Shown here piece by piece: positions 1-45,310 of a DNA stretch of 45,310 bases (positions are counted from its first letter, which is position 1; every line of letters starts with the position of its first letter). The notes beneath the pieces were generated by a model. The model was not told the origin of the DNA and did no database searches. It saw nothing but the letters and a program-made list of their open reading frames with translations. A program made the position numbers and the translations under genes. Source of the stretch: Candidatus Woesearchaeota archaeon (lineage in GTDB: Archaea > Nanobdellota > Nanobdellia > Woesearchaeales > GW2011-AR9); contig JABHXC010000028.1 of assembly GCA_018657475.1 (NCBI GenBank), positions 1 through 45,310 of the forward strand, given 5' to 3'.

Positions 1-3000
1 GTTGTGTTTACTGTAACAGTGTAATTTGTTTCTGAAAAATTACTAAATCCTGCGCTATCAACACATTCAATATTCCAAATAAATTTTCCATCAGGCATAT
101 ATTTAGTTATGTTGTTTGTAGTGCTGTTACTGACATCAAAAATGGTAGTGTCTCTCTGCCAAGTTCCAGTTATGTTATTGTATAAAGAACAATTTGTCAA
201 ACTAGCATCATCATCACTAACGGTGAAGTTGAATTCGACCAATGAGTCAGTTAGTATGGCATTATTTGCGGGATTTAGTAATGAGATGTTAGGTACTTGT
301 GTTACATTGAAGAAAGTGGTAACACTACTGTTTATGTTAGTTACTGAGTCTGTTGCAATAAAAGTGACATTATGCCTACCGATTATTTGAGTAGTGTAGG
401 TGGAATTGTAGATGTCATCTGCGTCACTGTCAGTTAAAGTAATTTGATTGATAGTACCATTAGGAAGAGTTACATTAGCTAAAACTGAACTGACAGTGAA
501 CACATCAATTACAGTTACATTAAGATTTACTGTGTTTCCAAGACTGTAGTTTGTATTTTCATCTGGCTGAGGTAAAGTTACCGCAGGAGCAACAGTGTCA
601 ACTGTAACAGTGAAGTTGTTTACTGCAAATGCTGAATTTCCTCCCCCAGTACTGTTATCTGTTACTAAACAATTCCAAAGATGTTGTCCGTCAGCCACAT
701 TGTTTATTGTAAAACTAGTTTGATTTGTAGTTCCGTTTAATTCAATAGTTTCATTTGCAGTGAAAGTTCCTGAAAGATTATGATAAAGTGTAAAGTTGAA
801 CAAACCACCTGCATCAGTAGCATTACAAGTGAAAATCACTGTTGACGAGTTCTGGGAGGATGTATCTGCCGGAGAAACCAAAGTTACCAATGGAGCTGCA
901 GATTCTTGGATGTTAAAATCCCTAGTTTCAGTGTTGTTTAAATTTCCATCAGTGTCATTAGCTAAGATTAAGATAGTGTAAGTTCCAACGGCAGAAGTTT
1001 GATTAAATGTAACATTGTAAATCCCATTAGCATCATCATCAGTTAAAGTCTCTTGGATGATAGTTGTGTTAGGTAAAGTGATGTTGGCTAAGACAGTTTC
1101 CACAATTAGTTGATCGGTAACATTAACATTGATGATAACGTCAGTATCTTGAGCAAAATTACTTCCTTCTGCTGGAATTGTGATGTTGACTGAAGGTGGA
1201 TAAATATCATTTATAGTGAAATTAGTTGTTTCTGAATTGTTTACAAATCCTACACTATCATTAGCTATGATAGTTACATTATAGTTACCTGGCAGGGTTG
1301 GAGCTGTAAATGAACCATTGTATTTTTCTCCGCTGTCTAGAGAAAGAGTTATTTGTTCGATAGTGGAGTTGGGAAAAGTTATGTTAGCTAACACGGTGTC
1401 GATGTTTACTTCAGTAACATTAGCTGCAATTTCAATAGTTGATGCATTGTAAGCGGTGCTAGCGATTGGAATTAAATCGAATACTAAAGGCGTAGTGGTA
1501 TCGATGATGATATTTGTTCTTGTTACGGTATCGTTACTATTACCAACATTGTCTACTGCTGTTGCATTAATCAAATAAGTTCCGTCAACTAAATCGGTGA
1601 AGTTAACAAAGTGTGGAGATGCAGTAGTGTTAATAGTAGTGTTTAGTAAGACTAAATTTGAAGCATTGTAAAGATAAGTAGTGATATTAGCGATATTTGT
1701 ATCTGTTGCAGTTACATTAGTTAAGATGTTTGTTCTAGTTTGGTAAGTGCTAGCGTTATCTGTTGGATCGACGAAAATAATTGTGGGATTTGTTCCGTCA
1801 ACTGTAACCGTTCTGCTTTCAGTCCAATTAAGATTATTAGAGGTATCGTTCCCATACACTTGGAATGTATATGAGCCGTCTGCTAAACTTGTTTTTGTTA
1901 CTGAACACTGCTTTTCTGTTCCTGAGATGGTTGTTTCAGTCATTGACTCATTAGCACCATCAAATTCTAAAAGACAACTACCCACAGCAGTTTCATCGGT
2001 TAAAGTTGCATTGATGGTAAAAGTAGGGAGTTGTAAGGAAGTAGTGTTTGGTGTTGGATCAGTAAAAGTTATGTTTGGCCCAATAATGTCTGCCGCTTCA
2101 TTATAAGTCACATTAAAGAAGAATACGTCTGTGGAGACAGTTTCAGTTGAAGGAGCTCCAGCAGTAGTACGTTCCATTTCCATTTTTGCAAAAGCTCTCG
2201 TACCAGCTGCACCAAAGAAATTTGCACAAGTCCAGATTTCACCATTCCCGGTTACATCAGTACAAGTAACTCCAGGATTTGCTGCAGCACCTGGACAAGT
2301 ATTAGTAACTGCAGTATAAGAAAGCCCACCATTGGCATCAACAGAAACGTCACAAGTTTGAGTGTTAGTCCCAGTAGCCCAACGTTCATAACAAAGTAGT
2401 ACAGAATCAATGCTACCACAATTCGTTATTGATGTATTTACGGTTTGAATTCTTAATCCACCGAAATTAGTTCCACCTTTACCATAAGTTTGAGTTTCTA
2501 CCAGAGAGTTATCTGATTCTAATAAAGAACCGTCAGCAGCATCACAAGCACTAGCAAAAACGCCTGGACCAGCAGAATTTTCGGCATCACAAGTACTAAC
2601 TTCTTCTCCGAAAACCGGATCTTCAGCTGTTAGGATAAATGTGTAAGTTTCTCCTGGAGTTAAATTGGTTTGGAATAAAGCCCATTCACCGTAACAATCT
2701 TGTTGTTCAAAGTCGTAATCTTTACATTTGTATAAGTTTATTCCTTTTGCTTCTACTGTTACTAAACCATCCGTAAAATCTAGATTTTCTGGGTTAAGAG
2801 CATAAACTTGGGCCCAGCTCCCTAGAGGTGAAGGAAAATCTTTTGGCAGTTCTTCAAAGCCAAGATCGTTTTCATTGTTTAAATTAAGATCATTTAATCT
2901 GATTTCTTTAATCGGACTATTTTCTGGAGTGATCTTTAGATTGACTAGAGAATCATCACTTGCAATTCCTATATTTGAATCAGTGATAATTTCGTATTGT

Positions 3001-3554
3001 GCTGAAACTGTTTTTCTTTTACTATTCTTTAAATCGAAGTTATCAATTTGAGTTATAGTTGGAGTTATGGTTTCTGGTGAAATCTCAGCTACAGGAGTTG
3101 GCTCTGGTTCAGTGATAATTTTTTCTACTGTTTCATCTTCAGGAATAGAAACAACTTCTTGGGAAGGTTCCTCAATATTGTTGAGGAACTCTTCTGGAAG
3201 TTGTTTGGAGGTGTTGTTTGGAGGTAGGTTTATTGTTTCTGAGGTTTCATTTTCTGTAACATTAGAAAGGTGAACTTCCCCAGAAGAGTTCTCTGGGTTA
3301 GGGAGAGTCTCTTCTGGAGTTTGTTCTGGTTTCTTCTCTATTGGATTTATGTTACTTCGGTTTCCACCTAGAGTATGATTTGTGATATTTGATTCGTTTA
3401 CGATTTCTTCAGATGAATCAATGAACCCAATTTCTTCTGACACTACTGCACCGGTTATAGTTCCGGCACTAATTAGGGCAATTGTAAACATTACAGCTAG
3501 GACACTTACTAGTATAATAATGGGTGCTAGTCCGGATAGATGTTGGCGTTTCAT
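1..3554 (-). CDS. Large secreted/surface (S-layer or adhesin-like) protein with a Cys-rich domain and tandem Ig-like repeats; 3' end lies outside the window
   Basis: Absent from the ORF track because there is no stop in the window. ATG at 3554 overlaps the upstream stop (ATGA). It reads MKRQHLSGLAPIIILVSVLAVMFTIALISAGTITGAVV (signal/TM), then a P/E-rich linker, LYKCKDYDFEQQDCYGEW, and ~100-aa repeats ending in motifs such as TVTVDTVAP and IIIDTTTP, with many N-x-S/T sequons. Frame was spot-checked at the start, at ~2680 and at the window edge, not codon by codon. Confidence 0.88.
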   Translation of the reverse strand, partial: MKRQHLSGLAPIIILVSVLAVMFTIALISAGTITGAVVSEEIGFIDSSEEIVNESNITNHTLGGNRSNINPIEKKPEQTPEETLPNPENSSGEVHLSNVTENETSETINLPPNNTSKQLPEEFLNNIEEPSQEVVSIPEDETVEKIITEPEPTPVAEISPETITPTITQIDNFDLKNSKRKTVSAQYEIITDSNIGIASDDSLVNLKITPENSPIKEIRLNDLNLNNENDLGFEELPKDFPSPLGSWAQVYALNPENLDFTDGLVTVEAKGINLYKCKDYDFEQQDCYGEWALFQTNLTPGETYTFILTAEDPVFGEEVSTCDAENSAGPGVFASACDAADGSLLESDNSLVETQTYGKGGTNFGGLRIQTVNTSITNCGSIDSVLLCYERWATGTNTQTCDVSVDANGGLSYTAVTNTCPGAAANPGVTCTDVTGNGEIWTCANFFGAAGTRAFAKMEMERTTAGAPSTETVSTDVFFFNVTYNEAADIIGPNITFTDPTPNTTSLQLPTFTINATLTDETAVGSCLLEFDGANESMTETTISGTEKQCSVTKTSLADGSYTFQVYGNDTSNNLNWTESRTVTVDGTNPTIIFVDPTDNASTYQTRTNILTNVTATDTNIANITTYLYNASNLVLLNTTINTTASPHFVNFTDLVDGTYLINATAVDNVGNSNDTVTRTNIIIDTTTPLVFDLIPIASTAYNASTIEIAANVTEVNIDTVLANITFPNSTIEQITLSLDSGEKYNGSFTAPTLPGNYNVTIIANDSVGFVNNSETTNFTINDIYPPSVNITIPAEGSNFAQDTDVIINVNVTDQLIVETVLANITLPNTTIIQETLTDDDANGIYNVTFNQTSAVGTYTILILANDTDGNLNNTETRDFNIQESAAPLVTLVSPADTSSQNSSTVIFTCNATDAGGLFNFTLYHNLSGTFTANETIELNGTTNQTSFTINNVADGQHLWNCLVTDNSTGGGNSAFAVNNFTVTVDTVAPAVTLPQPDENTNYSLGNTVNLNVTVIDVFTVSSVLANVTLPNGTINQITLTDSDADDIYNSTYTTQIIGRHNVTFIATDSVTNINSSVTTFFNVTQVPNISLLNPANNAILTDSLVEFNFTVSDDDASLTNCSLYNNITGTWQRDTTIFDVSNSTTNNITKYMPDGKFIWNIECVDSAGFSNFSETNYTVTVNT

Positions 3555-3748
3555 TTAACTTTAAACCAGGCAGTTGCTTTGCCTATAGTAAAACAGTCTA
3601 CTTTCTTCTTCAATTGCAATTTTAGACAATTCCTGTCAGCAGTATGCCATGCAATGTTGAGTTTTTCTGCAATCTCTCGTGTTGAAATGGGCTGCTTGCT
3701 AGCATTGAGAAGTCGTACTATCTGCTTTGCTACCTCTTTTTTGGTCAT
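3551..3748 (-). CDS. Small winged-helix DNA-binding protein
   Basis: 65 aa with HTH pattern ISTREIAEKLNIAWHTA; stop overlaps the start of the surface-protein gene. Confidence 0.8.
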   Translation of the reverse strand: MTKKEVAKQIVRLLNASKQPISTREIAEKLNIAWHTADRNCLKLQLKKKVDCFTIGKATAWFKVK

Positions 3749-3775
3749 TCAGTGCTAGAAGAGAGTTCTTTTTCG

Positions 3776-3790
3776 TATATAAATGTTCGC
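3776..3790 (-). promoter_or_regulatory. Archaeal TATA/BRE-like promoter of the wHTH-surface protein operon
   Basis: Minus strand reads tgcgaacaTTTATATA, ~28-35 bp upstream of ATG 3748. Confidence 0.5.
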
Positions 3791-3911
3791 ATATAAGTAA
3801 TTAATTAGAGTAATACAGATTAGTTAGTAGAATTAGTAACATCCATTAAGAGAGTATATTCGCACTTTTTGAATAGAAAATATTTAAATACTGTAGAAAA
3901 ATAAAGGAATA

Positions 3912-4115
3912 GTGGCATTACAAAAGAATAGTAATCATCGTGCGCTCTGGAGTCATCTTCAAATTTGGCTAGGAATAGTGATAGTGTTAGTAGGATTGCT
4001 TGTTTTCAAATATTCATGGATTGCAAGTGTAATTGTTTTAGTAATAGGCATTCTTCTTCTTGCCTGGAAGAAAAAAGAATTAAAAGATTTTAAAGAAAAA
4101 CAAAAAGAGAAATAA
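3912..4115 (+). CDS. Small two-TM membrane protein
   Basis: Two hydrophobic segments and a basic tail; GTG start. Confidence 0.6.
   Translation: MALQKNSNHRALWSHLQIWLGIVIVLVGLLVFKYSWIASVIVLVIGILLLAWKKKELKDFKEKQKEK
4067..4113 (+). repeat. 47-bp perfect direct repeat, copy 1
   Basis: gaagaaaaaagaattaaaagattttaaagaaaaacaaaaagagaaat, identical to 5288-5334. Confidence 0.9.
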
Positions 4116-4118
4116 AAA

Positions 4119-5048
4119 CTATTTATGAAATAAGAACTTCTGAATTGTTGGTCTCCAAAATGTTTTTGATGTTTTCAAATATTGTTCCATGGACAATCTA
4201 CAAAAATCAAAATTTTGATGGTTGCAATACTCAACTAATGTCTCACGAATTTGAAAATTCATATCACCTTTAAATATCAAAGGAGGATAATTATTCTGAA
4301 GCATTTGTACAACTAATAAAATTCTTCCCAAGCGACTATTACCATCAATAAATGGGTGAACTTTTTGGTAATTGAGATGAAAAATCAGTGGACGTAAGAA
4401 AGGATATACTTTTCTATCTTTATATTTCTTTAAAGTTTCTTTTAAATCATTTCTAATTTTGTTTGGCAATGATGTTAATGCTTTCTCAAGATAGCCAAAT
4501 GTGTTAATCTGTTTTTTAAATTTACCAGCATGTGAATAAATTCCACGATAAATGTCTTCATGTAACCTTTTAAACTGAACAATTGATCTAAATTCACTTT
4601 GCATTAATCTGAAGAGAGATTTTTTAGAATTATTATACAAATGAATGTCTAATTCTGGAAGTACAATTCTTTTCTTTTTATCTATGCTATCTGCAAGTTT
4701 AGGAGTTATTGTTGAACCTTCTAATTCCATACTATTTGCTAAAAAAAGCCTAACAAACTCACTAAAAATCTCTTTTTTATTTTTCTCTTCCAGTAAATTG
4801 AAAAATATTTGATAAAAAACTTTTTCTGTTTCTATTTCAACAATCTCTTTTAAAGTGAAATATGTTTGGAAATTTTCTTTAAAATATTTCGCTCTATCTG
4901 TAGCTATTTTCTGAATTATTTTTTCATTATAGCCTATTTTATCTTTAGCGATTATGAATGAGGCTTTTTTGATTTTATTTCCTATCCGAAAACTATGATC
5001 TATATAAGTGTAAGTTATACCATTAACCACTCTTTTTTGTAAAAACAT
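4119..5048 (-). CDS. Fic-domain protein
   Basis: HPFIDGNSRLGR matches the Fic motif HPFxDGNGRxxR with one G-to-S change; SMELEG N-terminal motif. Confidence 0.9.
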   Translation of the reverse strand: MFLQKRVVNGITYTYIDHSFRIGNKIKKASFIIAKDKIGYNEKIIQKIATDRAKYFKENFQTYFTLKEIVEIETEKVFYQIFFNLLEEKNKKEIFSEFVRLFLANSMELEGSTITPKLADSIDKKKRIVLPELDIHLYNNSKKSLFRLMQSEFRSIVQFKRLHEDIYRGIYSHAGKFKKQINTFGYLEKALTSLPNKIRNDLKETLKKYKDRKVYPFLRPLIFHLNYQKVHPFIDGNSRLGRILLVVQMLQNNYPPLIFKGDMNFQIRETLVEYCNHQNFDFCRLSMEQYLKTSKTFWRPTIQKFLFHK

Positions 5049-5154
5049 GATTTTTTTTTGTTTAATAGATATATAAATGTTATGTGGTTTTTAAACCTAC
5101 ATAATCTCAAAAAAAACAAGTAGTGGGGTTATTTAAACGCAATTTAAGTAAGAG

Positions 5155-5336
5155 ATACCACTACACAAAAACAAAAACAAATCAAAAATTAAACCTACTA
5201 AATCACACTAATTTGGAAAAATTACTCCAAAAACACCAATGGACAGAAGCATTATTATTCTGACTATTGGAATTATCTTAACTTTGTGAAGAAAAAAGAA
5301 TTAAAAGATTTTAAAGAAAAACAAAAAGAGAAATGA
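5155..5336 (+). pseudogene. Degenerate paralog of the 3912-4115 membrane protein gene
   Basis: Allowing two 1-bp gaps it reads W-T-x-SIIILTIGIILTL-W-KKKELKDFKEKQKEK, versus WIASVIVLVIGILLLAWKKKELKDFKEKQKEK. The 5' boundary is uncertain. Confidence 0.6.
5288..5334 (+). repeat. 47-bp perfect direct repeat, copy 2
   Basis: Identical to 4067-4113. Confidence 0.9.
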
Positions 5337-5337
5337 G

Positions 5338-6819
5338 TTAACTCTCATCCAACCCACCAAATATTTCTTGGTCAGGAAAGACGTCAAGACCATCAGAAGT
5401 AATATTCATAGCTACAATCTTGTGCTGATGACCAGCTCCCCGTAATTTAAGAACTTCAATTGCTCGCTCCCTTACATTACCTCGTTTAATGTTATAAATC
5501 ACAACAACGGCGTCAGCAAGAAATTCTTCAACACCAGTGGTAGAAAAAATAGTTGGAACTTGTTTAGTTTCCGTTATCAAAAATGAAGTTGCACCAATTT
5601 CTTCAAAAAATCTAAACAACTGCTCAATGTAAATTCTGTAAGAATCCTCTTTACCAGTAAAAGCAGAAGCAATAGCTGTTAAAGAATCAACAACAATAAT
5701 GTCTGGTTTAAAATTACCTGGAAAAATGATTGGTTGGACATCAATTAATAGTTCACCTTTTGATTTCATTAAAAGAGCATCCACACTACGCGTGATTTCA
5801 AATGGATTAAACCTTTTTAGAAGAAGATTACCGTCTTTGATATGTTTCTGGGGGTCCCAGCCAAAATCCTCCATATGTTTAATTAGTCGTTCTTCAGACT
5901 CTTCAAAGCTCATATACAAACATTTCTCGCCATGAGAAGCATGATATTCAAGAGTTTGTAATGCAAAAATAGTTTTTCCACTTCCTGCACCACCTGCCAC
6001 CAATACAGCAGCCCCTTTTGGCAATCCTTTATCCAATAAAGCATCAAATCCCTCAATACCAGTATAAATGTATTCTTGTTCTTCTCCTTTTTTGAGTTTT
6101 TTATGGGGCTTCTTTTTTCCTTTTAACTCTTCTTCAATTTCTTCTTTTATAGCAGCCATGTCAATTTTCTTGTTGCCATTTACTGTTTTGGCAACATGGG
6201 CGACAGGTGCACGTTCCTCTTTGATTTTAGCATGATGTCTCTTGATTTTGCCAGACTTCAATTCTGCCTGAATTTTATCTTTAGCTTCTTCAATATCAAA
6301 TTGAGGTTTAGTTGATTTTGATTCTGATTCTTTTTCTGCTTTGGATTTACGAGGTAATTTAGTAATATGTTCTTCTTGAAGAGGTTGAAGTTTAACATCT
6401 TCTTTTGGAGATGGTTCATCTTTTAGCGTGTGGACGTTGTCCTGGTTTACTTTTTTAACATTAACTTTGCCAGAGTTGGTCAAAGAATGTAACTGATCAG
6501 AGATTGTTGATTTAGTTAAGCCGGTTTTTTCAATCATCTCACTTATTGAAAGTCCTTCAGGATGACTTTTAAGAAGTTCTTGAAGAGATTGAAGCGCAAT
6601 ATCTTCTTTTGTTGGTTCTTCTTGCTTCCATTTATGCACTTTTGCCATATTGATTTGTTTGACATCAACTTTTTCAGAACCAACTAAAGCATGTAAACGA
6701 GCTAAAACAGTATGTCTGGCCAAACCGGTTTTGTTCATAATATCCTGAATAGTAAGACCATCTGGGTGTGACTGGAGAAGATCAATAATTGTAATTTTCT
6801 TTTTATCTTTTTTTTCCAT
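5338..6819 (-). CDS. Tandem wHTH fused to a single KaiC-like (RecA-superfamily) ATPase domain
   Basis: Two ~69-aa HTH repeats (LLQSHPDGLTI / LLKSHPEGLSI); Walker A GGAGSGKT; SFEE; Walker B VVDSL; GVEEFLAD; KLRG. Start at 6819 is preferred because a TATA box lies at 6855-6862. Confidence 0.88.
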   Translation of the reverse strand: MEKKDKKKITIIDLLQSHPDGLTIQDIMNKTGLARHTVLARLHALVGSEKVDVKQINMAKVHKWKQEEPTKEDIALQSLQELLKSHPEGLSISEMIEKTGLTKSTISDQLHSLTNSGKVNVKKVNQDNVHTLKDEPSPKEDVKLQPLQEEHITKLPRKSKAEKESESKSTKPQFDIEEAKDKIQAELKSGKIKRHHAKIKEERAPVAHVAKTVNGNKKIDMAAIKEEIEEELKGKKKPHKKLKKGEEQEYIYTGIEGFDALLDKGLPKGAAVLVAGGAGSGKTIFALQTLEYHASHGEKCLYMSFEESEERLIKHMEDFGWDPQKHIKDGNLLLKRFNPFEITRSVDALLMKSKGELLIDVQPIIFPGNFKPDIIVVDSLTAIASAFTGKEDSYRIYIEQLFRFFEEIGATSFLITETKQVPTIFSTTGVEEFLADAVVVIYNIKRGNVRERAIEVLKLRGAGHQHKIVAMNITSDGLDVFPDQEIFGGLDES

Positions 6820-6854
6820 GTTGAATTCCTGTTTAAACGAGTATATCATATTCG

Positions 6855-6870
6855 TTTATAAACATTGCGC
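6855..6870 (-). promoter_or_regulatory. TATA/BRE-like promoter of the wHTH-KaiC gene
   Basis: TTTATAAA at 6855-6862; flanking sequence resembles the promoter at 3776-3790. Confidence 0.5.
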
Positions 6871-6907
6871 ATGGTAATTGAGTGGTTTGTTCGTCATTGA
6901 TAGATGC

Positions 6908-6946
6908 CTATCACAGATTAAATTTAGGTTCAAATTTAATGAAATT
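6908..6946. promoter_or_regulatory. Palindromic element copy 1 (ATTAAATTT-N6-AAATTTAAT) within a ~39-bp imperfect direct repeat
   Basis: Perfect 9-bp arms at 6917-6940; repeated at 7097-7136. Confidence 0.6.
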
Positions 6947-7096
6947 ACGATGAGGCGAAAGAGTGAGTCCAAAAAAATTAACGAGTGCATTGAAGTCATC
7001 ATTTTTGATTAAGAGAGTATTTATTTTAAGTATATGAGAGTTGTTTATAATAATTGTTATTCACCCACAAGTAGTTTTAACAACACTAATATGCAT

Positions 7097-7136
7097 CTAT
7101 CACACATTGAATTTAAGTTCAAATTTAATCAAAATT
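7097..7136. promoter_or_regulatory. Palindromic element copy 2
   Basis: ATTGAATTT-aagttc-AAATTTAAT at 7106-7129, preceded by the same ctatcaca. Confidence 0.6.
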
Positions 7137-7194
7137 AGATTCCTAACCACAAAAAAAATGGTCAAAATTATTAAAATTTATGTTTAAAAAAAGA

Positions 7195-10065
7195 TTAGTT
7201 TAATTTATTCTGTAATAATTCTAGCTGTTTTTTAAGATTTTTTCTGATTTTTTCTTCAGATTGTTTTTTTAACTGAGTTTTTAAATCAATTTCTTGTTGA
7301 TGTAATTTCTTCTTCAATTTCAAATGGGCAGCTCCAATAAGTTCTTTCTTCAACTTAGCTTTTTCAGTTTTTAATTTGATCTCATCTTTTGCTTTAAGAT
7401 CTGCCAATTTTTGCTGTAAGTCGTTATCTTTTAATCTCAAATCACTCAGATGATTTTTCTGCTCCATAGCCAATTCTTTTGATTTTTCTTGAAGAAGAGT
7501 TTTTTTTCGTTTTAATTCATCATTAAGTTTTTTGATCTTACTTTGACTGAGATTGCTTGACTTTCTAAACACACCAAGATGTTTGTTTAATTCTCGTACT
7601 TCATTTAAATGATGTTCTTTCTCTAGAATTAATTGTTTTTTCTTCCTGTTTAAAACAGTAGTTTTTAACTTTAAATTACTTCTAAGTTTCCTGATTAAAA
7701 CTTGATTGAGCTTTTGTTCATCATTTAAAGCCTGAACTGTTTTGTTTAATTCATTAGATTTTTTTCTCCAAAAGTCTTGACTTTCTTTACTTTTTTCTCT
7801 TAAGTTTAATTCTTTTAACTTTAGAATTTTTTTATCATGAGCAATTGTTTTGTTTAGTTTGCTTAGCTTAAGAGAGAATTCTTTGTTTAACTTAACAGTT
7901 AATTTTCTTTCATGTTCAGCAATCTTTTCATTTAACTCTTGGTGAGCACTTTGAATAATTCTTTCTTTTAGTTCAGCTTTTTCCCTAATAAGTCTAGCAT
8001 GATCTCTCTTTTTAATAGATTCAATTGATCGGAGTTGTTTCTGTTGGATCAATTTTTGCTGTTGAATTAATTTCTGTCGAGAAATCTTTTCTTGCTCAAG
8101 CTGAATTTCTTTTCCTTTTAAGACAGCTATTTTTTGTTGCAAGCCACCTACCATCTTTCTTACTTTGTTACTGCTTAAACTTTGATCGCTTTTTAATTCG
8201 TTAATTTGGTTGTTTAGATCTTCTTGTTTCTGTTTCAGAGAAACAAGTTCTTTAACTAAAACATCTTCTTTCAATTTTAAAGAATCGCGTTCACTTTTGT
8301 TTCTTACACTTAATTCTTCTAACTTCTTTTCTGTTTCTTCATTTAGCGCTCTTAATTTGTCTTCTGCTTCCGCACCCAAACGAGACTTTAATTCCTGTTC
8401 TTGTTGGAATAATTTATTATGAAGATTTTCTTGCGCCTGATTGAGTATATTAACTCTTGACTGAACTTTTTCATTCTCTAACTTTTCTCGTTCTTGCTTT
8501 TTAAGAACAAAAAATTCTTTTTCTAGATTTTCTCTTTGTAGATCTAACTCGTCTTGATAGTGTCTTTTCTCTTCAGCAAGCAGTTTTTCTTTCTCTTGAA
8601 GAGAGTTATCTTTTAACTGTAAATTGTTTACCAATCTACTGACTTCACTCTTAGTTAAGATTTGATCTTTTTCTAAAGAACTAATTTTATTTTTTAGATT
8701 TTCTCGTAATTGCTGAGCTGAGCTTTCTTTTTTGCTCATCTCTTCCAACATCCTGTTCTCTCTTAAGTTTAAATTACTTTTTTCTTGCTCCATTTTTGTC
8801 TGGAGCACATTTATCTTAGAGTTAAAATCTTGTTTTAATTTTTTTTCAAGAACGGTTCTCTGCTTATTCAAAGCGCGATGAAGTTTCTTTTTGAGCTTCT
8901 TTTCATGTTGTTGGTCCAACTTACTTTTTAAATTGGTTTGAGTCTCTTTAACAATCGTTGTTACTAGTTGAGCTTTCTCACGCTCAAATCTTGCTTTTTC
9001 TTGTTTTTTAAGTTCAGTAAAACTCTTTATCAAATTTTGCTTTTGAGAATCAAGATCGTCTTGATAACGCTTCTTTTCAGTTACTAATTGTTTTTCTTTT
9101 TCTTTTAAATCATTATTTTTTAATTGTAAATTGTCTTTTAATCTTTTTAGCTCGCTCTTGCTAAAAACTTGATCTTTTTCTAAAAGACGAATTTGAGTAG
9201 TTAAGTTTTGTTGTTGTTGTTGCAATGATTGTCTTTGTTTTTTAAGTTCAATAAAACTCTTTGTTGAATTTTGCTTTTGAGAATTAAGATCGTCTTGATA
9301 ACGCTTCTTTTCAGTTACTAATTGTTTCTCTTTTTTATTTAAATCATTATTTTTTAATTGTAAATTGTCTTTTAATCTTTTTAGCTCGCTCTTACCAAAA
9401 ACTTGATCTTTTTCTAGAAAACGAATTTGGTTTTTAAAGCCTTCTTGCTTTTGTCGCAGTGAAAGCTCACTTTTTTTCATCTCTTCTAAGATTTTCTTCT
9501 TCCTTAAATTAAGATCAGATTTTTCTTTCTCCATTCTTTTTTGGAGACCATCAATCCTAAGATCAAAATCTTGTTTTAATTTGGTCTCTAGAACTTTCTT
9601 TTGTTTACGTAGTGCTTGTTGCAGTCTTCTTTTGAATTTTAGTTCATATTCTTTTTCTAATTGTTTTTCTAATTGTTCTTTTTCACGACGTTCTTTCTCC
9701 CTATAAGCTTCATCAATGATTTCAGGAGGTATTCTTGGAGATAATTTTTTCTTAATTTTAACTAAAATGTTTTCTTCAACGGGTTGAACCTGGGATTCTC
9801 TGAAAAAATACTTTTCAACTATTTCACCTTTAGGTTCCGTTTTTTTTCTTTGATTCTTTTTAGTAGTTTTTTTAGAATTATGTTTGTTATGAGTCTTTTT
9901 TTTAGCATTAACTTTCTTAACAGAAGTTCTTTTAGCACTTGATTTTTTGTTAGGATTTCTGCTAGAATTCTTCTTTGAAACTTTTTTGGATTTAGATAGA
10001 ATAGTTTTACTGGAAACGGGCGTACTCTCCCTCTGCTTACTGAAGACTTTATCGAAAAGTGCCAT
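7195..10065 (-). CDS. Long coiled-coil protein with a basic N-terminus and internal repeats
   Basis: 956 aa, K/E/Q/L-rich heptads, no enzymatic motif, repeated LEKDQ...NLQLK blocks. Confidence 0.85.
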   Translation of the reverse strand: MALFDKVFSKQRESTPVSSKTILSKSKKVSKKNSSRNPNKKSSAKRTSVKKVNAKKKTHNKHNSKKTTKKNQRKKTEPKGEIVEKYFFRESQVQPVEENILVKIKKKLSPRIPPEIIDEAYREKERREKEQLEKQLEKEYELKFKRRLQQALRKQKKVLETKLKQDFDLRIDGLQKRMEKEKSDLNLRKKKILEEMKKSELSLRQKQEGFKNQIRFLEKDQVFGKSELKRLKDNLQLKNNDLNKKEKQLVTEKKRYQDDLNSQKQNSTKSFIELKKQRQSLQQQQQNLTTQIRLLEKDQVFSKSELKRLKDNLQLKNNDLKEKEKQLVTEKKRYQDDLDSQKQNLIKSFTELKKQEKARFEREKAQLVTTIVKETQTNLKSKLDQQHEKKLKKKLHRALNKQRTVLEKKLKQDFNSKINVLQTKMEQEKSNLNLRENRMLEEMSKKESSAQQLRENLKNKISSLEKDQILTKSEVSRLVNNLQLKDNSLQEKEKLLAEEKRHYQDELDLQRENLEKEFFVLKKQEREKLENEKVQSRVNILNQAQENLHNKLFQQEQELKSRLGAEAEDKLRALNEETEKKLEELSVRNKSERDSLKLKEDVLVKELVSLKQKQEDLNNQINELKSDQSLSSNKVRKMVGGLQQKIAVLKGKEIQLEQEKISRQKLIQQQKLIQQKQLRSIESIKKRDHARLIREKAELKERIIQSAHQELNEKIAEHERKLTVKLNKEFSLKLSKLNKTIAHDKKILKLKELNLREKSKESQDFWRKKSNELNKTVQALNDEQKLNQVLIRKLRSNLKLKTTVLNRKKKQLILEKEHHLNEVRELNKHLGVFRKSSNLSQSKIKKLNDELKRKKTLLQEKSKELAMEQKNHLSDLRLKDNDLQQKLADLKAKDEIKLKTEKAKLKKELIGAAHLKLKKKLHQQEIDLKTQLKKQSEEKIRKNLKKQLELLQNKLN
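9001..9429. repeat. Intragenic tandem duplication, 234-bp (78-aa) period
   Basis: 9001-9195 closely matches 9235-9429 (KDQVFxKSELKRLKDNLQLKNNDL...ELKKQ twice). Confidence 0.85.
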
Positions 10066-10130
10066 TACAAACCTCTTTTTAAATAAGAATGAATTAGGAG
10101 GTTATAAATGTTACTTTGTTCAAAGTTTTA

Positions 10131-10475
10131 TTAGATAAGTGATTTTACTTTATTAAGTAAACTCTCAGAAGTAAATGGTTTCTGAATAAAACCGTCAATA
10201 TCTTCCATCCTTACATCTGCTTTTGGAATAATAGTGGCATAAATCATTTTTGCATCGTGATTTATGCGTTCTCTAAGTAATCTTAGAAGATCATATCCAG
10301 ATAAAGTAGGCATTTGAACGTCAATTATGATTAAATCAAAACCATCTTTTACTTTGTCTAAACCATCTGCACCATTATTTGCAGTTACAACACTATAACC
10401 ACCTTTTTCTAAAACATCTTTCATAGTGTCAAGATCTTCCATGTCATCATCAATAATTAATATTTTCTTTGCCAT
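10131..10475 (-). CDS. Stand-alone response regulator receiver (CheY-like)
   Basis: ILIIDDD, phosphoacceptor DVQMP, KPF. Confidence 0.93.
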   Translation of the reverse strand: MAKKILIIDDDMEDLDTMKDVLEKGGYSVVTANNGADGLDKVKDGFDLIIIDVQMPTLSGYDLLRLLRERINHDAKMIYATIIPKADVRMEDIDGFIQKPFTSESLLNKVKSLI

Positions 10476-10503
10476 TTTTAAACCTGGTTTATTGTTTTTT
10501 TAG

Positions 10504-11886
10504 TTATCTTTTTTTAGTGGTTTTCTTAACTTTTTTCTTTTTATTAATAGTTTTCTTAGCAACATTTTTCTTTCTATTTATTTCTTTAGCTAGCTTCTCG
10601 CCTTTATCATATAACGCTTTTTCCCTATAAGCTTCTTGAACTAGCTTTTTAGATAACTTTCTGAAAAGAGATTTTTCTTTAGGATTGTTGGACCGCCCGT
10701 TTTTCTTAACTTGTTTGGTAATATCATATACTATCCCATAAACTCCCTGAAGCTTACCTGATTTAAACACTGAAGTTTTACGATCCTCAACTGTTCTCAC
10801 ATTTTTATTTTTGTCAATAATCCTATATCTCTGGATTATTGATCCTGGTTTTCTAATTAATTTTGAACCTTGCTTAAAAACTATTTTTTTATCTTTAGGG
10901 TAAATTAAATCTGCCCAACTAACTTTTTTCTTGGAAAAATCTTTTATTGAATAACCACAAACAAGTTCGCTATTAGCTATTATTTCAGCAGACCAATCTT
11001 GTTTTCCAATATAAAACATCCCAGAGGAATTTTTAACAATTAATTTATATTTATCTTCAATTTCTTTTTCCTTTTCTTTAATTGCTTCTCCCAAACCAAT
11101 CTCTTCTTTTGTTGTCCCAATTCTTAAAATGGCTAATTTTAAACTTGCAAGAATACGATCGAGGGAATTAGTTAGACTTTGGATTTCAAAAATATTACTT
11201 CCTTCTAACTGAATGTCTAACTTTCCTTTTGTTATCTCTTCAATACTTCTAGTTAATTTTACAATGGGATCAGAAATACGTTTAGCAGCAAAAATTGAAG
11301 TAAATATTAAAATAGTAGCGAGAATTATTGAGACGATTAAAATCAAGTTTCTAGATAATTCCTGACTTTCTCTTAACTCATCTTTAACAAAATCAGATAA
11401 CTTTAAAGAATTGGAAATCATTGATCGTGAAGTTACTAACATCTTAGAAATTATTCTTTCTTCAATAAGTTCAGATTTTTTAATCTCTTCAAGAGGAGAA
11501 TTTTCTTGAATTAATTTTTTCTTTGCATCGTAGTTTGCAACTAAGTCCGAGAATGAACTTCCAAGAGACATATAATCATTATTTATTGTTATGACAAGTT
11601 CTTTTTCTTCATCATCATCCCAATAACTTTCAGGTGAATTTATAAAGACACCCATGGAGTTATATTTTAAGCGCCATTGCTGCTCCATTCTCTCTTCTTG
11701 AAACAAAAAATATTCAGAAGTAAGAATATCAATTTCTGATACTGACTGCAGAACATTTTCGGTTAAATCAAGTTCTTTCGTTTCCCTGGATATCTCATTA
11801 GAAGTTATCAAAACTACAAGAACAAGCGTTAAAACTAGAAATACTGAAATTCCAGAACTAATGTAAAGTTTGGTTCTTATTTTCAT
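10504..11886 (-). CDS. Membrane sensor: 2 TM + HAMP + PAS, no kinase or MCP output domain
   Basis: Two TM helices; HAMP (ISDPIVKL...EIQSLTNSL); PAS/PAC (WADLIYPKD...GIVYDIT); basic tail. Confidence 0.82.
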   Translation of the reverse strand: MKIRTKLYISSGISVFLVLTLVLVVLITSNEISRETKELDLTENVLQSVSEIDILTSEYFLFQEERMEQQWRLKYNSMGVFINSPESYWDDDEEKELVITINNDYMSLGSSFSDLVANYDAKKKLIQENSPLEEIKKSELIEERIISKMLVTSRSMISNSLKLSDFVKDELRESQELSRNLILIVSIILATILIFTSIFAAKRISDPIVKLTRSIEEITKGKLDIQLEGSNIFEIQSLTNSLDRILASLKLAILRIGTTKEEIGLGEAIKEKEKEIEDKYKLIVKNSSGMFYIGKQDWSAEIIANSELVCGYSIKDFSKKKVSWADLIYPKDKKIVFKQGSKLIRKPGSIIQRYRIIDKNKNVRTVEDRKTSVFKSGKLQGVYGIVYDITKQVKKNGRSNNPKEKSLFRKLSKKLVQEAYREKALYDKGEKLAKEINRKKNVAKKTINKKKKVKKTTKKR

Positions 11887-11890
11887 CTTT

Positions 11891-12975
11891 TAATCATCTT
11901 ATTATCCCAATAGCTTCTGGTTTAACTTTTTCTAATGTATTCAAATGAATATAGTCCAAATAATTTGGAACTTCTTTTGCATCCGTTAAATCATTTTCAA
12001 TTGCCCATCTTGCTTCATCTTCTAGAGTTACTAATAAAGATTGGTCTAAAGAAATTTTAAATTTAAAGTCATCCCAGAGAGTAGTTATAATCTCTTGATC
12101 TAAATTTAATCTTTCAGCTACAATTGTTTGTGATTCTTCTTTGTTGTTTTTGATAAAATTAGTTGCTTCATCAACCGCCATAAGAAACTTTTCTATAATT
12201 TCAGGATTGTCTTCTACAAACTTATTCAGTACCATTAAATTAAAAGTTTCAGTGTAAACTTCAGAACTGGGTATTACTAAAGAGTTATCTCCCAATAAAT
12301 TTATTGCATTATACGCATGTGGTTCCCAAATAACAATGGCATCAACGTCCCCATTCTGTAACGCAGATGGTAATTCTGAAGGGATAAAACTTACTGTTTC
12401 CACATCAGATTCTAAAATTTTAGTATAAATTAAAAAAGCTCCTAAGAAAAACTGACTTGTTGAACCATCAACAATTCCTATTTTTTTACCTTTTAGATCT
12501 GCTGCAGAGTTAATTCCAACATCTTTTCTGGTAATTACTTTCACATCCTCATTAGAATCTACAAATGTTGCAAAAATAGAAAAGTCTTGTCTCTTGAAAC
12601 TATTAAACATAATAGGAGTAGGTGCAACTGTCGATATGTCCACACCACCATTTAACATATCGTTGAAACTTGCTTTCCCAGAATCAAATTCTTTAATAGT
12701 TAAATCCAATCCTTGTTCTTGAAAATAACCTTGATCTTCTGCAACCCAGACTGCTGCAGTGAGTAAACTTGTTTCTGCACCTAACGTGACTTTGTCAAAT
12801 TCTACTTGCTCTTGTGAACAACCTACAACTAGTAGACTAAACGATAAAATCAAAATTAAACTAATTATTTTTCTCTCCATCTTAATCATCTTATTATCCC
12901 AATAGCTTCTGGTTTAACTTTTTCTAATGTATTTAAATGAATATAGTCCAAATAATTTGGAACTTCTTTTGCATC
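11891..12975. repeat. 93-bp near-identical 3' ends of the two SBP genes (11891-11983 and 12883-12975)
   Basis: One mismatch seen by eye; both proteins end DAKEVPNYLDYIHLNTLEKVKPEAIGIIR. Confidence 0.85.
11894..12880 (-). CDS. NrtA/SsuA/ThiY-family substrate-binding lipoprotein
   Basis: Lipobox VVGC; GYFQEQGL; DLKGKKIG; WEP. Start could be 12880 or 12889. Confidence 0.88.
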   Translation of the reverse strand: MERKIISLILILSFSLLVVGCSQEQVEFDKVTLGAETSLLTAAVWVAEDQGYFQEQGLDLTIKEFDSGKASFNDMLNGGVDISTVAPTPIMFNSFKRQDFSIFATFVDSNEDVKVITRKDVGINSAADLKGKKIGIVDGSTSQFFLGAFLIYTKILESDVETVSFIPSELPSALQNGDVDAIVIWEPHAYNAINLLGDNSLVIPSSEVYTETFNLMVLNKFVEDNPEIIEKFLMAVDEATNFIKNNKEESQTIVAERLNLDQEIITTLWDDFKFKISLDQSLLVTLEDEARWAIENDLTDAKEVPNYLDYIHLNTLEKVKPEAIGIIR

Positions 12976-13944
12976 TGTCAAGTTATTCTCAACATACCAT
13001 CTTGCTTCATCTTCAAGAGTTAAAAGTAAAGAGTGATCCAGAACAACATTAAAGTTATAATTCGCCCATAGTTCTTCTATATCTTGTTTAGTTCCATTAA
13101 CAGCAACAGCAACAATTTCTATAGACTCTTGTTTATTTTGTTTAACAAATTTTTCTGCTTTAAACAACGCTCTAATTATCTTTTCAAAAACTTCTGGATG
13201 TTCACTAATCAGATCAGTCTTTGATGCTAAATTAAATGTTGCAGAATAGCCATAATCATTTGGTAAAAGATTAGCTTCTTCCCCTAAACTTCTCTGAGCT
13301 TTTATAATGTTTGGTTCCCAAGTAAAAATAACGTCCACTTGTTTACTTTTAATTGCTTCAACCATCTCACCCGGTTTTAAATCAATGAGTTCAACATCAT
13401 CTAAACTTAAACTATTGAAGACAAAAAAAGTTATCATTGAAAAATGAGCAGTGGTTCCTTTCGTTGTAGCTACTATTTTTCCTTTTAAGTCTGCTGGATT
13501 CACAATTCCCGTATCTTTCCTGGTAAGAACTTTTACGTGATCTGCAGAATTAACTATTGTTGTAAAAGTCATAAAATCATTTCTTTCAAAACTTTTAACC
13601 ACAATGTTAGGATCAGAAACAGTTGCAATATCAACCTCATCATCTAACATCGCCTGAAAAGCAAATTTTCCTGCTGAATAACCTTTTATCTCGACATTAA
13701 CACCTTCTTCCAAAAAATAACCATTAGAATCAGCTATATGGATCAAAGCAGGAAGAAGACTTGTAGCACTAATACTAATAGATACATCTTCAAAATCTCT
13801 TTTTTCTTCCGCCTCAGAGACCATAAAAGATACTAAGAAAATTAGGCCCAAGATCACAACAATTCCTATAACTACCAACAATAAATTACTTGATTTTTTA
13901 TTGTTATTATTGTTTTTATTATTGTTATCTATCACTTTTTTCAT
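12886..13944 (-). CDS. NrtA/SsuA/ThiY-family substrate-binding protein, TM-anchored paralog
   Basis: N-terminal TM; GYFLEEGV; DLKGKIVA; WEP. Confidence 0.88.
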   Translation of the reverse strand: MKKVIDNNNKNNNNNKKSSNLLLVVIGIVVILGLIFLVSFMVSEAEEKRDFEDVSISISATSLLPALIHIADSNGYFLEEGVNVEIKGYSAGKFAFQAMLDDEVDIATVSDPNIVVKSFERNDFMTFTTIVNSADHVKVLTRKDTGIVNPADLKGKIVATTKGTTAHFSMITFFVFNSLSLDDVELIDLKPGEMVEAIKSKQVDVIFTWEPNIIKAQRSLGEEANLLPNDYGYSATFNLASKTDLISEHPEVFEKIIRALFKAEKFVKQNKQESIEIVAVAVNGTKQDIEELWANYNFNVVLDHSLLLTLEDEARWYVENNLTDAKEVPNYLDYIHLNTLEKVKPEAIGIIR

Positions 13945-13982
13945 CTTATTTAACCAAATTTTGTTTTTAATCTTCTATAATA

Positions 13983-14945
13983 TTATTTTCTTCTTTTTGT
14001 TTTTTTCTTTCTATTAATTTGTTTGGCCATTTTTTCTCCTTTATTGCGTAATTTGTTTTCTTCATAAGCTTCATCTAACAATTTTTTAGAAACTTTTAGG
14101 GAGACACTTTTCTCTTTTTTTTCTAACACTGCCAATTTCATTGATTTTATAACCCTATTTAATGAGTGGTTTAATTTGTTGATCTCGTTTATCTTTTCAC
14201 TCCCATTAAGATTCAGATTAAAATTTCCTCGACTGATCTCGTCAACTACATTGGCCATATGATTAATAGGTTTTGAAATTGAACGAGAAGTAAAAAAAGC
14301 AACAACTGCTCCAACTATAAGAATAATTATGAAGAAAATTAGAGCTATTTTTAGATTACTGTCTAAAGATCGATGTATATCTTCAGCAGTATTAGTTATA
14401 CCAATTGTAGAACTTTTAACGATTTCTGTAGAAAATGATCCTCTCTTTGAGAAGTATTTTTCTAATCCTATATTATAAATCTCTTTCTGGTCCCAATATT
14501 CAGCACTTTCTAAAATAGTAACAGCACTTTCTTTTTCACCCTGAGAAACTCTAAGTATGGCTTCTTCTTCCATATCAACTAAAGCCAAATTTGCTGATTC
14601 AATACTTTGAAAAAAAATTTTATCTTCTAAATCTCCTTTTTCAATAGCCTCTTTTACTACTCTGTCCAATTCTGGAACTATTGTGTTATACCTTTGCTTC
14701 CATTTTTCATCACTAGTGAAAGCATAGTTTCTAGCACTCATAGTTAAAACTTCATCATAATACTTAATTAAATCGGCAAGTTTGTCCAACTCTAATTTCT
14801 TTGATAAATCAGAGATATCTTCTTGAATTTGATGTTCTAGTGGATGAGTAGATTTTTCTAAACCAGAGTATGAAATAAACCCAGAGATAAATATTAATAG
14901 TAAGATTAAAGAAAATCCAATATAAAATCGTGTTGAGATCTTCAT
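13983..14945 (-). CDS. Membrane sensor: 2 TM + helical extracellular domain + HAMP, no output domain
   Basis: TM-helical bundle-TM; HAMP (ISKPINHM...EINKLNHSL); basic tail. Confidence 0.82.
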   Translation of the reverse strand: MKISTRFYIGFSLILLLIFISGFISYSGLEKSTHPLEHQIQEDISDLSKKLELDKLADLIKYYDEVLTMSARNYAFTSDEKWKQRYNTIVPELDRVVKEAIEKGDLEDKIFFQSIESANLALVDMEEEAILRVSQGEKESAVTILESAEYWDQKEIYNIGLEKYFSKRGSFSTEIVKSSTIGITNTAEDIHRSLDSNLKIALIFFIIILIVGAVVAFFTSRSISKPINHMANVVDEISRGNFNLNLNGSEKINEINKLNHSLNRVIKSMKLAVLEKKEKSVSLKVSKKLLDEAYEENKLRNKGEKMAKQINRKKKTKRRK

Positions 14946-14992
14946 TTTATTGATAACACCTCAACAATTAATCCCATTGTTATCGCCATATT

Positions 14993-15286
14993 CTAATTAT
15001 TGACTCCTTTAATTACTCTAAAAAAGTAGTATGTACCAATTAATAAAATAATTGAACCGATTAATACTAAAATTGGCATGACATTAAATAGAATGTTTTC
15101 GCTTAAAAATCCATATGCCTCTAAAAACTCAGCCAATGAATGTAAAGCAACACTTACTAAAACCCCTGTAGCTAGTAAAACTGCACTGGTGTGAAGACCT
15201 TTTGCACATTTGTTTGCAACAATAAACAAGTACACTGTTGCAGCAATAGCTGAGATCGCAGATAATAAATTTAATATTTCAATCAT
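14993..15286 (-). CDS. Small 3-TM membrane protein
   Basis: Three hydrophobic helices; start overlaps the upstream stop. Confidence 0.7.
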   Translation of the reverse strand: MIEILNLLSAISAIAATVYLFIVANKCAKGLHTSAVLLATGVLVSVALHSLAEFLEAYGFLSENILFNVMPILVLIGSIILLIGTYYFFRVIKGVNN

Positions 15287-15456
15287 TTTATACGCCTCTT
15301 TTTTTGTTTAATATTTTTTACTCTTTTTCTTTTTTTAACTTGCTTTTTTACAAAACCGTTATTTTTTAACTTATTTTCGTCAACAAGAATTTTTTTTAAT
15401 TTTTTAATCAAACCTTTTTTTAGTAATGATTTGGCATCAACTGGTTTTTTAATCAT
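15283..15456 (-). CDS. Unannotated 57-aa highly basic protein
   Basis: Hand translation: MIKKPVDAKSLLKKGLIKKLKKILVDENKLKNNGFVKKQVKKRKRVKNIKQKKRRIK. AGAGGT RBS-like motif upstream; TGA overlaps the next ATG (ATGA). Confidence 0.7.
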   Translation of the reverse strand: MIKKPVDAKSLLKKGLIKKLKKILVDENKLKNNGFVKKQVKKRKRVKNIKQKKRRIK

Positions 15457-15498
15457 CTTGTACCTCTACTTACCACATTCTTTTTTTTTATATAAATG

Positions 15499-17556
15499 TT
15501 ACTTTGTCTTTGATTTTTTTAATTTCCTGGGATGGTCAATATTATTCTTTACAAACCCTGCTTCAATAATCTCTTTACCTGCTACCTTTTTATCTAAACG
15601 GTTATTAGATGATCTTTTCTCAAACAAAGCAAGCACATTATCCCTAAAATCACTTGCTTCTTTAACTGTAAGGATGTGATTTCTTTCTAAGATATTGATG
15701 TCTCCAAGAATATCCTTAGTAGTTATTCCAGGAAGTTTGTTAAGTTGTTTTTCACCCATCGGACCAAGAACTTTAAGATATAAATTTCTAATTTCAGCAG
15801 AAACGTCCTTTCCAAAGAATTTTTCTACAACCAAAATCAGATTTTGTGTTTGATTATTGTTAATGATGCCATGCCCTTGTATCTCTTTAACATAACTTAG
15901 TATGGTATCTTTTGATAGCCCTAATCGTTTTAATATATTAAACTCTTTTTCTCCCATTGGGCCAAGAATTTCTAAGAATAATTTTTTAAATTCTAACTCT
16001 ACATTTTCCTGTGATGAAAATAATAACTTGATTGCTTTAATCTCTTTAACAGGGATTAAAGGGAGGGTGAAGTAAAATGTTGACCCTTTACCCACTTCAG
16101 ATTCTAACCAAAGTTTTCCATTTTGTGCTTCTACAATACCGCGACAAATTGCTAAACCTAATCCAGTTCCACCTTTCTTACGATATATTGTTTGTTCGGC
16201 TTGATAAAATGGTTCAAAAATTCTTCTTTGATCTTCTAGTTTTAAACCTACACCCTGATCAGTCACACTAAATTGGATATAATTTTCTTTCTTTTTAGCA
16301 GTGACCACAACTTGTCCATTGTCTGGACTAAATTTAATTGCATTATTGATTAAATTTCTTAGGACTTGATCAACCCGATCAGGATCAACTTCAATTATTG
16401 GTAAATTATCAATGTGACCAATGATCTTAACTTTTTTCTCTGGCATGAACCCTTCCATAAATTTTAGTAATTGGTTCACTGATTGAGTTAGACTTACTTT
16501 CTTAAAAATAAATTTTAACCTAGCTGCCTCAATCCGGCTTACTTCTAAAAAGTCAACAATAATTTTGTCTAATCTATTAGCGTTTCGAATAACTGTTTGA
16601 ACTGCTTCTTTTTGTTTTTTAGAAATCTTGCCAAAATATTCGCCCTCTAACATTTGTAACTGTGCTTTCATAGGAGTCATTGGACTCCGTAATTCATGAG
16701 AAGTAATACTGATAAATCTGGTTTTTGCACTATCAATTTGTTTTCTTTCTTTTTCCACTTGAGCTAGTGCTTCTGTTGTTTTGTTTAATGCTAATCCTAA
16801 CTCTTCTAACTCATCTCCAGTTTTAACATCAACGCGGGAAGTATAATCGCCTTGTCCAATCTTTTTTGTTGCAAGATACAAATGTTGAATCGGTTTTGAA
16901 ATGGATTTGGAAACAACAAAACCAAACAATAATATGATAACAGTTATTACAAACATTATTAATGAAGTAATATTACCAACAACTTGTTTTCCCTCATTAA
17001 TTTTCACATAAGCAGCTGCAATCTCATTATTTCTTCTTAACATCTCGGGACTATTATCTTCAAGAAAATCAAGAGAAGATTTAATCTTAGGATTAAGTGT
17101 TCCATTAATAAAAGTTACTTCATTGGCAATAATATCTGCTTTTTCTTTGTATTCTAACCATAATTCTTCAGCTTTTAAAACAGTGGGCATGATACTTGGA
17201 ATTGCAGGGGGTAAAATTTTATTGTCAGCTATACCTGGAGCAATTCCTCCATCTTTTAAAGCATAAAAAGAAGTGTGATGTAATTCAATAAATGAGAGAA
17301 GTGGAGCTCTATCCTCTTCGTGTCCCTTAGCAACCATCTCGGAGTAATATCCAATTCTTTGAGAAAGCATCCTGTTTCTTCCAGCAGCATCTATAAGAGC
17401 ACCATCTGATTTTTGTGAAGATTGAAGATTGTAAACTAAAATAACATTAGATAATGTAATAAGAAATATAATGGAAAAGATGAAAATAAACTTTCTATTG
17501 ATCTTATTTGTTACCCACTTTTTCAAACTAAAGTGTTTTTTACTATCTAAGTCCAT
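15499..17556 (-). CDS. Sensor histidine kinase (PilJ/NarX-type sensor, HAMP, HisKA, HATPase) with a duplicated C-terminal LGPMG domain
   Basis: IDAAGRNRMLSQRI; H-box SHELRSPMT; N-box NLINNAIKF; G1 DQGVG; G2 GGTGLGL. Confidence 0.93.
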   Translation of the reverse strand: MDLDSKKHFSLKKWVTNKINRKFIFIFSIIFLITLSNVILVYNLQSSQKSDGALIDAAGRNRMLSQRIGYYSEMVAKGHEEDRAPLLSFIELHHTSFYALKDGGIAPGIADNKILPPAIPSIMPTVLKAEELWLEYKEKADIIANEVTFINGTLNPKIKSSLDFLEDNSPEMLRRNNEIAAAYVKINEGKQVVGNITSLIMFVITVIILLFGFVVSKSISKPIQHLYLATKKIGQGDYTSRVDVKTGDELEELGLALNKTTEALAQVEKERKQIDSAKTRFISITSHELRSPMTPMKAQLQMLEGEYFGKISKKQKEAVQTVIRNANRLDKIIVDFLEVSRIEAARLKFIFKKVSLTQSVNQLLKFMEGFMPEKKVKIIGHIDNLPIIEVDPDRVDQVLRNLINNAIKFSPDNGQVVVTAKKKENYIQFSVTDQGVGLKLEDQRRIFEPFYQAEQTIYRKKGGTGLGLAICRGIVEAQNGKLWLESEVGKGSTFYFTLPLIPVKEIKAIKLLFSSQENVELEFKKLFLEILGPMGEKEFNILKRLGLSKDTILSYVKEIQGHGIINNNQTQNLILVVEKFFGKDVSAEIRNLYLKVLGPMGEKQLNKLPGITTKDILGDINILERNHILTVKEASDFRDNVLALFEKRSSNNRLDKKVAGKEIIEAGFVKNNIDHPRKLKKSKTK

Positions 17557-17675
17557 CTATCAACCTCTAATGTAAAATGAATGTTTTTTTCTTTTTAAAG
17601 TATTCCTCTAAATAGAATGAAAAAATGGAATAAAAGTAGGATTAAAATATAAAAATAAGATATAGAAAAAATGGT

Positions 17676-18200
17676 TTATTTTATCTCTATTACCGCATCA
17701 ACAAACATTGAAGCTTTCTTGATCAAAGCTTCCTGCTCTTTTATGTTTAAAGCGAGAAAAATTCCTTTAGTCTTACTAGCTTTGACTTTGTTGATTAGGT
17801 TACAAACAAATTTTTCTACTACGTTCGGTTTTCGATATGTTAAAAGATTAGTGATAGAATCAAAAATTAAATAGTCAAAACCGTGACCAATAAACTTTGA
17901 AATCACTATAGATAACTCAGTCAATGCACCTGGAGAGCTTACAAAATAGCAGCTTTCTGTTTGATCTTCTGATTTTTTAATTGTTTTAGAAATTGCGTCA
18001 ATAAAAACCATATTTTCTAACTTAACTTTTTTCTTTTTGAATTGTTCAGTAAGAGCATAAAAAGTTTTGTTTAAAGTGACATAACAAACATTCTTTTTAG
18101 AAAGTTTTTTTGTAACATCTGCTAAAATATCATGGTAGTCGGAACTGGGGAGTACTATTAACACGGTTTTATTTTCTGCTAATGTTTTTTCAATATCCAT
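17676..18200 (-). CDS. Degenerate RecA/KaiC-fold protein (no Walker A), probable signalling accessory
   Basis: CYVTLNK, FIDAIS, LIFDSITNLL and FVDAVIEI follow the KaiC-like strand order without GxxGxGKT. Confidence 0.7.
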   Translation of the reverse strand: MDIEKTLAENKTVLIVLPSSDYHDILADVTKKLSKKNVCYVTLNKTFYALTEQFKKKKVKLENMVFIDAISKTIKKSEDQTESCYFVSSPGALTELSIVISKFIGHGFDYLIFDSITNLLTYRKPNVVEKFVCNLINKVKASKTKGIFLALNIKEQEALIKKASMFVDAVIEIK

Positions 18201-18201
18201 T

Positions 18202-18555
18202 TTATCCCAAGATTTTTTTTACTCTGGCTATAAGAGTTTTAATATCAAATGGTTTTTGAATAAAATCAACTATATTCTTTTGACCAAGTAGTTCTTCTTT
18301 TTCAGCTTCTGAGGTTCTTACAACACTCAAAAAAGAGATTTTGACGTTCTTTATTTTTTTTACAACATCTCTTGTTGGAGTTCCTGGCATCATTATGTCC
18401 ATTAAAATTAGATCAGGTTTAGTCTTTTCTAATTTCTTTAAACAGTCATCACCACTTACTGCAGTAACAACAGAGTAGCCCTCTTTCTTCAGAATCATCT
18501 TAACGGAAGAACGAATATCCTCTTCATCATCCACAACCATTATTGTTTTAGTCAT
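18202..18555 (-). CDS. Stand-alone response regulator receiver
   Basis: IMVVDDE, DIMMP, KPF; AGAGGT RBS before ATG 18555. Confidence 0.93.
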   Translation of the reverse strand: MTKTIMVVDDEEDIRSSVKMILKKEGYSVVTAVSGDDCLKKLEKTKPDLILMDIMMPGTPTRDVVKKIKNVKISFLSVVRTSEAEKEELLGQKNIVDFIQKPFDIKTLIARVKKILG

Positions 18556-18653
18556 AATTATTACCTCTATATTATTATTTGAAGAGTTGCCCACATTTTT
18601 AAACGTTTCGTATACTGATTGTAGGTTGTTCACAGTAGTTTTTTAAAGAAATT

Positions 18654-19064
18654 TCAGTTTAACTCCCTAATTCTTTTAATAAAATTTTTCATTCTTATTA
18701 AAACAGCTTGTGCTTCTTTCACATTAATTTCTTTGCCATAATAATTTAGTGCATTTCTTAATTTTCTGAATTTATCAAATTCGTCTCCAAGTCTGGATTC
18801 ATTAATAATTTCTTTAAGAAAAGCAGTATAACATTCATGGTTGTAAATTTTTAAGCTATTTTTTAGTGCTAAAACTTCTAAAAGAATACGTAAAGAATCA
18901 TACAATAAAGTTATTTTTGAATCTATGAAACTTAATGGGAGAGAATTTGAAGCTTCTTCTTTTCTTTGAGCACTTTTCAATAAAGCAATTATTTTATTCC
19001 GATCTGTTGTAACTTTCTTCACAAACCCACTCTTTTTGCAATTTACCATGTCCATTATTACCAA
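18654..19064 (-). CDS. HEPN-domain protein (toxin of the MNT-HEPN pair)
   Basis: Helical, NHEC and RKLRNALNYY; directly downstream of MNT. True start may be 19055 or 19049. Confidence 0.78.
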   Translation of the reverse strand: MVIMDMVNCKKSGFVKKVTTDRNKIIALLKSAQRKEEASNSLPLSFIDSKITLLYDSLRILLEVLALKNSLKIYNHECYTAFLKEIINESRLGDEFDKFRKLRNALNYYGKEINVKEAQAVLIRMKNFIKRIRELN

Positions 19065-19567
19065 CTCCCAGAAAGTAAGAAACCGTTAAGAATATTGTGT
19101 AATAATTCCTTATTTTTATTTAATGATTCTCTATCTTTAAAAGTAAATAATTGAATTTCTCTTTTGAATTTTGATTCAAACTTCTTTAAATTAATTGGTT
19201 TCTTTGTTGGAGAAAATATGGCAAGGTCAATGTCAGAATTCTCATTAATCTCACCTTTTGAAAAAGAACCGAATAAGATGATTACGGGATCGAGAAATTG
19301 TTCTTCTAAAAAAAAAGTTAATGGCTCTAAATATTTAGTATAATAAGCCTGTTGTAGCTTTACAAATAGCTTATTCTCTCGATTTGCTTGGAAAAAGTGA
19401 TAACGACGATCTTCTTCTTTTGTAAGCAGACCTTCTCTAGTAAAAAAGTTAAGTAATTTTGAGGCGTGGGGTGGACTAATTTTTTTAAACTTAGCAAATT
19501 CTCTAACACTTATCTTTACATAATTGTCTTCAAAAAAGTAAGCAAGGGTGTTAAATATTTCTAACAT
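19058..19567 (-). CDS. wHTH + minimal nucleotidyltransferase (MNT antitoxin)
   Basis: SVREFAK...HASKLL HTH; LFGSFSKG...SDIDLAI. Confidence 0.88.
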   Translation of the reverse strand: MLEIFNTLAYFFEDNYVKISVREFAKFKKISPPHASKLLNFFTREGLLTKEEDRRYHFFQANRENKLFVKLQQAYYTKYLEPLTFFLEEQFLDPVIILFGSFSKGEINENSDIDLAIFSPTKKPINLKKFESKFKREIQLFTFKDRESLNKNKELLHNILNGFLLSGSW

Positions 19568-19696
19568 GTGTAATTAAAAATTAACACTGTTATTTAAATC
19601 TATCGAAAAATGAATATATTTTTTGGGAGATCCTAGAAACTTTGTTTCTGACATATTTTGTAAACAAATTATTACACCTGTTAAATTAAATTAACA
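19549..19696. promoter_or_regulatory. Four TGTTAA-N6-TTAACA-like operators in two pairs
   Basis: Sites at 19549, 19569, 19659 and 19679 (the last is perfect); 20-bp spacing within each pair. Confidence 0.65.
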
Positions 19697-19867
19697 CCCT
19701 CTGATTAATACACACCAAGGGATCTCATTAGTTTTTAAAGAGATAATAGGAATAATTCCTTACTGGATTTTGGAAACTTTTTTAGTTTAAATTTTTACAG
19801 AAGTTAAATTAAGATGAAAAACTAAATCTACATCACTTTTTTAAAGAGAACATAGAATTGTAAGATT

Positions 19868-20935
19868 ATGCAACAAACTAGCTATGATCCACACCAATTT
19901 GTACATGTAGAGGATATTAAGATTAAACAAGAGACTGAACTGCTTTTACAAGAAGCAACTAAAGTCTATAAAGAAAATTTTGATGGAAAGACATGGTATG
20001 GAAGATGTATTTTTATCTCATGGTATTGTTCATTAGCAGATTGTACATTTTGTTTTAGATCAACTAATGCCCATAAAGAAAGGCATCCAGAAACTTCTAG
20101 AAGAGGAATGGGAAGCATGTTATTAGAAGCATTATTCTGTAGACTTTTTAACTGGAGAATAGAATTTATTACTGGGGGTTATGGAATAATGCAATTTCCA
20201 GATATGTTAGAAATTGTAAAAAGTATTTCAACAGTTTATGGAGAAAAAATATGGTTAAATATTGGAGTTATCGCTCCTGCACATTTGAAAGAATTGAAAC
20301 CGTACGTTAAAGGTGTTTATGCTTCTTTAGAAACAGTAACTCCAAAATTGCATGATTATGTTTGTCCTAGTAAACCAATCAAACCGTATGAAATGATGTT
20401 TGACAAATTAGACGGCTTCAAAAAGAGTATAGCAATAATTGTAGGATTGGGTGATACAATAGAAGATATCAAGTATTTATTTGATTTTATTGAAAAACAT
20501 CAAGTTGATAGAATTACATTATATGCATTAAAGCCAGTTAGAGGAACAGAATATACTCACGGTCCTTCAGTAGAAGAATACATTACTTGGATCGCAAAAT
20601 TGAGGATTAAATTTCCAAAATTACAGATTGTTGCAGGAACTAACTTGAGGAGATGTGAAGATACTGGTTTTGTAATAAGAGCGGGTGCAAATGCAATAAC
20701 AAAATTTCCTGCAACAAAACAATTTGCAACTAAGAAAGCAAAATTATTAAAACAGTTAATTGAAAATCAAAATAGAAAATTTATCAGCAATTTTACGGAA
20801 TTGCCGGAAATTGATTGGAATAAAGAGATTAATTCTTTAGACATTAAAGACGAGTATAAACAAGAAATGTTAGAAAAATTGCCACCATATTTAAAGCGTT
20901 TCCAGAATCCTGTTGATAAGGATAAGGCTATTTAG
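19868..20935 (+). CDS. Radical SAM protein, BioB-like archaeal family
   Basis: CSLADCTFC (CX4CX2C), ITGG, IIVGLGDT. Confidence 0.82.
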   Translation: MQQTSYDPHQFVHVEDIKIKQETELLLQEATKVYKENFDGKTWYGRCIFISWYCSLADCTFCFRSTNAHKERHPETSRRGMGSMLLEALFCRLFNWRIEFITGGYGIMQFPDMLEIVKSISTVYGEKIWLNIGVIAPAHLKELKPYVKGVYASLETVTPKLHDYVCPSKPIKPYEMMFDKLDGFKKSIAIIVGLGDTIEDIKYLFDFIEKHQVDRITLYALKPVRGTEYTHGPSVEEYITWIAKLRIKFPKLQIVAGTNLRRCEDTGFVIRAGANAITKFPATKQFATKKAKLLKQLIENQNRKFISNFTELPEIDWNKEINSLDIKDEYKQEMLEKLPPYLKRFQNPVDKDKAI

Positions 20936-21263
20936 TGAAAATTTTAATTAAAGAATTTTGTAATTCTTTTAGTTTGTTTTCTTTTAGCTTTCCAATTCTT
21001 GACTTTATTATTGAAATGTCTGCAGTAAAAAGTTTGTTTGGCCTGATGATACTAGATACATGTAACTTGCCTTCTTGAAAATCTTCTGCTTCTAGGTTAA
21101 TTGCATATTTGTCTCTCCTGGAAGCAGCACTTGTTATCTGTACAAGAATTAAATCGTTTCCGCTAATGTTTGCAGCTACAACGGCTGGTCTCTTTTTAGA
21201 TGAGCTTAAGTCAGAAAAAGGAAAAAGAAGAACAACAATATCTCCCCTCACAAGTCTTTCCAA
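20928..21263 (-). CDS. PemK/MazF-family toxin
   Basis: RGDIVVLLFPFSD...KKRPAVV. Confidence 0.9.
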   Translation of the reverse strand: MERLVRGDIVVLLFPFSDLSSSKKRPAVVAANISGNDLILVQITSAASRRDKYAINLEAEDFQEGKLHVSSIIRPNKLFTADISIIKSRIGKLKENKLKELQNSLIKIFTK

Positions 21264-21496
21264 GCTTCATCCTCCTCTGCAGTTAGCCAATCTTTTGCGA
21301 GAGATTTTTCACTGACTAATGCAGGAAAAAATTTCTCATTGAACTGTTTTAAAGGTCTTAACTCAACTTTATTTTCAAAAGCAAGAATTGCAATTTTGGT
21401 GCCTTCTTGAAAACCTTCAAGTCTCCTTATGTCTTTTGGTATTGCTATCTGTCCTTTCTCGGTAACTGTTACAGTTCTTATTTCTATTAACGCCAT
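21248..21496 (-). CDS. AbrB/MazE-family antitoxin
   Basis: VTEKGQIAIPKDIR; C-terminal EEDEAWKDL overlapping the toxin start; ATG 21496 preferred. Confidence 0.88.
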   Translation of the reverse strand: MALIEIRTVTVTEKGQIAIPKDIRRLEGFQEGTKIAILAFENKVELRPLKQFNEKFFPALVSEKSLAKDWLTAEEDEAWKDL

Positions 21497-21499
21497 TTT

Positions 21500-21511
21500 C
21501 TTACTAGTAAG
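21500..21511. promoter_or_regulatory. Palindromic operator of the AbrB-MazF module
   Basis: Perfect palindrome CTTACTAGTAAG just upstream of ATG 21496. Confidence 0.55.
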
Positions 21512-21590
21512 ATAAGTAAGATTATTTAAATCTTTCTCATTTTTTATAAATAAAGGATATTTTTTAAAAAAACAAGTAAAAAGTACTATA

Positions 21591-22838
21591 ATGACAAAAA
21601 CTGTAGAAATCATGGCCCCTGCGGGTAGTTATGAATCATTACATGCAGCAATTAATGCTGGTGCAGATTCTGTATATTTTGGTATTGAACAACTTAATAT
21701 GCGTGCTAGGGCGGCAAATAATTTTACAACTGAAGATTTGAAAAAAATAGTTGCTATTTGTAAAAAAAATAATGTTAAGACTTACCTAACCTTAAACACA
21801 ATTATGTATGATCATGATTTAACATTAATGAAAAAAATATGCGACACTGCTAAAAATTCAGGAGTTAGTGCAGTAATTTGTAGCGATATTGCAGCAATGA
21901 GTTATGCAAAATCAATAGGTTTAGAAATTCATCTATCAACTCAAGCAAACATAAGTAACATCGAAGCGGTAAAATTTTATGCACAATTTGCTGATGTAGT
22001 AGTTTTAGCAAGAGAATTAACATTGCAGCAGATTAAAACTATTGTAAAAGAGATTAAAGAGAAAAAGATTTGTGGTCCGAAAGGGAAATTAATTGGGATT
22101 GAAGTTTTTGTACATGGTGCATTATGTGTTGCAGTTTCAGGAAAATGTTACATGAGTTTAGGAACATACAATGCTTCTGCTAATAGAGGGGCTTGTTTAC
22201 AGAATTGTAGAAGATCTTACAAAGTTATTGATGAAGAAACTGGAGATGAGTTATTAGTTGACAATAAATATATTATGTCACCAAAAGATCTTTGCACAAT
22301 TGGTTTTGTTGATAAATTAATTGAAGCAGGAGTTAATGTGTTTAAAATTGAAGGGAGAGGAAGAGCTCCTGAATATGTTGATACAGTGGTTAGATGTTAC
22401 AAAGGAGCTGCAGAAGCTGTTTCTAATGGAAAGTATAGTAAAGAAAAAATTGATCACTGGATCACACAATTAGAAAAAGTGTTTAACAGAGGTTTTTGGC
22501 ACGGCGGTTATTATCTTGGAAAAAAATTAGGAGAATGGAGTGGAGAATATGGAAGTCAGGCCACTACAGAAAAAATATTTGTAGGAGTTGTTCAAAATTA
22601 TTTTAAGAAAAATAAAGTTGGACAATTCTTGTTAGAAGCTGGAAGTTTGCAAGAGGGCAATACCATTCTTATCACTGGCCCGACAACAGGAGTAGTTAAT
22701 GGGAAAATTGAAAAAATGATCGTTAATGATGAAAAATCTGAAGTTGCAGAAAAGAATTCAGTTGTAACATTTAAAGTTGATAAGCAAGTTAGGCCAAATG
22801 ATAAACTATTTGTAATTAAGGAGAAAAAAAGTGCCTAA
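21591..22838 (+). CDS. Peptidase U32 family protein (TrhP/RlhA-like RNA hydroxylation)
   Basis: EIMAPAG, GADSVYFG, HLSTQAN, EVFVHGALCVAVSGKC, NRGACLQNCR, KIEGR. Confidence 0.92.
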   Translation: MTKTVEIMAPAGSYESLHAAINAGADSVYFGIEQLNMRARAANNFTTEDLKKIVAICKKNNVKTYLTLNTIMYDHDLTLMKKICDTAKNSGVSAVICSDIAAMSYAKSIGLEIHLSTQANISNIEAVKFYAQFADVVVLARELTLQQIKTIVKEIKEKKICGPKGKLIGIEVFVHGALCVAVSGKCYMSLGTYNASANRGACLQNCRRSYKVIDEETGDELLVDNKYIMSPKDLCTIGFVDKLIEAGVNVFKIEGRGRAPEYVDTVVRCYKGAAEAVSNGKYSKEKIDHWITQLEKVFNRGFWHGGYYLGKKLGEWSGEYGSQATTEKIFVGVVQNYFKKNKVGQFLLEAGSLQEGNTILITGPTTGVVNGKIEKMIVNDEKSEVAEKNSVVTFKVDKQVRPNDKLFVIKEKKSA

Positions 22839-23055
22839 GATTGTTCATTACAGAAACAAATGTATTGGCTGTAATTCTTGTGTAGAACATTCTCCAAACA
22901 ATTGGAAAATATCTTCAAATGATGGAAAGTCTGATTTAATTGGGAGTGTTAAGAAAAAAGATACTTTTGTAAAAAAAATTAGAGAAGATGAAATTGTTGA
23001 AAATGAATTAGCTGCAAGAGATTGCCCTGTAAAAATAATTCATATTTTTAAGTAG
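22831..23055 (+). CDS. Ferredoxin
   Basis: CIGCNSC...CPV. Confidence 0.88.
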   Translation: MPKIVHYRNKCIGCNSCVEHSPNNWKISSNDGKSDLIGSVKKKDTFVKKIREDEIVENELAARDCPVKIIHIFK

Positions 23056-23068
23056 TCAGTTGTCATGA

Positions 23069-23272
23069 TTATGATGCGTTATTTGAGTGATTATAAGACC
23101 TAGGCATTATACCCTTCGGCTCAACATCAGTTAATTTGATTTTTACACTCTCACCATTTTTTTTAAAAATAACTTCATGAATATGTTTCTTCATTGCACT
23201 ATCTATTTTACGAATTATTTCCTCTTCACTGATATGTGCTTTGTCTAAGTATAGCAACTTTTTTATTGACAT
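23069..23272 (-). CDS. Hypothetical protein
   Basis: 67-aa ORF filling the gap; no recognised motif. Confidence 0.5.
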   Translation of the reverse strand: MSIKKLLYLDKAHISEEEIIRKIDSAMKKHIHEVIFKKNGESVKIKLTDVEPKGIMPRSYNHSNNAS

Positions 23273-23334
23273 ACCATCCCCCGAGATTAGTAAGGTAAAG
23301 AAATATATAAATTATTTGGAGAAAAAGTGTGAAT

Positions 23335-24276
23335 TCACTTTTCTGGAGTTAACATATCTTCCATTAGAGCTTTAATGTTTTCTATAGTTTTCACATGTAA
23401 TAATCTCCCGCGAATGATTTTCCCGCCAACCATGCCTTTAGTGAAATTCATTGCTTGCATTCTGATATTGGCAAATTTAATTGTGGGATAATTTTTTGTA
23501 TAATCTAAATATTTAAAAAAAGCATGGATTCTTCTTTTATCAGAAACTTCACGATATTTACCTGTTTCTAAAAAGTGATTAATTTGTTGGAAGATAAATG
23601 GATTTTTTGCTGCAGCTCTACCAATCATCACATAATCACAACCAGTTTCGTCCAACATTCTTTTTGCATCTTCTGGAGTTTCAATGTCACCGTTTCCCAC
23701 TACAGGAATTTTTACTAACTGTTTTAATTCTTTAATTAATTTCCAATCAGATTTTCCGGAATAACCTTGTTTAACTGTTCTTGGATGTAACGTTATCATT
23801 TGCACACCTTCTTCTTCTGCAATTAATGCTATTTCTTTCCATTTATCAGAAGAAGTAACACCTGCTCGGATTTTTAGTGAGATTGGTTTCTTTGTTGATT
23901 GTACCATTGTTCTTAGAATTTTTCTTGTTAACTCTGGTTCCCTTAATAGTGCAGAACATGCCATTTGTTGTGTAATGTGAGGAGATGGACAACCCATATT
24001 GTAATCAATAATATCAAAATGTGGTTCAACAATTTTTACTGCCTGTTTTAGTTTTGTTAAATCTGAACCAAATAATTGTACAGATAATGGTCTTTCTTTT
24101 GGTGAGAATTCAATAAATTTCGTAATATCTTTTTGTTTTGCAGTAACTGCATGAATACTTTTAAACTCAGTAACGACTAAACCTGCCCCTAACTCTTTAC
24201 AAAGTAATCTTAGTGCTGGATCTGATAATCCTGCCATAGGTGCAAGAAATGCTTTACTTTGAAATTTTGGTAACAT
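23335..24276 (-). CDS. dusB: tRNA-dihydrouridine synthase
   Basis: LAPMAG, QLFGS, NMGCP, HPRT, GNGDI, VMIGRAA. Confidence 0.92.
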   Translation of the reverse strand: MLPKFQSKAFLAPMAGLSDPALRLLCKELGAGLVVTEFKSIHAVTAKQKDITKFIEFSPKERPLSVQLFGSDLTKLKQAVKIVEPHFDIIDYNMGCPSPHITQQMACSALLREPELTRKILRTMVQSTKKPISLKIRAGVTSSDKWKEIALIAEEEGVQMITLHPRTVKQGYSGKSDWKLIKELKQLVKIPVVGNGDIETPEDAKRMLDETGCDYVMIGRAAAKNPFIFQQINHFLETGKYREVSDKRRIHAFFKYLDYTKNYPTIKFANIRMQAMNFTKGMVGGKIIRGRLLHVKTIENIKALMEDMLTPEK

Positions 24277-24306
24277 ATGAAGAAGATGATATAGTGTTTT
24301 TAAAAA

Positions 24307-24561
24307 CTATTTGATTGTTTCTCTAAACTCAGGAAAATATTTCTCAATGATTAGTAACTCAAACTCACTCATTATTGATTCTTTAGGTTCTCTTTCTAAC
24401 AGAAATTCAAAAGATTTTTTTAATAATTTTTCTTTTGAAATTTTTTTGTTTGTTAATTCTCCATATACTTTATCAGAAATATGAACAAGATGTTTTGTTG
24501 TTGTATCTTCAATTACTTCAACTAAGAAAGTTTCTTCATCCTGTTTTGTTATTTTTATCAT
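24307..24561 (-). CDS. Hypothetical protein
   Basis: 84-aa ORF, co-oriented with its neighbours; SFEFLLEREPKESI motif. Confidence 0.72.
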   Translation of the reverse strand: MIKITKQDEETFLVEVIEDTTTKHLVHISDKVYGELTNKKISKEKLLKKSFEFLLEREPKESIMSEFELLIIEKYFPEFRETIK

Positions 24562-24581
24562 ATAATAAAAGAAAAAGAAAA

Positions 24582-24836
24582 TTATTCAGGTTTACAACCT
24601 TTTGCTTTTTCAGCAGCTTTTGCAATCCAAATAGTTGCGATTACCGCAAGAATTGTTACAACTATTGCATACGCCCATGGCCCACCAGCAGATAGTGCAC
24701 ATAATGCTCCTGCATCTTCTGTGCCACAAGGACCAGCAAATAATGCTTTAATTGCATCATTCCATGCTAATGCGGCAATTAAACCAAAAGCGGCAGTTGT
24801 TAATGCTGCAAATTTTTCTACAACGTCTTTTCTCAT
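24582..24836 (-). CDS. Small membrane protein (DUF5654-like)
   Basis: TAAFGLIAALAWNDAIK motif; two TM. Confidence 0.8.
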   Translation of the reverse strand: MRKDVVEKFAALTTAAFGLIAALAWNDAIKALFAGPCGTEDAGALCALSAGGPWAYAIVVTILAVIATIWIAKAAEKAKGCKPE

Positions 24837-24933
24837 TTTTATTCCCCCTATTATAAGTTATATTAATCTTCCATTTTTAAACTTTTTTGCATAAAAAGAA
24901 ACACATAAATAGCTAAAAACAATTACTTAGACA

Positions 24934-25593
24934 ATGAGCTCAAAAGAAACACTGATTAATCAGTGGAGAGCACACAACGTTGATTCAGATATTCTTGAAG
25001 CTTTTCTAACAGTTCCGAGAGAACATTTTGTTATAGACAGTGAAATGAAACAGTATGCATATGATGATAATCCACTTCCAACATTAAGAAAACAGTCATT
25101 ATCACAACCTACTACAGTGATCATGATGTTACAAGCATTGCAAGTAAAACAAGGACACAGAGTTTTTGAAGTTGGTTCTGGTGCAGGGTATAATGCAACT
25201 CTTCTAGCAGAACTTGTGGGAAAAGATGGTTATGTAGTCACAACCGAAGTTATTCCTGAACTAGTTGCCGTTTCAAGAAGAAAAATGGAGGAATTAGACT
25301 ATTCAAATTTTACAGTTTTTGAAACTGACGGGAGTGAAGGTTATTTGCAACAAGCACCATATGATAGAATTATTATTACTGCAGCATGTCCAAGTTTCCC
25401 ACAACCATTAATTGATCAATTAAAAGATGAAGGAATAATTCTTGCCCCAATAGGAGATCCAGAAAAACAGCAATTAGTAAAAGGAACAAAGAAAAATGGA
25501 AAACTTTCCCTAGAATTCTTAGGTCCATTCTGTTTTGTACCCATGATTGGCAAATTAGGGTTTAAAGAAATAGAACTACCCAACAAAAGATAG
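24934..25593 (+). CDS. pcm: Protein-L-isoaspartate O-methyltransferase
   Basis: VPREHF, QSLSQP, EVGSGAGY, APYDRIIITAA, FVPM. Confidence 0.92.
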   Translation: MSSKETLINQWRAHNVDSDILEAFLTVPREHFVIDSEMKQYAYDDNPLPTLRKQSLSQPTTVIMMLQALQVKQGHRVFEVGSGAGYNATLLAELVGKDGYVVTTEVIPELVAVSRRKMEELDYSNFTVFETDGSEGYLQQAPYDRIIITAACPSFPQPLIDQLKDEGIILAPIGDPEKQQLVKGTKKNGKLSLEFLGPFCFVPMIGKLGFKEIELPNKR

Positions 25594-26259
25594 TTATTTT
25601 CTCAAAGTAAAAATTAAATCTTCATCACTAACTTTGTTAAAAAGCATGTTATCATACTCATAAACTGTTCCTTGATTTTCTACTCTTAGAGGAATTCCAT
25701 AATAAGTGTCAATCCAATAGAAATCTTCACCATTGACTAATACTTTCCAAACTTTTCTATTCTGTAGATTTTCTTCAACAATCTTCTCAGCTTCAGTTAT
25801 TTGACTCAACCAATCAAATGGAGTTTGTTGGTAATAATCAGTAAAATCAACAGGACCCATTTCTCCCGTTGTGATACAATATTTTTCACTTGCACAATAA
25901 CCAGTTCCTTTTCCACTTGGAATATCAAAAATTACGGTATCAAGTTCCATAGTGTTTAGAATATCACTTCCTGGTGGAATTTCTAATTTCATAGTGTTGC
26001 CTTTTAATGCGGTGTGATAAATTTCTGCTTTTATTCTTAAGAGATCTTCCTGATAATCATAGATTAAACTCTTAACATTGTTCTTTTTGTCTAAAACGTC
26101 TTGAATTTCATCTGGAATTCTAGAAACAATTACTTTTACTGGTTTAGGAGTTTCTTTAACTACCTCTGGTTCTATTACTTCTTGTTCTTGAACAATCTCT
26201 ACCTGAGTACAACCCACCAATAAAACGAGCAAACCAAGTAGTAAGAATAACTTTTTCAT
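25594..26259 (-). CDS. Putative lipoprotein (possibly LolA-like fold)
   Basis: MKKLFLL...LVGC lipobox; WIDTYYGIPLRVE. Confidence 0.68.
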   Translation of the reverse strand: MKKLFLLLGLLVLLVGCTQVEIVQEQEVIEPEVVKETPKPVKVIVSRIPDEIQDVLDKKNNVKSLIYDYQEDLLRIKAEIYHTALKGNTMKLEIPPGSDILNTMELDTVIFDIPSGKGTGYCASEKYCITTGEMGPVDFTDYYQQTPFDWLSQITEAEKIVEENLQNRKVWKVLVNGEDFYWIDTYYGIPLRVENQGTVYEYDNMLFNKVSDEDLIFTLRK

Positions 26260-26288
26260 ACTAGTAAGAAACCTTGAAACTTTAAAAA

Positions 26289-26849
26289 TCATTCTGTTGT
26301 TATAAACAATTGTTGTAATGTTCTAAACGAAAATAATTCTAAAGGTACAACTCTAAAATATTCTTGATTCATTTTACTGTATAATTTTCTGGATTTTTCT
26401 AACTCTGAAAGCAATGTTGATTTGTTTATTGCACCATAAAATTTTACACATCCGTTACTGTTATGGCAAACAACAATAAAGTCGGCAATTTTGTGTTGTT
26501 CAGTTCTAAAACGATCATCAGGGTAAGCTACTGATTTATATTTGTTTAATGAATCTGGTGCAACAGAACGAAGACCAATACTTACTTCTTTCTCACCTTG
26601 TTTTATCACAAAATCTTCCCCTGCACCTGCTGCATCGCCAAAATATAAACCCCTGTTTCTTAATGTGATTTTCTTTTGCATTAATAGTTGTTTAAACGCC
26701 TCTTCAGTGATCCAACAATGAACAAAATTTTGTATTTTAACTTCTTTATTTCTTCCTAACCATTTTTCATTTTCTATCTTTTGCCTAGCTTGTTCTGTAA
26801 AGAAATCTATTGTTGTTTTAGATACTGTGTGTTCCAAATAATTATTCAT
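26289..26849 (-). CDS. Hypothetical protein, putative restriction endonuclease
   Basis: ATGA-coupled to the methyltransferase; E...D...GLR pattern resembles a divergent PD-(D/E)xK core. Confidence 0.5.
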   Translation of the reverse strand: MNNYLEHTVSKTTIDFFTEQARQKIENEKWLGRNKEVKIQNFVHCWITEEAFKQLLMQKKITLRNRGLYFGDAAGAGEDFVIKQGEKEVSIGLRSVAPDSLNKYKSVAYPDDRFRTEQHKIADFIVVCHNSNGCVKFYGAINKSTLLSELEKSRKLYSKMNQEYFRVVPLELFSFRTLQQLFITTE

Positions 26850-27622
26850 TTTTCTTCGATTTTTTTAAAGATTAAACAGTAATGATGGTGAACATTAGGT
26901 ACAAAACTGTAACGATAGCCGTAAGGGTATAAAGTCTTATTATCTTGACACCAAATACGTTCTCCACGAAACTGAAAATTTTGACTAACTAATTTTGCTA
27001 CGTCCCAAGCTAAAGGAATGTAGGTTCCTTTCTGCATATAATTTTGAAGAATTATTACCACATGACCATTTAATTTTACTTTAGGTTTAAGTTGAATAAA
27101 TAATTGATTGAGTTTTTCCACAAATTCATCGTGAGTTTCCACATTACCTAAATCGGCCTCATCATCACTATATTGTGTGTCTAATCCTTTATCAGAACGT
27201 TTTTTGGCAGCCAGGCTTTTCTTTTGTAACATTGCACCATATGGTGGGGAAGTAATAACAAGATCAATCTCTGGCAAATTGTGATTGTCAAAAGCATTGC
27301 CGATAATTATATGTTGTGTTTTATCAACTCTTTGTTTTGCAATTTCCGCATATCTCTTCTGTAATTCTATTCCAATACCTTTTCTTCCTGTTTGTTGTGC
27401 AGCAACCAAAGTACTTCCAGTTCCTAAAAATGGATCAAAAACAACTTGACCAGGTTTTGTAAAAAATTCAATGAATTCTTTGATTAGATTTTCTGGATAT
27501 TTAGCAGGATGTAACTGTTCTACTTTCTTCCTAGGAGGAGGATTATGAACAAACCAAGTTTTAGTGAATTTTAACCATTGTTTAGCACTTAGTTCATTCA
27601 AACGATTTTTAGGATCAAACAT
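26846..27622 (-). CDS. DNA amino-methyltransferase (SPPY, probably N4-cytosine)
   Basis: HPAKYP, DPFLGTGST (motif I), TSPPY (motif IV). Confidence 0.88.
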   Translation of the reverse strand: MFDPKNRLNELSAKQWLKFTKTWFVHNPPPRKKVEQLHPAKYPENLIKEFIEFFTKPGQVVFDPFLGTGSTLVAAQQTGRKGIGIELQKRYAEIAKQRVDKTQHIIIGNAFDNHNLPEIDLVITSPPYGAMLQKKSLAAKKRSDKGLDTQYSDDEADLGNVETHDEFVEKLNQLFIQLKPKVKLNGHVVIILQNYMQKGTYIPLAWDVAKLVSQNFQFRGERIWCQDNKTLYPYGYRYSFVPNVHHHYCLIFKKIEEK

Positions 27623-27663
27623 AATGGACTAAGAGAAAGAGTGTATATAAAGATTTAGAATGT

Positions 27664-27690
27664 AAGAAAGAAAAAAAATAAGAAAAAAAG
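27664..27690 (-). terminator. U-rich archaeal-type terminator
   Basis: Long T tracts on the minus strand right after the 27695 stop. Confidence 0.45.
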
Positions 27691-27694
27691 CGAC

Positions 27695-28183
27695 TTATCG
27701 TCGTCTTTTCGTTGTTTTACGTTTAGCAGGAGCTTTACGCTTTGCAGCTTTTTTCTTAGCTGGTTTACGTTTAGCAGGAGCTTTACGCTTTGCAGCTTTT
27801 TTCTTAGCTGGTTTACGTTTAGCAGGTGCTTTACGCTTTGCAGCTTTTTTCTTAGCTGGTTTACGTTTAGCAGATGCTTTACGCTTTGCAGCTTTTTTCT
27901 TAGCTGGTTTACGTTTAGCAACTTTTTTCTTAGTAGCTTTTTTCTTACTACGTTTTCTTCCTCGTGCCATTTTAGCTCGAGCAACGTTTCCTTGCTTGTC
28001 GATGAAGTATAAGTAACCAGACTCTTTCTTCACGCCAGCTTTTGCTACCACCTGTGTTTTCTTACGGCCTTTTCTTTGACCAGCTCTACTCATTGGAGCT
28101 CGTGCTACATTCCCATTTTTATCAACGAAATATAAGTAGCCTGACTCTTTTTTTACTTTAGTTTTTGAAACAACTTGTGCCAT
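27695..28183 (-). CDS. Basic histone H1-like protein: duplicated KESGYLYF domain plus PAKK repeats
   Basis: KKESGYLYF(V/I)DKxGNVARA occurs twice; K/A/R/P tail; strong GAGGAGGT RBS. Confidence 0.85.
   Translation of the reverse strand: MAQVVSKTKVKKESGYLYFVDKNGNVARAPMSRAGQRKGRKKTQVVAKAGVKKESGYLYFIDKQGNVARAKMARGRKRSKKKATKKKVAKRKPAKKKAAKRKASAKRKPAKKKAAKRKAPAKRKPAKKKAAKRKAPAKRKPAKKKAAKRKAPAKRKTTKRRR
27716..27920. repeat. 48-bp coding tandem repeat, ~4.3 copies
   Basis: Unit tttacgtttagcaggagctttacgctttgcagcttttttcttagctgg encodes AKRKPAKKKAAKRKAP. Confidence 0.93.
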
Positions 28184-28305
28184 TGTATCTACCTCCTCTT
28201 TTACGAGTTACTATCGTGCTACAAGAGAAACAATTTGAGTATTTAAAGCTTTCTTTTTATCGACGGGCAGCAACGCTTTTATAGTTGTAGAAAGTTCTTT
28301 GCAAA

Positions 28306-28851
28306 ATGGAACAATATATTCACCGCTGGACAAAACTAGTTCAAAAATTAAGAACAAAGTACCTTAACCCAGTAGGAAAAATATGCGTGAAAATAGGTTT
28401 AAGTGCTAATTTTATGACTGCAATTTCATTATTTTTTGGGGTCGTAGCGGTTTATTATCTATTTAGTGATCATAGAATGTTTTTAATTTTAGGATTACTG
28501 CATTTAATTGCAGATGGATTAGATGGAGTGATAGCCAGAGTAAGTAAAGAAACAATATTTGGAAAATACTTTGATTATTTTACTGACAGACTGATCATGG
28601 TTTTAATATTGTTAAAAGTTGGAATTGTTTTAGGGGAGTTATATGCATTTGTTGCTTTAAGTGTGGCTGTACTTGCACAGATAGTACATATATGGAGCAA
28701 AATGCAATCTCCAATATTATTTACAAGAACTTGGTTATTATTCTTTATGGCAGTACAATTGCCTATTGTTGGTTACTTAGTTACAGGAGTAGTTGCAGTT
28801 TATGTATTAGCTAGACAATTACAATGGTTTGTTGAAAAGCATAAAGTTTAA
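28306..28851 (+). CDS. CDP-alcohol phosphatidyltransferase
   Basis: DGLDGVIAR...GKYFDYFTD signature. Confidence 0.92.
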   Translation: MEQYIHRWTKLVQKLRTKYLNPVGKICVKIGLSANFMTAISLFFGVVAVYYLFSDHRMFLILGLLHLIADGLDGVIARVSKETIFGKYFDYFTDRLIMVLILLKVGIVLGELYAFVALSVAVLAQIVHIWSKMQSPILFTRTWLLFFMAVQLPIVGYLVTGVVAVYVLARQLQWFVEKHKV

Positions 28852-28852
28852 T

Positions 28853-29371
28853 TCACCATTTAACTTTTCTTATTCTTAAATAATAAGCAATTCTATTAAC
28901 GACAATGTGAAGAACTGGACTGAAAACTATAATTGTAAGGATTATCTCTGCAGGAGGGATATAAATGAAAAACATAAACAATAATCCACCAAAAACAAAA
29001 TCTAATTGGTCCCAAGGAAACCATCTTTTGCCTGGAGCGATACCTGCTTTTCTTTTCAACCAACTTTCAATTAAGTCTCCAAGAATTGCTCCAAAACCCA
29101 AAAGAGCTCCGAAACCAACAGAGAAGTCAAGATAATCAATAACTGCCCATTGCGTAAAGCCATTATTGTAAGCTAATTTCTGAAATGAAAAAATAATTAT
29201 TCCAAAAAGTACAGCAACAACTAAGCCTCGCCATGTTTTATTCTTACCAAACCAGCGTTCATGAATTGGTTTGTTTAAGAAGGGTAACCATTTAAACAAT
29301 ACTGGTGCCATATTAGCGAAATAGACTGGTAAGAAAAGATAGAGTGCTTTTATTATTACTATGCCAACCAT
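28853..29371 (-). CDS. carS: CDP-archaeol synthase
   Basis: PVYFANMAP, GKNKTWRG, GDLIESWLKR, PG...WDQLDF. Confidence 0.9.
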   Translation of the reverse strand: MVGIVIIKALYLFLPVYFANMAPVLFKWLPFLNKPIHERWFGKNKTWRGLVVAVLFGIIIFSFQKLAYNNGFTQWAVIDYLDFSVGFGALLGFGAILGDLIESWLKRKAGIAPGKRWFPWDQLDFVFGGLLFMFFIYIPPAEIILTIIVFSPVLHIVVNRIAYYLRIRKVKW

Positions 29372-29415
29372 GTTTGGAGTTAAATGTTATATGATTTTAA
29401 AAGTTCCGTTTAAAT

Positions 29416-29886
29416 CTAATCTTTACTGTAAATTACCAGGTGTTCATGAGTCGTAGTTGGAGTCATAGGAATTCCTGCTAATTCGCCTAATTTTTGAATT
29501 TTAGGATCCGCCATATTTGATTTCCTAATAAAAAATACCTCAATATCGTACTTGTCCTCAACAAAATTCTTATTTCTATAAGCTAAATTTAGCTTAGCAT
29601 CCGGAAAAGGTTTACCTGCAGGTTCTTTATCAAGCCATTTAGGAATTTTATAATCTTCTTCAACAAAAACTATAAAATCAAAATCAGAGAATAAACTACC
29701 CCTAAACCCAGGAGGAGCATACTTACCAAAATTATTTTTTACTGATGAACCTATTAAAATGATCTTAATTATCTTTTTATTTGGTAAAAGGTTAGATTTA
29801 ATTTTATTAATTGCTATACTCCGAAGAACTAAAATTTTTTCTTTAGGAAATATTTCTTTATGAGGCCTATCAAAATATTTTTTCAT
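29416..29886 (-). CDS. Pol-beta-type nucleotidyltransferase domain protein
   Basis: LIGSS...SDFDFIV motif. Confidence 0.72.
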   Translation of the reverse strand: MKKYFDRPHKEIFPKEKILVLRSIAINKIKSNLLPNKKIIKIILIGSSVKNNFGKYAPPGFRGSLFSDFDFIVFVEEDYKIPKWLDKEPAGKPFPDAKLNLAYRNKNFVEDKYDIEVFFIRKSNMADPKIQKLGELAGIPMTPTTTHEHLVIYSKD

Positions 29887-30026
29887 ATGATCTTCTAATT
29901 AACGAACTTTATTAAAATATCTTATGATTCCGCTTACAACTTCCTATCAATGAGAAAGATGAGTTGTAACATCACTCATCAAGACCATAAATATATTTAA
30001 ACGAAAAACAATTTTGTCTTGCAAAA

Positions 30027-30073
30027 ACACCATATGTGCACTTACTTTTTTTAACACACACCACATATAGTGT
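30027..30073 (+). promoter_or_regulatory. Tandem NrdR boxes
   Basis: acaccacatatagtgt (30058-30073) fits the consensus acaCwAtATaTwGtgt; a weaker box acaccatatgtgcact starts 31 bp upstream (30027); TATA-like tatttaaa at 29994-30001. Confidence 0.8.
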
Positions 30074-30106
30074 TTTGTCACTTACTAAGAAAAACAGAGG
30101 AAGAAG

Positions 30107-30538
30107 ATGGATTGCCCTTATTGTGCACACAATGATACAAAAGTATTAGAGTCCCGTTTAGTTTCTGAAGGGGTTAGAAGAAGACGTTCTTGTGGAAAAT
30201 GTGAAAATAGATTCACAACATATGAAAAAGCGTTCTTCAACCTCACAGTGTTAAAAAAAGATGGTAGAATGCAACCTTTTGACACTAAAAAGATTTCTGA
30301 AAGTTTGCAACGTTCATGTATCAAAGTTGATGACACAAAGTTAATTGAAATAACAAACTTGATTGAAAGAAAATTATTAGCAAAAAAAATTAACCCAATT
30401 AAGACTAAAGAAATTGGAAAAGTAGTTTTAAGAGAATTGAAAAAAATTGATAAGATGGCTTATTTACGTTTTGCATCTATTCATAAGTCAATTGAAGATC
30501 CTAAGCTCCTGGAAAAAGAGCTACAGACTATTACATAA
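30107..30538 (+). CDS. nrdR: Transcriptional repressor NrdR
   Basis: [22 protein letters not shown]-cone, AYLRFAS. Confidence 0.95.
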
Positions 30539-30552
30539 GAGGTGGAGAGTAT

Positions 30553-33500
30553 ATGGAACAAGAAAGTATTACACAAAGCAAAGGATTGAAGATCCCAAGG
30601 TATTTTACTACAGAAGGTGTTGACCCATTCAGTATGTTTACATATGAAAAAAGAAATTCTACAATTAAAAATCCTGATGGATCATTAGTATTTCATATGA
30701 ATGATGTTGAAGTGCCAAACTTTTGGACACAAGTAGCAACAGACGTTCTTGCACAGAAATATTTTAGAAAAGCAGGAGTACCATTAAAAGATAAAAGTGG
30801 TGATTTACTTCTTGATGAAAGTGGAAAAATTATTACAGGCAGTGAAACAAGTATTAAACAGGTTGCACATAGAATTGCAGGTTGTTGGCGTCACTGGGGA
30901 GAAAAATTTAATTATTTTTCCTCATTACAAGATTCACAATCATTCTATGAAGAAATGGTTTTTATGATCATTAATCAGTCTGCTGCCCCAAATAGTCCAC
31001 AATGGTTTACTACCGGATTAAATTGGGCATATGGATTAACAGGGCCAGCACAAGGGCACAGTTATATTGATCCAGTAACAGAAAAATTAGAGTTTTCAAA
31101 AGATACTTATTCTAGATCGCAACCTCACGCATGTGCAGAGTACCATACACAACTTTATACAGAAAAAGGAACTAGGTTTATTGGCGAGATTGTTGATAAA
31201 GATTTAACAGGTTTAAAAGTTTTTGATGGGGAAAAATTTGTAAAGATTCTCGCTACTAAAGACAATGGTGAAAAAGAAGTTTTTAGAATAACATTAAAAA
31301 ATGGGAATTATGTTGATCTTACTGAAGATCATCTTGTTTTATCTTCTGATAAATGGAAAGGAAAATATGATTGGAATGAAGTAAAAAGTTTGAATCTAGG
31401 CAACAGACTTCAACAACCACTTGTTCTTGACGTTAAAGAGAAAAATGTATTCAGTAAAGATTTAGCAGAAGCAAGACTAGCTGGCTGGACAATCGGAGAT
31501 GGATCCATTGGTATTTATCAAAATGTTATGCGCATGGAGATAATAACAGTAAATGATTCTGAGCATAATGCTGTATTAAGAGATCTTGAAGAAGTTTTTG
31601 GTGAAGAGTTATCATATTGGGTAACTAGTTTTGCAACTAAAGGGAAACATTTAGATGGAAAACGTATTCATCTTTCTGGAAAGAAGATTCATTCTTTTGT
31701 GGAAAAATATGAATTATTAGAAATGAGAAGTAGGACTGCCAGAGTACCTAAAAAGATAATTTATGGAAGTGCACAAGAAAAAAGAGAATTTATCAAAGCA
31801 TTATTTCAAGCAGACGGCTGTGTAAGAATTCGTGTTGATCAGAATAGAAATTCTGGTGATATTTGTTTAACAACTTGTTCAAAAGAGTTATCATTTGGTG
31901 TTCTTCAACTATTAAATTCCATTGGAATTTACGCAAGAATTTCTTGGAACAAAGATTCTAGAGAAAATAGAGCAGGAACACATCAAGTAACTATTGCTTA
32001 TGGAAGTGCACGAAATCAATATCAACAACAAATAGGATTCATCAGCCAAGAAAAGAAAGATAAATTAGTTATTTTGAATAAACTGGTTCAGCGTTCAAAA
32101 TCTGTGGCAATGATTAGGGAAGAAACAATTACTTCCATAGAGAAAATTGGGATTAAAAAAGTTTACGATATCCAGACTGAAAGTGGAAAATTTTTGGGAA
32201 ATGGTGTTGTTGTCCACAACTGTTTTATTCAACAAGTTGATGATGATCTTGTTCGTCCAGGAGGAATCTTTAGTTTATTAACTAGGGAAGCGAGAGTTTT
32301 CAAATATGGATCTGGAACAGGAAGTAACTTCTCAAACTTAAGAGGTAAAGGAGAAATTCTTTCTGGTGGTGGAACTAGTTCAGGATTGATGAGTTTCTTA
32401 AAAATATTTGATGTTGCAGCAGGTAGCATTAAATCAGGAGGAACAACAAGAAGAGCTGCAAAAATGGTAAGTCTTGACATGGACCATCCTGAAATTGAAG
32501 ATTTTATCTGGTGGAAAGTTAGAGAAGAAGAAAAAGTTGCATCTTTAGTAGCAGGTAGTAAGACATTAAAACAAAGGTTAAGTGCATTGATAAACTCTGC
32601 TAAAAATAAAGAAACACCATTAGAAGATAATTCTGTGAAAGAAGCAATCCAATTAGCTGCAAAAGATAATATTCCAGTTAGTTATTTAGTTAGGGCGTTA
32701 CACTTAGCAAAACAAGGATATGATTTACCGCTACAAGAGTTTGATACACATTACGAATCTGAAGCTTACTTAACAGTTTCTGGCCAGAACAGTAATAATT
32801 CTATCAGAATTCCTAACAAATTTTTTACTGCATTAAAAGAAGGTAAAGAATGGGAGCTAAAAGGTAGAACTCACGGTGATGTGATGAAAACTTTACCTGC
32901 AGCAAAATTATGGGATGATGTTGGTTATTGTGCATGGGCTTCTGCAGATCCAGGAGTTCAGTTTGATTCCACAATTAACGAATGGCATACTTGTTCTGCT
33001 GATGGTAGAATTAATGGAAGTAACCCTTGCAGTGAATACATGTTTTTAGATGATACTGCTTGTAATTTAGCATCCATGAATTTAGTGAAATTGTATGATG
33101 AAGATAAAGGATTTGACATTCAAGGTTATCGTCACACAATTAGACTATGGACAATTGCATTAGAAATTTCTGTTTTAATGGCACATTTCCCTTCAGAACC
33201 TATCGCAGCAAGAAGTTATGAATACAGAACTTTAGGGTTAGGTTTTGCTAACTTAGGAACTTTGTTAATGTTACAAGGAATCCCCTATGATAGTGAAGAC
33301 GGAAGATCAATCGCTGGAGCCATTTCAGCAATAATGACCGGAGATTCTTACACAACTTCTGCAGAGATGGCAAGCGTGTTAGGAACATTCAAACATTATG
33401 AACGTAACAAAGAATCAATGTTAAAAATTATGCGAAATCATCGAAGAGCAGCGCATAATGATGCCACATACGAAGATCTTACTGTTGAACCAATGAGCCT

Positions 33501-34827
33501 TAACCAAAAATCTTGTCCTGCAGATTTTTTAGCTGCCGCAAAGAACTCTTGGGATAATGCTGTTAGTGAAGGAGAAAAGCATGGTTACAGAAATGCACAA
33601 ACTACTGTTATTGCACCAACAGGAACAATAGGTTTAGTTATGGATTGTGATACAACAGGAGTTGAACCAGATTATGCATTAGTTAAATTCAAAAAATTAG
33701 CTGGAGGAGGATTTTTCAAAATAGTTAATCAGTCTGTCCCAAAAGCATTAAAGAAACTGAATTATCAACATAACCAAATTGATGAGATTCTTGCTTACTG
33801 TTTAGGTAAAGGTACTTTTTCTGGAAGTCCAGCAATTAATAAAGAAACTTTAGCTGCTAAAGGTTTAACAGAAGAACAAATTTCTACAGTTGAAAAAGAT
33901 TTGGGAAGTTCTATGGACATCAAGTACATGTTTAATCAATGGACATTAGGAGAAGAATTTTACAATAAATTAACACAAAACGGGGCTACAGATGTGTTAT
34001 CTGCATTAGGTTTTACTGTTGCAGAAATTGATGAAGCAAATGGATACATTTGTGGAACAATGACGCTTGAAGGGGCACCACACTTACTGAAAGAACATTA
34101 CCCAATATTTGATTGTGCAAATAAATGTGGTAAAATTGGAAAAAGGTACATTCATCCTTATGGGCACATTAAAATGATGGCTGCAACCCAGCCATTTATC
34201 TCTGGAGCGATTAGTAAAACAATTAACATGCCACAAGACTGGACAGTTGAACAAATTAAGCAGGCATATTATGACGCCTGGGCAATGATGGTTAAAGCTG
34301 TTGCTTTGTACAGAGATGGTTGCAAATTAAGTCAACCATTAAACACAACATTAGATGGAGATCCTTTGTTAAAACAGGTTTTGTCTGAAAGAATAGTTAC
34401 AGCTACTGCTTCTAACACAATGGTACATAAAATGAAAGTAGGAAATAAAGAGTTACGAATCACAGGTAAGCAAGAAGGAGTAATGTTAACAAATGTTGCT
34501 GTAACATTACAAGGGTTATCACCTGCTCAAGAAGCAATGATGCAAGCGTTAGTTAACTCAGTTAATTTAAGTTTACAACAAGGTGTTAACCCTGGTTTAA
34601 TTGCTTCTTCATTGAACATGGGAGGACACCCCGTTATAAGTGGACTTCAATCATTCTTAGAAGAGTTTGGAGATGTTAAAGAAAGTTTATCAATGGAAAC
34701 TTCAAAGATATCTTTATCTGGACAAGGGGAGAAGCAAACTTGTAATGCTTGCGGTGCAGCACAATTAAGACAAAACGGAACTTGCATGTTATGCGAGGTG
34801 TGTGGAGAAACAACAGGGTGTAGTTAA
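30553..34827 (+). CDS. nrdJ: Class II (B12-dependent) ribonucleotide reductase, intein-containing, with a C-terminal Zn ribbon
   Basis: PNSPQWF, QPHA|[40 protein letters not shown], terminal CNAC...[11 protein letters not shown]. Confidence 0.95.
31132..32220 (+). mobile_element. Intein with LAGLIDADG homing endonuclease (363 aa)
   Basis: Starts with C (CAEYHT); block B TEDH; LAGWTIGDG and [10 protein letters not shown]; block F VYDIQT; ends VVHN followed by Cys. Confidence 0.95.
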
Positions 34828-36881
34828 TGGAAGTAGTAGTTACAAAGATTAAAGAAGTCGTAAAAAGGGACGGCAGAGTTGTAGAATTTCATCCTACAAA
34901 GATAGTTGATGCTATATTTAGGGCAGTACAATCAGTAGGGGGAAGTGACAAAGAAGAAACTAAAAAGATTGCTCAGGAAGTTGTAGAATTATTAGAAATA
35001 CGAGACAAAAAAGATTTGCCAACAGTAGAAGATGTACAAGATTGTGTTGAAAAAGTTCTAATTGAAAAAGGACATGCAAAGACTGCAAAAGCGTTTATTC
35101 TTTTTAGATATAAAAGAAATGAAGAAAGAAAACAGCGCGTGTTTATTTTAGGAAGAGAAAAAGCTAGTGAAAACATGAATTTTTCTAACCAAGCATTAAC
35201 CATTCTTGAAAGGCGTTACTTGATTAAAGATGAACAAGGTAGTCTTTTAGAAACTCCAAAAGGTATGCTGCAAAGAGTTGCACACCATGTTGCTGCAGCT
35301 GATGCTAAATACGGAATTAAAAGAGAGGGGATAAAAAATGCAGAAGAAAGATTTTTTGAAATCATGGCAGATTTACGATTCTTACCAAATTCTCCAACAT
35401 TGATTAATGCAGGAACAGAAGTTCAACAATTAAGTTCTTGTGTTGTGATGCCAATTGAAGACACAATGGAAGGGATCTTTGGAACGTTAAGAGATGCCGC
35501 AATGATTCATCAACAAGGTTCTGGCACAGGATTCAGTTTTTCTAGATTAAGACAAAAAGGTGACAAAGTTGGAACCCATTTAGGAGTTGCTGCTGGGCCA
35601 GTAGCATTCATGCAAGTTTATGATAGAGCATTAGAAGCAATTAAACAAGGTGGTGTTCGTCCTGGAGCAAACATGGCAGTGTTACGAGTTGATCATCCAG
35701 ACATTATTAGGTTTATTGAAGCAAAAAGAAGTCAAAGAGGATTAAAAAATTTTAACATTTCAGTTGGAGTTACTGACAAATTTATGAAAGCTGTACTTGA
35801 AGATAAACAGTACCAATTATTTAACCCTAGATCAGAAAAAACCATTGGTAAATTGCGTGCAAGGGATGTTTTTGCAGTGATAACACAAAATGCTTGGAAA
35901 ACGGGAGATCCAGGACTAGTATTCATTGACGAAATTAACAGAAAACATCCAGGAAAACATCTAGGCATTATTGAAAGTACTAATCAATGTGGGGAAGCAC
36001 CATTATTGCCACATGAAGGTTGTGTACTTGGTTCTATTAATGTTGCAAGACATATTAAAGAAGATTCTATTGATTGGGAATTGCTGAAAAAAACTGTACA
36101 GGCAGCCGTTCACTTTTTAGACAATGTTATTGATCAAAATAAATACGCTAAAAAAGAAATTAGAGAAATGACTAAAAGAACTAGGAAGTTTGGCCTAGGT
36201 GTTATGGGATTGGCTGATTTGTTTTGTTGTTTAAGGATTAAATATGATTCAGAAGAAGGTTTACAATTTGCAGATAAGTTAATGAGTTTCATTAAAGAAT
36301 CAGTTTACTCAACTTCACAAGCATTAGCTGAACAAAGAGGGGTTTTTCCAGCATGGGAAGGATCATCTCATCATCAAGCTGGACAAAAAATGCGTAATCT
36401 TTGTTGTTTATCAATATCTCCCACCGGAACAATTAGTATTCTAGCCGATACATCTTCTGGTTGTGAACCATTATTTGCACTTGCATATCAAAGAAGTGTT
36501 TTAGGAGATACAGAATTAGTTCATGTAAATAAAGTGTTTGAAAAAGTTGCTAAAGAAAAAGGGTTTTATTCTCCAGAATTAATAAGAAAAATGGCAAGAG
36601 TTGGTGGGGTCCAAGGTTTTACAGATGTTCCAAAATCAGTTAGGGAGATATTTGTAACTTCACAAGATATTTTGCCAGAATGGCATGTTAAAATGCAAGC
36701 AACATTACAAAAATATGTAGATAATTCCATATCAAAAACAATCAATTTTCCAAGAAGTGCTTCAATTAGTGATGTAGAACAAGCTTATGTTCTTGCTTGG
36801 AAAATGAAATGTAAAGGAATTACTATCTATAGAGATGGAAGTTATGAAGATCAAGTTTTAACTATTGGTGATGGCGCATGA
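34827..36881 (+). CDS. nrdJ: Second class II ribonucleotide reductase with an N-terminal ATP-cone and no C-terminal Cys tail
   Basis: VVKRDG ATP-cone, FLPNSPTL, QLSSC, QGGVRPGA, TNQCGE, CVLGSIN, SPTGTIS, SKTIN, YRDGS; TAATG coupling to the first RNR gene. Confidence 0.93.
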   Translation: MEVVVTKIKEVVKRDGRVVEFHPTKIVDAIFRAVQSVGGSDKEETKKIAQEVVELLEIRDKKDLPTVEDVQDCVEKVLIEKGHAKTAKAFILFRYKRNEERKQRVFILGREKASENMNFSNQALTILERRYLIKDEQGSLLETPKGMLQRVAHHVAAADAKYGIKREGIKNAEERFFEIMADLRFLPNSPTLINAGTEVQQLSSCVVMPIEDTMEGIFGTLRDAAMIHQQGSGTGFSFSRLRQKGDKVGTHLGVAAGPVAFMQVYDRALEAIKQGGVRPGANMAVLRVDHPDIIRFIEAKRSQRGLKNFNISVGVTDKFMKAVLEDKQYQLFNPRSEKTIGKLRARDVFAVITQNAWKTGDPGLVFIDEINRKHPGKHLGIIESTNQCGEAPLLPHEGCVLGSINVARHIKEDSIDWELLKKTVQAAVHFLDNVIDQNKYAKKEIREMTKRTRKFGLGVMGLADLFCCLRIKYDSEEGLQFADKLMSFIKESVYSTSQALAEQRGVFPAWEGSSHHQAGQKMRNLCCLSISPTGTISILADTSSGCEPLFALAYQRSVLGDTELVHVNKVFEKVAKEKGFYSPELIRKMARVGGVQGFTDVPKSVREIFVTSQDILPEWHVKMQATLQKYVDNSISKTINFPRSASISDVEQAYVLAWKMKCKGITIYRDGSYEDQVLTIGDGA

Positions 36882-37471
36882 AAGTTTATACAAAAGTTGG
36901 TGATAAAGGTAAGACTGCATTTTTTGGATGTGGAATGATACAAAAAGATGATCCACGTATAGAAGCCGTTGGTGCACTAGATGAAGTTAATTCAGTTATT
37001 GGAGTTACACTTTGTTTCATTGAAAATGAGGAATTACGTCGTGTTTTACAAAAAGTACAAAACGATTTATTTCAAGTTGGAGCTGATTTAGCAGGTAGTG
37101 CATTGGAAGCTGATGCACTGCCAAGAATTAGAGAAAGTCATGTTATTGAATTGGAGAAAGCTATTGATAATATTCACGAAAAAGTTGGTGGACAACAAGC
37201 TTTCATTTTGCCAGGAGGTACTAGTGCTAGCTCATTTTTACATCTATGTAGATGTATCACCAGAAGAGCTGAAAGAAGCCTGATTGTTGCCAGTAAAGTT
37301 ATTTCATTGAACCCAGAAATGTTACGTTATGTTAACAGACTGAGTGATTATTTGTTCATGTTAGCTAGAGAAGCAAATAATGAAGTTGACGTTAAAGAAC
37401 AACAACCAATCTATAAATATTTTGATGTAGATAAATCTAAAGATCACAGCACAACAAAGCATATAAACTGA
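36878..37471 (+). CDS. pduO: PduO-type cob(I)alamin adenosyltransferase
   Basis: YTKVGDKGKT, DEVNS, FILPGG, RRAER, NRLSD. Confidence 0.93.
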   Translation: MKVYTKVGDKGKTAFFGCGMIQKDDPRIEAVGALDEVNSVIGVTLCFIENEELRRVLQKVQNDLFQVGADLAGSALEADALPRIRESHVIELEKAIDNIHEKVGGQQAFILPGGTSASSFLHLCRCITRRAERSLIVASKVISLNPEMLRYVNRLSDYLFMLAREANNEVDVKEQQPIYKYFDVDKSKDHSTTKHIN

Positions 37472-37488
37472 TTTTCTTGCTGATAATT

Positions 37489-39882
37489 ATGCTTCTAAAA
37501 CAGTTAACTCTCCAGAACATTCGATCATACACAGATACTGTTGTAAATTTTTCATCAGGGACAACATTATTAGCAGGAGATATTGGTTCTGGAAAATCTA
37601 CAATTCTTCTAGCTATTGAATTTGCTTTATTTGGTACGTCTCGTTCTGATCTTCCCGGGGAGGCACTATTACGAAAAGGAACAGTGAAAGGGTTTGTTGA
37701 ATTGATTTTGTTGATTAATGGACAAGAGATTACTATTCACCGTGCATTAAAAAAAGAAAAAAATGGAATTAAACAGTTAGCTGGTTTTTTATTGGTTAAT
37801 GGGTTAAAAAAAGAATTAACACCTGTTGAATTAAAAGCTGAAGTGATACGATTACTGGGTTATCCTGAAGAGTTTATAACCAAAAACAAGAATTACATTT
37901 TTAGATATACAATATACACTCCTCAAGAATCAATGAAGCAAGTTTTACAAGAAACTGCTGAAATCAGATTAGATTTATTGAGAAAAATATTTAATGTAGA
38001 TAAATATAAGGTTATTAGAGAAAATGTACAATTGTTCTTGAAAAAATTACGGGTAACCTTAGCTGTGTTAAACACAAAATTGGAACCTTTGCCTGAACAA
38101 GAAGAAAAATTTATAGCACTAAAAAATGATATTTCTATAGTTGAAATGAAATTAGAAGAGTTAGTACCAGAAAAATTATTTTATGAAGAAAAGTTGCAGG
38201 GATTTCGGGGAAAATTGGAGAGGGAAAAAGAAAAAGAAAAATTATGTTTAGAAAAAAAGCGTGAGTTACAAACTATCAGTTCTTTAATATTGCATAATAA
38301 AGTGCAACAAGAAAAATTGTTAACTCAGCAAAATGATCTGCAAAGTCGATTAAATGAATTGCAAAAAATTGGAGATAAAGCAGTTATCATAACAAAATTA
38401 GCAGAAGTACAAATTAAAAGAGATGCACACATTACTAAAAAAACACAGATTGAAACAGGAATATTACAAGTACAGCAAAAAATTACAGAAATACAACAAA
38501 ACATTTTTTCTGGCGGAGACATAAGTGAGATATTAGAGAAAAAACAAAATTTATTACAGTTACAACAACAAATTAATGAAAAAGCTGCTGTTGAAGAAAA
38601 ACTTGTTTTGTTAAGTGATCTCTTTACTCACACTACCAGTTTGATCTCTAAAAATTCTACAATATTAGATCAGGCTCAGGAGACTCATGGGCGTCTTAAT
38701 GATTTAGAAGAGTGTCCTACTTGTTTACAAAAAGTACAGGATGAACATAAGTCTAAAGTTCAGCAAAAAGAAGCGGATAAGATTAATCGTTCTGAAAAAT
38801 TACTTGTGGCATTACAAGACAAATTAACTGTGATTTTAGAACAAAAAGCTCAAGAATTAGAAAAACAAACAATAATTCGACAAGCTGAGCAGGAAAAAAT
38901 TAGAAGTGAAGTTGTTTTATCACAAATGGAACAACAAGTAAAGTTAAAAGAAGAATTAAAACAACAGTTAAGAGATAAAGTTAAAGAAAATAACGGTTTA
39001 CAACAAGAGTTACAGCAATTGCCTGGGATGTTAGATCTTGAAAATGAATTGATAGGGCTGCAGAGGCAACAACAAGAAATTTTAGTTTATGAAACAACAC
39101 AAAAAAAGTTATATGAGATAGAATTACAATTTAAAGAAATAGTTGAAAGAAATTTAGAGTTAAACGATAATCAACAAAGTTTACAATTAGAAGCGTCTTT
39201 AGGAGAACATCTTAAAGAAGAGATAATTATCTTAGAGAAAGAATGTGAGATACTACAAAAAAAAGTGACTACAATTGCTGTTGATGTTGCAACTGAAAGG
39301 GCAAACCAAACTTATCTAAATTATGAACTGAAACAAGTTATTAATGAAATTGAAAGATTAAAAAAATTACAAAAAGAACTAATTCACACCAAAGAAAAAT
39401 ATCATTGGTTAGATAGACATTTTCTGCCACTAACTTCAACTATAGAAAAACATGTAATGGCACATATCCATCGTTTATTTAATCAGTTATTTCAAGAATG
39501 GTTCTCTTTATTAATAGATGATGATGCATTAACTGCTCGTTTAGACGATGCTTTTACCCCAATAATTGAACAAAATGGTTATGAAATTTTGTTTGGAAAT
39601 TTAAGTGGAGGAGAAAGAACTTCTGCTTCACTTGCTTACAGATTATCACTAAACAAAGTAATTAATGAGGTTGTACAAGAGATTCAAACCAAAGATTTAT
39701 TGATTTTAGATGAACCAACAGACGGATTTAGTGCTGAACAATTAGATAAAGTTAGAGAAGTATTAGAGTTGTTGGCATTAAAACAGATTATTTTAGTCTC
39801 ACATGAAGCAAAAGTTGAAAGTTTTGTACAACATGTGATTCGTGTGCGTAAAGAACAAAATGTTAGTTTAGTTAGTGTGTAG
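37489..39882 (+). CDS. rad50: Rad50/SbcC SMC-family ATPase
   Basis: GDIGSGKS, Q-loop, coiled coil with CPTC zinc hook, LSGGE, LILDEPT, VSH. Confidence 0.88.
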   Translation: MLLKQLTLQNIRSYTDTVVNFSSGTTLLAGDIGSGKSTILLAIEFALFGTSRSDLPGEALLRKGTVKGFVELILLINGQEITIHRALKKEKNGIKQLAGFLLVNGLKKELTPVELKAEVIRLLGYPEEFITKNKNYIFRYTIYTPQESMKQVLQETAEIRLDLLRKIFNVDKYKVIRENVQLFLKKLRVTLAVLNTKLEPLPEQEEKFIALKNDISIVEMKLEELVPEKLFYEEKLQGFRGKLEREKEKEKLCLEKKRELQTISSLILHNKVQQEKLLTQQNDLQSRLNELQKIGDKAVIITKLAEVQIKRDAHITKKTQIETGILQVQQKITEIQQNIFSGGDISEILEKKQNLLQLQQQINEKAAVEEKLVLLSDLFTHTTSLISKNSTILDQAQETHGRLNDLEECPTCLQKVQDEHKSKVQQKEADKINRSEKLLVALQDKLTVILEQKAQELEKQTIIRQAEQEKIRSEVVLSQMEQQVKLKEELKQQLRDKVKENNGLQQELQQLPGMLDLENELIGLQRQQQEILVYETTQKKLYEIELQFKEIVERNLELNDNQQSLQLEASLGEHLKEEIIILEKECEILQKKVTTIAVDVATERANQTYLNYELKQVINEIERLKKLQKELIHTKEKYHWLDRHFLPLTSTIEKHVMAHIHRLFNQLFQEWFSLLIDDDALTARLDDAFTPIIEQNGYEILFGNLSGGERTSASLAYRLSLNKVINEVVQEIQTKDLLILDEPTDGFSAEQLDKVREVLELLALKQIILVSHEAKVESFVQHVIRVRKEQNVSLVSV

Positions 39883-39955
39883 AAAGATATAATTGACAGA
39901 GAGTATCTATCAGAGTATATAAATAGATATAAATTAGCTCTGTTGTGTTATTTTT

Positions 39956-40504
39956 GTGAAAACTAGAGGTGGAAAAACTAGATGGCCGGATTTGTACACA
40001 CTTATCCGTCAGTTGCAGGTAGTAGATGCACGTGTTGAAGATAACACCCCTTATCAGATATCAAATGATAAAGAATTAGGAATTCTTTTTGCAAGTTTTG
40101 TTAGTGGTGTGAAATCTGGATATTCGCCTTCAATTCTTAAAAATAAGCGTGGAAGTGTTAGTCCACAAGTTATTTCAGAATTTAAAAAGAGATTTGAAAA
40201 ATCTGCTAGAGCTTACTTAGGGACTACAAAACAGGAGCTAGCACTTAGACAGTACACAACTGAAAATTTAGAAGTTGAAGGTTTACCAACAGAATTTTCT
40301 GAAAGATTTTCGCCTAACACAGTAGAATCGCTTGTAGCTAATCTTGCTGAAGATGGACGTTTTGGAGATATAGGTAAAGCTGTTACTGCAGGTGCAAGAT
40401 CTTATCATGACACTTGTCTTTCTGAAGGGCGACCACGTCACTTAATTAGAAGAGAATATGACGCTATAGAGAATAAATTAAAAGAAGTTTCTTCAGAGAG
40501 GTAA
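39956..40504 (+). CDS. Hypothetical protein
   Basis: 182-aa ORF ending 7 bp before PhoH; GTG start uncertain. Confidence 0.6.
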   Translation: MKTRGGKTRWPDLYTLIRQLQVVDARVEDNTPYQISNDKELGILFASFVSGVKSGYSPSILKNKRGSVSPQVISEFKKRFEKSARAYLGTTKQELALRQYTTENLEVEGLPTEFSERFSPNTVESLVANLAEDGRFGDIGKAVTAGARSYHDTCLSEGRPRHLIRREYDAIENKLKEVSSER

Positions 40505-40511
40505 GAAAGTA

Positions 40512-41840
40512 ATGCAAAAAGATTTCGTTCTAGATACTAATGTATTAATTCATGATCCCGGTTCATTATTTAACTTTGAAGATAATAATGTGATAATTCC
40601 TAGAGAAGTTATCCGTGAAACAGATGGACTTAAAAAATCAAGAGGGGATGCAGGTGTTCATGCTAGAGAAGCAAGCAGAATTCTTGAAGGTTTTAGCACA
40701 CAAGGAGATATTAGAAAAGGAATTGAACTGCCTAATGGTGGAACTCTTCATTTTGATTTTAAAACTTTGGAAGATAGTGTGGTGCGCCGTGTTGCGCCTT
40801 ACGGAACTCCAACGGTTGATGATCGGATCTTAGCACGAGCTTTATTAAGGGCGGAAAATAAAGATGGGTTAGTTACATTAGTAACTAAAGATTTGAACTT
40901 ACGTTTGCTTGCTCGAAATGAAGGCGTTACTGCTGATGATTACAATCATGACAAAGTTAGTTTAGATGTACGTGATCTCTTTGGAAGTCAAGAATCAATA
41001 CAAGTATCAGGAGAGATTATTGATTCAATTTTTAGAGGAGAAGAACTTCATGTTGATTGTTTAAAAGATTATTTATCTGATAAATTAGAATGTAATCAAT
41101 ATTTACAATTGCAAGCAGGAAAATCACAATCTGCTCTTGTGAGATATGATTTAATTAATGGTTTAAGATCAGTAAAAAGAATTAAAGGGAGGGGAATTGA
41201 AGGTATTAAATCTCGAAACGCTGCTCAATCATTTCTGTTTGATGCTTGTCTTGACCCGGAAACACTTGCTGTTTCAGCTCTTGGTATTGCTGGAACTGGA
41301 AAAACGTTAATTGCTTTAGCTGCAGGGTTAAATCAAGTTATAGATGAAAAAAATAGAAGATATGATAAAGTGGTAGTAGTGAGACCAATTTCTGAAGTTG
41401 GAGAAAAAGTAGGATATTTACCTGGAGAACTGGAAAATAAAATTGATCCATTCTATGCACCAATAGAAACTGCTCTAAGGAGAATTATTGGTACTGATTA
41501 TGATGATTATAATTATGGTATTAAAGATTTTGTAGAATTTAGACCAATAACATACATCAGGGGAGACACATTAGACAAAAAATATGTTATTGTTGATGAT
41601 GCACAAAATCTTTCACCAAGAAATATTAAAACTATTGTTACAAGAATGGGGGAAGGTGCCAAATTTGTTATGACAGGTGATCCTTTTCAAATAGATAACC
41701 CTTTCCTTGATGAACGTGATTGCGGACTTACCGTTACAACAGAAGAACTGATGAAAAATAAAGTTCCAGAATTTGTCCATGTTATTCTTGGTGAAGTTGA
41801 AAGAAGCAGATTAGCAGAAATTGGTGCAACGTATCTTTAA
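40512..41840 (+). CDS. PIN-PhoH (PhoH2-type) protein
   Basis: PIN VLDTNVL...DDRIL...TKD; GIAGTGKT; GYLPG; RGDTL; DDAQN; GDPFQID. Confidence 0.92.
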   Translation: MQKDFVLDTNVLIHDPGSLFNFEDNNVIIPREVIRETDGLKKSRGDAGVHAREASRILEGFSTQGDIRKGIELPNGGTLHFDFKTLEDSVVRRVAPYGTPTVDDRILARALLRAENKDGLVTLVTKDLNLRLLARNEGVTADDYNHDKVSLDVRDLFGSQESIQVSGEIIDSIFRGEELHVDCLKDYLSDKLECNQYLQLQAGKSQSALVRYDLINGLRSVKRIKGRGIEGIKSRNAAQSFLFDACLDPETLAVSALGIAGTGKTLIALAAGLNQVIDEKNRRYDKVVVVRPISEVGEKVGYLPGELENKIDPFYAPIETALRRIIGTDYDDYNYGIKDFVEFRPITYIRGDTLDKKYVIVDDAQNLSPRNIKTIVTRMGEGAKFVMTGDPFQIDNPFLDERDCGLTVTTEELMKNKVPEFVHVILGEVERSRLAEIGATYL

Positions 41841-42676
41841 TCTAAAACAGCTTCTAAAGATTTAATGCCAACTTCTAACTGTTTATCGGTAGGTTCTTTA
41901 GTAGTTAGACGTTGTAACCATAATCCCGGAGTTATGAAGATTTTCATTATTGGATTTTTGCAATATTTACCACTAAATTTGATAATTTCATAACCTATGC
42001 CAGCAATTACAGGAATTAGAACAAGTCTTCCCAATAACTCTACCCACCAAGGGCCTCTTAAAAGTGAAAAAATAATAATAGATAAAACTAATACAATTAC
42101 AATGAAAGAAGTTCCACATCTTGGATGGAACCGAGAATATTTTCTTACATTTTCTGGAATAAGTTCTTCTTTAGCTTCATAACAAGCAATAGTTTTATGT
42201 TCTGCACCGTGATATTGAAACAAAATTCTAATATCTTTCATTAATGAAATTAAAGCCAGATAAGCAATGAAAAGCGCTACTCTAAAAATTCCATCCAGGA
42301 CATCAAACCATACCCCTTCTGAATGGATCAATTTTGCAAATAGGAAAGGTAAACCGACAAATACTCCAAAAGCAAAAATAAATGAAAGTGCTACTGTCCA
42401 GGTTACTTCCCCTTTTTTAAGTTCCTCTTCTTCCTCAAGTTGTTGATTAGAACTCCAAATTAACGCTCTAACACCATCATATAACATAAACCACAAACCA
42501 ATAATTCCCCTCAAAAAGAATTTGTTAAAAATTTTGGGATATTTAGTTGTTTTTTCTTTTCTAACTTTTATTTCACCATTTTGAAGCCTAACAGCTACAG
42601 CAAATTTATCTTTATTGCGCATCATAACGCCTTCAATAACTGCTTGCCCCCCGATGTTCATAATAGTCTTGGACAA
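41837..42676 (-). CDS. DUF1385 family membrane protein
   Basis: GGQAVIEGVMM, YHGAEHK, HPRCGTSF, LQRLTTKEP. Confidence 0.9.
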   Translation of the reverse strand: MSKTIMNIGGQAVIEGVMMRNKDKFAVAVRLQNGEIKVRKEKTTKYPKIFNKFFLRGIIGLWFMLYDGVRALIWSSNQQLEEEEELKKGEVTWTVALSFIFAFGVFVGLPFLFAKLIHSEGVWFDVLDGIFRVALFIAYLALISLMKDIRILFQYHGAEHKTIACYEAKEELIPENVRKYSRFHPRCGTSFIVIVLVLSIIIFSLLRGPWWVELLGRLVLIPVIAGIGYEIIKFSGKYCKNPIMKIFITPGLWLQRLTTKEPTDKQLEVGIKSLEAVLD

Positions 42677-42697
42677 TTCAGGTATATAAAAGTTACC

Positions 42698-45124
42698 TTA
42701 AAAGAATTTACCAAGCCCTTGCTGGCTACTTTCTGAGATAATATCGTCCTCTGAATATCCCAAAACTGCAAAAATACTACTAACTACAGGCAATAACTGT
42801 TGTTTTAGATAGTAATTGATATCATAATTTTCTACTTCGTCTGGGATTTTTGCTCGTTCCCTTACTAAACCTGATCCTTTTGCAATAACGTATTCTATGA
42901 TGCTGCCTGGTCCTACTTTTTTGCCCTGTGCAATTAATTGTTTTGCAACAGACACATGTGGGCCAACACTAGTATACTTGTCTACTGGACGAGTTAATTG
43001 CGTTTTTAGGATTAGTTGTTTTAATGGAATTTTTCCTTCTTTCAATTTTTTAGCTACATCTCGTACATAGATTAGTGCCTCTTTTTCATTTCCCTTCAGA
43101 ACTTCTTGTAAAACATGCTGTTGTACTTCTTTAGCTAGAGGTGACCAATTTCTTCTCACAAACTCAAAACCGGTGATTTTTAGCTTTCCATTTTTTTGAA
43201 GTAATGCATATTTTTTCTTAGCACCTTTCTTTGTACCTTTTGTAGCAACAAAAATTCCTTTTGGAAAGTAACCTTCAAACTCTAGTTCCATATGCCCAGG
43301 AAGATCAAAATTAACTTCGTTCATGAAAGCCAAAGCATCATCTAACTTTTGTTTGCCAAGAATCAGAAAACAAGAATCAGTATCTGCATAAATTACTTTG
43401 AATCCTTTCTGTTCTGCCTTATGAATAGTTTGTTTGATATAATCTCTTGCATAGGCAGTTGTAGAAGCTGCACAACCAAAACAATACCATCTAGCTCCAA
43501 AGAATCCAAGATAACCATAAAATGAATTTGCAAGAATTTTCAAAGCAAATGATCTGGCATCTAGCATCCCAGTGGGTTCATCTTTTTCTTTCTGTCCTTT
43601 GATTAATCTTTTAACGCCAGTTCTTCTAAGAATAATATGTTCTAGTACAGAAGGAAGAAAACTCTTCTTTTCTTGACAGAACCAATATTGTTCTCTTTCA
43701 GGAACATGTTGTTTGTCTTTACAACAATCACATTGGAAACCTTCTGGGCCGATATTATGTGCAGTAATAATTGTTGGATACAATGAACTGAAATCAAACA
43801 CCACAATTTCTTCATAGATATTAGGTGTGGGTTGGAAAACAAAAGCTCCCTGGATATGTTCTTCCATCCTTCTTTCTAACTCTTGACCGGTTGCTTTATT
43901 TGGAGCAATAACATTCTTTTTAATTGATTGTTTAAGAATATAATTCTCTACCAATTTGCCATAACGCATTCTTGACAAATCGTAGGGAGGAAGTGCAATT
44001 AACTTAGTAAACTCAATAAGAATTGGAAAAATATGTTGACATAGATCAAATGTTAACTTAGCGTCTTGTAAATTGTAAGCACAGTAACTTGCAAGTTCTT
44101 CAGGATGGTTATCCCAATTTTTTGATAGATCATCTAAATTAACGTCATGTTTTTTATGGCCTAATAATTCTTCAGCCACTGCATTTAATGAAAATGAATC
44201 TGTTTTAAGATTTTGACCAAGAATTTGTTTAATAAATGTATGAACATCTAAATGAACCCTACCGGTAACTTTAGCTTCATTACTGTGAAAACCTCTCCCT
44301 GAACGAATAAACAAATTACTGTTGTTTACACCTAGAATCATAGATAGATCATATTTCTTTGCTCGTGTGTCAATATAAGGAAAGTCAAATTTATCGGAGT
44401 AATAACCTGTTATAAATTCTGGATCTTGTTCATTAATAATTTCGCTAAATCTTTTTAACATTGCTTCTTCATCTTTAAGAACTTCAACATAATCAAAATC
44501 ATGAGGGAAATCTTTCCAGGTTAAAACTTTTTTGAAATTGTTGCTGTAAAGTGCAATCATTAGAATTGGATTTTTTTCAGGGTTAATTTCTTTATCTTTA
44601 GCGTAAGTTTCTATGTCTACAGCTAGCACATTCCACTCTTGAGGCATATCTTTTCCAAGATCTTCCACATTTGTTGCATGAAATATTGGAAGGGGTTTTT
44701 GGGTAAGAAATTCTCCAGTAACTTTAACTTTTGTTAATGGCGTGATTTTGTTATCTCTAAGATATCTGTGTGTATAAAGAATATCTTTCTCATAGCAAGG
44801 AATATTATCTTCAACTAGATGTTTTGATAAAATAGGAACGGCTTTAGGATAATTAACATAAATTTTCCAGAATTGTTGTTCTTGACCTAAAAGTTCAAGA
44901 TTGATTTCTTCAATTTTTGTAATCTTTGCTGCTTCTTTTTTTGTAGGAACAGTTAAACCATTGTAAGGGAAAGTTTCAGTAGTTTTTTTTGCATAAAAAA
45001 AAGCAGGGTGTTCATGAACAACACATATTTTTTCATGATCAGTAGTTTTACCGTACAGATACATAAACGTTTTTTCTTTTTCAACTCTGTACTCAAAATC
45101 GTAAGGATAAAAGATGATTTCCAT
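42698..45124 (-). CDS. polB: Archaeal family B DNA polymerase
   Basis: Exo motifs DIET, FDFPY, YNLQD; Pol motifs DFSSLYP, KILANSFYGY, YADTDS; PIP-like QQGLGKFF. Start could be 45124 or 45130. Confidence 0.95.
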   Translation of the reverse strand: MEIIFYPYDFEYRVEKEKTFMYLYGKTTDHEKICVVHEHPAFFYAKKTTETFPYNGLTVPTKKEAAKITKIEEINLELLGQEQQFWKIYVNYPKAVPILSKHLVEDNIPCYEKDILYTHRYLRDNKITPLTKVKVTGEFLTQKPLPIFHATNVEDLGKDMPQEWNVLAVDIETYAKDKEINPEKNPILMIALYSNNFKKVLTWKDFPHDFDYVEVLKDEEAMLKRFSEIINEQDPEFITGYYSDKFDFPYIDTRAKKYDLSMILGVNNSNLFIRSGRGFHSNEAKVTGRVHLDVHTFIKQILGQNLKTDSFSLNAVAEELLGHKKHDVNLDDLSKNWDNHPEELASYCAYNLQDAKLTFDLCQHIFPILIEFTKLIALPPYDLSRMRYGKLVENYILKQSIKKNVIAPNKATGQELERRMEEHIQGAFVFQPTPNIYEEIVVFDFSSLYPTIITAHNIGPEGFQCDCCKDKQHVPEREQYWFCQEKKSFLPSVLEHIILRRTGVKRLIKGQKEKDEPTGMLDARSFALKILANSFYGYLGFFGARWYCFGCAASTTAYARDYIKQTIHKAEQKGFKVIYADTDSCFLILGKQKLDDALAFMNEVNFDLPGHMELEFEGYFPKGIFVATKGTKKGAKKKYALLQKNGKLKITGFEFVRRNWSPLAKEVQQHVLQEVLKGNEKEALIYVRDVAKKLKEGKIPLKQLILKTQLTRPVDKYTSVGPHVSVAKQLIAQGKKVGPGSIIEYVIAKGSGLVRERAKIPDEVENYDINYYLKQQLLPVVSSIFAVLGYSEDDIISESSQQGLGKFF

Positions 45125-45205
45125 TATCATTTCAGGGTTTGGCTGTTTTTTAAAAGTTCTGTATTTTAAGAGAAGATTTTTATAGATTCGTTCCCTGTAA
45201 CTAAT

Positions 45206-45310
45206 ATGGGTGGTAAAAAGAAAAGGTTAGAGGCAGCTAACAATCGGCGTTTGGATTTATTCTTAGAAGGGTTAGAAATTGAAGAAACTAAAAGAAAGAA
45301 AATTGTTGAA
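45206..45310 (+). CDS. Partial hypothetical protein (5' end only)
   Basis: ATG 45206, open to the window end: MGGKKKRLEAANNRR... Confidence 0.45.
   Translation, partial: MGGKKKRLEAANNRRLDLFLEGLEIEETKRKKIVE

What the first reader, a model, noticed from the sequence alone, without database searches (positions are those of the whole stretch)
5338..18555. Candidate new DPANN signalling system: His kinase, output-less HAMP sensors, orphan SBPs, receivers, coiled-coil scaffold and wHTH-KaiC effector
Seen: 12 co-oriented genes - receiver, degenerate RecA-fold protein, PilJ/NarX-type kinase, tiny basic ORF, 3-TM protein, HAMP sensor, two SBPs, HAMP-PAS sensor, receiver, 956-aa coiled coil and 2xwHTH-KaiC ATPase. 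There is no DNA-binding response regulator and no CheA/CheW, KaiA/KaiB or ABC permease. Known: KaiC-like ATPases are proposed hubs of archaeal signalling, and archaeal receivers are often stand-alone. Inference: a membrane sensing complex relays through the receivers to a hexameric KaiC whose tandem wHTHs provide transcriptional output. That is elaborate for a genome-reduced lineage. I cannot confirm novelty without searches.
Basis: partly seen in the sequence, partly recalled or inferred. Interest (0 to 1): 0.85.

Follow-up and report, generated by a model that had tools for sequence, protein, structure and literature searches.

The report
KaiC-centred two-component signalling cluster in DPANN
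A small-genome archaeon carries a real gene cluster joining a membrane histidine kinase, receivers, an inactive and an active KaiC-type ATPase and sensor proteins without output domains; its core recurs in related archaea, often beside a giant surface-protein gene.

Summary

The 12-gene "system" is only partly conserved. I examined 64 loci in other genomes that hold an ortholog of the KaiC ATPase:
- 36 also hold the P-loop-less KaiC-fold protein (iKaiC).
- 19 hold a receiver, 16 a histidine kinase, and 14 an output-less HAMP/Cache/PAS sensor.
- 2 hold an NMT1 binding protein.
- None holds the 956-aa coiled coil or the two small ORFs.

A receiver lies directly beside iKaiC in 13 other loci, including two Aenigmatarchaeota MAGs. 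Receiver-iKaiC fusions are already described in methanogens (PMC5847659).

The tandem wHTH on KaiC is rare (2 of 66 by Pfam), so it is not the conserved output.

Downstream of KaiC, past an inserted Fic gene flanked by perfect 47-nt repeats, lie a conserved 65-aa likely-wHTH gene and a giant surface-protein gene, both recurrent KaiC neighbours.

The genome has no BPD_transp_1 ABC permease, and all three NMT1 binding proteins sit beside sensors.

Verdict: a new variant of the proposed archaeal KaiC signalling hub. The mechanism is inferred.

The parts
18202..18555 (-). REC1, a stand-alone receiver. The ORF can be read from a GTG at 18633, but orthologs begin at the ATG at 18555.
   Evidence: Pfam Response_reg 76 bits. 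It is 83% identical to the G009 ortholog. The acidic pair, the phospho-acceptor Asp and the Lys are invariant in 15 sequences. Its stop overlaps the start of iKaiC.
17676..18200 (-). iKaiC: a P-loop-less KaiC/RecA-fold protein of 174 aa
   Evidence: Sub-threshold KaiC and DUF7504 hits. No Walker A in 30 of 30 aligned homologs. AlphaFold2 pLDDT 95.7. Foldseek top hits are PH0284 (TM 0.74), FlaH and KaiC. The family has 3613 representative clusters at E<=1e-3.
15499..17556 (-). Membrane histidine kinase: TM, PilJ/NarX-type sensor, TM, HAMP, HisKA, HATPase_c, then a ~150-aa all-helical C-terminal extension with two repeats
   Evidence: Pfam. Two hydrophobic segments. The C-terminal extension is found only in the kinases of L034, L057, L049 and L076. 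Its model has pLDDT 68.8, and no Foldseek PDB hit reaches E<=1e-3.
15283..15456 (-). 57-aa lysine-rich ORF; doubtful gene
   Evidence: No family. 0 of 64 related loci.
14993..15286 (-). 97-aa protein with three hydrophobic segments; lineage-specific
   Evidence: 0 of 64 loci.
13983..14945 (-). Output-less sensor: TM, ~170-aa outer domain, TM, HAMP, short basic tail
   Evidence: Pfam HAMP, topology. 53% identical ortholog in G009. The tail motif is shared with the HAMP-PAS protein and the 956-aa protein.
12886..13944 (-). NMT1/SsuA-like substrate-binding protein with an N-terminal membrane anchor
   Evidence: Pfam NMT1 80 bits. NCBIfam SsuA_fam hit below its cut-off. No BPD_transp_1 permease in the genome.
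11894..12889 (-). Second NMT1/SsuA-like substrate-binding protein, with a lipobox-like N-terminus. Paralog of the first; the 3' ~90 nt are homogenised.
   Evidence: Pfam NMT1 97 bits. 46% identical to its neighbour overall, but only 1 mismatch in the last ~90 nt.
10504..11886 (-). Output-less sensor: TM, outer domain, TM, HAMP, PAS, basic tail
   Evidence: Pfam HAMP and PAS_3. Relatives stand next to an SBP in G033, and in L090 (there PAS domains only).
10131..10475 (-). REC2, a stand-alone receiver
   Evidence: Pfam 68 bits. REC2-type orthologs in L034 (65% identity), L049, L057 and L072.
7195..10065 (-). 956-aa basic, repetitive, probably coiled-coil protein; orphan
   Evidence: No Pfam hit. 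No homolog at E<=1e-3 among proteins of 525-1673 aa. 0 of 64 loci. 234-bp tandem duplication at 93% identity. Composition.
6840..7140 (.). KaiC upstream region: two copies, 189 nt apart, of a unit holding a 9-6-9 palindrome and a TATA-like box
   Evidence: Repeats D2, D6 and I8, sequence. The palindrome occurs at 6918-6939 and 7107-7128. By pattern count alone this is not significant (4 hits against 1.2 expected; 3 of 100 shuffles reach 4).
5338..6849 (-). 2xwHTH-KaiC ATPase. The likely true start is Met11 at 6819, because the TATA-like box lies 5 nt before the first ATG.
   Evidence: Pfam KaiC 166 bits plus HTH families. Walker A GK[T] invariant or nearly so, Walker B Asp invariant and FEE nearly invariant across 66 orthologs. 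Orthologs in 52 of 400 genomes of the order.
4067..5334 (-). Inserted Fic/DOC gene (4119-5048) bounded by perfect 47-nt direct repeats (4067-4113 and 5288-5334); not part of the system
   Evidence: Repeat D4. Pfam Fic. PADLOC PDC-S04 and SoFic hits.
3551..3748 (-). 65-aa conserved small protein, probably wHTH. Its stop overlaps the start of the giant gene, and it has its own TATA-like box ~30 nt upstream.
   Evidence: Sequence. Pfam HTH_11 E=1.1e-4, below its cut-off. Single copy in the genome; homologs in 13 of 64 KaiC loci, 12 of them directly followed by a large ORF. Profile against PDB: only weak HTH hits, best E=0.009.
3..3554 (-). Giant surface protein, >=1184 aa and cut by the contig end: N-terminal anchor, an unnamed N-domain, then Ig-like repeats
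   Evidence: Pfam Big_7, Big_13 and Y_Y_Y. One hydrophobic segment. Homologous giants of >=900 aa in 25 of 64 KaiC loci, 24 of them within 5 kb.

Best explanation
This is a two-component pathway that feeds a KaiC-type ATPase hub.

Shown:
- The organism is a DPANN archaeon. Its nearest named relative is a Woesearchaeota MAG.
- The cluster encodes a membrane histidine kinase, two phosphorylatable stand-alone receivers, a P-loop-less KaiC-fold protein (iKaiC), a catalytically intact single-domain KaiC ATPase, and two membrane sensors that end after HAMP or HAMP-PAS.
- It also encodes two membrane-tethered NMT1 binding proteins, in a genome that lacks the matching ABC permease family.

Inferred mechanism:
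- The binding proteins load ligand and dock on the outer domains of the output-less sensors and/or the kinase.
- The sensors modulate the kinase in the membrane, or signal through their conserved cytoplasmic tails.
- The kinase phosphorylates REC1 and REC2.
- REC1~P acts on iKaiC, which tunes assembly or ATPase activity of the KaiC hexamer.
- KaiC then sets transcription of the downstream small-wHTH/giant-surface-protein unit. In this genome it could do so directly through its own two wHTH domains. More generally it could control the small wHTH protein, as GvpD controls GvpE.

Lineage-specific additions:
- The 956-aa coiled coil, the two small ORFs and the NMT1 binding proteins are lineage-specific or sporadic additions.
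- The Fic gene and the HEPN-like/nucleotidyltransferase pair are unrelated defence/toxin-antitoxin-type insertions.
For: 1. Domains and catalytic residues are in place.
   - Walker A GK[T] invariant or nearly so, Walker B Asp invariant, FEE nearly invariant.
   - receiver Asp, Asp-Asp and Lys are invariant.
   - iKaiC has the KaiC fold without a P-loop.

2. Co-occurrence around KaiC orthologs.
   - KaiC orthologs occur in 52 of 400 other genomes of the order.
   - Of 64 ortholog loci (mean 16 kb fetched), 36 hold iKaiC, 19 a receiver, 16 a kinase and 14 a HAMP/Cache/PAS-only sensor.
   - The own genome has only 5 receiver hits in 1.06 Mb. By a rough estimate of mine, a receiver within 16 kb by chance is expected in well under 10% of loci.

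3. The receiver-iKaiC pair.
   - A REC1-type receiver lies within 200 nt of iKaiC in 13 other loci.
   - These come from 11 Woesearchaeales genomes of 10 families and 2 Aenigmatarchaeota MAGs, in both gene orders.
   - A kinase is in the fetched stretch in 11 of the 13.

4. Full core synteny in L034/G009, L049/G325 and L057/G157.

5. The Aenigmatarchaeota locus L043 repeats the design with different parts: Cache-HAMP sensor without output, SBP_bac_3, kinase, receiver, iKaiC, KaiC.

6. None of the 10 neighbouring sensors scanned carries an enzymatic signalling output domain; one carries sub-threshold MarR/HTH_24 hits.

7. Binding proteins as sensors.
   - No BPD_transp_1 permease in the genome.
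   - All 3 NMT1 proteins lie beside sensors.
   - The second cluster on C69 reads multi-PAS, NMT1, kinase, REC, REC.

8. Output side.
   - Giant surface-protein genes occur in 25 of 64 loci, 24 of them within 5 kb of KaiC.
   - The 65-aa gene is single-copy here. It occurs in 13 of 64 loci, and in 12 of those 13 it directly precedes a large ORF.
   - Across the order, 25 of 400 other genomes have it. Of these, 12 also have the KaiC ortholog, and in 7 of those 12 the two lie within 7 kb.

9. Precedents in the literature.
   - iKaiC-REC and REC-DUF835 fusions, and KaiC hubs: PMC5847659, passages and section 23 read.
   - GvpD binds the activator GvpE and lowers its amount in a P-loop-dependent way: PMC4390858, passages read.
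   - A KaiC-like protein (CirA) and a two-component system came out of the same Haloferax quorum-sensing screen: PMC13464002, passages read.
Against: - No interaction or phosphotransfer is shown; everything beyond domain content and synteny is inference.
- 17 of 64 KaiC-ortholog loci show none of the partners, though many loci are cut by contig ends. The association is recurrent, not obligate.
- The wHTH fusion on KaiC is rare: 2 of 66 by Pfam, 3 further orthologs by phmmer.
- The 65-aa protein's HTH assignment is weak: Pfam E=1.1e-4 below its cut-off, best PDB profile hit E=0.009.
- 13 of the 25 genomes with the 65-aa gene have no KaiC ortholog at E<=1e-60.
- The giant's N-domain occurs in 153 of 400 genomes of the order, most without the KaiC ortholog. 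Giants are therefore common, and part of the adjacency could reflect their abundance.
- The palindromes upstream of KaiC are not significant by count.
- The ligand of the binding proteins is unknown (SsuA-like, below cut-off).
Confidence: 0.6

Rival explanations
1. Juxtaposition of independent modules. On this reading the cluster holds an ordinary two-component system (kinase plus receivers), a separate binding-protein/HAMP sensing pair and an unrelated KaiC-like regulator. They sit together in a variable genomic island without forming one pathway.
For: - The binding proteins, the coiled coil and the small ORFs are absent or nearly absent from the other KaiC loci: NMT1 in 2, the rest in 0 of 64.
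- 17 of 64 loci have KaiC with none of the partners.
- The region carries mobile or defence-type genes. Fic sits between 47-nt repeats. The HEPN-like/NTase pair has paralogs on 4 other contigs and PADLOC candidate hits.
- KaiC has its own 345-nt upstream region.
Against: - The receiver-iKaiC pair recurs in 13 other loci across two phyla, with a kinase nearby in 11 of them.
- The whole core is syntenic in three other genera.
- The same design is rebuilt with non-homologous sensor and SBP families in Aenigmatarchaeota.
- Receiver-iKaiC fusions exist (PMC5847659).
Confidence: 0.2
2. The KaiC/iKaiC pair serves the giant surface protein post-translationally, for example in its export, anchoring or assembly, or in a pilus-like apparatus, much as ArlH/FlaH serves the archaellum motor. 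The two-component genes would only modulate that machine.
For: - KaiC orthologs directly precede giant genes in many loci. In L057 the gap is 46 nt and there is no small wHTH gene.
- iKaiC and KaiC resemble FlaH/ArlH.
Against: - No secretion ATPase, membrane platform or pilin-processing gene appeared among the cluster genes scanned in the window.
- KaiC here carries DNA-binding-type wHTH domains.
- A small likely-wHTH gene is interposed in 13 loci.
- KaiC orthologs occur without giants in 39 of 64 loci.
Confidence: 0.1
3. The binding proteins are ordinary transport proteins of an importer encoded elsewhere or of an untested family. The HAMP-only proteins are decayed kinases or chemoreceptors without function.
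For: - NMT1 family members are typical ABC importer components. The best NCBIfam hits are SsuA and TauA.
- Only BPD_transp_1 was searched as a permease family.
Against: - 0 BPD_transp_1 hits in a genome scored 100% complete, while the control search hit 14 of 14 reference genomes.
- 3 of 3 NMT1 genes lie beside sensors.
- Output-less HAMP/Cache/PAS proteins are intact and conserved in orthologous positions in G009, G033, G325, G157 and L043, with a well-conserved HAMP region.
Confidence: 0.07

Closest known systems
Archaeal KaiC-like ATPase 'signal transduction hubs' (Makarova, Galperin, Koonin 2017, mBio 8:e01959-17). The paper is not held here. I know it only from recall and from its citation in PMC5847659.
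   Same: A single-domain KaiC-family ATPase together with an inactivated KaiC homolog, surrounded by sensor and receiver genes. The signalling proposed is by protein-protein contacts.
   Different: - This is a defined, recurrent gene set in Woesearchaeales and Aenigmatarchaeota, with a membrane kinase and a stand-alone receiver glued to iKaiC.
- It also has HAMP/Cache sensors without output and orphan binding proteins, and is frequently linked to a small likely-wHTH gene plus a giant surface-protein gene.
- I could not check whether this neighbourhood is among those the 2017 paper lists.
Response regulators with fused inactivated KaiC domains: iKaiC-REC (Methanosarcinaceae), REC-DUF835 (Methanomicrobia, Thermoplasmata) and MEDS-REC (PMC5847659, Table 3 passage read)
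   Same: A receiver is functionally joined to a P-loop-less KaiC-fold domain. Some relatives of the iKaiC family here match DUF835 (3 of 34 long relatives).
   Different: - Here the two are separate genes, overlapping or abutting, in either order.
- None of the 34 longest close relatives scanned carries a receiver domain.
Cyanobacterial KaiABC clock with SasA/CikA kinases and RpaA
   Same: A KaiC-family ATPase is coupled to a histidine kinase and a receiver protein.
   Different: - KaiC here has one domain, not two.
- No KaiB in the genome; KaiA was not searched.
- The direction of flow is probably kinase to KaiC rather than KaiC to kinase.
- There is no evidence of oscillation.
GvpD-GvpE regulation of haloarchaeal gas vesicles (PMC4390858, passages read)
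   Same: A KaiC-related P-loop ATPase is encoded next to a small transcription regulator and the structural genes it controls. KaiC here matches Pfam GvpD_P-loop at 32.8 bits against a cut-off of 24, and 54 of 66 orthologs match it.
   Different: - The small protein is not GvpE-like; its only hit is a weak HTH_11.
- The target is a giant surface protein, and two-component input is present.
Binding-protein-dependent sensors such as LuxP-LuxQ, TorT-TorS and haloarchaeal BasB-BasT (recalled, not checked here)
   Same: An extracytoplasmic solute-binding protein is encoded beside a membrane sensor and is not used for transport.
   Different: - The partner sensors here lack any kinase or methyl-accepting output.
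- The SBP family is NMT1/SsuA-like.
Haloferax volcanii CirA (KaiC-like) and the QarA two-component system in quorum-dependent shape and motility switching (PMC13464002, passages read)
   Same: A KaiC-like protein and a two-component system were both identified in a screen on the same cell-surface/morphology response.
   Different: - The Haloferax genes are not described there as one cluster.
- Its response regulator carries an HTH output domain.

Membership tests
Two-component system (histidine kinase plus receiver) | HisKA dimerisation/phospho-acceptor domain and HATPase_c catalytic domain in one protein | tested here: met
   HisKA 55.9 bits and HATPase_c 107 bits, both above their cut-offs. 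The H-box His is visible in the translation.
Two-component system (histidine kinase plus receiver) | Receiver with the acidic pair, phospho-acceptor Asp and conserved Lys, encoded nearby | tested here: met
   REC1 76 bits and REC2 68 bits. In 15 REC1-type sequences D9, D10, D53 and K101 are invariant.
Two-component system (histidine kinase plus receiver) | Phosphotransfer between this kinase and these receivers | not testable with these tools
   Needs a biochemical assay.
KaiC-like ATPase family (Pfam PF06745) | RecA-type core with Walker A, Walker B and catalytic glutamates | tested here: met
   166 bits. Across 66 orthologs G286, G289, K292, D388 and S389 are invariant, and T293 and the F315-E316-E317 glutamate motif are nearly invariant.
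Cyanobacterial KaiABC oscillator | Double-domain KaiC (CI plus CII) | tested here: not met
   One KaiC domain, residues 262-494.
Cyanobacterial KaiABC oscillator | KaiB, and KaiA, present | tested here: not met
   No KaiB hit in the genome. KaiA was not searched.
Inactivated KaiC (iKaiC; DUF7504/DUF835-like) | KaiC/RecA fold | tested here: met
   AlphaFold2 pLDDT 95.7. Foldseek hits PH0284 at TM 0.74, FlaH and KaiC, with E 1e-6 to 1e-5. Profile against PDB: KaiC at E 3.4e-4.
Inactivated KaiC (iKaiC; DUF7504/DUF835-like) | Loss of the nucleotide-binding P-loop | tested here: met
   No GxxGxGK[ST] after strand 1 in 30 of 30 sequences.
Chemotaxis-type signalling (MCP, CheA, CheW) | MCP signalling domain and CheW-type coupling domain in the genome | tested here: not met
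   No MCPsignal and no CheW hit in the genome.
ABC importer substrate-binding proteins | NMT1/SsuA-type binding fold with an export or anchor signal | tested here: met
   NMT1 80 and 97 bits. N-terminal hydrophobic segments.
ABC importer substrate-binding proteins | Cognate membrane permease | tested here: not met
   0 BPD_transp_1 hits in the genome, while the control hit 14 of 14 reference genomes. Other permease families were not searched.
GvpD/GvpE-type regulatory pair | KaiC-related P-loop ATPase of the GvpD type | tested here: met
   GvpD_P-loop 32.8 bits against a cut-off of 24. This shows domain-level likeness only.
GvpD/GvpE-type regulatory pair | GvpE-like activator as partner | tested here: not met
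   The 65-aa neighbour gives only HTH_11 at E=1.1e-4.
Anti-phage defence systems (PADLOC) | Core proteins match a known or candidate defence family | tested here: not met
   KaiC, iKaiC, the coiled coil, the HAMP protein and the giant give only weak or domain-level hits or none. Only Fic and the HEPN-like/NTase pair match candidate families.

The most novel reading that the evidence does not exclude
DPANN archaea of at least two phyla share a KaiC-centred pathway with these steps:
- Orphan solute-binding proteins and output-less HAMP/Cache co-sensors report extracellular (possibly host-derived) compounds to a histidine kinase.
- A stand-alone receiver passes the signal to an iKaiC/KaiC ATPase pair.
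- That pair switches expression of a giant adhesin-like surface protein through a dedicated small wHTH protein.

In effect this would be a host- or environment-sensing switch for cell-surface deployment in episymbiotic archaea. It would also be the first concrete wiring diagram for how stand-alone archaeal receivers signal.
Probability: 0.2. Interest if true: 0.8.

Novelty: new variant of a known kind. Interest (0 to 1): 0.58.

Why it matters
Most archaeal response regulators are bare receivers whose targets are unknown. [quoted passage not shown] The 2017 proposal that KaiC-like ATPases are archaeal signalling hubs has, as far as I know, little experimental backing.

This cluster offers a compact and recurrent arrangement in which every step can be tested with purified proteins: kinase to receiver, receiver to iKaiC, iKaiC to KaiC.

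It also shows that a 1-Mb DPANN genome spends about 1.5% of its DNA on one sensing pathway. The binding proteins have apparently been retained for sensing rather than uptake.

The link to giant surface-protein genes, if real, would connect signalling to the structures thought to mediate DPANN-host contact.

Tried and rejected
**Complex prediction.** I ran REC1 with iKaiC, using alignments A2 and A3. The tool returned no verdict: median score 0.32, one control at 0.14. I use it neither for nor against binding.

**Kinase C-terminal extension.** I suspected two wHTH-like repeats. The AlphaFold2 model is all-helical with pLDDT 68.8. Foldseek against PDB gave no hit at E<=1e-3, and the ESM Atlas gave no usable hit. 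The domain stays unassigned.

**956-aa protein.** No homolog at E<=1e-3 among proteins of 525-1673 aa. Longer and shorter length classes were not searched.

**Palindrome upstream of KaiC.** A pattern search found the two copies plus two 2-mismatch sites. One of these (19787-19808) lies upstream of the NTase/HEPN-like/REC1 gene string. The count is not above chance, so I do not claim a regulon.

**Shared tail motif.** A motif links the two HAMP tails and the 956-aa protein. My regular expression hits only these three in the six-frame genome, plus one G009 ortholog. The expression was written after seeing the sequences, so this is a lead, not a test.

**Giant N-domain as a KaiC-specific marker.** Rejected. 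It occurs in 153 of 400 other genomes of the order, often in several copies.

**Fusions of the iKaiC family.** The 34 longest of the 150 best representatives show DUF7504, KaiC, DUF835, CheC and CBS domains but no receiver.

**Expression.** No RNA holder was listed among 8 runs. Laying contigs of 4 DNA runs showed contigs breaking at the 47-nt repeats and no contig joining across the Fic gene. A Fic-less allele was therefore neither shown nor excluded.

**Defence-system reading.** PADLOC gives nothing convincing for the core proteins.

**Literature.** Searches for DPANN + KaiC + histidine kinase, 'iKaiC' and Woesearchaeota/Woesearchaeales + two-component + KaiC terms found no description of this cluster. 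Makarova 2017 is not held. Supplements are closed, including Table S3 of PMC5847659, which lists DPANN kinases and receivers. Either source could already list these genes.

Full report
**1. What is there**

The window is a whole 45,310-base contig (C52) of a 1.06-Mb genome in 81 contigs, scored 100% complete. The genome holds archaeal genes such as a family-B DNA polymerase and an intein-bearing class II ribonucleotide reductase. GC content is 28-37%. The nearest named relative of the central ATPase is a 'Candidatus Woesearchaeota' MAG, followed by two 'Candidatus Aenigmatarchaeota' MAGs. A DPANN origin therefore fits, though I ran no marker-gene taxonomy.

Between 5338 and 18633 lie 12 consecutive minus-strand ORFs.
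- receiver
- a 174-aa protein with only sub-threshold KaiC and DUF7504 hits
- a PilJ-HAMP-HisKA-HATPase_c kinase
- a 57-aa basic ORF
- a 97-aa ORF with three hydrophobic segments
- a HAMP-only membrane protein
- two NMT1 binding proteins
- a HAMP-PAS membrane protein
- a second receiver
- a 956-aa protein without any family
- a protein with two wHTH domains and a KaiC ATPase domain

A simple hydropathy scan gives the expected topology. The kinase and both HAMP proteins each have two membrane segments around an outer domain of about 150-170 residues. Each binding protein has one N-terminal anchor.

Genes from REC1 to the 956-aa ORF are spaced by -4 to 119 nt. KaiC follows after 345 nt.

**2. 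The degenerate RecA-fold protein**

I aligned 30 homologs from related loci.
- All lack a Walker A loop.
- They share their own conserved motifs.
- The AlphaFold2 model is confident (pLDDT 95.7).
- Foldseek places it next to the archaeal KaiC-like protein PH0284 (TM 0.74), FlaH and KaiC.
- A profile search of 1.84 billion representatives finds 3613 clusters at E<=1e-3 and 810 at E<=1e-30.

This is therefore a large family of 'inactivated KaiC' (iKaiC) proteins, related to DUF7504 and DUF835.

**3. Is the 12-gene set a conserved system?**

Among 40 relatives, 8 have a close ortholog of the KaiC protein. Among 400 sampled genomes of the same order, 52 have one at E<=1e-60, with 43-80% identity. 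I fetched up to 10 kb on each side of 64 such loci and searched all their ORFs with the cluster's proteins.

| Partner found with the KaiC ortholog | Loci (of 64) |
|---|---|
| iKaiC | 36 |
| Receiver | 19 |
| Histidine kinase | 16 |
| HAMP/Cache/PAS sensor | 14 |
| NMT1 binding protein | 2 |
| 956-aa protein | 0 |
| 57-aa ORF | 0 |
| 97-aa ORF | 0 |
| None of the above | 17 |

Many loci are cut by contig ends (mean length 16 kb).

The full core is syntenic in G009, G325 and G157. That core is receiver, iKaiC, kinase, one or two output-less sensors, a second receiver and KaiC. The sensor domains are swapped there, with dCache in place of PilJ.

A REC1-type receiver lies within 200 nt of an iKaiC gene in 13 other loci, in either order. 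These loci come from 11 Woesearchaeales genomes of 10 families and from both Aenigmatarchaeota MAGs. A kinase is present in the fetched stretch in 11 of the 13.

The Aenigmatarchaeota locus L043 reads: Cache-HAMP protein without output, SBP_bac_3 binding protein, kinase, an unknown gene, receiver, iKaiC, three other genes, a second KaiC-like protein, then the KaiC ortholog. The same design is thus assembled from partly non-homologous parts in another phylum. I regard this as the strongest argument that the ensemble is functional and not accidental.

**4. Output-less sensors and orphan binding proteins**

Ten sensor-type neighbours of KaiC orthologs in other genomes were scanned. They carry Cache, HAMP and/or PAS domains but no kinase, methyl-accepting or cyclase domain. 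The two in G009 and the one in G033 are the same.

In the window's genome there is no BPD_transp_1 permease, although the control search hits 14 of 14 reference genomes. All three NMT1 proteins lie beside sensors. The third is in a second, simpler cluster on contig C69: multi-PAS protein, NMT1 protein, dCache-HAMP kinase and two receivers.

The binding proteins are most like SsuA/TauA but fall below the curated cut-offs, so the ligand is open. The two genes are 46% identical overall, yet their last ~90 nt differ at one position. That points to gene conversion of a conserved C-terminal segment.

**5.

The Fic gene after KaiC is bounded by perfect 47-nt direct repeats, at 4067-4113 and 5288-5334. 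It matches candidate defence families, so I read it as an insertion.

Behind it lies a 65-aa ORF (3551-3748).
- A TATA-like box sits ~30 nt upstream.
- Its stop overlaps the start codon of a giant gene.
- It is single-copy in the genome. It has homologs in 13 of the 64 loci (E from 8e-28 to 5e-6), and in 12 of those it directly precedes a large ORF.
- In 6 loci it lies within about 200 nt of the KaiC ortholog.
- Its HTH assignment is weak.

The giant protein is at least 1184 aa and is cut by the contig end. It has an N-terminal anchor, an unnamed N-domain and Ig-like repeats.
- Homologous giants of >=900 aa occur in 25 of 64 loci, 24 of them within 5 kb of KaiC.
- Such giants are common in the order. 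The N-domain occurs in 153 of 400 genomes, a tally that includes seven unpublished genomes.
- In the window's genome about five other loci match the repeat region. A rough expectation for chance proximity within 5 kb is below 10%, against the observed 38%.

For the 65-aa gene across the order, 25 of 400 other genomes have it. Of these, 12 also have the KaiC ortholog, and in 7 of those 12 the two genes lie within 7 kb. The link is therefore real but not obligate.

**6. The wHTH fusion and the promoter region**

Only 2 of 66 KaiC orthologs give HTH Pfam hits. phmmer finds the same N-terminal domain in three orthologs, in L037, L053 and L064. Other orthologs have unrelated N-termini, or a DUF5752 domain (6 of 66).

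Upstream of KaiC, a ~110-nt unit holding a 9-6-9 palindrome and a TATA-like box occurs twice, 189 nt apart. This is a candidate operator. The pattern count is not significant.

**7. How it most likely works**

Shown:
- The kinase, both receivers and KaiC have intact catalytic residues.
- iKaiC has the KaiC fold without a P-loop.
- The gene associations are as described in sections 3 to 5.

Inferred:
- Binding proteins and output-less sensors act as co-receptors for the kinase.
- The kinase phosphorylates the receivers.
- REC1 acts on iKaiC, and iKaiC modulates the KaiC hexamer.
- KaiC controls transcription of the small-wHTH/giant unit.

Literature precedents:
- Receivers fused to iKaiC domains and the KaiC-hub proposal (PMC5847659, passages and section 23 read).
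- GvpD, a KaiC-related P-loop protein, binds the activator GvpE and lowers its amount (PMC4390858, passages read).
- The KaiC-like CirA and a two-component system were both found in a Haloferax quorum-sensing screen (PMC13464002, passages read).

The 956-aa protein may scaffold this genome's version. It shares a short motif with both HAMP tails, and in the six-frame genome the motif occurs only in these three proteins (post hoc). It has no homolog anywhere and carries a recent internal duplication.

**8. Novelty and verdict**

The components and the general idea are known. The following appear to be undescribed:
- the recurrent DPANN arrangement
- the stand-alone receiver-iKaiC pair next to a membrane kinase
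- sensors without output paired with binding proteins in a genome without the matching permease
- the frequent link to a small likely-wHTH gene and a giant surface-protein gene

The searches found no description of these. The key 2017 paper and all supplements could not be read, so this claim is limited. I rate the finding a new variant of a known kind with moderate to good interest. Confidence that this is one functional pathway is about 0.6, and confidence in the proposed output is about 0.3.

Noticed in passing
window 4067-4113 and 5288-5334: Perfect 47-nt direct repeats bracket the Fic/DOC gene (4119-5048). This looks like an insertion with a target duplication between KaiC and the small-wHTH/giant unit. 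Public contigs break exactly at these repeats.
   Followed up: partly
window 18654-19567: A HEPN-like 136-aa gene and a nucleotidyltransferase gene overlap, lie directly upstream of REC1 on the same strand, and match PADLOC candidate pair PDC-M05A/B. Paralogous pairs lie on contigs C76, C4 and C31, and a further NTase paralog on C67.
   Followed up: partly
window 11894-11990 and 12886-12980: The 3' ~90 nt of the two NMT1 genes differ at a single base, while the rest is about 46% identical at protein level. This suggests gene conversion of a conserved C-terminal segment. The segment is also conserved in the G033 ortholog.
   Followed up: partly
window 9001-9429: A 234-bp tandem duplication (1.8 copies, 93% identity) lies inside the 956-aa orphan gene. 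The protein is built of older, more diverged repeats of the same kind.
   Followed up: no
window 30553-36881: Two adjacent ribonucleotide reductase genes. The first (1424 aa, class II type) carries an intein with a LAGLIDADG domain. The second (684 aa) has an ATP-cone.
   Followed up: no
G000 contig C69, 1214-8281 (L099): Second signalling cluster of the same genome: 1066-aa multi-PAS protein without output, NMT1 binding protein, dCache-HAMP kinase and two stand-alone receivers. No KaiC gene is nearby.
   Followed up: partly
G000 contig C74, 3153-8198 (L100): Two divergent KaiC-like ATPase genes and a second iKaiC (DUF7504) gene lie next to a DDE transposase. A third iKaiC gene lies on C19.
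   Followed up: no
L034, L049, L050, L057, L068, L043, L099: dCache and sCache sensor domains are common in the kinases and output-less sensors of these DPANN genomes. The 2018 census (PMC5847659) found Cache domains in archaea almost only in Methanomicrobia.
   Followed up: no
window 15502-16044; L034, L057, L049, L076: An all-helical domain of ~65 aa, repeated twice here, sits at the C-terminus of the kinase. It has no Pfam, PDB or Atlas match and is shared only by the kinases of the most similar clusters. A weak match (E 3e-4) occurs at the C-terminus of a 651-aa KaiC-family protein in L056.
   Followed up: partly
order-wide: The unnamed ~130-aa N-domain of the giant protein occurs in 153 of 400 sampled genomes of the order. 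It is often present in several copies and in open frames of 1000-8000 aa. The tally includes seven unpublished genomes.
   Followed up: partly
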